Shown here piece after piece: positions 1 to 64,000 of a DNA stretch of 64,000 nucleotides. Numbering within the stretch: the stretch's first letter is position 1; every line of letters begins with the position of its first letter. The stretch spans positions 2,848,001 through 2,912,000 of the forward strand of contig CAVRAY010000001.1 in assembly GCA_963719225.1 (NCBI GenBank), in the 5' to 3' direction. The notes beneath the pieces are model-generated. The model searched no databases and was not told the origin of the DNA. It saw only the letters and a program-made list of their open reading frames with translations. The stretch comes from Thermoanaerobaculia bacterium (GTDB taxonomy: Bacteria; Acidobacteriota; Thermoanaerobaculia; UBA5066). The position numbers were made by a program, and so were the translations under genes.

Positions 1-46
1 CGCAGAACGCAAGAACAGCGGAAACGGCCATCGTCGTTTTCTTCAT
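1..46 (-). CDS. 5' end of a secreted protein running off the window (MKKTTMAVSAVLAFC...)
   Basis: ATG at 46 (minus) preceded by GGAGG; basic N-terminus then a hydrophobic stretch, signal-peptide-like. Confidence 0.6.
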   Translation of the reverse strand, partial: MKKTTMAVSAVLAFC

Positions 47-110
47 GTCGTTCCTCCACTTTCGTCGCAGGAGAGCCTGAGTGCACGGGAAAGGATATCC
101 CTAATTTGAA

Positions 111-2234
111 TCATTGCGTCCGAAGCCGCGTCGCGGCCTCGCGGAACTCGTCGAGGAGCTCCTGGAGCCGGCCCTCCTCACCTTCCGCGGGCCGGAGGCC
201 GCCGAAAGACTCGCGGACGTAAGCGCGCACGATCGCTTCCGCGGGACGCGCGGCACGAGGTCCGAGCGCGGCCGCCGCGGCGAGAGTCTCGGCCGGCACG
301 GACGCAGGGGTGAGCGGCGCGCCGGACCGATGAAGCGCCTTCTGGAGGCGCCGGTACGCGGCCGACGCGGGCGCCAGGCCCCGAGTCCTCCAGCGTGCGC
401 CGCCCAGCCGCCGCCGGAAGAAAGCGAGCGCGAGGAGGAGCGCCACGCCCGCCGTGACGGCGACCACCTCGCTCCCGGGGAGACCCTTCCCTCCGCGCGC
501 GCGCCGAAGCACGTCGAACGCGCCGCCCGCCGCTTCCCGGATCCTCCTCAGAAGCTCGACCTGGTCGCCTTGGCCGAACGAGAGGATGAAGCGGTCGTAG
601 AAGAACTCCAGCCCGTCCGTCACCTGGCGCAGGCGCTGCGAGACGGGTACGCGTTCGAGACCCGGCTGGCCCGTTTTCGGCGTCGGATCGAAGGTAAGCC
701 AGCCTTTCGACGCCCCGCACCAGACCTCGACCCACGCATGGACGTTCTGCCCTCGGACGAGGACGTATCGTCCGAAAGCGCCGACCTCTCCGCCGAGGAA
801 GCCCGTCACGAACCGCGTCGGGACGCCCACTTCACGCAGAAGGAGCGCCATCGCCGTCGCGAACGTCTGGCAATGGCCCTTGCGCCGAGTCGCGACGAAA
901 TCCTCGACGGCGTTCGGGCCGCGCGGCTGGAGATCCAGCTCGTAGTCCCAGTTCCTCAAGGCCTCCTCGATCTTGCCGGCCGCGGCCTCGGGATCGCTCG
1001 CGGGATCGATGCCAGCCAGCGTCTCGAGCGCGAAGGCGCGCAGCGTTCCGGAGCCGCCGGCCGTACCGGCCTCGACGAGGTCGCCGGGCTCGAGGTCGGG
1101 GACCGGCCGGATCCCGTACAGGACCGTGTACTGGATGGTGCGGTCGGGCTCCGTCGGCATCCGCACGTTGCGCGTCGCGTCCCGTTCGACGTAGGCGAGG
1201 TTCGGATTCCGGAACGAGCCCTCCGCGAGGCGGAGAGCATTGCCGAGAAGCGGATACGGAAGGGTGCGCGTCTGAATCGGCGTGAGGTCGATCGTCATCG
1301 CGGCGCCTCCCGACGCCGCGCGTGCGCCCGACGCGAGAGAGATGAGCGCGCCTTTTCCCGCAGGCAGAATGGTGGCCCCGCGCTCGCGCGTTTTCTTCCA
1401 GACGCCGCCCTCCCAACGCGAGAGCGCGAGCGTGCGCAGCCTCAGGATGGTCGCCGCGCCCTCGCCGAGCGGCTCGTCGCTCGTGATCCTCAGGAAGACC
1501 CGCTCGTTGCGCTTGAGGGCTCCGAAGAGATCCGGGTCCACGCTCTCCGAAAATCCCGTCGTGATCTCACGCCCGGCCTCCGAGCCCCTGACGTACGGGG
1601 TCTTGAGACGCGGAAGGAAGAGAAAGAGCGGCACCGAGATGACCACCGTCGACAGCACCGACGTGAACAGCGGCCCGCGACCCGGCAGCTCGCGCGCCGC
1701 GCGGTCGCGAGCCCATTCCTCCGGGGCGGCGGCGAGGTCGCGCCAGAGCGCCCACTTCACGAGGACCGCCCAGCCGACGAAGGCGACGAGGAGGACATAG
1801 AGGAGGATCGCGTAATGAAAGGAGGTCGACACGGAGGCGACGAACAGCATTCCCGAAAGGACGAGCGCGAGGGAGAGGTCGCGCTCCTTTCGGATCGCCG
1901 CGAGCTTGAACAGGTTCGTGAAGAGCAGGAGGTGGAGCATCGTCTTCAACAGCGTATGGCTCCCGAAGCGGACGTCGGCGACGATCACGGGGAGGTAGAG
2001 GATCCCGGCGAGATTCAGGGCGCGGTTCGAGAGTCGCGGAACGCGGCCGCTGCGCACGCGCAGGAGAAACGCGCCGAGCGTGCCGAGGTAGACGAGGAGG
2101 ACGAAAAGCTCGAGCGCGTTGGTGAAGAACAGGGGAATGGGGGCGAGAAGCGCGAGGGACCCGAGCGCGAGGAGGCGCTCCTTGAGAAACGGGATCGGCT
2201 CTTCCCCCGCCGCGGGAGCCGCACGCGCGGTCAC
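111..2234 (-). CDS. TgpA-like transglutaminase (DUF3488 membrane domain plus transglutaminase domain)
   Basis: Multi-TM N-terminus; GHCQTFA, HAWVE and FDPTP catalytic motifs; follows DUF58 and MoxR. Confidence 0.9.
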   Translation of the reverse strand: MTARAAPAAGEEPIPFLKERLLALGSLALLAPIPLFFTNALELFVLLVYLGTLGAFLLRVRSGRVPRLSNRALNLAGILYLPVIVADVRFGSHTLLKTMLHLLLFTNLFKLAAIRKERDLSLALVLSGMLFVASVSTSFHYAILLYVLLVAFVGWAVLVKWALWRDLAAAPEEWARDRAARELPGRGPLFTSVLSTVVISVPLFLFLPRLKTPYVRGSEAGREITTGFSESVDPDLFGALKRNERVFLRITSDEPLGEGAATILRLRTLALSRWEGGVWKKTRERGATILPAGKGALISLASGARAASGGAAMTIDLTPIQTRTLPYPLLGNALRLAEGSFRNPNLAYVERDATRNVRMPTEPDRTIQYTVLYGIRPVPDLEPGDLVEAGTAGGSGTLRAFALETLAGIDPASDPEAAAGKIEEALRNWDYELDLQPRGPNAVEDFVATRRKGHCQTFATAMALLLREVGVPTRFVTGFLGGEVGAFGRYVLVRGQNVHAWVEVWCGASKGWLTFDPTPKTGQPGLERVPVSQRLRQVTDGLEFFYDRFILSFGQGDQVELLRRIREAAGGAFDVLRRARGGKGLPGSEVVAVTAGVALLLALAFFRRRLGGARWRTRGLAPASAAYRRLQKALHRSGAPLTPASVPAETLAAAAALGPRAARPAEAIVRAYVRESFGGLRPAEGEEGRLQELLDEFREAATRLRTQ

Positions 2235-3253
2235 GCGGCTCTCTCCGGTCCGCGTCCCGCACGAAAAACGGCGACAGAGGCAGGAATGACGGAGGGCGGC
2301 CGCGCCGCATCGCCGCCGGACTCGACGAGGGCGAGTGCGCGCAGCAAGCCGCGCCGGTGCGCGGGTCCGGAACCGGGCGGAACGATCGTGCCTCCGAGCA
2401 GGAGTCCCACCCGGCTTCCGCGCGCGAGGAGCCGCAGCGCGAGCCCCGCGGCCTCGGAGACGGAACGCTCGAAGGCCTCGGTCCAGGGGGCATCCGCCTC
2501 CGGCGGGCGGTACGTCTCGAGGGCGACGAGCGCGTCGCGGCCTTCCTCGGAGGCGCGCTCCTTGATGATGAACTTTCCCTGGCGTGCCGTCTGGGGCCAG
2601 TGGACGTCGCGTGGGTCGTCACCGAATCCCGCTTCGCGCAGATTGCGGATCTCCGCTCCGCGCCCTCTCCGCCGGTCGCGGGGATCGCCGCCCTCCGCTT
2701 CCCGCGGGTCGGGCGGGACGTACGGCACCGCCGCAGGGGCCGGATACACGAGGCGCTCGTCCTCGAGCGGGTGGACGCGGCCCTTCCGGAAGAGGCCGAT
2801 CGGATAGCCGCTGTAGAGGAGAAGCGACTCGATCGACCGCCGGCCCCGCTTCGGAAAGACGAGGTCCACTCCGCGCTCGGCGGGACGGCCGGGATCGAGG
2901 CGGCCGAAGAGGATCGGCGCCGAAGCGCTCGAGATCTTCACGAGGAGGCCGCGCCGCGGGAGGCGCCCGAAATTCGTGAGCCGGAGCGTGAAGCGCACCG
3001 GCACGCCCGCGAAGATCTCCGCCGGGCCCTCGAGCTCGACGGCGACGTTTTCCACGTTCCGGCGCGAGATGACGCCCGAGACCACCAGCGCGCCGAGAAA
3101 AAGCGACACGAGGATGTAGAGGCCGTTGTTGCCGGTGTTCGTCGCGGCCACGGCGACGACGAGCGTCAGGAGGATGAACCCCAACCCCAGGTTCGTGACC
3201 CTCACGAGGATGCCCGGGTGGAGGAGCTTCTTCAGGCGCGCGGCGAAGACCAC
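2231..3253 (-). CDS. DUF58 domain protein
   Basis: ATNTGNNGLY, GDDPRDVHWPQTARQG motifs; GTG 3253 chosen because it lies just after the moxR stop. Confidence 0.85.
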   Translation of the reverse strand: MVFAARLKKLLHPGILVRVTNLGLGFILLTLVVAVAATNTGNNGLYILVSLFLGALVVSGVISRRNVENVAVELEGPAEIFAGVPVRFTLRLTNFGRLPRRGLLVKISSASAPILFGRLDPGRPAERGVDLVFPKRGRRSIESLLLYSGYPIGLFRKGRVHPLEDERLVYPAPAAVPYVPPDPREAEGGDPRDRRRGRGAEIRNLREAGFGDDPRDVHWPQTARQGKFIIKERASEEGRDALVALETYRPPEADAPWTEAFERSVSEAAGLALRLLARGSRVGLLLGGTIVPPGSGPAHRRGLLRALALVESGGDAARPPSVIPASVAVFRAGRGPERAA

Positions 3254-3257
3254 GGGC

Positions 3258-4244
3258 TCACAGGGGGACGGGCGTCTCGTCGAGAATGCGTTGGATCGCG
3301 TCGCGCTCGCGCCGTCCGCTCCCCCCGCCGTCCCACGCTCCCGGCTGTGAGGCGAGAACCCGATGAGCGAGCGTCGCGACGGCGACGCGTTTGACGTCGT
3401 CCGGCGTGGCATAGGGCCGGCCCGAGACGAGAGCGCGCGCCTGCACCGCGCGGAAAAAGCCCTGCGAGCCGCGCGGCGAGACCCCGAGGAGGAGATCCTT
3501 GCCGTTCCGGGTGCGAGAGACGATCGCGAGGATGTAATCCATGAGCTTGTCGGCGACCGTGACGCGCTCGGTCGCGGACTGCGCGGCGGCCAGCTCCTCG
3601 AGCGTGAGCGCCGGCGCGAGCGTCGCCAGGACGCGGTCGGCGCCGCCGGAGAGGAGGAGGCGTCTCTCGTCCTCCCGCGCGGGATAACCGAGCGAGATGC
3701 GCATGAGGAAGCGGTCGAGCTGCGACTCGGGCAGCGGGTACGTGCCGAGGTACTCGACCGGATTCTGCGTCGCGAGGACGAGGAACGGCTCCGGTAGCGG
3801 CCGGGTGACGCTGTCGGAGGACACGGCGCGCTCGCTCATCGCCTGCAGCAGCGCCGCCTGCGTCTTCGGCGTCGCGCGGTTGATCTCGTCGGCCAGGAGC
3901 ACCGGAGTGAACACGGGACCCGGATGGAACTCGAACTCCTGCGTCCGGACGTTGAAGACCGTGAGGCCGAGAATGTCGGAGGGCAGGGTGTCCGGCGTGA
4001 ACTGCACGCGGTGGACGCCGACGCCGAGAGCCTTTCCGAGGGCCGAGGCGAGCGTCGTCTTGCCCACGCCGGGAACGTCTTCGATCAGGAGATGGCCGCG
4101 CGCGAGGAGGCACACGACCGCGTCCTCGACGGCCGCCGCCGGCCCGCGGTAGGCCATGCGAACGGTGGCGACGAGCCGCCCGAGAGACGCGAGGATCGTC
4201 GCCGTCGGCGTGTTCGCCGCGGAAGACGTCCGGGCGTCGGTCAT
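3258..4244 (-). CDS. MoxR family AAA+ ATPase
   Basis: HLLIEDVPGVGKT, LLADEINRA, ATQNP and LPESQLDRF motifs; ATG 4244 overlaps the manC stop (ATGA). Confidence 0.93.
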   Translation of the reverse strand: MTDARTSSAANTPTATILASLGRLVATVRMAYRGPAAAVEDAVVCLLARGHLLIEDVPGVGKTTLASALGKALGVGVHRVQFTPDTLPSDILGLTVFNVRTQEFEFHPGPVFTPVLLADEINRATPKTQAALLQAMSERAVSSDSVTRPLPEPFLVLATQNPVEYLGTYPLPESQLDRFLMRISLGYPAREDERRLLLSGGADRVLATLAPALTLEELAAAQSATERVTVADKLMDYILAIVSRTRNGKDLLLGVSPRGSQGFFRAVQARALVSGRPYATPDDVKRVAVATLAHRVLASQPGAWDGGGSGRRERDAIQRILDETPVPL

Positions 4245-5398
4245 CGCGAAAGTCCCTCTTCCACGCTCCGGCGAAGGGCGTCCGAGGCGCCCCGGCGCAT
4301 GACGAGCACGCCGTCCTTGGAGTCCACGACCGCGACGTCCGACAACCCGACGACGCGCACGGGCCGCCCTTCGGCGAGGACGAGGTTGCCGGAACCTTCC
4401 ACCGCGGCAGCGGGGCCTTCGAGCACGTTCCGGCCCGAAGCTCCACCCCGGAACTCGAAGACCGCTTCCCACGAGCCGAGGTCGCTCCAGCCGCACGCGC
4501 AGGGGACCGTGAGCACCTCACGAGCCTTTTCCATGACGGCGACGTCGAAGGAGACGGAGGGGGATGAAGAGAAGATTTCTGCGAATAAAGACGAAGAGGA
4601 AGAGGGGGTTTCTTCGAAGGTGGAAGAACCAGCTCTTCGAGCGGCATGTGCGCGGCGAGCGATGTTCAGGATATCGGGACACGCCCTCTCCATTTCTTCG
4701 AAGAGCAGCGAGGCCCGGAACACGAAGATGCCGGCGTTCCAATAGAAGCGGCCGGAGGCGAGGAATTGCTGGGCGCGCGCCAGGTCTGGCTTCTCGATGA
4801 ACCGTACGACACGTCGTGCCGCGGCTCCCCCTCCCCTCTTCCCATTCTCAGAAATCTTTTCTTTATTCCCTTTTTCTTCAGCAGAAATTTTTTCTTTCTC
4901 TTCTTCTTCTTCGACCTCCATGTACCCGAATCCCGTTTCGGCGCGCGTTGGCGGAATGCCGAGCGTGACGAAGGCGTCGTGCGTGTGCGCCGCGTCCGCC
5001 GCCGCGCGCAGGCCGGCGAGAAATGCCGCCTCGTCGCGCACGGCCTGGTCGGAGGGAAGGACGGCGAGAACGGCGCCCGGCTCGCCCTCCGATGCGGCAA
5101 GCGCGGAGAGCGCGATCGCGGGCGCCGTGTTGCGCCGCACGGGCTCGAGGACGAAGTGCGACCGCGCCACCTCGGGCAGCTCGGCGAAGAGGAGCGCGGC
5201 GTGGGCGGCTCGCCCGGAAATGAAAACGTTCCCGGCGCCGGCAAGGGCGATCGCGCGCCGAAACGTCTGCTTCAGGAGTGATTCGCCGCCCGTCAGCGCG
5301 AGGAAAGGCTTCGGACGCTCGTTCGTCGAGCGCGGCCACAGGCGCGTGCCGCTGCCGCCGGCGAGGATGAGCGCGCGGAGGCTCCCAGGGTGAGACAT
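4241..5398 (-). CDS. manC: Mannose-1-phosphate guanylyltransferase with two low-complexity insertions
   Basis: ILAGGSGTRLWPRS, EPVRRNTAPAI, TGFGY, RFIEKP, WNAGIF and WSDLGSW motifs. Confidence 0.9.
   Translation of the reverse strand: MSHPGSLRALILAGGSGTRLWPRSTNERPKPFLALTGGESLLKQTFRRAIALAGAGNVFISGRAAHAALLFAELPEVARSHFVLEPVRRNTAPAIALSALAASEGEPGAVLAVLPSDQAVRDEAAFLAGLRAAADAAHTHDAFVTLGIPPTRAETGFGYMEVEEEEEKEKISAEEKGNKEKISENGKRGGGAAARRVVRFIEKPDLARAQQFLASGRFYWNAGIFVFRASLLFEEMERACPDILNIARRAHAARRAGSSTFEETPSSSSSLFAEIFSSSPSVSFDVAVMEKAREVLTVPCACGWSDLGSWEAVFEFRGGASGRNVLEGPAAAVEGSGNLVLAEGRPVRVVGLSDVAVVDSKDGVLVMRRGASDALRRSVEEGLSR
4567..4860. repeat. Degenerate copies of the dispersed TTCTWAGAA motif inside manC
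   Basis: GAAGATTTCTGCGAA (about 4571), GTTTCTTCGAAGGTGGAA (about 4608), CATTCTCAGAAATCTTTT (about 4843). Confidence 0.5.
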
Positions 5399-5432
5399 CC
5401 AGAGGATTGTACGGGGCCGAAGATCGTCTAGC

Positions 5433-5461
5433 CGGGGGGAACCATTCTATGGTTCCCCCCG
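5433..5461. repeat. Strong 13-bp stem-loop (REP-like or terminator-like)
   Basis: CGGGGGGAACCAT-TCT-ATGGTTCCCCCCG just downstream of the substrate-binding protein gene; no U-tract. Confidence 0.65.
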
Positions 5462-5471
5462 CGCCCCCCTC

Positions 5472-6620
5472 CTAGGGATCGATGTTCGTGATGAAGATCG
5501 GCTTGCCGCCCTCGACTTTCATCATCACGGCGCTCTTGACGGGGTCGCCCGATCCCGCCGGGAACGTCATCTTCCCCGTCACGCCTTCGAACTCCCGGAT
5601 TTTCGAGAGCGCGTCCCGGATCGATTCGCGGTCCGGTTTCGCCGCGCCTGGGAGCGCCTTGGCGAGCAACATGAAGGAGTCGTACGTCAGGGCGGCCACG
5701 TCGTCCGGCGTCTGGGAGTACTTGTTCCGGTACCGCGTCACGAACTTCGCGACGGCATCCACGCGCGCTTCCGGCGCGTAGTGGTTGCAGAACGTCGCGC
5801 CTTCGGCATCCGGTCCGCTCAGCTTGACGAGCTCAGGGCTGCTCCAGTTGTCGCTGCCCAGAAACGGCACGTTGATGCCGAGCTTGTGAGCCTGCTGGAG
5901 CTGCAGCGGAACCTCGTTGTAGTAACTGGGAAGGAAAACGAGATCGGGCGACGCAGCCTTGATCCGGCCGAGCTGCGAGGTGAACTCCTTGTCCCCCGTC
6001 TTGTAGGTTTCGAAGGCGACGACCTTGCCGCCCGCTTCCTCGAAGTCCTTCTTGAAGAGCTCTGCCTGGCTTTTTGGCGCCTCCGAGTCTGGGTCGTAGA
6101 GAACGGCAGCTTTCGTGGCTCGCAGGTAGCCGGTCGCAAACTTCGCGAGGACGTGTCCCTCGAAGGCATCGGTGAAGCAGGCGCGGAAGACCCACCTCTT
6201 TCTGGCCGTGGTTTTCGGGTTCGTGGACCACGGCGAGATCATGGTGACCTTCGCATCCTCGGCCACCTGCGCGGCGGGCACGGCGCCGAGGCTCGCATTC
6301 GGACCCACGATGGCGAGGACCTTGTCATCCTTCGCGAGGCGCTTCGCGGCCTCCACGGCCTCCCCCGCGGACCCCTTGCTGTCTTCCATCACCAGCCGGA
6401 TCTGATGGGACGTCCCGGCGACTTTCACCCCGCCCGCCCCATTGAGCTTGGCCACGGCCATTTCCGCCGCGTTCTTGCACGAGACTCCGACGGCGGGGAT
6501 GTCGCCGCTCAACTCGGCGATCACGCCGACGCTCAGGACGGGGAGCTCCTTCTTGCCGCAGGCCCCGGACAGGGCTGCAGCGGAGAGGAGAAACAGGCAG
6601 AGTGTCGAATGTCTTTTCAT
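5472..6620 (-). CDS. Branched-chain amino acid ABC substrate-binding lipoprotein (LivJ/LivK family)
   Basis: Lipobox LSGAC; VFRACFTDAFEG, DFTSQL-like, AALTYDS and FEGVTGKMTF motifs. Confidence 0.9.
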   Translation of the reverse strand: MKRHSTLCLFLLSAAALSGACGKKELPVLSVGVIAELSGDIPAVGVSCKNAAEMAVAKLNGAGGVKVAGTSHQIRLVMEDSKGSAGEAVEAAKRLAKDDKVLAIVGPNASLGAVPAAQVAEDAKVTMISPWSTNPKTTARKRWVFRACFTDAFEGHVLAKFATGYLRATKAAVLYDPDSEAPKSQAELFKKDFEEAGGKVVAFETYKTGDKEFTSQLGRIKAASPDLVFLPSYYNEVPLQLQQAHKLGINVPFLGSDNWSSPELVKLSGPDAEGATFCNHYAPEARVDAVAKFVTRYRNKYSQTPDDVAALTYDSFMLLAKALPGAAKPDRESIRDALSKIREFEGVTGKMTFPAGSGDPVKSAVMMKVEGGKPIFITNIDP

Positions 6621-7516
6621 GGAGGTGTCCTCCCGAGCACTTTAATCTCCGGGACCAGCTCGATGCCAAATCGTCCTTTCACGGCTTCCATCATTTCATC
6701 CATCAGCCCCGTGACGTCCGCCGCCGTCGCTCCCCCGAGATTGACGATGACGTTCGCGTGAACGGGCGAGATTTCCGCGCCCCCGATGCGGCGCCCCTTC
6801 AGGCCGCAATCCTCCAGCAGCCTGCCCGCGAAGAGTCCGGGCGGGTTCTTGAAGATCGATCCCGCGTTCGGCTGTTTCGGGAGCGCCCCTCTTCTCTTCG
6901 CGGTCACCTCGTGGATGCGCGCCGCGATGACGTCCGGGGCCTTGGGGACGAGCCGCAGCGCGGCGCCGGAGATGACGTCCTCCGACTCGCAGAGAGCGGT
7001 CCAGCGGTAGGCGTGAAGGATCTCCGACGCTGGGACCGTCCGGCGCTCGCCCCGAGTCGAGACGAGATCAACCGCGACGAGCACTTCGAAGATCTCCGAG
7101 CCGTAGGAGCCTGCGTTGATCCTCACGGCTCCCCCGAGCGAAGACGGGATGCCCGATAGATTCTCGAGCCCGGACAGCCCCGCTTTCTGAGTCGCCATGG
7201 CGAGCGACATCAGAGACACACCGCTGCCCGCGACGACATCCGGAGGCGCGATCCGCGTCGCCAGGAAGTCACCCGCGAGTGTGAAAACGACTCCGGGGAA
7301 GCCCACGTCCGGGACGAGGAGGTTGGAGCCTTTCCCGAGCGCCAGGCTCGGAATTCTCTCCGTCCGGCACGCGGCGAGGAGGGCCGCGAGCGCGTCCGCG
7401 TCGTGGACCTCGACGAAGTACCGTGCCGGACCGCCGATCCGGAGCGTCGTCCGTCCTGAGAGAGGAACGTTCTCGCGCACGGTGGCGCGCATTCCGCTCA
7501 GGGCCTCTTCGATCAT
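6617..7516 (-). CDS. murB: UDP-N-acetylenolpyruvoylglucosamine reductase
   Basis: TTLRIGGPA, GKGSNLL, GIPSSLGGAVRINAG, PNAGSIFKNP and HANVIVN motifs; ATG 7516 overlaps the pgpA stop. Confidence 0.95.
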   Translation of the reverse strand: MIEEALSGMRATVRENVPLSGRTTLRIGGPARYFVEVHDADALAALLAACRTERIPSLALGKGSNLLVPDVGFPGVVFTLAGDFLATRIAPPDVVAGSGVSLMSLAMATQKAGLSGLENLSGIPSSLGGAVRINAGSYGSEIFEVLVAVDLVSTRGERRTVPASEILHAYRWTALCESEDVISGAALRLVPKAPDVIAARIHEVTAKRRGALPKQPNAGSIFKNPPGLFAGRLLEDCGLKGRRIGGAEISPVHANVIVNLGGATAADVTGLMDEMMEAVKGRFGIELVPEIKVLGRTPP

Positions 7517-8073
7517 CGCGTCACGACGAGGGCGGTGCCGACGAAGACCGCGGCGATCACGCCCGCCACGACGTCGTCCGCCATGATTCCCCAGCCGTGC
7601 GGCAGGCGCTCGAGCGCGGCGATGGGTCCAGGCTTCCAGACGTCGAGGATGCGAAAGATCAGAAACGAAGACAGGGCGGCGCCGATTCGCAGTGCGTGGG
7701 CTCCTTGAGGCACGAGCGCCCAAACCGGAACAAGCGCGATCGACTGCCCCGCGACCTCGTCCACGACGATCTCCGGCGGGTCGACTCGGCCGCGCAGGCG
7801 TGCCGTCTCGCCTGCGGCGTGAACGCCGATCAGGGCGACCCCGAGGGCGAAACCGAAAAGGCCCCCCGCGCCCGCGAAAGCCGCCACGAGAGACGCGAGG
7901 GGAATCGCCACGAGGCTTGCCCACGTTCCCGGCGCCGCGGGCAGGAACCCGGTCCCGAACCACGTCGCCACGAGCGTCGTCACGCGCGAGGCCGCGAAGA
8001 CGTCGGGCCAGGGGCGAAGATTCTCTTGCGTTTCGCGGATATCGGACCTAACTTGCACGCGTTCCTTCCGCAC
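7513..8073 (-). CDS. pgpA: Phosphatidylglycerophosphatase A
   Basis: APGTWAS, DPPEIVVDEVAG, FRILDVWKP and GIMADDVVAG motifs; start position uncertain. Confidence 0.92.
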   Translation of the reverse strand: MRKERVQVRSDIRETQENLRPWPDVFAASRVTTLVATWFGTGFLPAAPGTWASLVAIPLASLVAAFAGAGGLFGFALGVALIGVHAAGETARLRGRVDPPEIVVDEVAGQSIALVPVWALVPQGAHALRIGAALSSFLIFRILDVWKPGPIAALERLPHGWGIMADDVVAGVIAAVFVGTALVVTR

Positions 8074-8102
8074 GGCGACGCCATCCTAGGCCGATTCGCC
8101 GC

Positions 8103-8198
8103 GTTTTCGGACTTCTTAGAAGGGTGAGTGAAGTCGGGGCGGCGTGTCTCGCCTCGGCCGAACAAGAACGCGCTGCGTTCATTCACCTTCTAAGAAAA
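8103..8198. repeat. Inverted pair of the dispersed motif between pgpA and recA
   Basis: TTCTTAGAAGGGTGAGTGAA (8113-8132) and TTCATTCACCTTCTAAGAA (8178-8196). Confidence 0.85.
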
Positions 8199-8277
8199 GC
8201 TCCGCCGCCCGATGCGAAAGTCAAGCTAATCGAGTTTCCCAGAAACCTATATATTTGCCACGCTTGAAGGAGACCCA

Positions 8278-9423
8278 ATGGTCGAAGCGAACAAGGAAAA
8301 GCTCAAGGCGCTCGAGCAGGCCGTCCAGCAGATCGACAAGCAGTTCGGAAAAGGCGCGCTCGTCCGTCTCGGCGACAAGCCCCACGAAGTCATCCAATCC
8401 ATCTCCACAGGCTCGATCGGCGTCGACTCCGCGCTCGGGATCGGGGGCATCCCCCGGGGCCGGGTCATCGAGGTCTTCGGGCCCGAGTCCTCCGGCAAGA
8501 CCACCCTGACCCTGCACGTCATCGCCGAGGCGCAGAAGCACGGCGGGCTCGCGGCATTCATCGACGCCGAGCACGCCCTCGACCCCGATTACGCCAAGAA
8601 GCTCGGCGTCGACGTCGACAACCTCATGGTGTCGCAGCCCGACTCGGGCGAGCAGGCGCTCGAGATCGCCGAAGCGCTCGTCCGCTCGGCCGCCATCGAC
8701 GTGGTCGTCATCGATTCCGTCGCCGCGCTCGTTCCGAAAGCCGAGCTCGAGGGCGAGATGGGCGACGCCTCGATGGGTCTGCAGGCACGACTCATGTCCC
8801 AGGCTCTCCGAAAGCTCACCGCCGTCGTCTCGAAGTCGAAGACCACTCTCATCTTCATCAACCAGATCCGCGAGAAGATCGGCGTGATGTTCGGGAACCC
8901 CGAGACGACGACGGGCGGCCGGGCCCTGAAGTTCTATTCGTCGGTGCGCATCGACATCCGGCGCATCAACGCGATCAAGGACGGCGAGGTCGTCGTCGGC
9001 AGCCGGACGAAGGTCAAGGTCGTCAAGAACAAGGTGGCGCCCCCGTTCCGCATCGCCGAGTTCGACATCGCGTACGGCGAAGGCATCTCGAAGACGGGGG
9101 AGCTGGTCGACATCGGCGTCGAGATGAAGATCATCGAAAAGTCGGGGGCGTGGTTCAGTTACGGCGACCTTCGCATCGGCCAGGGTCGGGAGAACACGAA
9201 GCAGTTCTTTCGCGAAAACCCGGACGTGGCCGGCGAGGTCGAGAGAAAGATCCGGGCGAACCTCGGACTTCCGACGGGCGACGTCCTCGGCGCTCCGGTC
9301 CCGGCCGGCGGGCCGTCTTCCGCCGAGCCGAAACCCGCAAAGTCCGCGGCCCCGGGCGAAAAAAAAGAGGTGAAATCGGGCCGGCGGGGCAAACCCTGGA
9401 GGCCCTTCGTTCGTCTCATGTGA
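8278..9423 (+). CDS. recA: Recombinase A
   Basis: [29 protein letters not shown] and [12 protein letters not shown] motifs; SD AAGGAG. Confidence 0.99.
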
Positions 9424-9427
9424 GGTC

Positions 9428-9925
9428 ATGGTCATGAATGCCGGCCCGAACCCCTCTCCCGAAGAGCCGAAGGGCCCGGCGGGAAGGACGCGGCTGCCCT
9501 GGAGCCGATCCGAGGCCTTGCGCTTCTGGATGGTCGCCGTCGCGACGACGGCTCTTCTCGAAACCGCGGTCGTCGCCTTGGGCGTGGCGTTTCCGGCCGC
9601 TTCGGCGCCGCCCCAGCAGACCGTCCGAGTCCTCGCGCTTGCGGCCCTCCTCCCGATTCTGTTTCTCTCCCTCGCGCGCTTCGCGGAAAAGAAATATCAG
9701 CGGCGCCCGACGAAGGCCTTCCAGATCTCGCAATTCGGGTTTTATCTCGTCGGGACCGCGCTCGTCAGCGCGGGCTTCGTGAGGCATCGGGCCAACCTCG
9801 ACCCGTCTCTCCCGCTGCTTTTCGCAGGAGAGGTTCTCCTCGGCGCCGCCGCGCTTCTCCTCGCCGCGTGGATCGTGAGCGTGCTCCTCTGCACACCCAC
9901 GAAAGACACCCTCACGATTCCCTGA
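9428..9925 (+). CDS. Hypothetical membrane protein (about 4 TM)
   Basis: Four hydrophobic segments; fills the gap after recA. Confidence 0.7.
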
Positions 9926-9964
9926 CCCGACGTCCCACGGCGGGCACCCGTAGAATCCGTGCTG

Positions 9965-12900
9965 ATGCGGCGGGGCCGAGCGCTCTCCTTCCTTCTCCGG
10001 CTCCTGCCGATCGCGGCCATGGGGCTGACGGTCCCGGCCCGCGCCGCTTCATCTCCGACCACGCTTTCTGCCTGGTTGAAGATCGTTCCAGGAGCCGCCC
10101 GCATCGGGCGGCTCACCTCCCTCGCCGCCGCCCCGCTCTCGCCAAACGCGCCCGGTCTCCTCCTGAAGCTCGACTCGGAAGGTTGGAAGCCCGGCAATGC
10201 CGCCGCGCGGGACGCGGTTCGCGCTCTGGCCAGGGAAGCGCATCGCCGGGGCTGGCGGTGGGGCCTCTCGCTCGAGCTGCCGGACGTGACGATTCCGGCG
10301 GATGTGCGCGCCGCCGAGGCGGCCACCGTCGAAGAGCTGTGGCCCGGACTCGGAGAGATTCTCAGGGTCGCAAAGGATGCGGACCTCGTCGCGATCGACT
10401 TCCAATACACGAGGGTTCCGGGAATTCATGACTTCGGGCACCCTCAGGAAGGCACATTCGACCCGAAGGCGCGGGCCTATTTGCTTAGAAAGGTAGCTGC
10501 GGGTGCGCGCGCGGCAGCCCCCCAAGCGCGTCTCGTCCTCGCCGCCGGTCCCCTCGCGAGAGGCGAACTTTTCCCCGCCGACGTCCGCAAACTCCTTTCA
10601 GAAGAAAATACCGCGTATTTCGACTTCGTCGGCGCGACCCCTCTCGCGTCGCCAAAACCCGGCGAAGTCCGAGTGGCGATCGATGACGTCGCCTTCGGCA
10701 AGCCCGCTCTCGTCGACCTCGATTCCTCCGGAGTCCGCTCCCCTGCGGACCTCCTCGCCGCCGCCGCGCGCCTCGCGCCGGAGAACGTCCCGTTCGTCGT
10801 CGCGAGCCCGGCGTGGGATCCCTCGAGGGACGCCGCCCTCGAGCGCCTCGCACGCCTCCTCGACGGCGATTTCGGGCCCGATTCCCGCGCGGCGACGGCC
10901 TCGGCGGCGGGCGGCGAAGCCCTCGACGTCTTCCGATTCGTCGAGAGAGCCGATCTCGGCGGCGTCGTCCTGGTCCCGGGGACCTCGCCGGCGGCGGGCC
11001 TCCCGTCCGGCACCTTCACGCTGACCCTCGACGAGACGGCATACGCCTCGGCCGAAGTCTTCGAGCTTGCGACCGGCGCCTCGAAAAAATTCGAAGTTCC
11101 CGCCCGCTCCGTCCCGGCCCGTCTCTCGCTCTCTCTCGGAAACGGCCCTCTCGGCGTGCGTCTCCTCGCCCGGGAAAAGCTCCCTTCGGAGGCCGCGAAG
11201 GCCGCTGTCGGCGTCGCCGTGACTCGCGGCATCACGGCCGACGAGATCCTCGCGAAACATCAGGCGTGGCGCGCCGCCCGCGACTCACGGTGGAAGACGC
11301 TCACGGCGCGGAGCACGATGTCGATGCGTTTTCGCTTCGCGGAATTGAACAACACGTTCGACCTCGCGCTCGCGGGGCCGTTCTTCTACGAAAAAGGCGG
11401 CAGCTACGACTGGGCCTGGAGCGAGGCGTACTTCAACGGCGTGCGCTGGAAAGGGAAGAAGATCCCCGAGCTGCCTCTCCTGCAGCCCGAGAAGGTCTCG
11501 GACATGCCGCTCGCCCTGACCTTCGACGACGCCTACGCCTACACGCTCGCGGGGCAGGACACCGTGAACGGCATCCCCTGCTGGGCGCTCGATTTCACGC
11601 CTCGCGCCGCGGCCTCCGACAAGCCTCTCTACGCCGGAACGGTCTGGGTCGCCAAGGCGGACTTCGCGGCAATCCGGACGCGCACGCGCCAGCTCAACCT
11701 CACGGCCGAGATCCAGGCCGTGGACGAGATCTCGGATTTCGGCGAGGTGCCCGCTCCCGACGGCGGGCCTCCTCTTCGCCTCCCCACGCACACGACCGGA
11801 CAGTGGATTCTCAAGACGTTTTCGCGAACCACCGTGATCGAGCGGGAGAGCACGCTTTCGAACGTGCGGCTCGATCCCCCGGGGTTCGTCGCCGAGCGTC
11901 AGGCGGCCTTCGCCTCGCCGGACGTCATGGTGCGGGACACCGAGAAGGGCGTGCGGTATCTCGAGAAGACGAAGGAAGGCGGGCGCGTCGTCACCTCCGA
12001 TACGAAGCGCACGCATCTGTTCGGTCTCGGCGGTGTCTTCTACGACAGCTCGTTCGATTACCCCCTCCCCCTTCTCGGCGTGTATTACGTCGACCTCGAC
12101 TTTCACAAGAGGCACGAGCAGCTGCAGGTTTTTTTCGGTGGGGTCCTCCTCGCCGCCTCGTACAACCAGCCGCGCCTCTTCGGGACGGCCATCGATGCAG
12201 GCATCGACGTCTTCGGCATCGCGATCCGGGGATCGGACGCGCTGTTCGTGGACGGGACGGAGGACAAGCTCCAGCGTGTGAAGTCGCGCTCGTTCGCGGG
12301 GAGCTTCAAGGCGGGCATTCCCCTCGGGCGGCACGTGAAGCTGTCGGCGACGCTCGGCGAGACCCATCGCGACTTCGCCGCCGACGACACGGAGACGTCG
12401 CCCGCGTTCGTCGTTCCGTCCGACCACTGGGTCACGCGGCTCGAGGGGCAGGCCGTCTGGGACCTCCGCGGATGGGCGCTCTCCGGACGGTACGCATGGA
12501 ACAGGCGCTCGCGCTGGGATCCGTGGGGCCCCGCCGGCAACCCGGACTACGCCCCGGGCAAGGACGAGTACCGTACGTATTCCCTCCAGCTCTCCAAGGA
12601 CTTTCACCTCCCGCGCTTCCAGCGCATTCAGGCGTCTCTTTCGTATCTCGGCTCGGACAACACGGACCGCTTCTCCAAGTACAGCTTCGGGTTCTTCGGC
12701 GGAACATCCCTGCGGGGCTTCCGCTCGGGTGCGCTGCGGGCCGAGGAGGCCGTCACGTCGAGGTTCGCCTACGGATACGTCTTCGGCGACGTCCTGCGCC
12801 TCGAGGTCGTCTACGACGACGCGCGCGTCAAGGACCTCGCGGCCGGGCTCGACTGGGCCTACTTCAGCGGAGCGGGCCTCTCGGGCGAGGTGCCCGGCCC

Positions 12901-13003
12901 CTGGTCCACGCTCGTTCGATTCGACGCCGGGACGCCCGTCGCCGGCCGCAACCGCGGCCAGACCGGCTTCGTCGTGAGCCTCACGTTTCTGAAGATCTTC
13001 TAA
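9965..13003 (+). CDS. Large outer-membrane protein: signal peptide, unknown N-domain, LolA-like/sorting domain, C-terminal Omp85-like beta-barrel
   Basis: Signal peptide; YTLAGQDTVNGIPCWALDFTP...GTVWV segment; amphipathic strands, GGTSLRGF and terminal Phe. Confidence 0.7.
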   Translation: MRRGRALSFLLRLLPIAAMGLTVPARAASSPTTLSAWLKIVPGAARIGRLTSLAAAPLSPNAPGLLLKLDSEGWKPGNAAARDAVRALAREAHRRGWRWGLSLELPDVTIPADVRAAEAATVEELWPGLGEILRVAKDADLVAIDFQYTRVPGIHDFGHPQEGTFDPKARAYLLRKVAAGARAAAPQARLVLAAGPLARGELFPADVRKLLSEENTAYFDFVGATPLASPKPGEVRVAIDDVAFGKPALVDLDSSGVRSPADLLAAAARLAPENVPFVVASPAWDPSRDAALERLARLLDGDFGPDSRAATASAAGGEALDVFRFVERADLGGVVLVPGTSPAAGLPSGTFTLTLDETAYASAEVFELATGASKKFEVPARSVPARLSLSLGNGPLGVRLLAREKLPSEAAKAAVGVAVTRGITADEILAKHQAWRAARDSRWKTLTARSTMSMRFRFAELNNTFDLALAGPFFYEKGGSYDWAWSEAYFNGVRWKGKKIPELPLLQPEKVSDMPLALTFDDAYAYTLAGQDTVNGIPCWALDFTPRAAASDKPLYAGTVWVAKADFAAIRTRTRQLNLTAEIQAVDEISDFGEVPAPDGGPPLRLPTHTTGQWILKTFSRTTVIERESTLSNVRLDPPGFVAERQAAFASPDVMVRDTEKGVRYLEKTKEGGRVVTSDTKRTHLFGLGGVFYDSSFDYPLPLLGVYYVDLDFHKRHEQLQVFFGGVLLAASYNQPRLFGTAIDAGIDVFGIAIRGSDALFVDGTEDKLQRVKSRSFAGSFKAGIPLGRHVKLSATLGETHRDFAADDTETSPAFVVPSDHWVTRLEGQAVWDLRGWALSGRYAWNRRSRWDPWGPAGNPDYAPGKDEYRTYSLQLSKDFHLPRFQRIQASLSYLGSDNTDRFSKYSFGFFGGTSLRGFRSGALRAEEAVTSRFAYGYVFGDVLRLEVVYDDARVKDLAAGLDWAYFSGAGLSGEVPGPWSTLVRFDAGTPVAGRNRGQTGFVVSLTFLKIF

Positions 13004-14484
13004 CGAAGCAGCAGGCAGTGAACGCCGCCCTCGCCGCTCGGGAAGAGCGCGACGGGGACGACGGACAGACCGTTCGCCTCGTAAAGCGCCCGCTGCCCGT
13101 CGAAGAGCGGGTTCGGGCTCGTGGCCGCCTCGTCGATCTCGCGCCATGCATCCCGAAGGCTCGCGTCGAGACTCGCGAACGCCGTTTCCGTGGGGGCGGT
13201 CTCCCACGCGTCGAGGCGTCCCTGCAGGGTGAAGAGCGCGTCCTGCAGCTGCGCCATCGCGCTCCTGACTCCCGGCGCCGGAGGCCGGTGCTCCGGGTAG
13301 CGAGCGAGGAGCACGACGGGCCTGCCCGAGGTCGCGTCGATGAACTTGCTCACGTTCACCGGCGAGCGTACCGGATGGTCTTCGAACGGGAGGCGCACGA
13401 CGCGGTAGCCGCGCGCCTCCATCTGGCTCGCGACGAGGTCGTACTCCTTCTGGACGTCCCGGACGAACGCCTCGGGAAGGGCCTCCCGCGAGTTCGCGTC
13501 GACGGGAGCCTTTTCGTATGTCGGCACGAACGCGACCGTCTCGGTGAGGTTCCGCATGGCCGCGACCGCCATGTCCGCGTGGAACAGCTCCTCGCTCCCC
13601 CGCGACGGGTCGCGGAGCGCGCCCTCTCCGAGGATCAGCACTTCGACGCCGAAGAAGGCCGACGAGAACGCGCGCCGGACTTCCTCGATCTGCTCCGTCG
13701 TCATCGGACGTCCGACGAGGGATTTTCCGTCGCGCCTTTCGAGATAGCGGATCGCGCGATGACGGCCGACGAGGAGCCCGATCGAGCCGTCGGGAAGCCA
13801 GCTCAAAGCGAGGTCGCCGCCTTCCGTATTGATGTCGCCGACGTGGACGCCGCGGAGCCGGCACACGGAAAAGTCGCCGGGAAAGGCCTTCGAGATCCGC
13901 TCGACCGGCTCGGCATACGTGGGATCCGTGTCACCGCCGACGCCGAGGACGAGCCGGCCGGCGCGGTCGTGACCCAGGATCTCCGCCATGTCCTGCGGAT
14001 AGGGGAGCGGTCGCGACACGCGGAAAAACCTCGTCCGCGCCTGGATCGTCGCCTGCGTCCAGCCGTGGCGCGTCGCCAGGTACGCACGGAAATCAGCCTC
14101 TTCCTCGCCCGAAGCCTCGGGGACCGTCGCCGGGTCGGGCACGGCCACGAAGAACGTCGCGTAGGCCGGCAGCACCTTCATGCTGTCTCCCTGCAGGAGC
14201 TCGAAGTCGAGGGCATAGAGCCGGCGCCTGAGGTCCACGATCCGCGGATCGGTCGCGCCGCGCAGAGGATTCCGGCCGGACGCTCCGTGGGGGCGGAGGC
14301 CGATCACCACGCGCGCGAACGGCCGTTCCGACTCCGGCAGGAGGACGAGATCCTGTCCGGCGATTTCGATCGGCCTGAAGCGCGAGGAGAGCGCCGGAGG
14401 CTTCGGGGCGAGAAAGATCGCGAGCGCGGCGGCGCCGGCGAGCGCCGCGATGCTGCCGAGAACCGCGACGCGGTGTCCTTTCAT
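13000..14484 (-). CDS. Exported pentein-superfamily (agmatine/peptidyl-arginine deiminase-like) protein
   Basis: N-terminal signal/anchor; YPQD, EGGD, FHADM and C-terminal GEGGVHC motifs. Confidence 0.65.
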   Translation of the reverse strand: MKGHRVAVLGSIAALAGAAALAIFLAPKPPALSSRFRPIEIAGQDLVLLPESERPFARVVIGLRPHGASGRNPLRGATDPRIVDLRRRLYALDFELLQGDSMKVLPAYATFFVAVPDPATVPEASGEEEADFRAYLATRHGWTQATIQARTRFFRVSRPLPYPQDMAEILGHDRAGRLVLGVGGDTDPTYAEPVERISKAFPGDFSVCRLRGVHVGDINTEGGDLALSWLPDGSIGLLVGRHRAIRYLERRDGKSLVGRPMTTEQIEEVRRAFSSAFFGVEVLILGEGALRDPSRGSEELFHADMAVAAMRNLTETVAFVPTYEKAPVDANSREALPEAFVRDVQKEYDLVASQMEARGYRVVRLPFEDHPVRSPVNVSKFIDATSGRPVVLLARYPEHRPPAPGVRSAMAQLQDALFTLQGRLDAWETAPTETAFASLDASLRDAWREIDEAATSPNPLFDGQRALYEANGLSVVPVALFPSGEGGVHCLLLR

Positions 14485-14541
14485 CAGCCCGTTCCGACCG
14501 TGAGGATCAGTCTACGCCGCGACCCGTACAATCCCGGCGCG

Positions 14542-15138
14542 ATGCGCCGCCTGCTCCTCGCCCTTTTCGTTCTGCTCGCGTTCGTTCCCGGCGCTCGCGC
14601 GCGCGGCGCGGGATGGTCGCTCGCGGACGAGAGGCGGATGGCCGCCGACGCGGCTTCCTTCGCGCCTCCGGATTTCAAGCGCCAGCTCGCCAGGCACTCG
14701 CGGCGCCTCATGCAGGGCGTGAGCGACGCGGCTGCCGCCGAGACCGGTGCCCGCACGGCTGCAGCCCATCGCGTCGCGGCGGGCCGCGGCGCGCGCGCGC
14801 TGGCGGAATCGATCCGCCGTCACACGCCCTTCGACGAGATCGCCTACCAGGCCGGGGGGATCGTCCACGAGCTCGCACGGGCGTTCCCTCCGCCGCCAGC
14901 GCCGGCCGCGGACGTATCGGCGGGCGCCCGCTTCCTCGGCTTCCCCGTGGAGACCTTCGCGGCCCCCGAGAAGCTCGTGTCGGACGCGTTGCCCTCCGGC
15001 ACGGCGCGCGAATGCTACGACGCGTCCGTCACCCTCACGGCGAGGCTCCTCGCCTGGATCTGGAAGACCGCCGGTGGCGACGCTTCTTCCGTCGCGCGGT
15101 ACCCCTTCTCGAAAGGACCTTACGTCGTTCGTGAGTGA
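14542..15138 (+). CDS. Hypothetical secreted protein (remote S1-P1/phospholipase C-like)
   Basis: MRRLLLALFVLLAFVPGARA signal peptide; TACAAT 9 nt upstream; overlaps the purH start. Confidence 0.65.
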   Translation: MRRLLLALFVLLAFVPGARARGAGWSLADERRMAADAASFAPPDFKRQLARHSRRLMQGVSDAAAAETGARTAAAHRVAAGRGARALAESIRRHTPFDEIAYQAGGIVHELARAFPPPPAPAADVSAGARFLGFPVETFAAPEKLVSDALPSGTARECYDASVTLTARLLAWIWKTAGGDASSVARYPFSKGPYVVRE

Positions 15139-16672
15139 CCGCCTCGCCCTCCTCTCCGTCTCCGAGCGCAGCGGCCTCGTCGAATTCGCGCGCGTTCTCG
15201 CCGGACTGGGCTTCGGACTCGTCTCGACAGGCGGCACGGCGGCGCATCTCGCGGCCGCGGGTCTCGGCGTCACCAACGTCTCGGATCTCACCGGTTTCCC
15301 CGAGGTCTTCGGGGGTCGCGTGAAGACGCTCCATCCCAGGCTTTTCGGCGGCATCCTGTTCGACCGTTCCGAGGAACGGGACCGCGTCGAAGCCTCCGCG
15401 CACGGCGCCTCGCCCATCGATCTCGTCGTCGTGAATCTCTACCCGTTCGAGGAAGCCGTCGCCAGAGAGAACGTGGACTTTCGCGAGGCCATCGAGAAGA
15501 TCGACGTCGGCGGCCCCTCGCTGCTGCGCGCGGCCGCGAAGAACCACGCCCATGTCGGAGCCGTATGCGATCCCCGGGACTACGCCGCCGTCGCCGAAGA
15601 GCTGACGAAGAGCGGTGGGACCCTCAGCGACGTGACGCGCAGGCGTCTGGCCGCGAAGGTTTTCCGGCGCACCGCAGCCTACGACGCCGCGATCGCCCGC
15701 TGGTTCTCGGGAGAGACGGGTGAAAAGTTTCCCGAACTCCTGTCGCTCTCCTTCTCGCTCGGAGCACCGCTGCGCTACGGCGAAAACCCGCACCAGAAGG
15801 CGTCGCTCTACGTGGATTCCGCAGCCGGGCCTCCCGCTCTTTCGCGCCACCGGTTCATGCAGGGGAAAGAGCTCTCGTACAACAACTTCCTCGACGCGGA
15901 CGCGGCGCTCTACACGTCGCGCGTCGTGGGACCCAACGCGCTCACGATCGTGAAGCACCGCGTCCCCTCGGGCGTCGCCACGGGGGACACGATGGCCGAG
16001 GCGTTCGAGGCCGCCTGGGCTTCCGATCCCGTCTCGGGCTTCGGCGGCGTCGTCGCGTACACGGGCACGCTGGACGCCGGGGCGGCGACCACGATCACGT
16101 CGCGCTTCCTCGAAGTCATCGTCGCGCACGAGGTGACGGACGGGGCAAAGCCGGTCCTCGCCGGGAAACCGAATCTCCGCGTCCTGACCGTCTCGCCGGA
16201 AAGAGACGCCCGCCCTCGCCTCGAAGTTCGGGCCATCGACGGCGGACTCCTCGTCCAGGAAGGCGATCTCGCTCCCGACGAGCCGTCGGAATGGAAGGTC
16301 GTCACGAAACGGGTGCCGGACGATTCCGAAAGGCGCGCGCTCTCGTTCGCGAACCGCGTTCTCCGCGGAGTCGTCTCGAACGGCATCGTCGTGGCAGGCG
16401 AGACCGCGACGTACGGCATCGGCGGCGGGCGGACGAGCCGCGTGGACGCGTGCCGGGACGCCGTCGGCAAGGCCGGAGCGCGCGCGAACGGCGCGGTCGC
16501 GGCCTCGGACGCGTTCTTCCCTTTTCCGGACGGCCTCGAGGTGCTCGCGGCGGCGGGAGTGACGGCGATCGTCCAGCCGGGCGGCTCCGTGAGGGACGCC
16601 GCCGTCATCGCCGCTGCGGACGGCGCGGGGATTGCAATGATGTTCACGGGGAAGAGACATTTCAGACATTGA
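15131..16672 (+). CDS. purH: Bifunctional AICAR transformylase/IMP cyclohydrolase
   Basis: ALLSVS, STGGT, GRVKTLHP, LRYGENPHQ, GKELSYNN, SDAFFPF and RHFRH motifs. Confidence 0.98.
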   Translation: MSDRLALLSVSERSGLVEFARVLAGLGFGLVSTGGTAAHLAAAGLGVTNVSDLTGFPEVFGGRVKTLHPRLFGGILFDRSEERDRVEASAHGASPIDLVVVNLYPFEEAVARENVDFREAIEKIDVGGPSLLRAAAKNHAHVGAVCDPRDYAAVAEELTKSGGTLSDVTRRRLAAKVFRRTAAYDAAIARWFSGETGEKFPELLSLSFSLGAPLRYGENPHQKASLYVDSAAGPPALSRHRFMQGKELSYNNFLDADAALYTSRVVGPNALTIVKHRVPSGVATGDTMAEAFEAAWASDPVSGFGGVVAYTGTLDAGAATTITSRFLEVIVAHEVTDGAKPVLAGKPNLRVLTVSPERDARPRLEVRAIDGGLLVQEGDLAPDEPSEWKVVTKRVPDDSERRALSFANRVLRGVVSNGIVVAGETATYGIGGGRTSRVDACRDAVGKAGARANGAVAASDAFFPFPDGLEVLAAAGVTAIVQPGGSVRDAAVIAAADGAGIAMMFTGKRHFRH

Positions 16673-16680
16673 GAGAAGAA

Positions 16681-16710
16681 GAAGAGGAAGATTTTCTTAG
16701 AAAGTGAATG
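16681..16710 (+). repeat. Dispersed motif copy at the purH-lolA junction
   Basis: GAAGAGGAAGATTTTCTTAGAAAGTGAATG. Confidence 0.8.
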
Positions 16711-17405
16711 CATCCCCGAGCATCCCGACCGCGCGCCGTAGTTTGTTCGGCGTCGCCTTTCTCGCCTGCGTCTTCGCCTTCGAAGCACGGCCGGCGAAGC
16801 CGGCCGCAACGCCATCTCCTCCCGCCACGGCATCCCTCGACTCGCGATCCGTCCTCGCGAGCGTCCGAAAAGCCTATTCCTCCACTCCCTCCGTCGGCTG
16901 CACGTTCGTGCAGACGTACGCGCCCGCCGGGTTCGCGGAGACCGCGCCCGAGACCGGACGGCTCGTCCTGCAGGCGCCGGACCGCGTGCGCTTCGATTAC
17001 GACGGGCCGGAGGGAAAGGTCTTCACGTTCGACGGCAAGGCCGGCCGGCAGTACGTTGCGGCGGATCGGCAGCTCGTCGTGCGGAGCCTCAGCCCCGCGG
17101 AGATCGCGCGGTTGCCGATCGTGTTCCTGGAGAGCCCCGACGCGCTTCTCGCGCGCTACGCGGCGCGCGCGGCCGCGATCGACGCCGGCCTGACCGAGCT
17201 CACCCTCACCCCTCGCGCCGGCGGCGATCCGAAATCGATCACGCTTCTCGCTGCGGCTTCGGGAGAGGTGAAGAGGCTCGTCCTCGTGGATGCCTCGGGC
17301 AACCGCACGACGTTCACGTTCACGCAGAAGGTGCCCGGCCCGAAGCTCCCGGATACCGATTTCGCCCTCGTGCCGCCCGCGGGAACGAAGATCCTCTCGG
17401 AGTGA
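16704..17405 (+). CDS. lolA: Outer-membrane lipoprotein carrier LolA family protein
   Basis: Signal peptide; FVQTY, GRLVLQAPDRVRFDY, DASGNRTTFTF and F..PPAGT motifs. Confidence 0.8.
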   Translation: MNASPSIPTARRSLFGVAFLACVFAFEARPAKPAATPSPPATASLDSRSVLASVRKAYSSTPSVGCTFVQTYAPAGFAETAPETGRLVLQAPDRVRFDYDGPEGKVFTFDGKAGRQYVAADRQLVVRSLSPAEIARLPIVFLESPDALLARYAARAAAIDAGLTELTLTPRAGGDPKSITLLAAASGEVKRLVLVDASGNRTTFTFTQKVPGPKLPDTDFALVPPAGTKILSE

Positions 17406-17408
17406 GCC

Positions 17409-17900
17409 ATGGCCGAACCCACATTCGACGTCGTCTCGGAAGTCAACCTGCCCGAGGTCGCGAACGCGGTCTCGCAGGCCAGGAAGGAAGTCGCGCAGCG
17501 CTTCGACCTGAAGGGCACCGCGGCCGGAATCGAGCAGAACGACAAGGAGCTCACGCTCACCGCGAACGACGAGTTCGGCCTGAAGGCCGTGACGGATCTC
17601 CTCCAGACGAAGCTCGCGAAGCGTGGAGTCTCCCTGAAGGCCCTCGACTACGGCCCGATCGAACCCGCGTCCAAGGGCACGGTGCGACAGCTCGTGACGA
17701 TTCGCCAGGGCATCTCCTCGGACAAGGCGCGCGAGATCGTCAAGGCCATCAAGGACAGCAAGCTGAAGGTGCAGGTCGCGATCCAGGGCGAGCAGCTGCG
17801 GGTCTCGGGGAAGAAGAAAGACGACCTGCAGGCCGCCATCTCCCTGATCCGCGGGGCGGACTTCGGTATCCCCCTCCAGTTCACGAATTTCCGCGGCTGA
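17409..17900 (+). CDS. yajQ: YajQ family nucleotide/c-di-GMP-binding protein
   Basis: FDVVSEV, RFDLKG, IQGEQLRVSGKKKDDLQ and LQFTNFR motifs. Confidence 0.95.
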   Translation: MAEPTFDVVSEVNLPEVANAVSQARKEVAQRFDLKGTAAGIEQNDKELTLTANDEFGLKAVTDLLQTKLAKRGVSLKALDYGPIEPASKGTVRQLVTIRQGISSDKAREIVKAIKDSKLKVQVAIQGEQLRVSGKKKDDLQAAISLIRGADFGIPLQFTNFRG

Positions 17901-17923
17901 CAGCGGTAAGATGCACCGCCGAG

Positions 17924-18982
17924 ATGAGCCAGACCTCGCTGAAAGACCGGCTGCTCGTCGCCACGCTCCCCGCCGACGAGAGGGAGAACGGGCGGCGCCT
18001 CCTCTCGGCTCTCGCGCCGATCGAAGGCAAGCTGAAGCTCGTCGAGGCCCGCCTCCAGGAGCGCACCCGCTCGGGCATTCCCACGATCTCCCTCATCGGC
18101 GACTACCTCGTCGAAGGCGGCGGCAAGAGGATCAGGCCCGCGCTCCTCCTTCTCGGCTCGCATCTCCTCGGGTGCGAAGGCGACCGGGACGTGAACTACG
18201 CGGCGATGATCGAGTTCATCCACACGGCGACGCTGGTGCACGACGACATCATCGACGACGCCGAGCTCAGGCGCGGCCGGCCGAGCGTGAACCGGCGGTG
18301 GGGGAACGAGCTGACCGTCCTCTTCGGCGACTTCCTGTACATGAAGTCCATGGAGATCGCGCTGGAGGAAGGGGACCTCAGGGTGCTGCGCCTTCTTTCG
18401 GACGTGACGCTCCGGATGACCGAAGGCGAGATCATCGGCGCCGAGCGGCGCGGGCTCCTCGACCTCACGCTCGAGGGCTATCTCGACATCGTGCGCCGCA
18501 AGACCGCCCTCCTCTTCGCGGGCGCCTGCAAGATCCCGTCGTTTCTCGTGACGGAAGCGTTCGGCGAGAGCCGCGAAGTCTGGGGCGAGCGCCTCTGGGA
18601 ATACGGAATGTCGCTCGGGATCGCTTTCCAGCTCCAGGACGACCTGCTCGACTACACCGCGAAGGAAGCGGACCTCGGCAAGCCCGTTCTTTCCGACCTC
18701 AGGGAGGGCAAGCTCACGCTGCCCCTGATCCTTTGCCTGCCGCACGCGACGCGGACCGAGCGCAAGCTCGTCGAGACCGTCGTGGCCGAGCAGGGCTTCG
18801 CTTCGGTCACGCCCGAACAGATTCTCGGGATCGTCCATCGCCTCGGCGCCCTCGAGCGCGCCCACGAGATGGTCGAGACCCACGCGGAGAGGGCCCGGGA
18901 AATCGCCTCCCTCTTCCCCGAAACGGCCTCGAGGGAGGGTTTTCTCCTCGCCGCCGAATACGCCGCAAATCGGCGTAAATAA
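17924..18982 (+). CDS. Polyprenyl diphosphate synthase (IspB-like)
   Basis: GGKRIRP, HTATLVHDDIID..LRRG and FQLQDDLLD motifs. Confidence 0.95.
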   Translation: MSQTSLKDRLLVATLPADERENGRRLLSALAPIEGKLKLVEARLQERTRSGIPTISLIGDYLVEGGGKRIRPALLLLGSHLLGCEGDRDVNYAAMIEFIHTATLVHDDIIDDAELRRGRPSVNRRWGNELTVLFGDFLYMKSMEIALEEGDLRVLRLLSDVTLRMTEGEIIGAERRGLLDLTLEGYLDIVRRKTALLFAGACKIPSFLVTEAFGESREVWGERLWEYGMSLGIAFQLQDDLLDYTAKEADLGKPVLSDLREGKLTLPLILCLPHATRTERKLVETVVAEQGFASVTPEQILGIVHRLGALERAHEMVETHAERAREIASLFPETASREGFLLAAEYAANRRK

Positions 18983-18990
18983 TTAGAAAT

Positions 18991-19114
18991 AGAAGATTTA
19001 ATTTCTTCGAATGAAAATAGGTTAAAGGCTAAGATTGCCTAATGATCGCCCCGCCATAGCCATCTGTACACCTAGGGCCCGAATTTAGTAAGGCACTTTC
19101 GAAGAAATCCCTTC
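18991..19114. repeat. Degenerate inverted pair of the dispersed motif in an AT-rich intergenic region
   Basis: ATTTCTTCGAATGAA (19001-19015) and CACTTTCGAAGAAATCCCTTC (19094-19114). Confidence 0.55.
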
Positions 19115-19223
19115 TTTTTTCTGGTTCTTATCTTGATTTCTACGATTTTAGGTTCTAAGCTCTCCCCAACATATCGTGGGTCACAGATCAGCTCCCACAA
19201 CCCGTGAACGGTCAGGAGAGCGA

Positions 19224-19658
19224 ATGATCGAAAAGCTGTTCCGGTCTTTCCGGTCGCCCTTCAGCGCAACCTCCCGCGAGGACTTCACCCTCGAGGAGGA
19301 GGTCGCGCTTTACCGCCACCGCGCGGAAGTCGCGCTCGAAGAGGAACGCTACAACGACGCCCTCGTATTTCTCGCGAAGATCCTGCGGCTCAATCCCTAC
19401 GATCTGCAGGCGCGGATGACCGTCGCCCACACGTACCATTACGCGCTGAGCGAGCCGACGAAGGCCCTCCTCACGTACGAGAAGGTCGTCGCGGCGTCCG
19501 GTTACGACGAGTCGAATTCCTATGCCGTCGCGGCCCGCGAAGGCATTCGCGAGCTGGAGGGAGCGATCGACACGGCGGTCCTTCCCCTCGACGAGCTCAT
19601 GGAAGAGGACGAATCCCTCGAAGACGACGGCGGTCGCGTCCACAACGTCGCCGGATAG
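19224..19658 (+). CDS. Small tetratricopeptide-repeat protein
   Basis: SD AGGAG; YNDALVFLAKILRLNP and KALLTYEKV TPR-like helices; acidic tail. Confidence 0.75.
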   Translation: MIEKLFRSFRSPFSATSREDFTLEEEVALYRHRAEVALEEERYNDALVFLAKILRLNPYDLQARMTVAHTYHYALSEPTKALLTYEKVVAASGYDESNSYAVAAREGIRELEGAIDTAVLPLDELMEEDESLEDDGGRVHNVAG

Positions 19659-19769
19659 CGGGCTTCCCCCGAATCCCTTTTCTTCCATCCTTTCAAGTCG
19701 CCATCGACCCGCTCCCGCGGGCCGGTGACGACGTTGACGCGCCGGCCGGAGCCGATGTTAAGATCGAAC

Positions 19770-20528
19770 GTGCCCCGGCTGGCGACCTCCTCCCCCCCTC
19801 ACGCCGTCGCCGTCATCCCCTCCCGCTACGGGGCGGAGCGCTTTCCGGGTAAGCCGCTCCATCCGATCGCCGGAATTCCCATGGTCCTACGGGTCCTCGA
19901 GCGCGCGCGCGCGGCGAGACGGATTTCGACGGTCCTCGTCGCGACAGACGACGAGAGGATCGCGCGAGCGGTCGAAACCGCCGGAGGCCGGGCAGTGATG
20001 ACGGACCCGGCGTTGCCGTCGGGCACGGACCGGGTCTGGGCGGCCGTGAAAGACCTGGAAGTGGATGTCGTCCTGAACGTGCAGGGGGACGAGCCTCTGA
20101 TGGATCCCGAGAACATCGACCGCGTGGCGGGTTTTCTCCTGGAGCATCCGGAGTTTCCGCTGGCGACGGTCGCGCTTCCCATCGACGACCCAGCCGAGAT
20201 CGCGAATCCGAACAACGTCAAGGTCGTGCGCGGCGACGACGGCAGGGCTCTCTACTTTTCGCGCGCCGCTCTCCCCTACCGCCGGAGGCCCGAGACCGCG
20301 CTGCCGACGCTCAAGCACCTCGGCCTCTACGGCTACCGCAAGGACGCGCTGAGGCGCTGGACGAGCCTGCCTCAGCACGCCCTCGAGCGCGCCGAGAGCC
20401 TCGAGCAGCTCCGCGCGCTCGCGGCGGGAATGGCGATGGCGGTGCTGGACGCGGCCAGCGACTCGATCGGAGTGGACACGGAAGAAGATGCAAAGAGAGT
20501 AGAAGAGATTCTTCTCGCGGAGGTGTAG
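19770..20528 (+). CDS. kdsB: 3-deoxy-manno-octulosonate cytidylyltransferase
   Basis: [27 protein letters not shown] and ESLEQLRAL motifs; start uncertain (19725-19770). Confidence 0.95.
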
Positions 20529-20529
20529 G

Positions 20530-22221
20530 GTGGGAACCAAATACATTTTCATCACCGGCGGCGTGGTCTCGGGCCTCGGCAAGGGCATCGCCGCGGCGTC
20601 GATGGGCGCGCTCCTGGAAGCGCGGGGGTTCCGCGTCACTCTCCAGAAGTTCGACCCCTACCTGAACGTGGATCCCGGCACGATGTCGCCGTTCCAGCAC
20701 GGCGAGGTCTACGTGACCGACGACGGCGCCGAGACCGACCTCGACCTCGGGCACTACGAGCGGTTCACCTCCGCCGTCACCGGGAAGGCGAACAGCGTGA
20801 CGACCGGAAAGATCTATCTCTCGGTCATCGAGAAGGAGCGCCGCGGCGACTTCCTCGGGAAGACGGTTCAGGTCATTCCGCACATCACGGACGAGATCAA
20901 AGACTGCATCCGCCGCGTCGCGGGCGACAACGACGTCGTCCTCGTCGAGATCGGCGGCACCGTCGGCGACATCGAGTCTCTGCCGTTCCTCGAGGCGATC
21001 CGCCAGTTCCGCCAGGACGTGGGCCGCGGCAACGCGATCAACGTGCATCTCACGCTCGTGCCGCACATCGCGGCGTCCGACGAGCTGAAGACGAAGCCCA
21101 CGCAGCACTCCGTCAAGGAGCTTCTCTCCATCGGGATCCAGCCGGACATCCTCCTCTGCCGGGCCGACCGCTCCATTCCCGAGGAGATGAAGAAGAAGAT
21201 CGCGCTCTTCTGCAACGTGGACGAGCGGGCCGTCATCACGGCGCGCGACGTCCCGTCGATCTACGAGGTGCCGCTCGCGTTCGCGCGCGAGGGGCTCGAC
21301 GAGATCCTCCTCGACTACCTCTCCCTTCCCCACTACGACCGCGACCTCGCGAAGTGGGATTCGATCGTGAACCGCGTCAAGAACCCCCAGGAGGAGGTCA
21401 CGATCGCGTTCGTGGGCAAGTACGTGCAGCTCGGGGACAGCTACAAGTCCCTGAACGAGGCGCTCCACCACGGCGGCATCGCGAACAACGTGAAGGTCAG
21501 GATCTCGTTCGTCGATTCCGAGGAGCTGGAGACGGCCGGCTTCCCCGAGACGCTCGCCCGCGCGGACGCGATCCTCGTGGGGCCGGGCTTCGGCCGGCGC
21601 GGCATCGAAGGGAAGCTGAAGGCGATCCGACTCGCGCGTGAAACGAAGGTCCCGTTCTTCGGAATCTGTCTCGGGCTTCAATGCGCCGTCATCGAATACG
21701 CGCGGAACGTCTGCGGCATCAAGGACGCGAACTCGACGGAGTTCGAGCCGAACGCGCCGCACAAGGTCATCTTCATGCTGCGCGACCTCATCGGGGTCGA
21801 AGCGCTCGGCGGCACGATGCGTCTCGGGAAGTACCCGTGCGACCTCGCGGAGGGCACGCTCGCGCGGCGCGCGTACGGCGAACCGACGATCTGGGAGCGC
21901 CACCGTCACCGCTACGAGGTGAACCAGGAGTACCTGCCGGCGCTGCGCGACGCCGGCATGACGTTCTGCGGCATGTCGCCGGACCGGAAGTTCGTGGAGA
22001 TGATCGAGCTCTCCGACCACCCGTGGTTCCTCGGCTGCCAGTTCCACCCCGAGTTCAAGAGCAAGCCCACCGCGCCGCACCCGCTCTTCAAGGACTTCGT
22101 CCGCGCCGCCCGCGCCCACAAGCACGCGCGGCAGGAAGGTGTCGACAAGAAGAGCGCCGAGCTGGTGCCCGCCGTCGTCGCGCCGGCGAACCTTCCGACC
22201 CCGAACGGCCAGTCGGCGTGA
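20530..22221 (+). CDS. pyrG: CTP synthase
   Basis: [39 protein letters not shown] and QFHPEF motifs. Confidence 0.99.
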
Positions 22222-22445
22222 CGGACGTCGTCTCCTTCGACCCGAAGAGCCGCTACGGGAAGACGGCGGAGCGCTGGGGCAACCTTCTCCTCCCGGAGGG
22301 CGCCGCCCGCATCGACACGCGCTTCGCCTTCGAGGGCCAGCCCGGGACGACGTATCGCGTGCTGCGCGAAAACGTCTTCCCGCAGGATCCGGCGAAACGC
22401 CTTTATTACTACCTGCGCACGTCCGACAACCCGAACAACTCCTGA
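22218..22445 (+). CDS. Hypothetical 75-aa protein
   Basis: GTG overlaps the pyrG stop (GTGA); GC3-rich codons; [14 protein letters not shown]... Confidence 0.6.
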
Positions 22446-22452
22446 CGCGCGC

Positions 22453-24720
22453 TCAGGAGCAGAGGGCCGACAGAGCCCGGGAAGCGCGGTCGATCTTCCG
22501 GTAGACGGGGATTCCGCCGCGCTGGAGGACGGCGACGAAATCGTCGTAGAGGCGTCCGGAGTCGACGTTCACGACGAGCGGCTTCTTCGTCGCGCGGAAG
22601 AGGCGCAGCAGCTCCTGGGCGAGCGCGCCCTTCGAAAACAGGTTCTCGGAGTGCGCCCCGAAAGGATCCGGCGCGAGGATGTCGAGCGACGGCGTGACGG
22701 GGATCGGAGACACGAGAAGGGAATCCACGCCGGGATCGTCGAGGAGCGCCGCCGCCGCTTCCACGAACGCGGGTGTCTCCGCCATGGGCGTCGCGTCGAT
22801 GGGGTTCGTCGCATGGGCGATGGCCGGAAGGCACGCGCGAAGACGGGCGAGCGTCGGTTCCGCGAGCGTTGCCGGCGTCAGGCCGTAGAGCTTGTCCAGA
22901 ACGGCCGCGCATTCGAAGCCGGCGTTCGAGAGCACCGCGAGACGCCGGCCCGCGGGCAGCCGGTCGCCGAGCATCGTATAGGCCTTCGTGTAGTCCTCGA
23001 ACATGTCGAGCGACTGCGCGACGAGAACGCCCGCACCCTCGAGAAGCGCTTTCGCGACCGCATAGTCGCCGGCGAGCGAAGCCGTGTGGCTGCGCGTGGC
23101 CTCGGCGCCGAGCGCCGTCTTGCCAGCCTTGAAGAGAATGACGTGGCGTCCCTCCTGCGTGACGCGGCGCGCCACACGCGCGAACCGCTCTCCGTCCATC
23201 GGCGCGAACCCTTCGACGTAGAAGACGAGGAGGCGGATGGTCGCGTCGTCGGCGAAGTACTCGAGGAAATCCGCCGCAGTGAGATCCATCTGGTTGCCGT
23301 ACGAGATCGACGCGCGGGGGAACACGATGCCGTCGAGGTTGCTCGTGAGCGAGACGAGGTACGCCCCGCTCTGGCTGACGGCCACGAGGCCGTCGCCCGG
23401 CGCGTCGTGGAACGGCAGCTTGTACTGAGGAAGGAAGAAGGTGTTGTACTGCCTCTTCGAGACGATGCCGAGGCAGTTGCCGCCCACGAGCACGGGCCCG
23501 CCGTCCGGCCTCGCGTGCGCGGCGGTCAGGGTTCCACGGAGTCGCGCTTCGAGATCGGCGTGGCCCGCCTCGCCGAAGCCGCCCGGAATCAGAATCACGG
23601 ACTCGGCTCGGCCGCGGGCGAGTGCTTCCACGACTTCCGTCGCCGCGGGGGCCGGCACGGAGACGACGGCGAGGTCGACTCTCTCGGGCAGAGCGTCCAC
23701 GGACGGGACGCATGGCACGCCGTCGATCGATTTCTCCTGCGCGTGGACCGCGAAGAGGTGGCCGTAGGCGATGCCGTCGGACTGCTTGAGGTTCCGGAGG
23801 ATGATCCGGCCCGGGTTCATCGCGTGTGCGGAAGCGCCGATGACTGCGGCGCTCCGGGGGGCAAGGAGTCGAGAGATCTTGGAGAGGGGACGCGGCGAAA
23901 GAGCAAGGCGCCGGGAGGAGATCCGCGCCTTCCCGTCCGCGACCACCCATCGCCCATCCGTCGTGAGCAAGAGCGGGTTTACTTCCAGTTCTTCAAGAGT
24001 CGGATTGCCCAGTGAGTTGTCAGGAGAATAGGAGAGAAGATTCTTAGAGAGGTTTTCGAGGCGAACGGCCACCTCGTCGAGCACGAGCGGCGCCTGCGCC
24101 TGCCCTCTATTCCTTTCAAAGAAAATCTTCAACGCCGGATTCTTCTCGACTCCAGCCCGGAGGCCCCGCTCCACCTCTCCGGGCTGCAAGATCACAGTCG
24201 TCGCCCCCGGCGCAAGCTCGCCGTACCACTCGGTCAGAACGCCGCCGAGGCCGAAGACGAGGACGGGCCCGAACGCGGGGTCGTGCTTGAAGGAGAGGAG
24301 CGCCTCGGCCGCGGGTGTGCCGGAGGCGGGAACGAGCTTCTCCACGACGAGGATCCCGAGGCGCTGGGCTGCGGGCCCTCGGCGGGAAACGTTTTCCCAC
24401 ATCGTCCTCGCCGCAGCGATGACCGACGCAGGAGATTTCTTTGAAAATGAGAATCCGCCGACGTCGGACTTGTGGGCGAGATCCGGTGAGACGATCTTGA
24501 GGACGACTTCGTCCCCTCTCGACCCTTCTAAGAAATCTTCAATCTCCGTGGGCACCAGCCCCGGCGCGCCGCTCCAGAAGACGTGTCGCGGCACGTCGAA
24601 GCCCGCCGCGCCGAGCAGCGCGTAGACCTCGTGCTCGAAGAGCGTCGCGCGGCCGTCCGCACGCGCCTTCCGGAGGATCGCCGCCGGTGAAACGGCGTCT
24701 ACCGCGGCCGCTCCGCTCAT
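22453..24720 (-). CDS. ADP-forming acetate/acyl-CoA ligase, beta-alpha fused order
   Basis: N-terminal ATP-grasp (LKIVSPDLAHKSDVGG, LEVNPL), then CoA-binding (AVIGAS, GGNCLG, SQSG, SHTASLAG). Confidence 0.9.
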   Translation of the reverse strand: MSGAAAVDAVSPAAILRKARADGRATLFEHEVYALLGAAGFDVPRHVFWSGAPGLVPTEIEDFLEGSRGDEVVLKIVSPDLAHKSDVGGFSFSKKSPASVIAAARTMWENVSRRGPAAQRLGILVVEKLVPASGTPAAEALLSFKHDPAFGPVLVFGLGGVLTEWYGELAPGATTVILQPGEVERGLRAGVEKNPALKIFFERNRGQAQAPLVLDEVAVRLENLSKNLLSYSPDNSLGNPTLEELEVNPLLLTTDGRWVVADGKARISSRRLALSPRPLSKISRLLAPRSAAVIGASAHAMNPGRIILRNLKQSDGIAYGHLFAVHAQEKSIDGVPCVPSVDALPERVDLAVVSVPAPAATEVVEALARGRAESVILIPGGFGEAGHADLEARLRGTLTAAHARPDGGPVLVGGNCLGIVSKRQYNTFFLPQYKLPFHDAPGDGLVAVSQSGAYLVSLTSNLDGIVFPRASISYGNQMDLTAADFLEYFADDATIRLLVFYVEGFAPMDGERFARVARRVTQEGRHVILFKAGKTALGAEATRSHTASLAGDYAVAKALLEGAGVLVAQSLDMFEDYTKAYTMLGDRLPAGRRLAVLSNAGFECAAVLDKLYGLTPATLAEPTLARLRACLPAIAHATNPIDATPMAETPAFVEAAAALLDDPGVDSLLVSPIPVTPSLDILAPDPFGAHSENLFSKGALAQELLRLFRATKKPLVVNVDSGRLYDDFVAVLQRGGIPVYRKIDRASRALSALCS
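24034..24540. repeat. Four copies (two inverted pairs) of the dispersed motif inside the acyl-CoA ligase gene
   Basis: GAAGATTCTTAGAGAGGT (about 24036), CCTTTCAAAGAAAATCTTC (24112), GAGATTTCTTTGAAAATGA (24432), ACCCTTCTAAGAAATCTTC (24522). Confidence 0.75.
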
Positions 24721-24992
24721 CCCGGGAAGCCGCGGAGCTGAAGCTCCATGGCTTCGAGGCCGTCGAGCATCCGCGTGACCTCGACGCACTGGTCGCAGTT
24801 CGCGTGCACGCTCTGGCACGGGACGCCGTCCGACTGGTGCTCGGGACAGCGCGGCTCGCGCGCCATCTGGAAGAGGGCTTCGATGAGCGCCTTCACGCGC
24901 GTCTTCAGCGAGGACTCCGGGACGTCGCGCAGGCCCATGAGCAGGCGGTACTCGGCGGGTGTCAGGGAAACGGGGATCAGGTCCTGGGTCAT
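24717..24992 (-). CDS. Small 91-aa four-cysteine protein
   Basis: SD GGAGG; stop overlaps the ligase ATG; CPEHQSDGVPCQSVHANCDQC. Confidence 0.8.
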   Translation of the reverse strand: MTQDLIPVSLTPAEYRLLMGLRDVPESSLKTRVKALIEALFQMAREPRCPEHQSDGVPCQSVHANCDQCVEVTRMLDGLEAMELQLRGFPG

Positions 24993-25006
24993 GGTGTCCT
25001 CCGCGT

Positions 25007-26428
25007 TCAGTTCGGAGCCGGCGTGACGGATCGCATCCCCCAGGAGAAGGCCTCTTCGTTCAGGGGAATCAGCGCGCACTTGTCCTTGAGGGCGAGGCGA
25101 ATGGCGGTGCGGAAGGTCTCGGCGGGAAAGAGCCTCGTCGCGGCCTGGAGCGCGCCGAGCGCGACGATGTTCTTCACCATCGCCTTGCCGAGGTCCACGG
25201 CGATCTCGGTGAAGGGCACGCCGAAGACGCGCACGCCGTCGCGGAACGCGGGCGGGTTCTTCACGACGGAGCTGTCGTAGAGGATGGTCCCGCCGACCGG
25301 CACGTCCGGAGCGAACTTCGCGAGGCTCGGGGCGTTGAACGCGACCAGGATCGCGGGATGCGGAGATGCCGGCGACAGGACCTCGTCGGCGCTCACGTGC
25401 ACGTCGGCGTACGAGGTGCCGCCGCGCGACTCGGGCCCGTAGCTCGGGATGTGGGTTGCGTCGTAGCCCTCGTGGATGGCCGCGCGCGTCAGGAGCATCG
25501 CCGCCGTCTGCGCGCCGTCGCCTCCCGCGCCCGCGAGCTTCAGGGCGATGTCCGTGCCGCCGAGATGCGTGGGGAATCCGGCCGCGAAGCGCTCGGGGCG
25601 CTCGGCGGAAGCTCCGATCGCCGCGAGGAGGCTCTCGGCGTCGAAGCGCGGCTTCCCGAGGTGGAACGAGGGCTCTACGACGACGTCCTTCTTCACGCCG
25701 AGCGGGAAGACCGGAAGCATCTTCTCCTTGACCCAGCGCTCCGTCTCCTCGGGCGTCATCCCGAGGTGCGTCGGGCATTCGGCGAGCACCTCGACGAACG
25801 CGAGGCCCCGGTTCTCGGCCTGCAGTTTCACGGCCTTCAGGATGGCTTTCTTCGCCTTCATGCGCTGCTTCGCGTCGAAGAGCGCGACACGCTCGACGTA
25901 CACCGGCCCGTCGAGCCCGGCGACGAGCTCGGCCATCTTCATCGGCTGCCCCATCATGGCCGTGCGGCCTGTCGGGCTCGTGGCGCTCTTCTGGCCGATG
26001 AGCGTCGTCGGCGCCATCTGGCCGCCGGTCATCCCGTAGATCGCGTTGTTCACGAAGATCACGGTGATCGGAGTGCCGAGCTGCGTCGCCGAGACGATCT
26101 CGGCGAGGCCGATGGAGGCGAGGTCGCCGTCTCCCTGATAGCTGATCACGACCGCTTCCGGATTCGCGTACTTGTGGCCGAGAGCTACGGCCGGCGCGCG
26201 CCCGTGGGCGGCCTGCGAGTTCCCGACGTCGAAGTAGTAATAGAGGAAAACAGAGCAGCCGACGGGCGAGATCGCGACCGTGCGGTCCTGGATGCCGAGC
26301 TCCTCGATCGCCTCGGCGAGGTACTTGTGCGCGAGCCCGTGTCCGCAGCCGGGGCAGTAGTGCGTCGCGTGGCTCTTCAGCCCTTCTCCGCCCGCGTGGC
26401 GCTCGAACTTCTCGTAGAAGACGCTCAT
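25007..26428 (-). CDS. 2-oxoacid:ferredoxin oxidoreductase beta-gamma fusion (Vor-type)
   Basis: YCPGCGHG, GDGD...NN TPP motif, YGMTGGQ; gamma motifs GAGGDG and SYGPESRGG. Confidence 0.93.
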   Translation of the reverse strand: MSVFYEKFERHAGGEGLKSHATHYCPGCGHGLAHKYLAEAIEELGIQDRTVAISPVGCSVFLYYYFDVGNSQAAHGRAPAVALGHKYANPEAVVISYQGDGDLASIGLAEIVSATQLGTPITVIFVNNAIYGMTGGQMAPTTLIGQKSATSPTGRTAMMGQPMKMAELVAGLDGPVYVERVALFDAKQRMKAKKAILKAVKLQAENRGLAFVEVLAECPTHLGMTPEETERWVKEKMLPVFPLGVKKDVVVEPSFHLGKPRFDAESLLAAIGASAERPERFAAGFPTHLGGTDIALKLAGAGGDGAQTAAMLLTRAAIHEGYDATHIPSYGPESRGGTSYADVHVSADEVLSPASPHPAILVAFNAPSLAKFAPDVPVGGTILYDSSVVKNPPAFRDGVRVFGVPFTEIAVDLGKAMVKNIVALGALQAATRLFPAETFRTAIRLALKDKCALIPLNEEAFSWGMRSVTPAPN

Positions 26429-27816
26429 GCCGGCACCTCCTGGGAAACGCGGACGGCCGCGGCGATCTCGGCCGCCTGCGGCAGGATGCCGCCCGAGTGC
26501 CGGACGCTTTCGATGGCGGGCGGCGCGACGCCTGCCTTCGAGAGGGCGAGGCGAAGCTCGTCCTCGAGCTGGCCGTTGCTGGCTTCGACGACGAGGATCC
26601 TCTTCACGTTGGGCAGGAACGCTTTCAACGCGGCGATGGGGAACGGCCACAGCGTGACCGGACGAAAGAGGCCCACGGGCACGCCCTCCTTGCGCAGCGT
26701 CTCGACCGCGCCCTTCGCCATCCGCGCCGGCGTTCCGAACGCCACGACGAGGGTCGTCGCGTCCGAGCAGGCGAACGCGTCGGACCTCTGCTCGGCTTCC
26801 ATGCGCTTGTATTTCTCGTTCAGGTGCGCGTTGTGGCTCTCGAGATCCTTCTCGTCGAGGTAGATCGAATTGATGAGGTTGCCGCGGTGGGCGGCGTCGC
26901 CGAAGACCGCCCAGTCCGGAAGGCCGGGCTGGATCATCGTGTCCGGGAGCACGACCTTGCCCGTCATCTGTCCGAGGTAACCGTCCGCGGCGATGACGAC
27001 CGGATTCCGGTAGCGGAACGACAGCTCGAAGGCAAGCCGCGTGAGGTCGAGCATTTCCTGCGGCGTCGAGGGGGCGAGGACGATCGCGTGCGTGTTTCCG
27101 TGGCCGAGGCCGCGGCACGCGAGCTTCACGTCGGCCTGCTCGGGGGCGATGTTTCCGAGGCCGGGCCCGCCGCGCATCACGTTCACGAACACGCCCGGCA
27201 CCTCGGCGCCGATCATGTAGGAGATGCCCTCGAGCATGAGGCTGAAGCCGGGCGACGAGGTGAACGTCATGCAGGGAAGGCCTGCGCCGCCGCAGCCGTA
27301 CATCATGTTCACGGTCGCGACCTCGCTCACCGCCTGCAGGAAGACGCCATCCAGCTTCGGCATCAGCTTCGCCATCAGCTCGGCGCCTTCGGTGGAAGGC
27401 GTGATCGGATAGCCGAAGACGTGACGGCAGCCTGCGACGAGCGCGCCGATCGCCGCGGCGTAGTTGCCTTTCAGGACGAGCGGCGCGACGGACGGCAAGG
27501 GAACTTCTCGAGGAGGAATGGGCGCCGGTCGGGGCGGGGCCGCCCGGGTTCCGAACAGCTTTTCCGGGTCCTGGAGCTCGAAGTCGCCTTCCGGCTGCGG
27601 CCTCAAGCCGTATGGCTCGGGGCACGCGTCGAGACACAGCCCGCAGCCGTTGCAGGCCTCGAGATTCAGCGCGACCGGCACGAGGCCCGTTCGCGGATCG
27701 ATCTCGCGGCCCGCCGTGATGCAGTCCTTCGCGCACGCGTCGATGCAACGGCCGCAGCCTTTGCAGAACTCCGGCAGAAGGAAGGGTTTGGGGCGTTCCC
27801 TGAGCGCAGTGGGCAT
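26425..27816 (-). CDS. 2-oxoacid:ferredoxin oxidoreductase ferredoxin(delta)-alpha fusion (Vor-type)
   Basis: CKGCGRC...C and CNGCGLC...CP; GYPITPSTE, TSSPGFSLM and RGGPGLG motifs; SD GGAGG. Confidence 0.93.
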   Translation of the reverse strand: MPTALRERPKPFLLPEFCKGCGRCIDACAKDCITAGREIDPRTGLVPVALNLEACNGCGLCLDACPEPYGLRPQPEGDFELQDPEKLFGTRAAPPRPAPIPPREVPLPSVAPLVLKGNYAAAIGALVAGCRHVFGYPITPSTEGAELMAKLMPKLDGVFLQAVSEVATVNMMYGCGGAGLPCMTFTSSPGFSLMLEGISYMIGAEVPGVFVNVMRGGPGLGNIAPEQADVKLACRGLGHGNTHAIVLAPSTPQEMLDLTRLAFELSFRYRNPVVIAADGYLGQMTGKVVLPDTMIQPGLPDWAVFGDAAHRGNLINSIYLDEKDLESHNAHLNEKYKRMEAEQRSDAFACSDATTLVVAFGTPARMAKGAVETLRKEGVPVGLFRPVTLWPFPIAALKAFLPNVKRILVVEASNGQLEDELRLALSKAGVAPPAIESVRHSGGILPQAAEIAAAVRVSQEVPA

Positions 27817-28055
27817 GCGGGAACCTCCACGGTCAAGGTACCCGTCTGGACACCTCTTGCGGTATCCCGCAAATGAATCAGGTCCGTCAAAAAAACGGGT
27901 AAGAGACTCGCTGGCGTTTCCGGTTTTGAGATAGGATCTCGACGGCAATCCAGGAAGAGGGAACAGCTGGTCGTGACGTGGGCTCGTCCCACGTTCCGAT
28001 TCGACACACAGATTTCGTACGACGTCGTGACGCGACGAGGAAAGGGCTTTTTTCG

Positions 28056-28427
28056 ATGAGACAGCTCCGCCGCGTGTACGTTTCATCCTTAATTCCGAAC
28101 CTTCTCGTGGCCGCCACCGTCGCCTGTGCGCTCGCGCTGCTCACCCTCCCGCTTTCAGCCGCAACCGGCGAGGCCCTCGTCACGATGGGTCCGTGTCGCG
28201 CCGTGGATACGCGGGGCCCGGCGGGGCCGCACGAGCCTGTGATCGTGAGAATCCGGGTCTCGTTCGCGCCGAGCGCTGGACCTCCGAGTGGCCCCTCTGC
28301 GGAATGCGCCGCCCCGTAGACGCGGCTCGCGTCCGGAAGTTCATGGAAGCCCTCGTGCGACCGGTGCCGCGGCGTCACCCGCGTAGAGCTGCGCGTATCC
28401 GGCGGCCGTCGGGTCGACGACCGTGAC
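28056..28427. pseudogene. Rearranged remnant of a secreted PCRxxDTR-domain protein (pieces on both strands)
   Basis: Plus strand: signal peptide then PCRAVDTRGPAG. Minus 28295-28223: GPLGGPALGANETRILTITGSCG. Minus 28427-28356: VTVVDPTAAGYAQLYAGDAAAPVA. Confidence 0.7.
28304..28355 (+). pseudogene. 5' fragment of a probable nucleotidyltransferase (DUF6036-like) gene
   Basis: MRRPVDAARVRKFMEAL overlapping ...AECAAP*; family assigned from memory of such gene pairs. Confidence 0.5.
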
Positions 28428-28429
28428 GG

Positions 28430-28675
28430 TTCGAATGAAACGAGCCGCCGGATCAGGGCGTTGTAGCGCGAATGGGCCGAGTTCGGATCGGAGAGCGCGA
28501 GGAGCGCGTAGAGCCGATCCTTGGGCGATGAGAGGGGCTCGGGGATCTGGAGACCGATTCGCCGAAGGCGAGCCGCACCGATCGAAACGAGAAGCGCTTC
28601 CTGAGAATCGACCGCGCGAGAGAGGTCTTCGATCCCTCGTGCGACGAATTCGGCCCCCGGCAGATTTTCGGTCAC
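28430..28675 (-). pseudogene. Small conserved hypothetical protein whose C-terminus is displaced by an inversion
   Basis: MTENLPGAEFVARG...AHSRYNALIRRLVSFE; expected end (AECAAP*) is on the plus strand at 28299-28319; TATCAT 6 nt upstream. Confidence 0.65.
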
Positions 28676-28706
28676 AAACCGATGATACGCGGCGCTTCGT
28701 GGCCGG

Positions 28707-29546
28707 TCAGAAGGGCCTGAAGACTCGCACGGAGCCGCTGCGACCCTCCTCGCCCGCCGTCGCGACGAAGAGGCGCCCGTCCGGGCTGAACGCCAGCGCG
28801 ACCGGCGGGCCTTCGCCGCCCGGCGAAAACGAGCGCACCCTTTTCCCTTCGTTGTCGAGCTGCGTCAATTCGCGTCCCTCGATCGCCCAGGCGCCGCCGC
28901 CGGGCGCCGTGCGGCAGATGACGGCCTGAAGGCGCGCTCGCGCGCACGGGCCCCCAGGGAGATCGGGCTTCTGCACGGGCTGCTGTTTCACCTCCGCGGC
29001 GCCGCGCCCGTCGAGAGCGCACCGGACGATCCGTCCCGAGGCGTCCGTGAGGAAAAGCGAGCCGGAGTCGACGGCGATGCCCGTGGGATTTCGCGCGCCC
29101 TCGACCTCGAACGCTCCTACCTCCGCAACGCCGCTCACCGCCCCGAGAATCACGACGAGCGAGGTCTCGGGAGAGAACGCGACGGGAGAGGCCCGGAAGA
29201 GCTGCCCCGCCACGTCCGTCTTCTTCCGGACCCGGTCCCAGGCGGGCGGCGCGCCCGCGGAGGCGTCGATCGGGTGCGTCGTCTCGCGTCCGCCTTCGTG
29301 CCGCGTCTCGGTGACGGAGACGAGGTCGATCCTCGGCGAAAGGACGTCGCCGTCCGTCTCGTTCGCGAGGCGCACGGGCGTGACGAACGTCCCGCCGATC
29401 AGGTCGGCACCTTCGAGCGAGAGAACGAGCGCTCCCTTCACGCCGGGCACCTTCAGGGTGAAGCGGTCGATCGGAACGGACTTTCCGCCCTCCGCGAGCG
29501 CGATCGCGAAGGCCAGACCGGCCGTGGCGAGGGAAGTCGTTGCCAT
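28707..29546 (-). CDS. Hypothetical exported protein with NHL/beta-propeller-like C-terminus
   Basis: Hydrophobic N-terminus; NPTGIAVD..LFLTD and PVALAFSPDGRLFVA repeats. Confidence 0.65.
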   Translation of the reverse strand: MATTSLATAGLAFAIALAEGGKSVPIDRFTLKVPGVKGALVLSLEGADLIGGTFVTPVRLANETDGDVLSPRIDLVSVTETRHEGGRETTHPIDASAGAPPAWDRVRKKTDVAGQLFRASPVAFSPETSLVVILGAVSGVAEVGAFEVEGARNPTGIAVDSGSLFLTDASGRIVRCALDGRGAAEVKQQPVQKPDLPGGPCARARLQAVICRTAPGGGAWAIEGRELTQLDNEGKRVRSFSPGGEGPPVALAFSPDGRLFVATAGEEGRSGSVRVFRPF

Positions 29547-29552
29547 ATCGCC

Positions 29553-31223
29553 TCAGCGCCCCGCGTCCTTGTCGCGCCTCACGACCACCTTTTGGCCGCG
29601 GATCATCGTGCCCCGGAGGGCGCGCATGACGGAATCGGCGATCTTCTCCGGCACCTCGACGAGCGAGAACCGCTCGGCGATCTGGATCGAGCCGACGTCG
29701 CGGGGGCTGACCTTCGCTTCGTTGACGATGGCCCCCACGAGATCCCCGGGGCGGACGCCCGCCGCGCGGCCCGCGCCGACGAAGATGCTCGCCGCGTTGC
29801 CCGGCTCCCTGGACCCGGACTTGTATTTCGTCCCGGCTCTCGGCGCCCGCGGCGGCGGAGGCGCGGCGACCGCCGGAATCTCGTGCTCGTCCCCGACCGA
29901 CCCCGAGCCCGCCGCGGAGGGGTCCGCCAGCTTCACGGCCGCCGCGGCCACGTCCATCGGGTCGAATTCCTCGGCGAGCGATTCGACGACGACGCGATAA
30001 TCCTCGAGCCCGCCGGCGAGGATCGACTCGCGGAGAGACGCGCGGGTCAGCTCGAGGCGCTTCGCGCGCAGGTCGGCGACCGTGGGCACGCTCGCGACCT
30101 CGATCTTCTGCTTCGTCAGGCGCTCGATGTTGCGGAGCTGCCAGTGCTCGCGCGGCTCGGCGAGCGTGATCGCGACTCCTTCGCGTCCCGCGCGCCCCGT
30201 CCGGCCGATGCGATGGACGTAGAGCTCGGGAGAGGACGGGACGTCGTAGTTGACGACGTGCGAGAGGTGCCCGATGTCGAGGCCGCGGGCCGCCACGTCC
30301 GTTGCGACGAGAAGCTCGAGCGTTCCCGCACGGAATTTCTTCATGACGCGGTCCCGGTGCTCCTGCGACATCCCGCCGTGCATCGCCTCCACGCGCAGAC
30401 CCCGGCCCTTGAGGGTCTCGGTCAGGTCGTCGACCTCGAGACGCGTGCGGCAGAAGACGAGGGCGCCGGCGGGGCTTTCGAGATCGAGGATGCGCCCGAG
30501 CGCCGCTCGCTTGTGGCCGCGGGCCACGACGTAGGCCGTCTGCCGGACCTTCGGCATCTTCCCGGGCGCCGTCTTCTCTTTCTCGATCGCGATGCGGACC
30601 GGCTCGCGAAGGTGCCGCGCCGCGAGGGTCGCGATGCGCGGGGGAAGCGTGGCGGAGAACAGCGCGGTCTGGCGCGCCTTCGGAGTCGCCGCGAGGATCG
30701 CGTCGAGGTCCTCGGCGAATCCCATGTCGAGCATCTCGTCGGCCTCGTCGAGGACGAGCGTACGGAGGCCGCCGAGAGCGAGCGAGCGGCGGTTCACGTG
30801 ATCGAGCGCGCGCCCGGGCGTCGCGACGACGACGTCCACCCCGCGCTTCAGGGCCTTCAGCTGCGTCTCCATCGACGCGCCTCCGTAGACGGGGAGGACG
30901 CGGACGCCGATCTCGCGGCCGTACCGGTGGATCGCCTCGGCGAGCTGCATCGCGAGCTCGCGGGTCGGCACGAGAACGAGGACCGTCGGCGCGACTCCCC
31001 TTTCGGTCTCCCCCCCGATGCGGTGGAGGATCGGGAGCGCGAATGCGGCCGTCTTCCCGGTGCCCGTCGCCGCCTGCGCGAAAACGTCACGGCCCTCGAG
31101 GAGCGGCGGGATCGCCGCGCTCTGGATGGGTGTGGGCTCCTCGTACCCCAGGGCGGCGAGCGCGCTCACGAGGCGCGCGTCGAGGCCGAGGGCCGCGAAG
31201 GGAGACGTGGGGGTCTCGTGCAC
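29553..31223 (-). CDS. deaD: DEAD-box RNA helicase with DbpA-type RNA-binding domain (DeaD-like)
   Basis: ATGTGKT, PTRELA, DEAD, SAT, ARGLD and HRIGRTGRAG motifs. Confidence 0.9.
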   Translation of the reverse strand: MHETPTSPFAALGLDARLVSALAALGYEEPTPIQSAAIPPLLEGRDVFAQAATGTGKTAAFALPILHRIGGETERGVAPTVLVLVPTRELAMQLAEAIHRYGREIGVRVLPVYGGASMETQLKALKRGVDVVVATPGRALDHVNRRSLALGGLRTLVLDEADEMLDMGFAEDLDAILAATPKARQTALFSATLPPRIATLAARHLREPVRIAIEKEKTAPGKMPKVRQTAYVVARGHKRAALGRILDLESPAGALVFCRTRLEVDDLTETLKGRGLRVEAMHGGMSQEHRDRVMKKFRAGTLELLVATDVAARGLDIGHLSHVVNYDVPSSPELYVHRIGRTGRAGREGVAITLAEPREHWQLRNIERLTKQKIEVASVPTVADLRAKRLELTRASLRESILAGGLEDYRVVVESLAEEFDPMDVAAAAVKLADPSAAGSGSVGDEHEIPAVAAPPPPRAPRAGTKYKSGSREPGNAASIFVGAGRAAGVRPGDLVGAIVNEAKVSPRDVGSIQIAERFSLVEVPEKIADSVMRALRGTMIRGQKVVVRRDKDAGR

Positions 31224-31243
31224 GGCCCCATTCTGACGCTCTC

Positions 31244-31732
31244 TCAGCGGATGGCCTCGAAAACCCCCGTGCCCCGGTCCTTCCTCACGTTGTCCCACGC
31301 GAACCAGCGGCCGTTCATGGCGACGTAGATGCCGGCCGGCAGCGACTGGACGAAGGAAACCGCGCTCCCGAGGTTGAAGAGGCCGTCGGAGCTCCCGAAC
31401 GCCCACGGCACCATCGCGCCGGTCAGGACGATCGTCTTGCCCGTTCCGGCGGCGGCGAGAGCGGCGGCCGTCTCGACCATCGTGTCGGTGCCGTGCGTGA
31501 TCACGATCCAGCTCTCGGGAGCCTCACGGCAGCGCCGGACGATCGTCTCGCGGTCGGCGGACGTCATCTCGAGGCTGTCGATCATCATCAGCGTCTCGAC
31601 CGAGACCGGCACCCGGCAGCGGCCGAGCCGGAGCATTTCCTGTATGTGCGTGTCCTTGAAGAAAAGGCGGCCCTTCAGCTCGTCGTACTCCTTGTCGAAC
31701 GTCCCGCCCGTCACGAGGATGCGGATGGCCAT
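31244..31732 (-). CDS. Short asparaginase-domain protein
   Basis: TGGTFDK, ITHGTDTM and LTGAMVP motifs. Confidence 0.9.
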   Translation of the reverse strand: MAIRILVTGGTFDKEYDELKGRLFFKDTHIQEMLRLGRCRVPVSVETLMMIDSLEMTSADRETIVRRCREAPESWIVITHGTDTMVETAAALAAAGTGKTIVLTGAMVPWAFGSSDGLFNLGSAVSFVQSLPAGIYVAMNGRWFAWDNVRKDRGTGVFEAIR

Positions 31733-31773
31733 CGGGTCGGACCTCCTTCGCCCTCATTCTGTAACATCAGCCC

Positions 31774-32613
31774 GTGAAGGTCTTCGCGTCGATCACGCCG
31801 CATCTTTCCGTCGGGGACCGCTGTGGTCCGGTGTTTTTCGCGGGTCCGTGCGTGATCGAGTCGCGCGCGCACGCCCTGAAGATGGCGAAGGAGCTCAAAA
31901 GAGCCTTCGAGGACGCCGGCGTCGCGGACCGCCTCGTCTACAAATCCTCCTTCGACAAGGCGAACCGGAGCGCCCGGGCGAGCTTCCGGGGACCCGGGAT
32001 CGAAAAGGGGCTCGCGATCCTATCGGAGGTCAAGGAAAAGACCGACCTCCCGATCCTGACGGACGTCCACGAGCCCGAGCAGTGCGCGATCGTGGCGGAG
32101 GTGGCGGACGTCCTCCAGATTCCCGCGTTCCTCTGCCGCCAGACCGACCTCGTTCTCGCGGCGGCCGCCACGAAGAAGGCCGTCAACGTGAAGAAGGGCC
32201 AGTTCCTCGCGCCGGACGACTGTAGGCAGATCGTGGACAAATGCCACGCGGCCGGGAACACGAACGTGATGCTCTGCGAGCGCGGCACGACGTTCGGATA
32301 CCACAACCTCGTCGTGGACTTCCGCGGCCTTCCGATGATGCGGGCCCTCGGCGTGCCCGTGGTCTACGACGCGACGCACTCGCTCCAGCTTCCCGGCGGC
32401 CTCGGGAACGAGACGGGCGGCTCCCGCGAGTACGCGCCGGCCCTCGCGCGGGCCGCGGCGTCCGTGGGAGTCGACGGCTACTTCTTCGAGGTTCACGACG
32501 ATCCCGCTCGCGCGAAGTCCGATCGGGCGACGCAGCTTCCGCTCGCGAGCCTGCCGAAATTCCTGTCGGACCTCCTCGCGTTCGACGCGCTCAGGCGGAA
32601 AACGCTCTCCTGA
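31774..32613 (+). CDS. kdsA: KDO 8-phosphate synthase
   Basis: AGPCVIES, KSSFDKANRS, QIPAFLCRQTD, KKGQF and DATHS motifs. Confidence 0.97.
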   Translation: MKVFASITPHLSVGDRCGPVFFAGPCVIESRAHALKMAKELKRAFEDAGVADRLVYKSSFDKANRSARASFRGPGIEKGLAILSEVKEKTDLPILTDVHEPEQCAIVAEVADVLQIPAFLCRQTDLVLAAAATKKAVNVKKGQFLAPDDCRQIVDKCHAAGNTNVMLCERGTTFGYHNLVVDFRGLPMMRALGVPVVYDATHSLQLPGGLGNETGGSREYAPALARAAASVGVDGYFFEVHDDPARAKSDRATQLPLASLPKFLSDLLAFDALRRKTLS

Positions 32614-32650
32614 CGAGACGCGAGACGGCCCTCGTCCGTAAAATCCTCCC

Positions 32651-33895
32651 GTGGATACGGACGAGCTCAACCAGCTGATCCGGTCGCTCAATCAGGGCGC
32701 GTCGTCCGACCGGCGCGAGTCGCCCGAGATCGAGCTCGTGCGTGGGGAAGAGGCCGCTGAGCCGGTTCCCGACCTCGACGCGACGACGAAACTCCCGCCG
32801 GCCTCGTTGGACGAGCTCCCTCCCCGCCTCGTGGCGCTCCTGTCCGAGACGGTGCGCCGGGGGGCCACGGATCTCCTCCTCGTGCCCGGCGCCTCGCCGG
32901 TCGTCCGGGTCAACGGCGCGCTCGAGAGAGCCGGCGAAGGCGAGGCGATCTCGGCCCGGACGGTATTCGACCTCCTGTCTCCTTCGCTCTCGGGAGATCG
33001 GCGGCGCCGATATCAGGAGACGGGCGTCGTGGATCTCTCGCTCAGGCTCGCGGGCCTCGGCCGCTTCCGGGTGAACCTCCACCGCACGCGAGGGGGCACG
33101 GCGGCGGCCCTGCGGCTCCTTCCGAAGCGCGTGCCCTCGCTCTCCGAGCTGGGGCTGCCGGAGATGCTCTACGACCTGACGAAGGCCTCGCGCGGCCTCA
33201 TCCTCGTCACGGGGGCGACCGGCTCCGGCAAGACGACGACGCTGGCCGCCCTCGTGGATCGGATGAACCGGACGGAGAAGCGCCACATCGTCACGATCGA
33301 GGACCCCGTCGAGTACGAGCACGCGCACGCGAAATCGCTCGTCGAGCAGGTCGAGGTGGGAATCGACGTGTCCGGTTTCGCCACGGCCCTCGTCGCCGCG
33401 CTCCGCCAGGATCCGGACGTGATTCTCGTCGGCGAGATGCGGGACCTCGAGACGACGCGCGCCGCGGTGACGGCCGCCGAGACCGGCCACCTCGTTCTCA
33501 CGACGCTCCACACGAACGACGTCCCGCAGACGATCAACCGGATCCTGGACATCTTCCCGCCCGAGCAGCAGGCGCAGGTGAAGCACCAGCTCTCGCTCGC
33601 GCTGTCGGCCATCGTCTGCCAGCAGCTCGTCCCGAAGAAGGACGGCTCGGGCCGCGCCGTGGCCGTCGAGGTCCTCGTTGCGACGGATTCGATCCGCGCC
33701 CACATCCGCCGGGGCACCTTTCACCAGATCCACACGGAGCTGACGCTCGGGAAGCGCTTCGGGATGATGACGATGGAGGACTCGCTGGCGGCGCTCGTCG
33801 TGGCCGGCACGATCTCGGAAGCCGAGGCCCGCCTCCGCGCCTCGCATCCGGACGACCTCGCCTCGCGGCTCCTGAGCCGCCGCGCTCCGGGCTGA
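32651..33895 (+). CDS. PilT/PilU family type IV pilus retraction ATPase
   Basis: GATGSGKTTT, TIEDPVEY, LRQDPDVILVGEMRD and AETGHLV motifs. Confidence 0.93.
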   Translation: MDTDELNQLIRSLNQGASSDRRESPEIELVRGEEAAEPVPDLDATTKLPPASLDELPPRLVALLSETVRRGATDLLLVPGASPVVRVNGALERAGEGEAISARTVFDLLSPSLSGDRRRRYQETGVVDLSLRLAGLGRFRVNLHRTRGGTAAALRLLPKRVPSLSELGLPEMLYDLTKASRGLILVTGATGSGKTTTLAALVDRMNRTEKRHIVTIEDPVEYEHAHAKSLVEQVEVGIDVSGFATALVAALRQDPDVILVGEMRDLETTRAAVTAAETGHLVLTTLHTNDVPQTINRILDIFPPEQQAQVKHQLSLALSAIVCQQLVPKKDGSGRAVAVEVLVATDSIRAHIRRGTFHQIHTELTLGKRFGMMTMEDSLAALVVAGTISEAEARLRASHPDDLASRLLSRRAPG

Positions 33896-33920
33896 ATCTT
33901 CAGATTTCCTTCCCCGACCC

Positions 33921-33970
33921 TTGACAAACGGCCCCTTGCATCCGTAGTGTACTAGTGTTGCGATACACTA
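33921..33970 (+). promoter_or_regulatory. Sigma70 promoter with an overlapping GntR/YtrA-type operator
   Basis: TTGACA 33921-33926, TAGTGT 33945-33950; inverted repeat TAGTGTA-N12-TACACTA at 33945-33970. Confidence 0.8.
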
Positions 33971-34016
33971 AGGCGGCACGGGGCTTCACGCTCGTCGGGA
34001 GGAGAGGAAACCCTCG

Positions 34017-34424
34017 ATGAGCCGCGGCCTCTCCGTCGATCCCTCCGACGCCGTTCCGCTCTGGAAGCAGATCGAGGAGAACGTGCGGCGGCTCGTGGCC
34101 TCGGGCGCGATGAAGCCGGGCTCGGCCGTGCCCTCCGTGCGCGACCTCGCGCGCGATCTCTCGATCAATCCCGCGACCGTGGCAAAGGGCTATCAGCGCC
34201 TCGTGGACGCGGGAATCCTCGCCGTGAAACGGGGCGAGGGAACTTTCGTGGCCGAAAAGCCGCCGGCTCTCCCGCGTGGCGAGCGCGAGAAGGAGCTCGA
34301 AGGAGGCGCGATGCGCTACGCAAGCCTCGCCGTCACGCTCGGTGCGCCGAGCGAGGAGGCTGTGGAGCAGGTGAAACGCAGTTTCGGATTTCTTAGAAGG
34401 AAGAGAGAGGGGGGAGCGGAATGA
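34017..34424 (+). CDS. GntR family (YtrA subfamily) regulator
   Basis: PLWKQI, PSVRDLA..INPATVAKGY and RGEGTFV motifs; short C-terminus; precedes an ABC ATPase. Confidence 0.95.
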   Translation: MSRGLSVDPSDAVPLWKQIEENVRRLVASGAMKPGSAVPSVRDLARDLSINPATVAKGYQRLVDAGILAVKRGEGTFVAEKPPALPRGEREKELEGGAMRYASLAVTLGAPSEEAVEQVKRSFGFLRRKREGGAE

Positions 34425-34605
34425 CGACGCAGCAGCAGGCCGGTGGTGTCGTTGCCGCTGCGGGCCAGAGGGGCGATCCGTCGCGCGCGACTTCGGCGCA
34501 CCCGGCACATTCACCTTCTAGGAACTCTTCATTTCCGGTGGTCGAGGTTCGCCGCCTGCTCGTGAGATACGGCGGCAATCCGAAACCCACTCTCGAAGAA
34601 ATCTC
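34381..34605. repeat. Inverted pair plus one extra copy of the dispersed motif at the gntR/ATPase junction
   Basis: GTTTCGGATTTCTTAGAAGG (34381-34400), CATTCACCTTCTAGGAACTCTTC (34508-34530), CACTCTCGAAGAAATCTC (34588-34605). Confidence 0.8.
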
Positions 34606-35458
34606 TTTCTCCGTTCCCCGTGGCTCCGTGTATGCGCTGCTCGGGCGCAACGGCGCGGGCAAGTCCTCGCTCGTGCGCTGCCTCCTCGGCCAGCAGAAGC
34701 CGACCGCCGGCGCATGCGCGCTCTTCGGCGAGGATGCCTGGAGACGCCGGGCACGTCTCATGGCGAAGGTGGGCGTCGTCCCCGAGGACCCGGACGCGCC
34801 GCCCGCGATGACGGCGAGCGAGCTCTCGGCTTTCTGTGCGCGCTTCTATCCCTCGTGGGACGGCGCGGGCGTCACGGCCCGGCTCACCCGCTTCGAGGTC
34901 CCGGCGACGACGCCGTTCGGCAGCCTCTCGAAAGGTCAGAGGGCGCTCGTCTCGCTGTCGCTCGCCCTGGCTTCCTCGCCCGACCTTCTCGTCCTCGACG
35001 ATCCCACGCTCGGGCTCGATGCCGTCGCGCGCGCGGCCTTCTTCGACGAGCTCGTGGGCGAGCTGGCCGACCGCGGGACGACCGTCCTCCTCACCTCGCA
35101 CGACCTCGCGGGCGTCGAGAAGATGGCCGACCGCGTCGGGATCCTCAAGGGCGGGAAGCTCGTCCTCGACGAGACTCTCGAGAGTCTCAAGGCGCGCTTC
35201 CGGCGCCTGCGCTATGGAAACGAGGGGGCCGAAGATCCGGCCATGTACGGACAGGAGCTTTCGGCCTTCGACGCCGTCAAGGTCAAGGTGCGCGGCTGGG
35301 GCATCGAGGCCCTGGTCTCGAATTTCGGCGACGAGCCGTTTACGCGCTTTCGCGCGCTCGAAGGCGTCGTGGACGCCGAGGCGTCGGCGCTCTCTCTGGA
35401 GGAGATCTTCCTCGCCGTCGTGGGGGAAGCGTCTCCCGCGGCAAAGGGGAATGCATGA
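34421..35458 (+). CDS. ABC transporter ATP-binding protein
   Basis: GRNGAGKS, LSKGQ, LVLDDPTLGLD and SH motifs. Confidence 0.93.
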   Translation: MTTQQQAGGVVAAAGQRGDPSRATSAHPAHSPSRNSSFPVVEVRRLLVRYGGNPKPTLEEISFSVPRGSVYALLGRNGAGKSSLVRCLLGQQKPTAGACALFGEDAWRRRARLMAKVGVVPEDPDAPPAMTASELSAFCARFYPSWDGAGVTARLTRFEVPATTPFGSLSKGQRALVSLSLALASSPDLLVLDDPTLGLDAVARAAFFDELVGELADRGTTVLLTSHDLAGVEKMADRVGILKGGKLVLDETLESLKARFRRLRYGNEGAEDPAMYGQELSAFDAVKVKVRGWGIEALVSNFGDEPFTRFRALEGVVDAEASALSLEEIFLAVVGEASPAAKGNA

Positions 35459-37398
35459 AAGGCACTCTCGCCGTCGCGGCGCGGGAGATCGCGGAGCGGA
35501 AGCTTCTCTTTCTCGGCGCCTTCGTCGCCGGGCTTCTGCCGCTCGGGTTCCCGCTCATCCCCGTCTTGCATCACAACCCGCGTGAAGCGCGGTCCGTGGC
35601 CGTGCTCCTCGTGGCCGCCACGATCGCGGTGGCCTTTCCGCTGGTCTTCGGAGCCACGATCCTGGTCGGCGACATCGCCCAGAAGCGCCTGAGCTTCTAC
35701 TTTTCGCGGCCCTTGCCTGCCGCTTCGATCTGGGCCGGAAAGCTGCTCGCCGCGCTGGTGATCTCGATCGGTTGCGCCTTCCTCGCCGTGGCGCCGGTTT
35801 TCTTCCTGGAAGGGGAAAGCGCCTTCTCGTCCGACACGGGCGGCTTCGGTTCGCAAGGCCTCCTCGCTCTCGCCGTTCCTGGCGTTCTTCTCCTCCTTCT
35901 TCTCGCACATGTCGTGGCCTCGATGGCGCGGCTGCGCTCGGCCTGGATCGTTCTGGATTTCATCCTGGCTGCGGCCTTCACGGTCGCGATCGCGCTCTCC
36001 CTTCGAAGTCTCTTCCTCACGGGCTTCTGGGATCTCGAAGAGATGCGGCAGTCCCCCGACCCTCTCGCCGGATGGCTAGTCGCCGCGCTCATCGGGGTGC
36101 TTCTCGCCGCGAGCTGCGTGCAGGTGGCCGACGGGCGCACGGACGCACGACGCTCGCACGGAGCGCTCTCCGCGACGCTCTGGGGTCTTATCGCCCTCGC
36201 CGTGGCGATTCTCGGAGGTCTCGCCTGGTGGGCGTCGTCCGCTCGGGCGACGGACCTCGCGCGAATCGAACCCGGAGTCATGACGGCGCCCCGTGGGTCG
36301 TGGGTAGCCGTCGCTGGTCCCCTCCGCGCAGGACGGGGCGCGGGGAGATTCCTCTTCGACACCGAAGGAGGCCGCTCGGTGCGGATCCGGTCGGGCGAAG
36401 CCGTCTTCTCCGCGAACGGGGCGCGCGCGGCATGGGCGGAGGAGAGGATCGGATTCTTCGAAAGGGGGAGAAAGGCAGATCTCTTCGTCGCCGACCTCGC
36501 ATCGGCGAGGACCGTCAAGACGGGCCTCGAGAGCTCCGTGTGGTCCCGGGTCGCCCTCTCTCCGTCGGGAAACCGGCTGGCGGTTTCCGACGGGCACACG
36601 CTCGAGGCTTACGACGTTTCCAATCCCGCGAACCCGAAGCAGGCCGCGGCGATACGTGTCGAAATCAGCTCGAACACAGTCGTCTTCATCGACGATGACA
36701 CCGTCCGGATTTTTCCAAGGTACTACTGGGCGGCGAAGCGGAAGGACGTCACGCCGCGCGATTTCGACATCGAGGAGATCTCTTTCCTTTCTAAGAAATC
36801 TATCGTGACCGGCCGCTTCGATCGCGATGCTCTCCCTTACCTGCGTGTCAGCGCGGACGGGCGATATTTCGTCGGCACGAAAGAAAAGCGCCTCACGCTC
36901 CACGACGGCCGGACGGGCGCGGAGTTGCGGACTCTCGAGAGCGATCTCAAGGGCGCAAGAGCTCTCTTCATCTCGGGCGGCCGTATCGCCGTGGCCGGCG
37001 TCGCAGATGGAAAGGGAGTGTCGAGGATCTTCTTAGAAGGTGATGCGCGCGCGGCGGCTGCGCGCGCGATCGACCTCGGCCCGGCCGCGACCCTCGTCCT
37101 CGGAGGCGAAGTCGCCCCCGGGCGCGTCGCCGTGGCGCTCAATGCCTTTCTAAGCAATGACGAACGGTCACACCCAGCCTGGAAGCTCGCATTCGTGGAC
37201 GTGGTGACGGGTGAGGTCTCTCCCGGCCCCGATGGCCTTGCCCCCGCCGCCCGGTTCTCGTGGTGGTTCTCGCCCGTCCTGCCGCCTTCCGAAGCGGGAT
37301 CCCCCGCCTCGAAGCTCTTCCTCGACGCGTCCGGCGCGCTCGTGCGGCTCGATCCCGCGACTGGCAAGCAGGAAGTCCTCCTCGGCGGCAGACGCTAA
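35455..37398 (+). CDS. ABC-2 type permease fused to an extracytoplasmic beta-propeller-like domain
   Basis: Multiple TM segments with F.SRPL..IW.GK; FSANG, LSPSG and VSADG propeller-like repeats; ATGA overlap. Confidence 0.75.
   Translation: MKGTLAVAAREIAERKLLFLGAFVAGLLPLGFPLIPVLHHNPREARSVAVLLVAATIAVAFPLVFGATILVGDIAQKRLSFYFSRPLPAASIWAGKLLAALVISIGCAFLAVAPVFFLEGESAFSSDTGGFGSQGLLALAVPGVLLLLLLAHVVASMARLRSAWIVLDFILAAAFTVAIALSLRSLFLTGFWDLEEMRQSPDPLAGWLVAALIGVLLAASCVQVADGRTDARRSHGALSATLWGLIALAVAILGGLAWWASSARATDLARIEPGVMTAPRGSWVAVAGPLRAGRGAGRFLFDTEGGRSVRIRSGEAVFSANGARAAWAEERIGFFERGRKADLFVADLASARTVKTGLESSVWSRVALSPSGNRLAVSDGHTLEAYDVSNPANPKQAAAIRVEISSNTVVFIDDDTVRIFPRYYWAAKRKDVTPRDFDIEEISFLSKKSIVTGRFDRDALPYLRVSADGRYFVGTKEKRLTLHDGRTGAELRTLESDLKGARALFISGGRIAVAGVADGKGVSRIFLEGDARAAAARAIDLGPAATLVLGGEVAPGRVAVALNAFLSNDERSHPAWKLAFVDVVTGEVSPGPDGLAPAARFSWWFSPVLPPSEAGSPASKLFLDASGALVRLDPATGKQEVLLGGRR
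36786..37158. repeat. Three copies of the dispersed motif in the permease gene
   Basis: CCTTTCTAAGAAATCT (36786), GAGGATCTTCTTAGAAGGTGATG (37023), CCTTTCTAAGCAAT (37145). Confidence 0.8.
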
Positions 37399-37408
37399 GA
37401 TCCCTCCA

Positions 37409-38386
37409 ATGACCACGTCCGCACGGCGGGAAGCGCGCCGCGTGATCGAAGCGGAAGCGGAAGCGGTGCGCGGCCTCGCCGCCGGCCTCGACGAAGGCTT
37501 CGACCGCGCCGTGGAGGCGATGAAGGCGACGGGCGCGACCTCCTGCCGCGTCGTCGTGACGGGCATCGGAAAGAGCGGGATCGTGGGCCAGAAGATCGCC
37601 GCGACGCTCGCCTCGACCGGCACGGCCGCGTTCTTCCTGCACCCGTCCGAGGCGATCCACGGCGACCTCGGGATGATCCTCGAGGGCGACGTCGTTCTCG
37701 CGCTGTCGCATTCGGGCGAAACGTCGGAGGTCGTCGCGCTCATCCCGCACGTCAAGCGCCGGGGCGCGACGCTCGTCGCGATGACCGGCCGTCGCGACTC
37801 CACTCTCGGGAAGAGCGCGGACATCGTCGTCTCCGTCGTCATCCACGAGGAGGCCTGCCCGCTCAACCTCGCGCCCACCGCCTCCACGACGGCTCAGCTC
37901 GTCCTCGGCGACGCGCTCGCGATGGCGCTTTCCGTGGAGAAGGGCTTCCAGCCGGAGGACTTCGCCGCGCTCCATCCCGGAGGGAAGCTCGGGAAGCGCT
38001 TCCTAAAGGTCGCGGACCTCATGCACAGGGGCGAGGCGATCCCGCTCGTCCCCGAGAGCGCCGCCATGAAGGACGTCGTCTACGAGATGTCGCACAAGCG
38101 CCTCGGGATCACGGGCGTCACCGACCCGGCCGGGAGGCTGGTGGGCGTCGTCTCGGACGGCGACCTCCGCCGGCTGCTGGAGCGCGACGGGCCGAAGATC
38201 ATGGGCGACTCGGCCGCGGAGGCCATGAGCCGAAGCCCGAAGACGATCGGCGCCGGCGCGTTCGCCGCCGAGGCGCTGCGGCTCATGGAGGAGCGGAGGA
38301 TCACGTCGCTCTTCGTCCTCGACGGGGCGGGCGCTCCCGCCGGGATCCTCCACCTCCACGACCTTTGGGGAATCGAGTCGATCTAG
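37409..38386 (+). CDS. kdsD: Arabinose-5-phosphate isomerase (KpsF/GutQ family)
   Basis: GIGKSG, HPSEAIHGDLG, APTASTT and HPGGKLG motifs; CBS pair. Confidence 0.95.
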   Translation: MTTSARREARRVIEAEAEAVRGLAAGLDEGFDRAVEAMKATGATSCRVVVTGIGKSGIVGQKIAATLASTGTAAFFLHPSEAIHGDLGMILEGDVVLALSHSGETSEVVALIPHVKRRGATLVAMTGRRDSTLGKSADIVVSVVIHEEACPLNLAPTASTTAQLVLGDALAMALSVEKGFQPEDFAALHPGGKLGKRFLKVADLMHRGEAIPLVPESAAMKDVVYEMSHKRLGITGVTDPAGRLVGVVSDGDLRRLLERDGPKIMGDSAAEAMSRSPKTIGAGAFAAEALRLMEERRITSLFVLDGAGAPAGILHLHDLWGIESI

Positions 38387-38433
38387 CGCGCGGTCTTTCG
38401 GAACGGTCATCTTCACGCGCATAATTCCCCGAC

Positions 38434-39039
38434 ATGCCGGCCGCACCGATCGTCCCCGAGGACCTCAGGAGTCGTCTCGCCCGCATCCGCGGGATCATCC
38501 TCGACGTGGACGGCGTCCTGACGGACGGCTCGATGACGTTCGACGAAACCGGGAACGAGACGAAGTCGTTCGACGTGAAGGACGGCCTCGGCCTCGTCCT
38601 CCTGCGCGACCTCGGCTACCGGATCGGCGTCGTCTCGAGCCGGACGTCCAAGGTCGTGGCGCACCGATGCGCGGAGCTGAAGATCTCCGACGAATACGTC
38701 CTCCAGGGCGAGCGCGACAAGGTCGCCTCGTTCGACCTCCTCGCGAAGCGCTGGGGACTCGACGCAATCGAGATCGTGGCCGTTGGAGACGACCTCCCGG
38801 ACCTCGGCATGCTGCGGCGTGCGGGAGTCGGAGCGGCGCCCGCCGACGCGGTCGGGATCGTGCGGGACGCCGCGGCCCTCCAGCTCACGAAGCCGGGCGG
38901 CGCCGGCGCCGTCCGCGAGCTGTGCGACCTCATCCTCGAGGTGCGGCGCGGCGCGCGCGCCGACCGTCCCGCCGCCGTCGAACAGCCCCAGGCGCCGAGC
39001 GACGGCGACGTCATTCCTTTCCCGTTCGGCCGCACCTGA
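38434..39039 (+). CDS. kdsC: KDO 8-phosphate phosphatase (HAD)
   Basis: DVDGVLTDG, FDVKDGLG, GDDLPD and GGAGAVRE motifs. Confidence 0.93.
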   Translation: MPAAPIVPEDLRSRLARIRGIILDVDGVLTDGSMTFDETGNETKSFDVKDGLGLVLLRDLGYRIGVVSSRTSKVVAHRCAELKISDEYVLQGERDKVASFDLLAKRWGLDAIEIVAVGDDLPDLGMLRRAGVGAAPADAVGIVRDAAALQLTKPGGAGAVRELCDLILEVRRGARADRPAAVEQPQAPSDGDVIPFPFGRT

Positions 39040-39067
39040 CCCCGGCTCGCGGTCGCGGCCCGATCTC

Positions 39068-39592
39068 TCAGTTTCCTTCGGTCCCGCGTTCCTTCAGCAT
39101 GCAATCCCGGCACTCGGCGTAGAACGGTCCGGCCGCGAACGGCGACTGGATGGTCGGCTTGCCTCCGGCGTTTCCCGAAACCCGAACTTCGACCTTTCCG
39201 CACGCCGGCAGGGAGACGTGCACCGGGTGCTCCGCGGCTCCCGGCTGCCGATGGAACGTGATCGCACGCTCCTTCCAGGCTCCGGACGCCTGGTACCGGA
39301 ACAGGACCGTCATGCTCTGATCGGTGGCCCCGGTGGGAGCCGAAACAGGAAACGTGATGTTGCAGTGCCCCCCCTTCGAGCCGCAGTCGAACGACTTCGT
39401 CGCGACGGATGCGGGGTTCTCTCCGACCTTCACGACGCCTCCCTTTTCCGTCGAGGACGAGTTCGCGCCGCCTCGCGCGATCACCCATTTCGTCAGCGTC
39501 ATGGCCCCGGGGGGAATCGGGACCGGGCACTCCGCCGCCGCCGTGACGGCCGAGATCAGAGCGACGACGAGGACGGCGAGGACGCGTTTCAT
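39068..39592 (-). CDS. Hypothetical secreted six-cysteine protein
   Basis: SD AAGGAGG; MKRVLAVLVVALISAVTAAA signal peptide; 6 Cys. Confidence 0.75.
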   Translation of the reverse strand: MKRVLAVLVVALISAVTAAAECPVPIPPGAMTLTKWVIARGGANSSSTEKGGVVKVGENPASVATKSFDCGSKGGHCNITFPVSAPTGATDQSMTVLFRYQASGAWKERAITFHRQPGAAEHPVHVSLPACGKVEVRVSGNAGGKPTIQSPFAAGPFYAECRDCMLKERGTEGN

Positions 39593-39750
39593 ACTTGCCT
39601 CCTTTGAGGCTCCGCGGCTCGCGGCAGCAGAGCCCGACATCCTTCCGGGGAAACCGCCTGCTTCTTCGAGGCACAACGCCGGGAATCGCCGGGCCCACGA
39701 TACACCCCGCCTCGCGAACGGAACCAGTCGTTCCTGCTAGGCTCCGCCCC

Positions 39751-40227
39751 ATGCGCTGCCCCTACTGCGGCGCGGGAGACGACCGCGTCGTCGACTCGCG
39801 CGAGAGCCGCGAAGGAGCCGTGATCCGAAGGAGGCGGGAATGCAACGCCTGCCAGCGCCGCTTCACGTCCTACGAGACCGTCGAGGAGATCCCCCTCCTC
39901 GTGGTCAAGAAGGACGGGCGGCGCGAGCCGTTCGACCGCAACAAGCTCCTGCGGGGCCTCATGAAGGCCTGTGAGAAGCGCCCGGTCGAGACGAAGACCC
40001 TCGAGGCCATCTGCGACGAGATCGAGTCGGCGCTCTCGGCGAAGGAGCCGCGGGAGATGACGACCGTGGAGCTGGGCGCCGCGATCATGGAGAAGCTCAA
40101 GGAGCTGGACCAGGTGGCCTACGTGCGGTTCGCGTCCGTCTACCGCCGGTTCGAGGACCTCGGCGACTTCGTCGACGAGCTCAAGGCGCTGCTCGGGCGC
40201 GTGCCGGGAAGCGGGAGGGCGAGATGA
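39751..40227 (+). CDS. nrdR: Transcriptional repressor NrdR
   Basis: MRCPYC, VVDSR, IRRRREC..C..RFTSYE, ATP-cone and VAYVRFASVY motifs. Confidence 0.98.
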   Translation: MRCPYCGAGDDRVVDSRESREGAVIRRRRECNACQRRFTSYETVEEIPLLVVKKDGRREPFDRNKLLRGLMKACEKRPVETKTLEAICDEIESALSAKEPREMTTVELGAAIMEKLKELDQVAYVRFASVYRRFEDLGDFVDELKALLGRVPGSGRAR

Positions 40228-40624
40228 GGAATCGCGAGAGGTCGGTCTTCGTCTTCGGAACGGAGACGGCCCTGCCCGTCGCCCGCCCGGCTCCCGACGC
40301 CCCCGTGGACATCGTCGAGGACGCGCAGGGGTGGCGGCTCGTCTTCGAGATTCCGGGGGCCGATCCCGACCAGATCTCCGTCGACGTCCAGGGACGCGTC
40401 CTGACCTTGCGCGGCGTTCGCCGCGGGACCGACCGGGCTGGAGGCGTCTTCCTGAGAGTGGAGCGCGCGGCGGGGGCTTTCGAGCGCGTGCTCGAGCTGC
40501 CGCAGGATCCCGACCCGGAGCGCACCCGCGCGACGTACGAGGACGGCCTGCTCGTCCTCGAGGTGCCGAAGCGGTCCACGAAGAGCGGGCACTCCATCCC
40601 GGTCGTGAAGGGAAAGAAAGGCGC

Positions 40625-40628
<4 letters not shown>
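40224..40628 (+). CDS. Hsp20/alpha-crystallin small heat-shock protein
   Basis: PVDIVE, ER..G.FER..ELP and ATYEDGLLVLEVPK motifs. Confidence 0.9.
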
Positions 40629-43020
<2,392 letters not shown>

Positions 43021-43024
<4 letters not shown>

Positions 43025-44052
43025 AAGCGCGCCTGCCGACCGAGGACGCGATCGTCCAGCGCCTCGCGGCGGCCTTCGCGACGCGCCGCCGCGACGTCAA
43101 GATCGGCATCGGCGACGACGCCGCGATCGTCGCGGCGCCCTCGCGGCTCGCGGTGACCACGGACGTCCTCCTCGAGGATCACGATTTCCGCCGGGACGCC
43201 GACCCGCGCCGCCTCGGGCGTAAGGCGATCAACGTGAACCTCTCCGACCTCGCCGCGATGGGGGCGACGCCGCTGTGGGCCATCCTCGCGCTCGGACTCC
43301 CGAAGAAAACGCGCACCGAGTGGCTCGACGCGCTCGTCTCGGGAGTGCGCGAAGCGGCCGCCGAGCATGGCGTGGCCGTCGTCGGCGGGGACCTGTCCGC
43401 GTCGGAGAAGCTCTTCGTCACCGTGACGGCCCTCGGGCAGGCGCCCGAGAAGCCGCTCCTGCGCTCGGGAGCCGAGCCGGGAGACGCTCTCTACGTTTCC
43501 GGAACGCTCGGCGCGGCGGCGGCCGGCCTGAAGCTGCTCGAAGCCGGCTACCGCCTCTCCGCGGAGAAGGACGTCCTCGACCCGAAGGGCCGGCGCGTTC
43601 CGGCGCCGCGCGCACCCGAGAAGGGGCGGCTCATCCGCCATCAGATCGATCCGCGCCCGCAGCTCGAGCTCGGTGCCGCGCTCGCCTCGGGAGGCCTCGC
43701 GTCGGCGGCGCTGGACGTCTCGGACGGCCTCGTGCGCGATCTCTACAGGATCTGCCGCGCGTCGGACGTGGGCGCGACCGTCGAGGCCTCTCTCCTGCCG
43801 GCGGATTCCGCGCTCTCCAACCTCGCCGGCGTGCTCCGCCTCGATCCGCTCACCACGGCCCTCTACGGGGGCGAGGATTTCGGGCTGCTCTTCACGGTGC
43901 CGCGGCGCAAGCTCGCCGCGGTCGAAGCTCTCTCCGGGCGGTTCGCCCTCCGGCGCATCGGCCTGATCGACGACGGCGCCGGCGTCCGCCTCGTGCGCGA
44001 CGGGCGGCGGGCGCCCCTTGCCGACGCGGGTTTCGATCACTTTGGCGCCTGA
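43021..44052 (+). CDS. thiL: Thiamine-monophosphate kinase
   Basis: [27 protein letters not shown] and GGEDF.LLFT motifs. Confidence 0.95.
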
Positions 44053-44539
44053 AACGTTCAAGCACAGGTTCCTTCACATGCTCGGGAGCGATTCGCCTCC
44101 CGAGGTCGTCGCCGCGTCGTTCGCGATCGGCGTCGCGATCTCCTTCACCCCGCTCATCGGGCTTCACTGGATCATCGCGCTCGTCCTGGCGGTGATCCTG
44201 AAGCTCAACAAGGTGGACGTTCTCCTCGGGACTCTCGTCGTGAATCCCATGACGCTTCCAGCGGTCGCCGCGGTCGCGATCCCGATCGGCCGTTTCCTGC
44301 TCCGGGCGCGGCGCGAGGCGATCGCACATCTGCCGTGGCGCGACATGTTCCGGCGCTCGTTCTGGACCACCGCGGGACCGACGATGAAGGCGATCGGCCT
44401 CCAGATGGCCGTCGGCATGTTCTTTCTCGCGGTGATCGTGGGGGCGCTCACGTACGTCGTCCTCGTGAACCTGATCCGGCGTCACCGCGCGAAGCTCGCC
44501 GCGCGCGCGAGCTCCCCTCTCACCCCGCCGTCGCCGTGA
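44042..44539 (+). CDS. DUF2062 family membrane protein
   Basis: [18 protein letters not shown] and LKLN...GT.VVNP motifs; start uncertain. Confidence 0.85.
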
Positions 44540-46574
44540 ATGCCGCCAGGGCCTTCGCGAGTCGCGCGTCGGGCTTCGGAATGTTCTTGCGTATGTCCGG
44601 CACCCTCAGGCGCGCACGGAAGCGTGTCTCCGGATGGCGCACGGCGTACTCAAGGAGCTCGGAAGCCAGGATCTGATCCTGCGGGTTCGCGCGCACGGCG
44701 CGGGTCCATTCCGCCCCCGCGGCAATCGTCCGGCCGGCCCGCTCGTAGCCCTCCGCGAGAAAGCGCCGCGCCTCCCCGTTCGCGGAGTCCTTCACGAGCG
44801 CCCAGCGGGCCTCGTCCCAGGCTTCCTCCTCCCGCCCGAGCTTCCGGAGGACGCGCGCGTGCGCCAGGCGCGCCGAGACGGCGCCGTCGCCGTTCTCGAC
44901 CGCGTCGTCCCACGCGTCCTCGGCCTCCTCCAGCGTCCCGTGCTGCTCCAGGAACCCCGCGCGATGGAAGGCGACGGGATACGAATCGGGGAAGCGGTCG
45001 TACGCCGTCTCGAACTGCTTGCGCGCCTCCTCGGTGCGCCCCGATTCCTCGAGGGTCTTCGCGAGCCCCCAGTTCCCGTTCTCGTAGGCCGGGAAGATCT
45101 CCACGGATTTCCGATAGCACCCGATCGCCTCGTCCCATTTCTTCTCGTCCCAGAGCTGCTTGCCGAGCAGCGCCCAGGCGTCGTAGTAATCCGGAAAGAT
45201 CGCGATCGCCTCGCGCAGATGAGGCACGGCCACGGCCCGGCGGCTCTCGCGCTGCGCGTCCCAGGCGACGTTGTAATGAGCCTTCGCCGAGCGCGGGACC
45301 TTCGCGACCATGTCGGCATAGAGGGTCTCGTCGTCCTTCCAAACGCGATTGCGTACGAGCGTCGCGGCCGCATACCCGACGACGGCGACGAGAAGAACGA
45401 CCTCGCGCCAGGGCCGCGCCGGCCGCGGGACCTCGCGTCCCTCGGCGGCGAGGAGACCGACGGCGAAACAGAAGAGGCCTGCCGACGGAAGATAGGCGAG
45501 CCTCTCCGCGAAAATCGTCCCGATCACGAACGGGACGTTCGAGACGGGAAAGAGGGCGCCCGCGAAGAGGCAGAGCCCGAACGCGGCGAGAGGCCTTCTC
45601 TTCCAGAGCACGACCGCGAGAGCCGCGGCCAGGAATGCGCCCAAGGGGCCGACCCATGCCGCCGGCTCGCGCAGCGAACGAACGAGCGGCAGCGCGAACG
45701 CCGAGTGGTCCGCGGAGAGGTTGACCGGCAGGAACGTCTTCCCCATGTAACGAAGAGCGAGGCTCAGCGCGTTCACCGTGCGCACCGGAATGGACATCCC
45801 GACGAGCGGATTCTCGAGCTCGAAAATGCCCGCTTCCCTGGAGATGAGAAAGCCCTTGATGACGACGAAACGGACGGTGAAGAGCACCGCGATCGGAAGC
45901 GTGAATCCCGCGAGGCCCCACCTTGCCGGGGGTGAGAGCGCGCGCCACGCTTCGCGGGGCGACCGGCCGCGGCCTCCCCGGAACAGCTCCCCGAGCAGGA
46001 TGACGCCGGGCGCGACGACCGCGTTCTCCTTGACGAAGACCGAAAGCAGGAACACCACGAGCGCCGCCGCGTACGGGCGTTTCGCGAGCGGGCCGTCGCG
46101 CGTCGCGCGCAGCCAGAGAAGCGACACGACGAAGACGCACCAGGCCGCGAGGAGCTCGGCCCGCCCGACGAGGGACGTCACGGCCTCCACGTGGATCGTG
46201 GCGACCGCAAAGAGCGCGGCCGCGGCGGAGGCCTCCCCCACGGCGAACCCCAGCGCGACGAGCCAGGATGCGAACGTCACGGTCACGGCGGCGTTGAGCG
46301 CGAGGTTCACGGCCCGGAACAGCCATGCCCGGTTCCCGTGAATCCACTCCTGCACCGCGTACGTCAGGAGGAGGACCGGGCGGTAGTTCTGAGCCGAGGT
46401 GAGCGACCCGCCGAAGTACTGCGTCGTGAAGACCTCGCCCACGTTCTCCGGGGTCGCGATGCGCTCGTTGTCGCGGATGATGAGCTTGTCGTCGTACGTG
46501 AAGTCGTACGGAAGCGCGTTCAGGAACGGGAGCAGCGCGAGGAACGCGAGTCCCAGACGGCGGCGGAGCGACAC
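44520..46574 (-). CDS. TMTC-like GT-C membrane protein with C-terminal TPR repeats
   Basis: FTYDD..I..N, YRP, IHVEAVTSLVGRAELL, KE, AERLAYLPS and RNRVW motifs, then TPRs. Confidence 0.85.
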   Translation of the reverse strand: MSLRRRLGLAFLALLPFLNALPYDFTYDDKLIIRDNERIATPENVGEVFTTQYFGGSLTSAQNYRPVLLLTYAVQEWIHGNRAWLFRAVNLALNAAVTVTFASWLVALGFAVGEASAAAALFAVATIHVEAVTSLVGRAELLAAWCVFVVSLLWLRATRDGPLAKRPYAAALVVFLLSVFVKENAVVAPGVILLGELFRGGRGRSPREAWRALSPPARWGLAGFTLPIAVLFTVRFVVIKGFLISREAGIFELENPLVGMSIPVRTVNALSLALRYMGKTFLPVNLSADHSAFALPLVRSLREPAAWVGPLGAFLAAALAVVLWKRRPLAAFGLCLFAGALFPVSNVPFVIGTIFAERLAYLPSAGLFCFAVGLLAAEGREVPRPARPWREVVLLVAVVGYAAATLVRNRVWKDDETLYADMVAKVPRSAKAHYNVAWDAQRESRRAVAVPHLREAIAIFPDYYDAWALLGKQLWDEKKWDEAIGCYRKSVEIFPAYENGNWGLAKTLEESGRTEEARKQFETAYDRFPDSYPVAFHRAGFLEQHGTLEEAEDAWDDAVENGDGAVSARLAHARVLRKLGREEEAWDEARWALVKDSANGEARRFLAEGYERAGRTIAAGAEWTRAVRANPQDQILASELLEYAVRHPETRFRARLRVPDIRKNIPKPDARLAKALAAFTATAG

Positions 46575-46583
46575 GCGCGGAGT

Positions 46584-49500
46584 CTAGCGTTCGGCGTAGG
46601 GGGCTCCGATCCGGAGCTTCTTCATCTCGTACAGCAGAGACTGGCGCGAGATCCCGAGATGGCGCGCGGCGCGCGTGCGGTTCCCCGCCGTCTCGAGGAG
46701 GGCGTCGTTGATCGCGCCCACGCGCGCGGCGTTCACGGCGGCCCGGTAGGACCGCGCGGCGGGCGTTCGTTCCCCTCTTTCGCGCAAGGCGCGCGGGAGG
46801 TGCTCGAGGCCCACGACGCGCCCGGGCGAGGCGAGCGCGATTGCCGCTTCGATCGCGGCGAGGAGCTCGCGGACGTTGCCGGGCCATGGCCAGCTCCTGA
46901 GAGCGGCCGAAGCTTCGCGTGTCAGCGTCGCGCGCGACCCGAGGGCCGCATTCACGAAACGAACGAGGTCTCGGGGGCGCTCGCGGAGCGGCGGCAGCTC
47001 GAGCTCGAGGCCGGCGAGTCGGAAGTAGAGATCGGCCCTGAACGCGGCGGCTTCGGCCATCTCCTTGAGCGGCCGGTGCGTCGCCGAGAGCACGCGCAGG
47101 TCCACGCGCCTGACGGCGGTCTCCCCGAGCCGCCGCACCTCGCTCTCCTGAAGAACGCGCAGGAGCTTGCCCTGGAGGGCGAGCGGCAGGTCGCCGATCT
47201 CGTCGAGAAAGAGCGTTCCCCCTGTAGATTCCTCGACGAGACCCTTGCGGTCCCGATCGGCGCCGGTGAACGCTCCGCGCGCGTGTCCGAACAGCTCCGA
47301 TTCCGCGAGCGTCCCCGGAAGAGCCGCGACGTTCACGGCGACGAAAGCCCCGCGCCGCCCCGAGAGCCGGTGAAGCTCCTGGGCCAGGATCTCCTTGCCG
47401 GTCCCGCTTTCCCCGAGAAGGAGAACCGAGATCGTCGACCGCGCGACGCGCGCCGCCTTTTCGAAGACCTCTCGTGTGGCGGGATCCTCCGCCACGATCG
47501 AAAGCGCCGCCGGTGCCGGCAGAGGCCGAAGGGCTTCAGCCGGAGCACCGTGTTCGAGGGCCCGTGTCAGGCACTGCTCCGCGCGCACCAGACCCGCTCG
47601 CGCCGCCATGCGGCGGGTCAGACTCAGAAGCGGCCCGGCAGCCGAGGTCGCGAAGACGGACGGAAAACGGCCGCGCCACTCGAGAACACGGCGGACGGCG
47701 ATGCCGGCACCCGCACCCGTGGAGGCGATTCGCTCGAGCGCCGCACACGCGCCATCCGAAGGCGCCCGTCCCGCCCTGAGCGCCGCCTCGGATTCGAGGA
47801 GGGCGATCTCGTTAGCGCTCCAGGCGGAGAGTGTCTCCCGGACCGTGCGCCCCGCGTCGTGGGACGCGGAGGCCCAGAGGCGAAGACGGCGCATCTCCGT
47901 GCGCGAGCGGTTGTCCGGAAGCTCTCCCGCGCGCGCCAGGAGCGCGAGCGCGGCTTCGGGGTCCTGCGCCGCGAGGAGGCGCTCGGCTTCGAGAAGGAGA
48001 ATTTCTCGCCATGCCGGGTGTGACGGGCCCTCGTTTCCCCGTTCCTGAGCCTCGAGAAACGCGGCCGCGGCCTCGCCGTCGTCCCCGTCGAGGAGCGCGA
48101 GCTCCTGCAGGCTCGGAATCGCGAAGAGGATCTGGTGGTTTCTCCCGCCCGCCCGCTCATGGGAAAGGACCCGCGCCAGAACGATCCGCGCGGCGGAGAA
48201 GTCGCCGGACCTGAGGAGGAGGTCGATCCGGTTGCCGAGCGCCGAGAGGTAGCGCTCCTCGTGGCGTCCGGCCGCGTAGAGTCCGAGCGCGGCGTCGAGC
48301 TCGCGCGCGGCGACGTCGAGGCGCCCGCCGTCGAGAGCCGCGTGCGCGACGTCGTACGCCGCGTCCGCCTTTTCAAGTGCAGTCGTGGAGAGATCCTCCA
48401 CGCGGCGGAAGAGCGCGATCGCTTCGTCCGTCCGGCCGAGGTCGTTCGCGAGGAATCCGGCGGTGCGCGCAAGCTCGCGCGCGAGGCGGGGATCTTCGAC
48501 GCCGGGGAGAAGAACTTCGGCTTCGGCGAGCGCGGCGGCCGCGGCCGCGTAGTCGTGGGCGCGCTCGTGGAGCTCGGCTGCGAGGAGCCTCTCCTGCAGA
48601 CGAAACGAGACCGGAGCCCCGTCGACCTTTCGAGCCGCGCGCGCCAGAACGCGCCGGGCCGCCTCGTCGCGGCACGCGCCCGCGAGCACACGCGCGCGCG
48701 CCACGTCCTCGTCGGGAGTCCCCCCGGGGCAGAGCGCCACGGCGCGGTCTTCCTCGCGCAGGGCGACGAGAACGCTGGCCGTCGCGAGCCTCTCTTCGAG
48801 GGAAGCGCCGCGCGAAGCTCCGGCCGTGATTCGGCCCGCTGCTTCCCGCGCGGCCTCGGGCCTTCCCGCGGCATGCAGAATCCGCACGGCGAGGAGCGGC
48901 CGGCCGAAATCGGGGCTCTTCCTCGGAGAGCGGGAGAGAATTTCGGCGGCCACGCCGAGATCCCGGTCTGCGGCCGCCACGTCGAGCGCCGCGTGCGCCG
49001 CCTCGAGGTCGGCGGGTTTGCCTCGTCCGAGCGCTGCGATCGCGAATCGCGTTCCCCCGAGTCCCCACGCCTCGAGCCGCCCGACCGCCTCGCCTCGTGC
49101 GGACGCCGGCACCCGCGCGGCGATCCGGCGGCGCTCGCCTTCGTCCCGAAACGCGAACGTTCCTTCTGCCCCGGTGACCAGCACTCCGCGCTCGGCGGCG
49201 TTCGCGAGCGCCTCCTCCGCGGCCGGGAGAGCGACTCCGGCGGCAACGGCGGCCTCGGCGACGCGGAACCCCGCGGCGAGAAGCGCGGCCGCCTCGAGAG
49301 CAGGACCGCACCTCTCCGATCCCGCGGGCCGCGGGCGCGCGGTCGAGACGCGGCCCTCGGCCGGATCGAAACGCGCCGCGAGGTCACGCACGACGTCGAG
49401 GACACGGCCCGGATCGGTCGTCCCTGTCGCTCCCCGGGCAGCATCCTCCGCCTCGCGCCACGCGGCGACGGCATGGTGCACGGATGCGAACGGAAGCCAG

Positions 49501-50537
49501 AGGAGCGAGGCGGCGTCTCCGGGGCCCAGGCTGAAGGACAGAAGGGGCGCGTCCTCCCAGGGCTCGAGGCGGGCCGCCCTCGTGGCGAAGGGCCGGAAGC
49601 CGAGACCCGAGAGATCCCTTTCGAAAGCGAGGCGCGATCGCGCGTCCCAGCGTTCCAGCGAGACGGCGACGAGGGCAAGGGGAGGGCCCTCGGCCGAACG
49701 TCGTGGGCGCGATCCGTCCGCGAGATCGCGCAGCGTGGCCGCACGCGGATCGTCTTCGAGCGAACACGCGAGGCGCCGGAGGGCGCCGCCCTGGTCCAGG
49801 GCGGAACCCGCCGCGCATTCCACGAACGCCGGCGGCTCCTCCCGCCGCGCGGCGCCCCGTGCAAGCCAGAGAGCAGCGCTTCCTACGGCCGTCGCGGGTC
49901 CCGGCCCGCCCTCGCCCGCGGCGCTCGCGGGGGGAAGCGAAAGGCCGAGGAGGTCCCGCGAAACGTCACGCCCCACGCCGCCCCGCGTCGCCAGCTCGGC
50001 CACGAGTCCCTCGGATCGCCCGCGCGCGTCAGCCGCGCGAAGAGCGGTGACGACGTCCTCCGCGACGTCGCGGGGAAGGACGCCGTCGAGGGCGTCCTCG
50101 ACCGCACGTCGCAGCGATTCCGCGTCCTTGCCGCCCGCTTGCCCGCCCCCCAGCCTGACGGCGGCGGCCGCAACCGCGAGACCGGGTGACACCGCGCGCC
50201 ACGCCGCGACCGGAGGGGCGGCCAGGGCCGGCCGCTCCGGGTCGCTCTCCCGTGCTCCGAGATGGGAGATGTCCTCGGGAGCGAGACCGAGCCCGTGAAA
50301 CGAGAGGAATCCGGCGAGAGAGCCGAGCCTGACGAGATACGCACGGCGGGAGGGCGCATCCAGGCGCGCGAGCGGAGCGGGATCGGGGCCCTCCATGGCG
50401 AGGACGAGCCCCTTCGGTCCGGGGCGGGCGGCGACGAAAACGGGCAGCAGAGGATGCTCGAGCCGCACGAGCGCCGACCCGCCCGCCGCGAGGTCGCGGC
50501 GCGGAATCGTCCACTGCCGGAGCGCCTTCGAAGGCAC
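46584..50537 (-). CDS. Large sigma54-dependent enhancer-binding protein (degenerate N-terminus, TPRs, AAA+, Fis HTH)
   Basis: [38 protein letters not shown] and [14 protein letters not shown]; GTG 50537 with GGAGG chosen because the longer ORF overlaps the methyltransferase. Confidence 0.88.
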
Positions 50538-50608
50538 CGTCCGTCCTCCCGCCGACCGCGGCTGCCGGGCTGTCTTACGGCGGACGATTTCCGAAAGGCG
50601 TTCCCTTG

Positions 50609-51307
50609 TCAAGCGGAGGGGCGTCGGGCGGTGACGAGCTCGAACCCGTGGAGATACCCGCGGCCCACGTCGGCGATCCCGACGCGCTCGAGACCCGCGC
50701 CCAGGAGGAGCTCCGCGACCTCCTCGCCCCCGCACGGGGCGACCGCCGCTCCCCGCGTGATCCCGAGGCCGACGGCGAGCCGCTCCTGCGCCGAATCGAG
50801 CCCTCGCTTCCAGCGCGGCCCCCCTCCGCTCGTGAGCACCACGAAGAGCCCGCACGGCGAGAGGGCCCGGGCGGCCTGCGAGACGAAACCGGGCCTCTCC
50901 GAAGGCGGCACGAGGTAAAGGACGTCGATGAGCGCCGCCTGCGAGAACGCCGCCGAAGGAGCCAGATCGATCTCGCCCTGCTGGAACGTGCGCGTCGCGG
51001 TCTCGGGCAGCCATCGCTGGGCGCGCTCGATCTTGCGCGGATCCGGATCGAGGCCGAGATAGGTTCCCGAAAAGCCGGCGCGGGCGAGGAGGTGCGCGAG
51101 AAGGCCGGGTCCGCATCCGAAGTCGACGAGCATCCCGCCGGATTCGAAGGCCGCGACGACCCGCGTCCAGGGGGCGCTTCGAAATCGGAGCAAGAGATGC
51201 ACGCGCTCGGGCAACGTGAGCGCGGCCGCGGCTCTCCAGAGCTCCGTCCGCTCGCCGCTTCCGAGCGCGAGGAGACCCTCCGCCGTGGTCCCGAGGTCTC
51301 TCTCCAT
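50609..51307 (-). CDS. Class I SAM-dependent methyltransferase
   Basis: LVDFGCGPG, GLDPD, IDVLY and L.P.G motifs. Confidence 0.88.
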   Translation of the reverse strand: MERDLGTTAEGLLALGSGERTELWRAAAALTLPERVHLLLRFRSAPWTRVVAAFESGGMLVDFGCGPGLLAHLLARAGFSGTYLGLDPDPRKIERAQRWLPETATRTFQQGEIDLAPSAAFSQAALIDVLYLVPPSERPGFVSQAARALSPCGLFVVLTSGGGPRWKRGLDSAQERLAVGLGITRGAAVAPCGGEEVAELLLGAGLERVGIADVGRGYLHGFELVTARRPSA

Positions 51308-51327
51308 CGCGCCCGTAGACTACAGGC

Positions 51328-52488
51328 ACGAGCGCCGACGAATCCTCCGCCGCCTACCCGTGGCCTTTTCGAGGCGCCGAGAACCGGCGCCTCGCTGCGC
51401 TTGCGATCGCCTGGCTCGCCGCCCTCCACCTCTGGGCCGCGTTCGCCGTCCACGTGCTGCCGCTCGGCCGCCCTTCGCCCTGGGGACAGACGGCGATCCC
51501 TTACTTCGCTCGCTTCGACTCGGGCTGGTACGCCAGCATCGCGCGAGCGGGATACGGCGCGCCTCCTCCCCCGGGGACGGAATCGGCGCACGCGTTTTTC
51601 CCGCTCTATCCGATGCTCGCGCGAGGCGTCGTCCTTCTCACGGGGCTCGATCCCCTCTGGGCGCTCGCCGCGATCTCGTGGATCGCGTTCGCCTTCGCGC
51701 TGCCGCTCTTCGGGGAAGAATGCCGCGCCCGCCTCGGCCCGGAGCGTTCGAGGGGGCCGTTGCCGTTCCTCCTCCTCTATCCCGTGGCGTTCTTCTTCGC
51801 GGCGGCCTACACCGAATCGCTCTTCTTCCTGCTCCTCCTCCTCGCGTTCCGGATGATTCGGACCGAGCGCCCCCTGGCGGCGATCTTCGTCGGCCTGCTC
51901 CTCGGCCTGACGCGCGCTCCGGCAGCGGCCGTCGGCCCTGCGCTTGCTCTCGCGTACGTCCTTCGCCCCGACTGGAGGAAACGGCTGCCCGTCGCCGCCG
52001 CTCTCGCCGTCGCGCCGCTCGCGGGGGTGCTCGCGTACGTCTTCGGGATCGGGTGGTGGAAGGGAGAGCCCGGACTCTTCTTCCGTGCGATGGGTGCCTG
52101 GGAACATCGCTCGACGAGCCCCGTCGGAGGAGTCGTGTCGTTTCTCAGGGAGCAGGTCGCGCTCTTCTCGGGCGGCACCCTGTTCCGCCACCCCGGAGCG
52201 ATCGCGCCGCTCGCGCACTTCACGCTCTTCGCCATTCTGGCTGCCGTGCAGATCCAAAAGCGGCGTTTTTCCGACGCGGCCTGGACCGCGGGAGTCTTGG
52301 GCCTGGCATTCCTCACAGGCACGACGAACGGCGTGCCGCGATACACGGCGACGATCTTCCCCGGGCACATCCTGCTTTTCGAGCTCCTCGAGCACAGGCC
52401 GGGCCTCCGGACGGCGGCGCTCACGCTGTCGACGGCCCTCCTTCTCCTGCGCGCGGCTCTCTTCGTGAACTGGCACTTCGTCTCGTGA
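51328..52488 (+). CDS. PIG-V-like mannosyltransferase (GT-C); start uncertain (ACG 51328 or GTG 51454)
   Basis: RFDSGWY..IA..GY, AFFPLYP and YTESLF motifs; the frame is open and encodes a TM helix upstream of 51454. Confidence 0.85.
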   Translation, partial: TSADESSAAYPWPFRGAENRRLAALAIAWLAALHLWAAFAVHVLPLGRPSPWGQTAIPYFARFDSGWYASIARAGYGAPPPPGTESAHAFFPLYPMLARGVVLLTGLDPLWALAAISWIAFAFALPLFGEECRARLGPERSRGPLPFLLLYPVAFFFAAAYTESLFFLLLLLAFRMIRTERPLAAIFVGLLLGLTRAPAAAVGPALALAYVLRPDWRKRLPVAAALAVAPLAGVLAYVFGIGWWKGEPGLFFRAMGAWEHRSTSPVGGVVSFLREQVALFSGGTLFRHPGAIAPLAHFTLFAILAAVQIQKRRFSDAAWTAGVLGLAFLTGTTNGVPRYTATIFPGHILLFELLEHRPGLRTAALTLSTALLLLRAALFVNWHFVS

Positions 52489-52510
52489 GGGGCCGGGTAT
52501 GCTTCCGGCC

Positions 52511-53275
52511 GTGACACCGAGAGACCCCGGTCCGGGCCCGGCGGCCGCCGCGCGTCCCGCCCGCTCCGTCTCTCTCGTCGTCCCGATGTTCAACGAGGAG
52601 AAGAGCGTCACGCGCCTCCTCGACGTCGCGATTCCGGCTCTCGAGGAGCACACCGACGACTGGGAGATCGTGCTCGTGGACGACGGCTCCCGGGACGCGA
52701 CGCTTTCGCTCGCGCAGGAACGCGCCGAGAAAGAGCCCCGGTTGAAGGTGATCGCACACGCCTCGAACCGGGGGCTCGGCGGCACACTGAGAACCGGCTT
52801 CGCCGCCGCGCGGCGCGACTGGATCCTCTACAGCGACTGCGACCTGCCCTGGGACTTCGCCGAGACCGGCCGGCTCTTCCGCGCCGCCGAGATCACGGGC
52901 GCCGACGTCGTCTCCGCGTACCGGCTCGACCGCACGGGAGAAGGAGTCGTGCGCTCTCTCTATTCCTTCGTTTACAACGGCCTCGTACACCTCCTCTTCG
53001 GAATCGTGCTGCGCGACGTCAACTTCTCGTGCAAGCTGATCCGGCGGACCCTCCTCGATACCCTGACTCTCAAGAGCGAGGGGTCCTTCATCGATGCCGA
53101 GCTCCTCGCCCGCTGCGTGGCGCGCGGCGCCGTGATCCAGCAGGTGGGCCTCGACTACTTTCCCCGCACGCGCGGGCTCTCGACGCTCTCGTCCGGGCGC
53201 ACCGTGCTGACGATCCTCCGCGAAATGGCGCTTTTAGAATCCGACATCCGCGCGGAGCGCCGGGCGAAGCGTTGA
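52511..53275 (+). CDS. GT2 glycosyltransferase (polyprenol-phosphate glycosyl synthase-like)
   Basis: SLVVPMFNEE, VDDGSRD, NRGLGG and DCD motifs. Confidence 0.9.
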   Translation: MTPRDPGPGPAAAARPARSVSLVVPMFNEEKSVTRLLDVAIPALEEHTDDWEIVLVDDGSRDATLSLAQERAEKEPRLKVIAHASNRGLGGTLRTGFAAARRDWILYSDCDLPWDFAETGRLFRAAEITGADVVSAYRLDRTGEGVVRSLYSFVYNGLVHLLFGIVLRDVNFSCKLIRRTLLDTLTLKSEGSFIDAELLARCVARGAVIQQVGLDYFPRTRGLSTLSSGRTVLTILREMALLESDIRAERRAKR

Positions 53276-54120
53276 CGCGGCTCGTCCTGAACGCGGACGA
53301 CTTCGGCCTCGCGCCGGCACACGAGCGCCGCATCGCCGCGCTGCGCGCGAAGGGCCTCCTCACGGACACGAGCCTTCTCGTGAACGGCATGTCCTTCGAG
53401 GCCGCGGTCGCGGATCTTCGCGGGGCCGGCCTCTCCGAGACCGGCGTGCACCTCTGCCTGACCGGCGGCGAGAAGCCCGTGTGCGCCGCGCGCGAGATCC
53501 CGTCGCTCATCGCGGGATCCGTGTTCCGCCCCCACTGGCTTCCGGTTCTCGCCGCGCTCGCGGCCCGCCGGATTCGCCTTGCCGAGGTGGAGCGCGAATG
53601 GGAGGCGCAGGTCGCGCGGGCGACGGACGCCGGCCTCACCGTCACGCACCTCGACTCGCACCAGAACCTGCATCTGCATCCGCGGCTCTTCCCCGTCGCC
53701 GTGTCGCTCGCGCGCCGCTTCCGCGTTCCTTTCGTGCGCGCGCCCCGGGCGGACGACCCGCCGAACCGGCCCGATGCGCCGCCGGCCGCGCGTTTTCGCA
53801 CGGGCCTTCTCACGCGCCTCGGTGGCCGCGGCCGGCGGCTCCTGGAAAAGGCCGGCCTTCCCGAGCCCCCGCGCGTCCTCGGCCTCGCCGAGGCGGGGCA
53901 CATGAACGCCGCTCGGTTTCGACGCGCCGTGGCGGATCTGCCCGAGGGCGACTACGAGGTCGCGCTCCACTCCGGCGAAGAGGACGACGTCACGCGCGCG
54001 CGCTATCACCAATGGGGATACGCGTGGGACGACGAGTCTGAAGCCCTTGAATCCGGCGCGATCGCGGCGGCTCTCGCCGCCCGCGGCATCGCGGCGGTCA
54101 GCTTCGGGGAGCTCGTCTGA
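53272..54120 (+). CDS. ChbG/HpnK (YdjC) family deacetylase
   Basis: LVLNADDFG, GVHLCL and HLDSHQNLH motifs; TTG overlaps the upstream stop. Confidence 0.9.
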   Translation: MTRLVLNADDFGLAPAHERRIAALRAKGLLTDTSLLVNGMSFEAAVADLRGAGLSETGVHLCLTGGEKPVCAAREIPSLIAGSVFRPHWLPVLAALAARRIRLAEVEREWEAQVARATDAGLTVTHLDSHQNLHLHPRLFPVAVSLARRFRVPFVRAPRADDPPNRPDAPPAARFRTGLLTRLGGRGRRLLEKAGLPEPPRVLGLAEAGHMNAARFRRAVADLPEGDYEVALHSGEEDDVTRARYHQWGYAWDDESEALESGAIAAALAARGIAAVSFGELV

Positions 54121-54169
54121 AAAATGAGGGCTGGTGAGGAGTTCCGAGACCACTCGCACCGCAGGATTG

Positions 54170-54433
54170 ATGCCCGTCCCGTTACTGTTGTCCGTCTGTG
54201 CCTCGTGGGCGGCACGGAGCGTCACGTCGGTTCTGACGGTCGCTCTGCTCATGGGCCCGGCCGGCGCATCAGGAGGATCCGACAGCCCAATTACCTTCGA
54301 CAGAATCGGCGTCGTGCAGCGCGTGGTCTACATCCGGGCTGGCCGCCTCCCGGCTGTCGAATACGTGGAGGGATGCCTCTGAGGCGATGCCTTGATCGTC
54401 ACGGCTGGCTCCACCGGATCAGGGGCCGTATGA
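54170..54433 (+). pseudogene. Possible gene remnant (signal-peptide-like ORF with an internal TGA)
   Basis: MPVPLLLSVC...EGCL*GDALIVTAGSTGSGAV*; atypical codon use. Confidence 0.25.
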
Positions 54434-54467
54434 GCACCTCGCCCGCGCAAGCCCCCTGCTAGTCACA

Positions 54468-54677
54468 TCAGGCAGCTGCCGTTGCGAGATTCAGGCGCAG
54501 CTTCTTGGGGTCGGCGTCGTAGTTCAGCTTCTCGAACCCGATGACGCGGCCCTGGCGGTCCTTCATCAGGATCACCTCGTCGCCCGTTTCCTCGCACACG
54601 TACTCGTCCGACGGCCGGCCGAACCAGACCGTCAGCGTCCGGGCCTTTGCGTCGTGGAATACCTTCACCTCGTCCAT
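54468..54677 (-). CDS. DUF2283 family small protein (putative antitoxin)
   Basis: D..A.TLTVWF, ETGDEVILMKD..G.VIGFE; SD AAGGAGG. Confidence 0.8.
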   Translation of the reverse strand: MDEVKVFHDAKARTLTVWFGRPSDEYVCEETGDEVILMKDRQGRVIGFEKLNYDADPKKLRLNLATAAA

Positions 54678-54997
54678 CGCCGTTCTCCCTCCTTGATCGC
54701 GTCCGTCGGATAGGCCGTGACCAGGAAGCCGTCTTCATTATCGACCTTCTTGACGACCGCCGAAAGCCAACGCCCCGGCTTCTCCCGGACATAGAAGAGA
54801 AAAACCATGGGATCGTGCTTGCTTTGTCGAATCTCCTCCGGTTCCGAAAGCACGCCAAGCACGTCTCTTTCCCGCCTAGCCATCACAGGGTGCTTCTCCG
54901 AGACGATCTTCTCCCATTGCCTTTTCGTTACGCGGACGTCAAAACCCAGCCGCGTCGTTACGACAAAGAGTGTGGCGTCTGGATCTTCGTTAGCCAT
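54665..54997 (-). CDS. DUF4258/BECR-fold-like putative nuclease toxin
   Basis: VRVT..QW..I...HP, P.EIRQS and GFLVTAY motifs; overlaps the DUF2283 gene. Confidence 0.7.
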   Translation of the reverse strand: MANEDPDATLFVVTTRLGFDVRVTKRQWEKIVSEKHPVMARRERDVLGVLSEPEEIRQSKHDPMVFLFYVREKPGRWLSAVVKKVDNEDGFLVTAYPTDAIKEGERRWTR

Positions 54998-55412
54998 GCC
55001 GCTTCTTCTTCATGGATATGGGATCGCCGTCGCCGCCAGGTCCGGGAAGTCGGCACGCATGCGAAACCAGATAGCGATTGTCCGCGAAGGTCCGATACGC
55101 CCGGTCGAAGATGCGCCGTAGAAGCGGCGCCACCGAGAACAGGTAGAGCGGGTACGCCCACCAGATCCGCCGCATCACGTGGCGGTACACGTCCGCGCCG
55201 CGCACCTGCCTGCCGTCTTCAAGCAACAGGCGCAGATCGGACAGGAGGTCCTCCTGTGGAACACCCAGTTTTCGCGCAACCCACTCACTTTGAAGCGGTG
55301 CGATGTCAAAGCCCCTCTTGCGAAGCGTATTCGCCCAGAACGGAACCCATCGCCGGCAGAACCCGCAGGAGTCGTCATACAGAACCCAGCCGATGGGCCC
55401 TTCCTCCCTCAT
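54990..55412 (-). CDS. DCC1-like (DUF393) thiol-disulfide oxidoreductase
   Basis: VLYDDSCGFC, APLQS and Y..FADNRY motifs. Confidence 0.88.
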   Translation of the reverse strand: MREEGPIGWVLYDDSCGFCRRWVPFWANTLRKRGFDIAPLQSEWVARKLGVPQEDLLSDLRLLLEDGRQVRGADVYRHVMRRIWWAYPLYLFSVAPLLRRIFDRAYRTFADNRYLVSHACRLPGPGGDGDPISMKKKRHG

Positions 55413-55438
55413 CTGTCCCTGCGAGCGCGAAGGCGTTT

Positions 55439-56725
55439 TCACGCGAAAAGCGCCTCCCACGCTTCCCAGAATCCCGGCCACGACTTCGCGACGACATCTG
55501 GATCGTCCAGCGTCGAACCTCGAGGCAACGCGAGCGCGAGGACGGCGGCCGACATGGCGACGCGGTGATCTCCGTGCGCCACGAATGCCGCCGCTCGCGG
55601 GAAACCCGTCGGGCCGTCCACGACGAGGACGGGGCCGTGCCTGTCTCTCTCCTCACGCGCCGCCGCGCCCGCGCGCGCGAGCAGATCGAGCGCGGCCGCG
55701 AGGCGGTCGGACTCCTTTTCGCGGAGGCGCGCGACGCCCGTCAGGCGCGACGTGCCGCCCGCGAAGGCGACGAGCGCCGCGAGCGGGAGCGCGGCATCCG
55801 GCGCGGCGTCGACGTCCGCGTCGACCGGAAGAAGCGCGCGCGCGCCGCCGTCCGGCCCCGCGACCGTAAGCGCCTCCTCGCCATCCGGCGCTTGCTCCCA
55901 CCCGAGCGTTCCGCCCGCGGCAGCCGCCCACGCCCGGAAGGCCGCGTCCGGCTGCTCCGAGTCGCGCGCGAGGCCGCGCAGCGTCACGCGTCCTCCGGAG
56001 ACGAGCGCGCCCGCGATGGGAAAGCAGGCGGCCGAATCGTCGCCGCTCACGCGAAAGCGCGCCGGTCGGTAGCCGCCGCCCGAAGACGCGCCGAATCCGT
56101 CGAGGACGCGCCGGGTCAGAGCGAGATACGACGCCGACGAAACCTGCCCTTCGACCTCCATCTCGATGCCGTCCGGAACGACGGGCGACACGAGCATGAG
56201 GGCCGACAGGAATTGCGAAGAGACGTCGCCGCGGATCTTCACGCGCCCGCCGCGCAGCGAGCCGCCGCGGATCGCGGCGGGAAGGAAGCCTTCGCGCACG
56301 AGACACGTCACGTCTCCACTCAGGGTTCGGATTGCTTCGAAGAGAGGGCCCATGGGGCGCTCGCGCAGGCGAGTCGTGCCGTCCAGGACGTAACGGCCGG
56401 GGATCGCTGCGAGGAGGGCGGCGAGGAAGCGCGCCGGCGTGCCCGCATCTCCGACGTCGACGGTCAACTCCGCCGCCGCATCGCCGCGGGGACGCAGCGG
56501 TCCGCGCACCCGCCAACTCACACCTTCTAAGAAAATTTCCGCTCCCAGGAGCCTCAGCGCCGCCGCGAGCGCTCGCGTGTCTGTCGAATCCAGCGGATCG
56601 AGCAGCTCGCTCTCGCCTTCCGCGAGCGCCGCGGCGGCGAGCGCACGGTTCGTCAGGCTCTTGCTGCCCGGGACGCGGAGACTTCCGGCGAGACGGCCTC
56701 CCGGAAGGAGTCGGGGAACGTTCAA
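55439..56725 (-). CDS. aroA: 3-phosphoshikimate 1-carboxyvinyltransferase
   Basis: PGSKSLTNR, AGTPARF, SSQFLSAL, KESDRL, DHRVAM and KSWP motifs; TTG overlaps the upstream stop. Confidence 0.96.
   Translation of the reverse strand: MNVPRLLPGGRLAGSLRVPGSKSLTNRALAAAALAEGESELLDPLDSTDTRALAAALRLLGAEIFLEGVSWRVRGPLRPRGDAAAELTVDVGDAGTPARFLAALLAAIPGRYVLDGTTRLRERPMGPLFEAIRTLSGDVTCLVREGFLPAAIRGGSLRGGRVKIRGDVSSQFLSALMLVSPVVPDGIEMEVEGQVSSASYLALTRRVLDGFGASSGGGYRPARFRVSGDDSAACFPIAGALVSGGRVTLRGLARDSEQPDAAFRAWAAAAGGTLGWEQAPDGEEALTVAGPDGGARALLPVDADVDAAPDAALPLAALVAFAGGTSRLTGVARLREKESDRLAAALDLLARAGAAAREERDRHGPVLVVDGPTGFPRAAAFVAHGDHRVAMSAAVLALALPRGSTLDDPDVVAKSWPGFWEAWEALFA
56521..56540 (-). repeat. Dispersed motif copy inside aroA
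   Basis: CACCTTCTAAGAAAATTTCC, translated EIFLEGV with a TTA codon. Confidence 0.8.
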
Positions 56726-57543
56726 GAGCCGGCTGCGGAGACCGGCGCCGGACCGCCCGTCTCGAGCGCGCCGAACCCGCGGCGGACCGCACGCGCGGCG
56801 GTTTCTTCCTCGACGATCGTGAGCGCACCGTCCGGTGCGATCTCGGCGTGCTTCCTCTCCTCGAGCCACGCGGGCAGGACGTGCGTGACGGACCCCTCGC
56901 CCGTCAAAGTCCGCGCCACGTGGAAGTGGCCCACGAGGAGCGCGTCGTATCCCGCCCGACGCGCGGCGCGGCCCTCGGCGAGGAGCGCGGCCTCGGGGAG
57001 CTTCTCCTTGTGCTTGAAGTTCGAGCGGTAGAGCCGGGCCTCGGTTCGCGAGACGATCGCGCGCGCCAGGGAGCCGGGAATCGCCTTCAGCGCGGCGTGC
57101 GCGACCGGATTCTTCGAAACCACCCGCCAGAACCGGTACGGCAGGTCGGCGGTGTTCACGCGATCTCCATGGACGAACGCGTAAGCCGACGGACCCACGC
57201 GAATCCCGTCGGTCAGCGCCCAGGACGCAAAAGGCGCGGCATAGGGCGATCCGGCGACGAAAAAATCGCGGTTCCCCTCGACGTACCGGAGCGAAAGTCC
57301 GCGTGACGCGACTCCTTGCAGTCCATCAAGCGTCTTTCTGAGGAGCGGGGTCTCGAGCTTGGAGTCGCCGATGAAGTAATGAAAGATGTCGCCGAGGAGG
57401 ACGGCCGTCGAAAATCCGCTCCTTCTCACCCCCTCGAGCGCCTCGAGAAAATCCTCCGCATCCCGCTCCACCTGCCCGAGATGTGCATCCGCGAAGACGG
57501 CCACGCCGCCCGCGACCTGCAGAGGTTGAGGAAAGTGCGTCAC
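56722..57543 (-). CDS. lpxH: UDP-2,3-diacylglucosamine diphosphatase-like metallophosphoesterase
   Basis: DAHLG, GDIFH, GNRDF, HGD and GHFH motifs. Confidence 0.8.
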   Translation of the reverse strand: MTHFPQPLQVAGGVAVFADAHLGQVERDAEDFLEALEGVRRSGFSTAVLLGDIFHYFIGDSKLETPLLRKTLDGLQGVASRGLSLRYVEGNRDFFVAGSPYAAPFASWALTDGIRVGPSAYAFVHGDRVNTADLPYRFWRVVSKNPVAHAALKAIPGSLARAIVSRTEARLYRSNFKHKEKLPEAALLAEGRAARRAGYDALLVGHFHVARTLTGEGSVTHVLPAWLEERKHAEIAPDGALTIVEEETAARAVRRGFGALETGGPAPVSAAGS

Positions 57544-57615
57544 GGTGAGATCTTACCGGCTGAGATCACTTCGGGCACGCCGGTTGCACGGGACGTCGTG
57601 TCCCGTGCCCTCCAG

Positions 57616-60603
57616 ATGAACGTTCGAGCCCTTTACCGGTCCGCGGCCGTCGCCGCACTCGCCCTTGCGTCTCTCTCGGCGCAGGCGGCGGTCGTCTCGT
57701 CCGAGGTCGAAGCGCGCGCGAGGTCCGGACAGTCGCGGATTCCGATCCTCGTATCGCTTCGGGCAGGGGCGGAGCGTCCGGGCCTGACGCTGACTCGCCG
57801 CCTCGTGAACGCGAACGTCGTCGCGGGCTGGGCGACGCCGGCGGACATCGCCGCACTCGCCGCGCATCCGGACATTCTCCACGTCGGTTTCGATCGCCTC
57901 GTCCGGCCGGCAGGACAGATCGGAACGGCGCAGATGGGAGCGGACAGGTTGCTCGGTCTCGGCGTAACGGGACTGGGCCGGAGCGTCGCGATCGTCGATA
58001 GCGGAATCGACCTCGCCCATCCCGACCTGAAGCCGCCGACGACGTCGGGCTGGCCCGGATGGAACTTCGCCGACGACAACGGGGACCTCGCCGACTGCAA
58101 CGGCCACGGGACGGAGGTCGCCGGGGTGGTCGCAGGACCTCAGGGCGTCGCGCCGGAGGCGGGCCTCGTCGTCCTGAAGGTCTTCAGCCTCAACGACGGA
58201 TGCCGCAATACGCGCGCATCGGACGTCCTCGCCGCCGTCGACTGGGCCGTCTCCAACCGCGACGCCTGGAGCATCGAGGCCATCAACCTCAGCCTCGCCG
58301 ACGATTCCTCCCACAGCGGCTTTTGCGACGCGGACGACCCCGCCGGCGCGGCGACGTTCGCCGCCGTACGCGCGGCCGGCCTCGCCGCCGTGGCCGCCTC
58401 TGGAAACGACGGCAAGTCCTCCGGGCTGCCCTGGCCCGCGTGTCTCTCGAACGTGGCCGCGGTCGGGATGGTGTACTCCGCCTCCTCGGGCAGCGTGGCG
58501 TGGAGCGGCCCTCCCTCGTGCGAGGACTCCCTTTCCGGTCCCGACGTCGTGCCGTGTGCAAGCTCGTCGGGCCCGGGCCTTTCGATGCTCGCGCCGGGTG
58601 TCGGATGGACGACGACCGCTTCGGGAGGCGGCCGGACCGCAATCTTCTCCGGCACGTCGGCGTCGGCGCCGGCCGCGACCGCCGCCGTCCTGCTCACGCG
58701 ACAGGCCCGGCCGCTGGCGGATCCGGCGCTCGCGTTCGACCTCCTGCGCGCCACCGGCGTTCCCGTTCTCGACAACCGCACGGACCGCATCACGCCTCGC
58801 CTCGATCTTTCCGCGGCCCTGAACGCGACGAGTCCCGTCGGCTCGTGCGCGGACACGGCAATTCCCGACGGCACGGGAGAGCTCGTCTGCGAGGCCTCCA
58901 TCTCGGCGTTGACGGGCCGCGTGTCCTCGGTCGCCGTCGCCCTGTCGGTCGACCATCCCGACATTTCGCAGCTCATCGTGTCGCTGAGCGGTCCCGACGG
59001 GACGAACATCCTGCTCATGAACCGCGGCGGGCGGCGGGGGGACGCGCTGCGCGAGGTTTTCGGCCGCACGAAAGAGCCTCTCGAGCCTCTCTCGGCCTTC
59101 GCGGGCCGGCCGGCCGCGGGCGCGTGGCGGCTTCGCATTCTCGACGCAGCGCCCGGCGCCGGCGCGGGACGCGTCGTCTCGTGGGCTCTCCTCGTCGAGC
59201 CGGAGGCCCCGGCCGGCGATGCGCCTTTTTCGTTTGCCACGGGGGTGATCGCGTCCTCCGCCCACTCGATCGGCAGGCTCGGCGCGTTCTTCACGACGGA
59301 CCTCCGCCTCTTCAACACGGATCCGGCGAATCCCCGCACGGTCTCCCTGAGGTTCCAGCCGGCGGACGCCAGCCCGGCGCGCACCGTCTCGCTGACCCTG
59401 GCGCCGCTCTCCGCGCGCGCTCTCGACGACGTCCTCGGCAACACGTTCCGCACGTCGGGTTACGGACCGCTGTTCCTCTCCGGGCCGGCGTCCGTGATTG
59501 CCGCATCGCACACCGCCACGACCGCCGTGCGCGGAGGCTCTTTCGGCCTCTCGATTCCGTCGGCACGACCTTCCGCAGCGGCCGGGACCGGCTCGACGCT
59601 CACGCTCGTGCCCGTCTTCCGCAACACGGGCTTTCGCGTGAACGTCGGTCTCACCGAGGTTACGGGCCAGGAGGTCGTGGCCGAGATCGTAGTGAAGGAC
59701 GGGCACGGTGCGGTGCGTGCCGTGCTCCCCCAGACGGTCCCGGGCGGAGGACTCCAGCAGGTGAACGACGTCTACACGGTCGCGCACCTCCTCCCGGACG
59801 CCGCGGACCGATTCGAGATTCGTGTCGTCTCCGGCACGGGACGGGTCATTCCCTTCGCGACTCCGGTCGACGACTCCTCGAACGACGGAGCGTTCGCGGG
59901 GGCCGCGGTGGCGGGCTCGGACCTCCTCATCCCCGCGGTCGCCCGGGCCGATGGGCGCTTCGGCGCGCGCTACGTGACCGACCTGAAGGTCGCGAACACA
60001 GGAGCGTCGCCGGCTCGCGTGAAGGTCTCCCTCTTCGCCACGACGGGGGGAGCTTTCTCCCCGGTGCTCGTCACGCTCGCCGGCGGCGAGACGCGCTTTC
60101 TGGACGATGCCCTCGGCCAGCTCTTCTCTCCGGCCGCGGACGTATCGGGGGCGCTGCGCCTCACCGCGCTCGACGGCGCCGCCATCTTCGCCTCGAGCCG
60201 CACGTACACGCTCGACGGCACCCGAAGCTACGGGGTCGCGATCGAGCCGCTCTCCGGCGCCGGCGAAGCGGGCCCGGGGCGAACGCTCGCGCTCACTTTC
60301 CTGTCGGGCTCCTCGCGTCAGCGCACGAACGTCGGGTTCGTCGAGACGGCCGGCCGAGCGACGAGCCTCCGCGTCTCGCTCCTGACCTCGTACGGCGTCG
60401 CGGTCGCGACGCGCGCGCTCACCCTCGGCCCGAACGAGGCGGTCCAGTGGAGCGACGTTTTCGCGGAGATGTCGACGCCGGCCCTCGAGCAGGCGTCTCT
60501 CCTCGTCGACGTCCTTGACGGCGGCACCGCGACGGCCTGGGCGACGCTCGTCGACAACCGCACGAACGACGGCAGCTACTTTCCGGCGACGCTCGTCCCC
60601 TGA
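57616..60603 (+). CDS. Secreted S8 subtilase with a proprotein-convertase P domain and a duplicated C-terminal module
   Basis: Signal peptide; AIVDSG, HGTEVAG and GTSASAP triad; H...L.V.L..PDG...G.W.L.I.D P-domain. Confidence 0.9.
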   Translation: MNVRALYRSAAVAALALASLSAQAAVVSSEVEARARSGQSRIPILVSLRAGAERPGLTLTRRLVNANVVAGWATPADIAALAAHPDILHVGFDRLVRPAGQIGTAQMGADRLLGLGVTGLGRSVAIVDSGIDLAHPDLKPPTTSGWPGWNFADDNGDLADCNGHGTEVAGVVAGPQGVAPEAGLVVLKVFSLNDGCRNTRASDVLAAVDWAVSNRDAWSIEAINLSLADDSSHSGFCDADDPAGAATFAAVRAAGLAAVAASGNDGKSSGLPWPACLSNVAAVGMVYSASSGSVAWSGPPSCEDSLSGPDVVPCASSSGPGLSMLAPGVGWTTTASGGGRTAIFSGTSASAPAATAAVLLTRQARPLADPALAFDLLRATGVPVLDNRTDRITPRLDLSAALNATSPVGSCADTAIPDGTGELVCEASISALTGRVSSVAVALSVDHPDISQLIVSLSGPDGTNILLMNRGGRRGDALREVFGRTKEPLEPLSAFAGRPAAGAWRLRILDAAPGAGAGRVVSWALLVEPEAPAGDAPFSFATGVIASSAHSIGRLGAFFTTDLRLFNTDPANPRTVSLRFQPADASPARTVSLTLAPLSARALDDVLGNTFRTSGYGPLFLSGPASVIAASHTATTAVRGGSFGLSIPSARPSAAAGTGSTLTLVPVFRNTGFRVNVGLTEVTGQEVVAEIVVKDGHGAVRAVLPQTVPGGGLQQVNDVYTVAHLLPDAADRFEIRVVSGTGRVIPFATPVDDSSNDGAFAGAAVAGSDLLIPAVARADGRFGARYVTDLKVANTGASPARVKVSLFATTGGAFSPVLVTLAGGETRFLDDALGQLFSPAADVSGALRLTALDGAAIFASSRTYTLDGTRSYGVAIEPLSGAGEAGPGRTLALTFLSGSSRQRTNVGFVETAGRATSLRVSLLTSYGVAVATRALTLGPNEAVQWSDVFAEMSTPALEQASLLVDVLDGGTATAWATLVDNRTNDGSYFPATLVP

Positions 60604-60646
60604 AACGCTGCTCCGCGTCATTCGGGCGGACGTAGACTTCCCCGCC

Positions 60647-61084
60647 ATGAAGATCTCTCTCGGCTGCGACCACGCCGGCTTCCGGTACAAAGAGAAAATC
60701 AAGACGCACCTTCTCAACTTGGGTCATGAGATCAAGGACTGCGGCACGTTCTCGGCCGACATGGTGGACTATCCCGTGTTCGTCCGGCCCGCCGCCGAGG
60801 CGGTCGCCGGCGGCGAATGCGCGCGCGGAATCGTCCTGGGCGGCTCGGGAAACGGCGAGGCCATCTGCGCGAACAAGGTCCGCGGGGTGCGCTGCGCGCT
60901 GTGCTGGAACGAGGCGACCGCGAAAGCCTGCCGCGAGCACAACGACGCGAACGTCCTCTCCCTCGGCGAACGGATGATCCCCCTGGAGACGGCGCTCGCG
61001 ATCGTCCGGATCTTCCTCGAGACGCCGTTCGAGCCGGGTGCCGGCGGCGGCCGCCACGCCCGCCGCATCGCGATGCTCGAATGA
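60647..61084 (+). CDS. rpiB: Ribose-5-phosphate isomerase B
   Basis: GCDHAG, VDYP, GSGNGE, REHNDAN and GGRHARR motifs. Confidence 0.95.
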   Translation: MKISLGCDHAGFRYKEKIKTHLLNLGHEIKDCGTFSADMVDYPVFVRPAAEAVAGGECARGIVLGGSGNGEAICANKVRGVRCALCWNEATAKACREHNDANVLSLGERMIPLETALAIVRIFLETPFEPGAGGGRHARRIAMLE

Positions 61085-61121
61085 TCCGTCGCGGGCGCGG
61101 TCCTGCTATCGTCCGCCGCCC

Positions 61122-62756
61122 GTGATCGCACTCTCCGAAATCAACAAGCAGTACGGCCGCCAGGTCCTCTTCGTCGACGCCTCCTTTCAGCTCAACGCCG
61201 GCGAGAAGACCGGCCTCGTCGGCCCGAACGGCTCCGGCAAGACGACGATCTTCCGCCTCATCACGGGCGAGGAGCACGCCGACGACGGGGACGTCTCCGT
61301 GCCGAAGAAGCTCTCGATCGGTTACTTCAAGCAGGAGATCGACGAGATGGAAGGTTGGCCCGTTCTGGACGAGGCGATCGCGGGCAGCGGCCGCCTCGGC
61401 GACCTCCATCACGAGCTCATCGGGCTCGAGCACGCGCTCGCGGACCCGGAACGCGCGGCCGAGGCAGAGCACCTCCTGGCGCGGTTCGGCGACGTGCAGT
61501 CCGAGTACCAGACGCTCGGCGGGTACGAGCTGGAGGCGCGTGCCCGCGAGGTCCTCCACGGGCTCGGTTTCGACGACGCGCGCGTCGACGGGGACGTCGG
61601 AGAGCTTTCCGGCGGCTGGAAGATGCGCGTCGCGATGGCGAAGGTGCTCCTCGGCAGACCCGACGTTCTCCTCATGGACGAGCCCACGAACCACCTCGAC
61701 ATCGAATCCATCATCTGGCTCGAGGAGTACCTCGCGGGCTTTCCGGGCTCTCTCCTCATGACCTGCCACGACCGGGACTTCATGAACCGCGTGGTCACGA
61801 AAGTCGTCGAGATCGACGCCGGAGAGCTCGTGACGTACTCGGGGAACTACGACTTCTACGAGCGGGAGAGGACCCTGCGAGACGCGCAGCGGGAAGCCGC
61901 CTTCGCCCGGCAGCAGGCGATGCTCGCGAAAGAACAGCGCTTCATCGAGCGCTTCCAGACGCATGCCGCGAAGGCCGCCCAGGTCCAGAGCCGGGTCAAG
62001 AAGCTCGAGAAGATCGAGACGATCGAGCTCCCGAAAAAGCGCGCCGTCGTGCGTTTCGACTTCAAGCCGCCGCCGCGCTCCGGCGACGACGTGGCGATCC
62101 TCGAGAAGATCTCGAAGGCCTACGGGACGAGACGCCTCTACACCGGGTTCGATTTCCTGGTCCGGCGCGGCGAGCGCTGGTGCGTCATGGGCGTGAACGG
62201 CGCCGGGAAGACGACGCTCCTGAAGATGGTCGCGGGGGTCCTCCCTCCCGACGGCGGCACGGTACGGCTCGGCGCGAGCGTGAGGCTCGGCTATTTCTCG
62301 CAGCAAGCCCTCGATCTCCTCGACCCCGGGCTGACCGTCCTCGAGCAGGTCCAGAAGGACTTCCCCGCGGCCGGTCTCGGCGTATTGCGCGCGCTCGTCG
62401 GCGCGTTCCAGTTTTCCGGCGACGACGTGGACAAGAAGGTCCGCTTCCTGTCCGGAGGCGAGAAGTCGCGCCTCGTGATGGCGCGGATGCTCTTCGATCC
62501 TCCGAATTTCCTCGTTCTCGACGAGCCCACGAACCATCTCGACCTCGCCACGAAGGAAATGCTCGTCGTGGCTCTCTCGAAGTTCGACGGGACGATGCTC
62601 TTCGTCTCGCACGACCGCACGTTCCTGCGCGGCCTCGCGAACCGTGTCCTCGAGCTGACCGGCGAGGACGGCACGGCCGCGCCGCACGCGTACGGAGGGT
62701 CCTACGTGGAGTGGGTGGCGCGCACCGGCCACGAGGCTCCCGGCGTGCACGCATAA
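61122..62756 (+). CDS. ABC-F family ATP-binding protein
   Basis: Two NBDs (GPNGSGKT, LSGGW, DEPTNHLD; GVNGAGKT, LSGGE); no TM segments. Confidence 0.95.
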   Translation: MIALSEINKQYGRQVLFVDASFQLNAGEKTGLVGPNGSGKTTIFRLITGEEHADDGDVSVPKKLSIGYFKQEIDEMEGWPVLDEAIAGSGRLGDLHHELIGLEHALADPERAAEAEHLLARFGDVQSEYQTLGGYELEARAREVLHGLGFDDARVDGDVGELSGGWKMRVAMAKVLLGRPDVLLMDEPTNHLDIESIIWLEEYLAGFPGSLLMTCHDRDFMNRVVTKVVEIDAGELVTYSGNYDFYERERTLRDAQREAAFARQQAMLAKEQRFIERFQTHAAKAAQVQSRVKKLEKIETIELPKKRAVVRFDFKPPPRSGDDVAILEKISKAYGTRRLYTGFDFLVRRGERWCVMGVNGAGKTTLLKMVAGVLPPDGGTVRLGASVRLGYFSQQALDLLDPGLTVLEQVQKDFPAAGLGVLRALVGAFQFSGDDVDKKVRFLSGGEKSRLVMARMLFDPPNFLVLDEPTNHLDLATKEMLVVALSKFDGTMLFVSHDRTFLRGLANRVLELTGEDGTAAPHAYGGSYVEWVARTGHEAPGVHA

Positions 62757-62764
62757 TCGGCCGA

Positions 62765-64000
62765 ATGTCGCGCGCGCGGTTCGCGGCGGCCCTCGCCGCC
62801 GTCGTCCTTCTCGCTTTGCTGGGAGGCGAACGCGCGCGGTTCTCTCTCTGGACGACCTCGGACGAGCCTGCGCACCTCGCGGCCGCGCGCGAGTGGCGTT
62901 ACGGGCCCGGCATGGTCTCGAACTTCGAGCACCCGGTCCTCATGAAGGTCCTCGCGGGAGTCTTCCTCCCGCGCGAGGTCCCCGCCATGGAGATCGACGA
63001 GACGCGCACCGGCCGCACGCCCATGCCCTTCGTGTTCGCCGGCCTCGCCCTCGTCAGCGGCCTTTTCGCGCGCGCCCTCGCGGGAGACCTCGCGGGCATC
63101 GCCGCCGCCGCGCTCGTCGCCGTCGAGCCCACGCTGCGCGGCCACGGCGCCCTCGTCCAGAGCGACGCCCTCGTGACGTTCTTTCTGGTGGCGGCGGCGC
63201 TCGCGCTGGAATACGCGGCGCGCGGCGCGCGCCGCGAACGCGAGGCGAGAACGTGGCTCGTGGCGAGCGGCTTCCTCTACGGCTTCGCGATGGCGTCGAA
63301 ATATTCTGCTTTCCCGTTCCTCGCGGTGTTTGCTGCGATTGCTGCCTTTCGGCTCGCATCAGGCAGTTTTTCTTTGAACGTACGCCCCAGCCCTCTTCAC
63401 CTTCTAAGAAATTCTCTTCGTGCTCTCCCTTCGGTCCTTCTCTTTTTTGTAATTCCCGCCCTCGTGACCCTCTTTCTCATCCAATTCCTCACATTCTTCG
63501 GCACGAGTGATACCGCGTTTCGCGCGGGAATCGCGCACGAGTTCTCCGGCCTCCCGCAGGAGCGCGCCGTGGTCGCGCTGGCGCGCACGTTCCCGAAGTC
63601 GATCGCGGCGTACGGCGCGGGACTGCTCTTCGTGCAGGGCGTCGCAGGCCCCGGCGAACGCTTCAACTACTTCTTCGGTGAGATCTCGGGCCGGGGACAT
63701 GCGCTCTATTTCCCCGTCGCCCTGGGAATCAAGCTCACGACGGCGAGCGTCCTTCTCGTCCTCGCGGCGCTCGTCGCTGCGGTCGTTCTCGCCGCCCGGG
63801 GTTCGCGCTTCCGGAGCCTTCTCGCCGCACGCACGTCTCTTCCGGCCGTGCTCGGCGGAGCCTATCTCCTCGCGGCGTGCGCCTCGAACGTGAACATCGG
63901 CGTCCGCCACGCATTACCCGTGGTCCCGTTCGCGATCGTCGCCGCGGTCGGGACCCTTCGGACGCTCGTTCTCCGGCGCCGGACGCTCGCGCTCGCGCTC
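62765..64000 (+). CDS. GT39/ArnT-like GT-C glycosyltransferase (partial, runs off the window)
   Basis: Translated by hand: TSDEPAH, NFEHPVLMK, many TM segments; no stop in the stretches read, including the AT-rich patch at 63.3-63.5 kb. Confidence 0.8.
   Translation, partial: MSRARFAAALAAVVLLALLGGERARFSLWTTSDEPAHLAAAREWRYGPGMVSNFEHPVLMKVLAGVFLPREVPAMEIDETRTGRTPMPFVFAGLALVSGLFARALAGDLAGIAAAALVAVEPTLRGHGALVQSDALVTFFLVAAALALEYAARGARREREARTWLVASGFLYGFAMASKYSAFPFLAVFAAIAAFRLASGSFSLNVRPSPLHLLRNSLRALPSVLLFFVIPALVTLFLIQFLTFFGTSDTAFRAGIAHEFSGLPQERAVVALARTFPKSIAAYGAGLLFVQGVAGPGERFNYFFGEISGRGHALYFPVALGIKLTTASVLLVLAALVAAVVLAARGSRFRSLLAARTSLPAVLGGAYLLAACASNVNIGVRHALPVVPFAIVAAVGTLRTLVLRRRTLALAL
63366..63419. 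repeat. Dispersed motif copy with a degenerate inverted partner inside the GT-C gene
   Basis: TTTTTCTTTGAACGT (about 63367) and TTCACCTTCTAAGAAATTCTCTTC (63396-63419). Confidence 0.8.

Follow-up and report, generated by a model that had tools for sequence, protein, structure and literature searches.

A polar ~30-bp DNA element, arranged mostly in facing pairs and enriched in the terminus half of an acidobacterial chromosome

The window, a 64-kb stretch of the genome of a Thermoanaerobaculia bacterium (G000), contains among other genes pgpA, recA, lolA and aroA. Nine exact copies of the 9-mer TTCTWAGAA lie in it at the coordinates given by the initial annotation. In 100 dinucleotide shuffles the mean was 0.03 copies and none reached nine, which matches the chance expectation of ~0.03 estimated before. 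Six of the nine are in open reading frames (ORFs) and read as the peptides proposed: IFLEG (at 56525 in aroA, Pfam EPSP_synthase, and at 37030), DFLEG (24526, acyl-CoA synthetase domains), FLRR (34390, GntR), LSKK (36789) and HLLRN (63402, PMT_2). The ORF at 35455-37398, previously called a permease, has no Pfam match, and an Rfam search of the window gave no matches at the gathering score. When scored with a position weight matrix (PWM), the sites and their partners (hereafter, arms) are arranged as follows.

4241-5398, - strand: mannose-1-phosphate guanylyltransferase gene (Pfam NTP_transferase), holding the arms of the next entry
4577..4886: doubled facing pair made of two + arms (4577, 4610) and two - arms (4845, 4878), with PWM scores of 20.8, 29.8, 32.8 and 18.8 in this order
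8113..8196: facing pair (spacing 75 bp) between the divergent genes pgpA and recA (Pfam PgpA; RecA)
10482..10490, + strand: weak arm (score 14.9); its sole partner, at 10598, is weak
16694..16787: strong + arm with a decayed partner, between a purH-like gene and lolA
19003..19106: facing pair (spacing 95 bp), intergenic, following a polyprenyl synthetase gene
24041..24123: facing pair (spacing 74 bp) within the acyl-CoA synthetase gene (22453-24720, - strand)
24437..24534: second facing pair of this acyl-CoA synthetase gene (spacing 89 bp), reading DFLEG and FSKKS
34390..34600: + arm in the C-terminus of GntR; the - arms that it faces, at 34516 (126 bp) and 34592, lie in an ABC ATPase gene
36454..36797: wide facing pair, 335 bp, inside ORF 35455-37398
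37030..37156: facing pair (spacing 118 bp), also in ORF 35455-37398; partner weak (14.4)
56525..56533, - strand: unpaired arm in aroA, reading IFLEG
63370..63410: PMT-type glycosyltransferase gene with a very strong - arm (63402, score 39.5); + partner at 63370 weak

Twelve near-copies had also been listed. Eight of them are full arms (4610, 4845, 19003, 19098, 24041, 24115, 24437 and 34516), two are weak (10482 and 37148) and two are decayed in G000 (16779 and 63370); four further arms (4577, 4878, 34592 and 36454) had been missed. The partner at 16779 scores 4.8 here, yet is at arm level in three of eight relatives. At loci orthologous to 19003..19106, the + arm is kept in 9 of 12 cases and the - arm in 7 of 12. 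Both arms of 24041..24123 are present in 15 of 20 relatives, the - arm alone in 3 and neither in 2; for 24437..24534, the corresponding numbers are 15 of 20 with both arms, 1 with one arm and 4 with neither. The aroA site at 56525 is at arm level in six of the eight homologues covering it and absent from two, without any indel. In these alignments, sites such as those in aroA and the acyl-CoA synthetase gene arose by multi-base replacement, with no insertion.

Genome-wide, we counted 273 exact 9-mers and 759 PWM matches, compared to 87 matches in a reversed-genome control. TTCTWAGAA forms the center of a longer, asymmetric arm of ~30 bp (purine tract-GAAGAT-TTCTTNGAARG-KGAA), of which G000 carries ~750. 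With a free core position 5 and flanks that give it polarity, this arm is no palindromic 9-mer. The motif noticed initially is therefore real and larger than described, and its arrangement in facing pairs had been overlooked. Arm scores are bimodal. Most arms are intragenic (549 of 758, 72%), in all six frames and, for 466 of the 549, mid-gene on both strands; intergenic DNA, about 10% of the sequence, holds the other 28% of sites. No transcription or replication-strand bias was detected (fork direction, 365 versus 393). Coding sequences contain 168 exact 9-mers, and five synonymous-codon shuffles contained 0 to 3, showing that the enrichment survives a codon-aware background. The six frames, the lack of strand bias, this codon-aware null, the conservation across two genera and the absence of an RNA-pairing signature (see below) all support the earlier proposal that the constraint acts on DNA.

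The arms are mostly arranged in facing pairs. A facing partner lies 60 to 250 bp away from 491 of the 679 strong arms, versus a back-to-back partner for 11, and 143 strong arms are unpaired. Neighbors within 400 bp comprise 290 facing, 11 back-to-back, and 49 and 36 tandem combinations. Pairs lie inside a single coding sequence in 175 of 279 cases, and the median spacing is 114 bp. Pair spacing bottoms out near 68 bp, has its mode near 70 to 95 bp and decays over ~250 bp; a helical phase of ~10.5 bp is absent from both this spacing and the flank dinucleotides. Furthermore, the pairs are clustered (CV of 1.44, with a surplus of short gaps).

Both arms share one profile irrespective of gene direction. 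Mismatches between arms are G.U-compatible in 898 cases and incompatible in 840, and real pairs fold with -22.6 kcal/mol versus -22.4 to -22.8 kcal/mol for chimeric pairs. A hairpin, an RNA duplex and template switching were rejected, since the arms show neither covariation nor compensatory changes. From the equal profiles, the mismatch counts, the lack of fork bias and the chimeric-like folding, we conclude that recognition occurs on double-stranded DNA, arm by arm. In no class do partner arms resemble each other more than random arms do (all |z| at most 2.2). Ordinary gene sequence fills the spacers, which are mostly mutually unrelated; a match of any kind was seen for 53 of 255, with kinase paralogues as the largest group. 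Long exact matches (at least 24 bp) between unlinked arms number 70, versus 18 to 36 simulated, and about 10 of the 70 belong to one repeated element. Arms are weakly associated at core position 5, which is free (p=0.01), but this is confounded by context.

To map the arms along the chromosome, two contigs were joined by inference from strand skew; oriC (dnaA, parAB, parS) and dif, which is flanked by two pairs, were located in agreement with the skew. The origin halves contain 205 arms and the terminus halves 553, a ~2.5-fold difference in density with the rise at mid-arm on both replichores. The 419 core genes shared with another genus show the same trend (10.8 versus 25.2 sites per 100 kb, origin versus terminus; p=3.5e-4), also when counted by gene (15/181 versus 35/238; p=0.049). 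Intergenic occupancy climbs toward dif from 13/275 to 42/256. Fourfold-site GC and protein divergence are flat along the same axis, and the flat fourfold GC together with the core-gene test rejects mutation bias or core-gene placement as the cause of the gradient. In G182, 68 of the 100 sites among those listed lie within 1.7 Mb around the terminus ParB, and G175, of the second genus, is terminus-rich as well (56 versus 21 sites, on inferred contig order); because related genomes share gene order, these gradients are not independent tests. Mapping against origin, terminus and strand, as the initial annotation had suggested, thus revealed terminus-half enrichment on both replichores and no strand bias. 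Of the two roles it had offered, chromosome organization gains this replichore-symmetric enrichment, and an ordinary uptake signal fits less well because of the strict facing pairs in genes and their clustered spacing.

The motif is restricted to two sister genera of uncultured Acidobacteria, with 9 to 495 copies of a 12-mer per genome, and one of the two genera carries hundreds of copies per genome; 247 other genomes of the phylum have 0 to 11 copies each, near the control level. It is therefore confined neither to one contig nor to one genus. G025 served as a single motif-free outgroup row, on which no conclusion rests. Among aligned site positions, 79 of 93 are common to G182, at ~76% identity, and 67 of 79 to G003, the latter in one 400-kb stretch; core positions C2, G6 and A7 are 99 to 100% conserved. 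Arms arise via the rewriting of 30- to 45-bp patches in which amino acids are changed and which show low identity between genomes that are otherwise 85% alike. The spacers have site-free orthologous alleles of the same length, and together with their being mostly unrelated to each other this argues against the arms being MITE ends. Of 20 metagenome matches to the strict pair pattern, 18 align to G000 at 72 to 90%, while 16 viral matches are mostly AT-rich and appear chance-like. In G083, G167 and G027, the 200 kb around dif showed no other "dialect" of like geometry, and no description of the motif was found in the literature searched.

The DNA constraint is probably read by a protein, as had been proposed, but none of the candidates examined emerged as the reader. 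A dif-linked ParB2 is present in 61 of 61 genomes of the order, and its recognition helix is unchanged in motif-free ones. Y1_Tnp/RAYT had no matches in G000, which is 97% complete; topoisomerase IB occurs in one of five genomes, and PD-(D/E)XK AddAB-like genes occur in five of five, including the motif-free one. ComEC was found in 54 of 60 genomes, and comEC and HhH genes occur in motif-free genera as well. A tandem ComEA-like protein is encoded in 20 of 24 g1, 4 of 6 g11 and 0 of 14 g13 genomes, but also in two motif-free genomes. Other candidates include six tyrosine recombinases and four HU/IHF genes. In the block compared around dif, no DNA-binding gene restricted to the two genera stood out.

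The main alternative to the reading preferred below, possible if rather unlikely, is molecular drive by DNA uptake or recombination, in which the motif spreads selfishly through genes, as USS and DUS do. A polar site would then favor entry, survival or short-tract recombination of the DNA ahead of it, so that facing arms would carry each other, tandem arms partly and back-to-back arms not. The observed order of arrangements and the ~250-bp decay fit such a polar short-range effect. The likeness extends to hundreds of non-palindromic, clade-specific copies on both strands, with a core and weaker flanks, many at tolerant coding positions, and new copies differing from the homologue at many bases without insertion, as far as the available parts of PMC2817400 and PMC2397512 describe USS/DUS. 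In addition, sites fall in variable protein segments (amino-acid identity at site positions between G167 and G083, both with few or no arms, is 0.46 versus 0.70 far away), several long site-free stretches carry integrase genes, gene trees disagree between neighboring segments, and comEC, dprA and two comEA-like genes are present, with arms in both comEA-like genes and in recA. Such spread leaves the terminus-half enrichment in core genes, at flat mutation bias, unexplained. The arms are obligate-looking facing pairs 68 to 250 bp apart in genes, clustered and graded toward the terminus, with no receptor identified, whereas USS/DUS pairs are near-adjacent, intergenic terminator hairpins and the sites are spaced more evenly than random (PMC2817400, available part). 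The accessible text of PMC7811141 reports for Haemophilus influenzae that uptake is not increased by a second USS within 100 bp, and describes paired USS within 14 bp. Furthermore, spacers are not homogenized between clades (third-position identity of 0.57 inside versus 0.60 to 0.63 outside pairs), 16 of 17 g13 genomes have comEC although they are motif-free, 4 of 24 motif-rich genomes gave no match for the tandem ComEA, and the enrichment of sites in DNA-maintenance genes reaches only z=1.9 (18 of 46, versus 12.5 expected among core genes).

The DNA around the arms has itself changed: fourfold-site A+T is about doubled within ~75 bp on both sides, though not in motif-free orthologues, and indels reach 10 to 21 per kb inside pairs versus 2.0 to 2.5 far away. 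Both could be expected if template switching or an error-prone site-directed enzyme wrote the second arm and mutated its neighborhood, with pairs as by-products. This is improbable, given that partner arms resemble each other no more than random ones do, divergence at strictly synonymous sites differs little (0.34 within pairs and 0.40 directly beyond them, slightly above the 0.305 far away), and long-term core conservation requires continued recognition. Inverted doublets with preferred spacing near 70 bp and hundreds of copies per genome recall REPIN doublets (71 bp in the available part of PMC3116915), and intergenic pairs are gained and lost at junctions such as kdsB-pyrG and around dif; together with the moderate excess of long inter-arm matches, this could suggest a non-autonomous mobile element (REPIN, MITE or RPE type) with arms as terminal inverted repeats. 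That source, as far as available, portrays REPINs as hairpins lying outside genes, in which changes are compensated between arms and to which a RAYT is linked, whereas the arms are mostly intragenic and non-covarying, with spacers orthologous to equal-length site-free alleles and no RAYT found. For intragenic copies the mobile-element explanation is largely refuted, and overall it is very improbable. Recombinase synapsis has a minimum distance, which the ~70-bp floor and inverted orientation resemble, and the intergenic surplus of sites would suit recombinase sites bounding invertible or excisable segments as well as a conventional transcription-factor regulon. Alignments run straight through pairs without short reversed segments (between genomes, on contigs: 29 loci in relatives and 301 kb of G003), helical phasing is absent and coding sites are predominantly mid-gene on both strands; both ideas are disfavored and highly improbable.

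Our tentative preference is for a polar ~30-bp double-stranded DNA arm, mostly in facing pairs, that is bound by a lineage-specific protein organizing or segregating the late-replicated half of the chromosome. Each arm would load the protein in a fixed orientation, and the protein would act where the arm points, so that two facing arms would cooperate. It might track, slide or polymerize along DNA, a rigid loop being disfavored because it would be phased, and the ~68-bp floor may correspond to two protein footprints. By analogy to MatP/matS, the effect could hinge on local density toward the terminus; selection would then keep each pair and let new ones settle where the protein sequence tolerates change. 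Against a chromosome organizer, a range of 9 to 495 copies per genome is wide if the signal is structural and part of the core machinery, more than a quarter of the sites remain in the origin half, unlike matS, 143 strong arms are unpaired, and ParB2 also occurs in motif-free genomes. The heavy, abrupt rewriting (bimodal scores, 30- to 45-bp patches) resembles drive more than mild selection.

KOPS, SRS and Chi are polar motifs read by translocases; they share with the arms polarity, purine-rich flanks and abundance in coding DNA. The arms differ from these motifs in lacking leading-strand skew, whereas GGGGAG-type words are skewed in this genome, in being much longer and in being paired. As with matS, arm density rises toward dif on both replichores, and the MatP effect scales with local matS density (PMC11564523, available part). 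The same text describes matS as largely confined to a ~0.6-Mb domain, whereas the arms spread over half the chromosome and still occur near oriC (205 of 758 in the origin halves). ZapT sites are likewise mostly in ORFs, without a consensus motif in the accessible part of PMC7188993; relative to matS and ZapT sites, the arms are polar, paired, unrelated in sequence and about ten times more numerous. Xanthomonas GGGAATC repeats form 70 to 75 convergent pairs per genome with function unassigned, but as tandem heptamer arrays, about 90% intergenic and with no origin/terminus preference (PMC4692102, as far as available).

Few motifs are known to us to override protein sequence genome-wide, namely USS, DUS, Chi, KOPS and matS, and among the systems compared none works as unphased facing pairs inside genes. 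The arms may, at somewhat under even probability, constitute a new class of chromosome code: polar sites working solely as facing twos, CTCF-like but 70 to 250 bp apart, read by an undescribed protein tracking between them, which rewrite enzymes and split the chromosome into origin and terminus halves. If the force is drive, they would instead be a pair-built system of uptake or recombination signals whose sequence is unlike that of USS and DUS. Given the defined bait and a clade boundary as sharp as this one (two genera, 9 to 495 copies), the reader should be findable, and either answer adds a system, be it a mark of the late-replicated half or an uptake/recombination drive beyond the two known families.

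The initial annotation had placed nine exact copies of TTCTWAGAA in the window, and all nine were recovered at their positions, against 0.03 in shuffled sequence. The genome that includes the window, G000 (4.75 Mb in two contigs, C1 and C2; 68% GC), contained 273 exact copies. With an iterated matrix and a threshold score of 20, we detected 759 matches in G000 versus 87 in the reversed genome, and the score distribution was bimodal with a trough at 16 to 18. Gene calls came from a self-trained dicodon model, so their limits are approximate; by these calls, 549 of 758 sites were inside coding sequences and 466 were mid-gene, with all six frames used. The claimed enrichment also withstood a codon-aware background: coding sequences held 168 exact 9-mers, and 0 to 3 after synonymous shuffling. 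Two UvrD-like genes of this genome (C2 180,553 and 635,432) had identical N-termini, possibly reflecting duplication or its 6% contamination.

A polar arm of ~30 bp has the 9-mer as its core and comprises, in this order, a purine-rich tract, GAAGAT, TTCTTNGAA, RG, KGAA, and a G-rich end. Position 5 of the core was free, and C2, G6, and A7 were nearly invariant. At distances up to 400 bp, 290 pairs of arms were facing, 11 were back-to-back, and 49 and 36 were in the two tandem orientations. A facing partner at 60 to 250 bp was found for 491 of the 679 strong arms and a back-to-back partner for 11; 143 had no partner. We conclude that the unit is the pair. Spacing was determined for 259 pairs, excluding kinase paralogues: it was below 68 bp in 18, 68 to 95 bp in 81, 96 to 170 bp in 117, and above 170 bp in 43, and no 10.5-bp helical phase was found in it. 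The strict orientation, the spacing floor of about two footprints, and the lack of phase argue for a directional protein and not for a rigid looping dimer.

Partner arms were no more alike than random arms, real pairs folded like chimeric pairs without any gain, and neither a G·U asymmetry along transcripts nor a fork-direction bias of the arms was found. Furthermore, the pair spacers were mostly unrelated; 53 of 255 had any match among spacers, and the 93-bp pairs of kinase paralogues formed the biggest group. From these data, we infer that the signal is read in double-stranded DNA, each arm separately. The following repeats were observed.

G000 C1 2.29-2.32 Mb, and dispersed elsewhere: Ser/Thr kinase paralogues arrayed in tandem, the majority sharing the same facing pair of 93 bp within the kinase domain
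G175 (sister genus g11) C1 ~0.95-0.97 Mb: site cluster resembling that of the kinase array
G000 C1 1,112,869; 2,198,888; 2,200,874; 2,206,351; 2,209,386: five near-identical copies of a repeat at least 85 bp long, each with a single arm

Counts of a 12-mer ranged from 119 to 495 per genome across genus g1 (27 genomes, among them G000), from 9 to 77 in all seven g11 genomes, and from 0 to 5 in the remaining 26 members of the family. In the rest of the class and phylum, it was at background level. No other word with the same geometry was found in the 200 kb around dif of three low-motif or motif-free genomes.

Orthologue alignments bore on whether sites arose by substitution or insertion, a question raised in the initial annotation. 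In aroA, an arm was gained or lost without an indel, and site-free alleles of the acyl-CoA synthetase gene were equal in length, GC-rich, and encoded other amino acids. Among 20 relatives, each of the two pairs in the latter gene was complete in 15, and both arms were missing in 2 (one pair) and 4 (the other). Single-arm differences between genomes were also seen, and in comparison to motif-free genera, the residues at arms were replaced outright. The arms were placed in already variable protein segments, since identity between G167 and G083, comparison genomes with few or no arms, was 0.46 where the sites lie, compared with 0.70 far from them. G000 shared 79 of 93 aligned site positions with genome G182 (~76% identity), 7 of 17 with G175, 1 of 12 with G083, and 0 of 10 with G167. 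With genome G003 (85% identical across 301 kb), it shared 67 of 79, and several of the 12 differences were 30- to 45-bp patches of clustered changes. No inversions were seen in the between-genome comparisons, including these 301 kb. Fourfold sites had roughly twice the A+T content within ~75 bp of arms, a rise not seen in motif-free orthologues, and indels per kb were 10 to 21 inside pairs versus 2.0 to 2.5 far away. Because strictly synonymous divergence near arms rose only slightly, we conclude that the elevated change is mostly tolerance of variable protein loops. At the kdsB-like/pyrG junction, compact in the window (20,509-20,530), many relatives had either two facing arms or one arm alone, with differing spacer lengths.

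For the chromosomal distribution, the following landmarks of G000 were used or observed.

C2 ~326-335 kb: dnaA, parAB, and parS, by search patterns
C1 2,037,575: dif site, likewise by search pattern
C1 2,037,865-2,039,524 (stretch L010:9865-11524): second parA-parB pair, within ~1 kb of dif
C1 ~2.69-2.73 Mb: main ribosomal-protein operons, far from the origin at ~70% of the oriC-to-dif distance

Strand skew was consistent with the placement of oriC and dif. With the two contigs treated as one presumed circle, the terminus halves carried 553 arms versus 205 in the origin halves, with a rise at mid-arm on both replichores. In 419 core genes with a counterpart in 800 kb sampled from G083, there were 10.8 arms per 100 kb on the origin side versus 25.2 on the terminus side (p=3.5e-4); counted by gene, the bias was weaker (p=0.049). 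Fourfold-site GC and protein divergence were flat along the replichores, and intergenic occupancy increased from 5% to 16% toward dif. G182 and G175 showed the same terminus bias, though with gene order in common with G000. Pairs were clustered along the chromosome (CV 1.44). The second parA-parB was also linked to dif in four relatives from three genera (L059, L068, L078, L088), and all 61 genomes of the order contained a match to the dif-linked ParB. This suggests a terminus-linked partition system at dif. Many genomes of g1 and g11 (L012-L023) have an imperfect palindrome, GCCTWA...TWMGGC, ~13 bases past dif on its XerD-arm side; it is possibly a site for the second ParB.

The arms behave like genome-wide signals that override coding sequence. 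However, they lack at least one defining feature of each of USS/DUS, matS, REPIN (as far as described in passages of PMC3116915), MITE/RPE, and KOPS/Chi, and they differ from the Xanthomonas convergent heptamers in the accessible text of PMC4692102. No paper describing the motif was found in the open literature searched. We conclude that the motif is real and that its pair architecture is without a match among the known systems compared. Direct tests went against the REPIN/MITE, mutational by-product, and regulon readings, and the inverton reading is disfavoured by the comparisons between genomes; jointly the four retain about a quarter of the probability. Molecular drive by DNA uptake or recombination, in which a polar short-range effect would spread the motif and facing arms would carry each other, is in line with the abrupt rewriting, the widely varying copy number, the restriction at genus level, and the mosaic gene trees; drive was argued for DUS in the part of PMC2397512 available. 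We regard drive as one of two serious readings, somewhat less probable than chromosome organisation, because it leaves the terminus-half gradient unexplained, USS/DUS are spread evenly (excerpts of PMC2817400) whereas arm pairs are clustered, a second USS nearby gives no extra uptake (excerpts of PMC7811141), and the spacers are not homogenised. Moreover, USS/DUS are in excess in DNA-maintenance genes (partial text of 10.1101/2025.10.24.684340), but the corresponding arm excess falls to z=1.9 relative to core genes. Two proteins were also noted.

Stretch L184:7226-7921, plus strand: ComEA-like protein with a signal-peptide-like N-terminus, two helix-hairpin-helix domains, and a long low-complexity linker; one arm supplies the start codon and a second lies within the linker
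Tex-like proteins of ~800 aa: in the motif-free genus g13 and other genera, absent from G000, and none among the matches listed for g1 and g11

The reader of the arms was not found among ParB2, RAYT, TopIB, AddAB-like, ComEC, and tandem ComEA proteins. A type IB topoisomerase gene (G000 C1 1,293,072-1,293,704, minus strand) was present in G000 alone of five genomes tested. In the sections of the respective reports available, MatP action depends on how densely its sites lie locally (PMC11564523), and ZapT sites are terminus-biased and mainly in ORFs (PMC7188993). The putative reader would be loaded with direction at each arm and would act ahead of its site. Since the terminus-half gradient is symmetric and unexplained by gene content or mutation bias, we tentatively favor, by analogy with MatP and ZapT, the reading that the arms, through this predicted reader, may serve chromosome organisation or segregation.

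Follow-up and report, generated by a model that had tools for sequence, protein, structure and literature searches.

A short locus in the 64,000-nucleotide stretch of Thermoanaerobaculia DNA analysed here (the window) may be the remnant of an estimated 8-11 kb deletion in which two short flanking blocks were inverted, and we give about an even chance to an origin inside the cell, through a single chain of template switches when a replication fork stalled. The scramble is real in the assembly, and probably in the cell as well. It is a one-off complex deletion scar of an already known mutation class, and likely the result of a single replication or repair accident in one lineage, not of a gene-shuffling system.

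Judged against intact relatives, positions 28056-28695 of the window consist of five pieces in the order and orientation A(+) B(-) C(+) D(-) E(-) (Table 1). Two blocks are inverted, namely B (about 70 bp) and C together with D as a single unit of 134 nt, and the four joints are packed into 203 bp. Within piece C, the final 7 codons and the stop of a small gene (28296-28319) overlap the initial 17 codons of a DUF6036 gene (28304-28354), and piece E also includes the upstream edge of this two-gene module, at 28695. An earlier note, made from the letters of this DNA, had proposed three interleaved genes disrupted by two adjacent inversions and a deletion. Comparison with intact relatives bears this out: the strand switches between segments are confirmed at the DNA level far beyond chance, all five peptides listed in the note are present in the frames it gave, and its piece limits hold overall after small edits (for example to the limits of B and D). 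Both the secreted-gene locus and the small gene/DUF6036 locus are dead, and the scrambled product has no function. With regard to the longer of the two by-product frames in Table 1, a random frame of 180 codons lacks stops in 29% of cases in this genome.

Table 1. Pieces, joints, by-product frames and flanking genes of the scrambled locus (window coordinates).
Feature	Position	Strand	Description
Piece A	28056-28228	+	5' end of a large gene for a secreted protein, comprising a signal-peptide-like start and the first part of an unnamed ~120-aa domain
Piece B	28226-28295 (coding 28294-28226)	-	following 23 codons of secreted gene, inverted in place
Piece C	28295-28355	+	inverted; small-gene tail overlapping DUF6036 start
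Piece D	28355-28428	-	24 more secreted-gene codons, inverted along with C
Piece E	28429-28695 (gene 28675-28430)	-	small helical-protein gene minus its final 8 residues
Joint 1 (A/B)	28226-28228		3-nt overlap
Joint 2 (B/C)	28295		1-nt overlap
Joint 3 (C/D)	28355		1-nt overlap; deletion joint viewed from the inverted strand
Joint 4 (D/E)	28428-28429		blunt, or 5-nt inverted overlap plus one extra G (loose end of X1 contig; G008)
Chimeric by-product frame, 87 aa	28056-28319	+	A, antisense B and small-gene tail; no functional sign
By-product frame, 262 aa	27887-28675	-	open across all four joints
Left flank	26428-27816	-	2-oxoacid:ferredoxin oxidoreductase subunit gene; intact; syntenic in relatives
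Right flank	28707-29546	-	NHL/SSL-repeat-like gene; intact; syntenic in G007, G011, G017

Intact counterparts were sought at the DNA level, first in 41 genomes and next in the 29 genomes of the genus that were available; none of the conclusions depends on G025. They were found, and the order predicted in the earlier note holds in them. Pieces A, B and D, which the note had read as consecutive parts of one secreted protein, are colinear on one strand in intact relatives (order seen in L019, L021, L064 and L065), with a spacing of 32 nt between B and D in all four homologues measured. In genome G005 (L019), a secreted protein of 1770 aa with He_PIG repeats opens with A, B and D on one strand, and the same order is found in loci of G017, G020 and G001. 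The ~120-aa domain that begins in piece A (compare L019:3878-4270) has no Pfam or NCBIfam match, and the Atlas gives unnamed clusters only. It has 31 matching loci in the present genome (G000), and three other copies are apparently frameshifted.

Likewise, E continues directly into C on one strand (L016, L017, L018, L027, L029), in agreement with the proposal that these two pieces encode a small protein followed by a DUF6036-like nucleotidyltransferase. In G008, G004 and G023 the small gene of piece E leads into C, whose final part begins a 175-aa DUF6036 protein (PF19502, E 1e-7). Piece E shares 90% DNA identity with G008 over 267 nt (E-value 1e-102); for piece C the value is 95% over 61 nt (E-value 1e-21), and 95-96% to G008 and G004. 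The homology of E stops at 28692-28695 in three relatives.

Independent evidence that flipping two blocks restores the original order comes from sequencing run X1, which contains relatives' DNA only. The un-flipped joints A-B (28222->28295) and E-C (28299->28429) are each present there in one contig at a depth of 2-3. A contig of the same run is 100% identical to D over 74 nt, and its flanks carry on the secreted gene.

The distance from the start of the secreted gene to the next conserved gene is 7.8 kb in G017, 8.9 kb in G008 and 11.0 kb in G007. From these sequence distances we estimate that an island of 8-11 kb is missing from the locus, a deletion far larger than was visible in the letters from which the earlier note was made. 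The remainder of the DUF6036 gene, about 470 nt, is missing as well. In relatives the island comprises the rest of the secreted gene together with tail-collar, GNAT and DUF6916 genes. Searches with tblastn for the collar, the Ig-repeat body and this particular DUF6036 protein gave no match elsewhere in this assembly; a distant DUF6036 member lies at C1:2540824. We infer an ancestor in which the secreted-protein island converged on the small gene-DUF6036 pair at this slot, an arrangement of which no single relative has both parts there. The right end of E coincides with the natural edge of the module in three relatives. In G011, the corresponding slot, adjoining the NHL-like gene, is taken by a different small two-gene module. 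These observations make it likely that the module was inserted whole, and earlier. A homologue of that G011 module is found in the present genome beside a tmRNA-like gene (G000:C2:609107-609644).

The parental flanks at the joints were taken from relatives, which stand in for the true ancestor. On this basis, 32 nt was lost between B and D, and the remaining break ends were reused with near precision: 0-1 nt was lost at C/E, and up to 6 nt was doubled at A/B, which creates at joint 1 a 6-bp inverted repeat with 28290-28295. For random joins in this genome, the probability of an overlap of at least 3 nt is 0.077 per joint, and an overlap of 5 nt in one or more of the four joints, when an offset of one base is permitted, has a probability of 0.12. 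The overlaps of 3, 1, 1 and 0 nt (or 5 nt with a slip) thus fit random joins, so that microhomology is allowed by the data and not demonstrated. Of the microhomology-mediated template switching suggested in the earlier note, the template switching stands as the leading mechanism, and a role of the microhomology, with overlaps not above chance, is no more than possible. The additional G of joint 4 is unlikely to be a sequencing error, given that the approximately 188 kb covered by both relatives contain about 25 lone extra bases; this base is readable as a signature of either template switching or end-joining.

The gene dnaA lies at C2:325.8 kb, the skew peaks near C1:2.0-2.1 Mb, and skew is negative in all 10 bins from 2.0 Mb on, although weak in the bin of the locus (-0.004). 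Taken together, the position of dnaA and the skew suggest that the fork likely crosses the locus from right to left in the window, so that the new leading strand would be the minus strand. Under the template-switching model, this strand would first copy E and then, at joint 4, where the overlap is best, jump to the opposite template. It would there copy back D and then C, to within 0-1 nt of the stall point. A second jump would lead to the copying of B, after which the strand would rejoin its original template no more than 6 nt from the second entry point. Joint 3, the deletion, could be part of this chain or could predate it; in the latter case, the remaining switches would all lie within about 240 nt. 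Seen along the path of the fork, the longest overlap belongs to the first switch (joint 4), and the inverted copy stops at the position of the stall.

Several features of the locus are those of multi-joint template switching as described for stressed Escherichia coli. There are four joints, and B, D and C are drawn from the two ends of the deleted interval; the inversions are nearly reciprocal in the losses and gains given above. Studies of stressed E. coli report almost reciprocal inversions with small losses and gains, deletion joints with 1-4-bp overlap (PMC3161906), a 1-bp insertion beside a joint, and template switches across 7-32 kb (PMC1428787). Common to these events (long-distance template switching/MMBIR) and the present locus are several joints per event, an almost reciprocal inversion, deletion joints in the range of 1-4 bp and a one-base insertion. 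The E. coli events differ in that they have kilobase inverted parts and amplification-joint overlaps of 4-15 bp (PMC1428787) or 3-30 bp (PMC3161906), and arose under laboratory selection, whereas the present inversions measure about 70 and 134 bp, the four joints fall within 203 bp, there is no amplification, and the genome is a natural one. Block B alone also resembles the product of the four-point "3-1-2-4" template switch, the output of which is a short inverted repeat around an inverted spacer (PMC5453318), as B is an inverted spacer bounded by a short inverted repeat that arose in the event. That model is a single out-and-back switch and explicitly excludes successive rounds (PMC5453318); in the present case a further inverted block and the loss of several kilobases come before the return.

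Some observations count against template switching. Two joints share 1 base, which is below the overlaps reported for amplification joints (PMC1428787, PMC3161906). The pieces are single-copy, and at two breaks both ends are used again; end-joining would predict this just as well. Furthermore, none of the new joints occurs in any read or second assembly searched.

The sequence does not cleanly separate template switching from end-joining, although we consider the former, at about an even chance, the more probable of the two. A repair by Ku and LigD would start from double-strand breaks clustered at two sites that lay 8-11 kb from each other, with three fragments of 60-74 bp re-ligated in inverted orientation and the middle lost. 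We regard this as unlikely but deserving of serious consideration. The genome has 2 Ku and 2 LigD Prim-Pol matches, over cut-off and free of internal stops, and the joints are near-blunt, compatible with end-joining at three of the four; the extra base at joint 4 would suit LigD. Every retained piece being single-copy, and the reuse of both break ends at A/B and C/E, are in line with such a repair too. On the other hand, about five cuts would be required, in two tight clusters, with all three fragments inverted. It is on such ground that PMC3161906 disfavours end-joining for complex events, though in E. coli.

Ku/LigD repair in bacteria typically yields a simple deletion or a small addition at a single break. 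Bacterial end-joining and eukaryotic chromothripsis have in common with the present locus the near-blunt joints, a possible added base, and single-copy fragments in a new order and orientation, and the locus differs from chromothripsis in scale (hundreds of bases, not chromosomes). The literature searched, outside of which most subscription papers lie, holds no direct precedent for a chromothripsis-like or end-joining filler event in a natural bacterial genome. That a bacterium with Ku and LigD stitched fragments of 60-74 bp back inverted and shuffled, as a miniature chromothripsis fixed in a natural chromosome, is a rather unlikely reading.

A library artefact is also rather unlikely as the origin of the scramble. 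Here, an amplification or ligation chimera would have entered the consensus at a thinly covered spot, and living cells would keep the intact island. Of the amplification or assembly chimera considered in the earlier note, we retain the chimera at the level of reads; misassembly of the graph is unlikely, since overlaps of 0-5 nt appear insufficient to cause a misjoin in a k-mer or overlap graph, and polishing of the consensus presumably does not invert sequence. The absence of any independent carrier of a new joint from the data searched would suit an artefact. The arrangement occurs in none of 28 genus relatives (14 of which have any match), and runs X2 and X3 contain none of the new joints. 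No exact match to the joint-2 pattern was found in genome_contigs or viral_contigs, none to the piece-D pattern in metagenome_contigs, and none in plasmids, in searches that may omit very near records. Moreover, no sequencing run searched contained half of the words of this stretch, no RNA data set was listed as containing it, and contamination of the genome is estimated at 6.2%. Piece E, which differs from G008 by 13 synonymous and 9 non-synonymous codon changes, is without decay, so that nothing dates the event to before sampling.

Chimeras from whole-genome amplification are described in a preprint (bioRxiv 10.64898/2026.06.11.730069) as mostly local and inverted, which again would fit. However, the same source reports thousands of false inversions and fragmented assemblies for amplified libraries, and the present genome consists of 2 contigs, is 97% complete and shows no second case in 1.51 Mb. 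In addition, the missing island genes are found nowhere else in the assembly, and random ligation in a mixed sample would not draw all three pieces from the opposite ends of a single interval.

The figure of 1.51 Mb derives from an opposite-strand scan of 1.2 Mb of G007 and 1.08 Mb of G003 against the genome, with an aligned union of 1,514,118 of 4,750,048 bases (32%). The scan detected 111 of 120 planted 65-nt inversions and no second comparable scramble, in a comparison nearly blind in accessory DNA. G007 and G003 did not reveal the scramble under study; positive controls recovered the event in three of five relatives' loci. Fourteen opposite-strand rows were returned, of which 2 are whole-gene flips, 6 are intergenic-repeat matches and 6 are short matches inside long open frames. 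At a coarser scale, 200 blocks of at least 3 kb show the assembly to be colinear with relatives: no local strand change and 5 distant jumps were seen.

Elsewhere in the genome, a segment of about 130 nt made up of a tRNA-Gln gene and the region upstream of it (G000:C1:3835846-3835976) is oppositely oriented in G000 and G003 and intact in both, and the flipped segment adjoins copies of an intergenic repeat. This AT-rich, REP-like repeat has a 9-nt core with 273 occurrences in G000 on both strands, and its orientation often differs between relatives. A 28-codon membrane-peptide gene in a variable region (G000:C1:2331313-2331444) is flipped whole relative to G007.

Across the genus, the small gene-DUF6036 module occupies three gene-end slots within about 7 kb (window 22451-22453 and 28695; L017, L018, L016), and no transposase was seen near these slots. 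The module is 90-95% identical to the G008 copy, as against 84% for the neighbouring core interval, which, together with the shifting slots, suggests on sequence grounds that it may be exchanged between lineages. Excision of the module from the site after pyrG, occupied in G008 and G004, was considered and rejected, as this site is equally empty in all four relatives with printed sequence. The elevated identity and the three positions would also speak for arrival of the module on foreign DNA, in which case the scramble would be the footprint of an illegitimate integration into the island. This we consider very improbable, in view of the natural module edge at the right end of E in three relatives and the other two-gene module of G011 in the same slot.

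An invertase or shufflon-like system that shuffles the pieces on purpose is very improbable: two adjacent inverted blocks and a secreted-protein domain with as many as 31 matching loci might bring one to mind, but the joints lack long inverted repeats (the only one, of 6 bp, was created by the event itself), no recombinase is found among the 11 neighbouring proteins scanned (20.5-35.5 kb, with two small hypothetical genes at about 22.3 and 24.9 kb outside the scan), both loci are destroyed instead of yielding alternative intact products, the arrangement does not recur among the 28 genus relatives, and mixed-strand matches are absent from the other 30 paralogous loci. The unknown shuffling activity raised in the earlier note thus finds no sites, no recombinase and no second case.

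Relatives of the small gene of the destroyed module are spread over many phyla. Among 160 loci, 143 carry DUF6036 downstream of it, in full in 132 and short in 11; a further 11 of the 160 are without DUF6036 despite room, and 6 end at a contig edge. DUF6036 is thus lost or cut short in 22 of the 154 loci with room. The two genes overlap by about 13-16 nt in 92 of 114 pairs. The module is widespread across several phyla (L017:3597-4381 in G008, L016:5500-6296 in G023, and loci L167-L326).

The DUF6036 protein was modelled with a pLDDT of 95.6. In its best alignment, with MenT1, the model reaches Z 9.1 at an rmsd of 4.0 over 158 residues and 17% identity; ANT(2'')-Ia follows at Z 8.5, which is within 1 Z unit and hence a tie. 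Foldseek lists MenAT1 for this model at E 0.041. The modelled nucleotidyltransferase fold is MenT-like, tied with antibiotic nucleotidyltransferases. Sequence and profile searches of the PDB gave nothing meaningful for DUF6036, the module proteins have no NCBIfam or PADLOC match, and DUF6036 is named in no paper of the literature searched. For the small protein there is no clear structural match (best Z 4.7), and the Atlas gives unnamed clusters only.

MenA1 is a small helical protein encoded upstream of MenT1 (PMC10435456), and the module shares with this pair a small helical-protein gene upstream of a nucleotidyltransferase, the model of which aligns to MenT1. The module differs in its Pfam family, which is DUF6036 and not DUF1814; a DUF1814 domain is absent, and Pfam gave only PF19502 (DUF6036) at E-values up to 0.01. 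Based on gene order and modelled fold, the putative pair likely works like a toxin-antitoxin pair, and the label "TA-like" used in the earlier note appears plausible. The small gene together with DUF6036 is a candidate for an undescribed toxin-antitoxin family.

As a single dead locus, the scramble offers no new enzyme or system, and its value is that of a data point on mutation mechanism and a template for a wider scan of long-read genomes. If real, it would be a natural rearrangement with several joints, resolved to the base, of a type for which stressed E. coli and eukaryotes are the main known sources. It would leave behind open chimeric frames that are liable to annotation as genuine genes by gene callers. 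If end-joining were true, this repair would be an overlooked route by which soil bacteria shed accessory islands and toxin-antitoxin-like modules and make chimeric frames in one step. If the scramble is real, one accident can remove an island together with a likely toxin-antitoxin pair.
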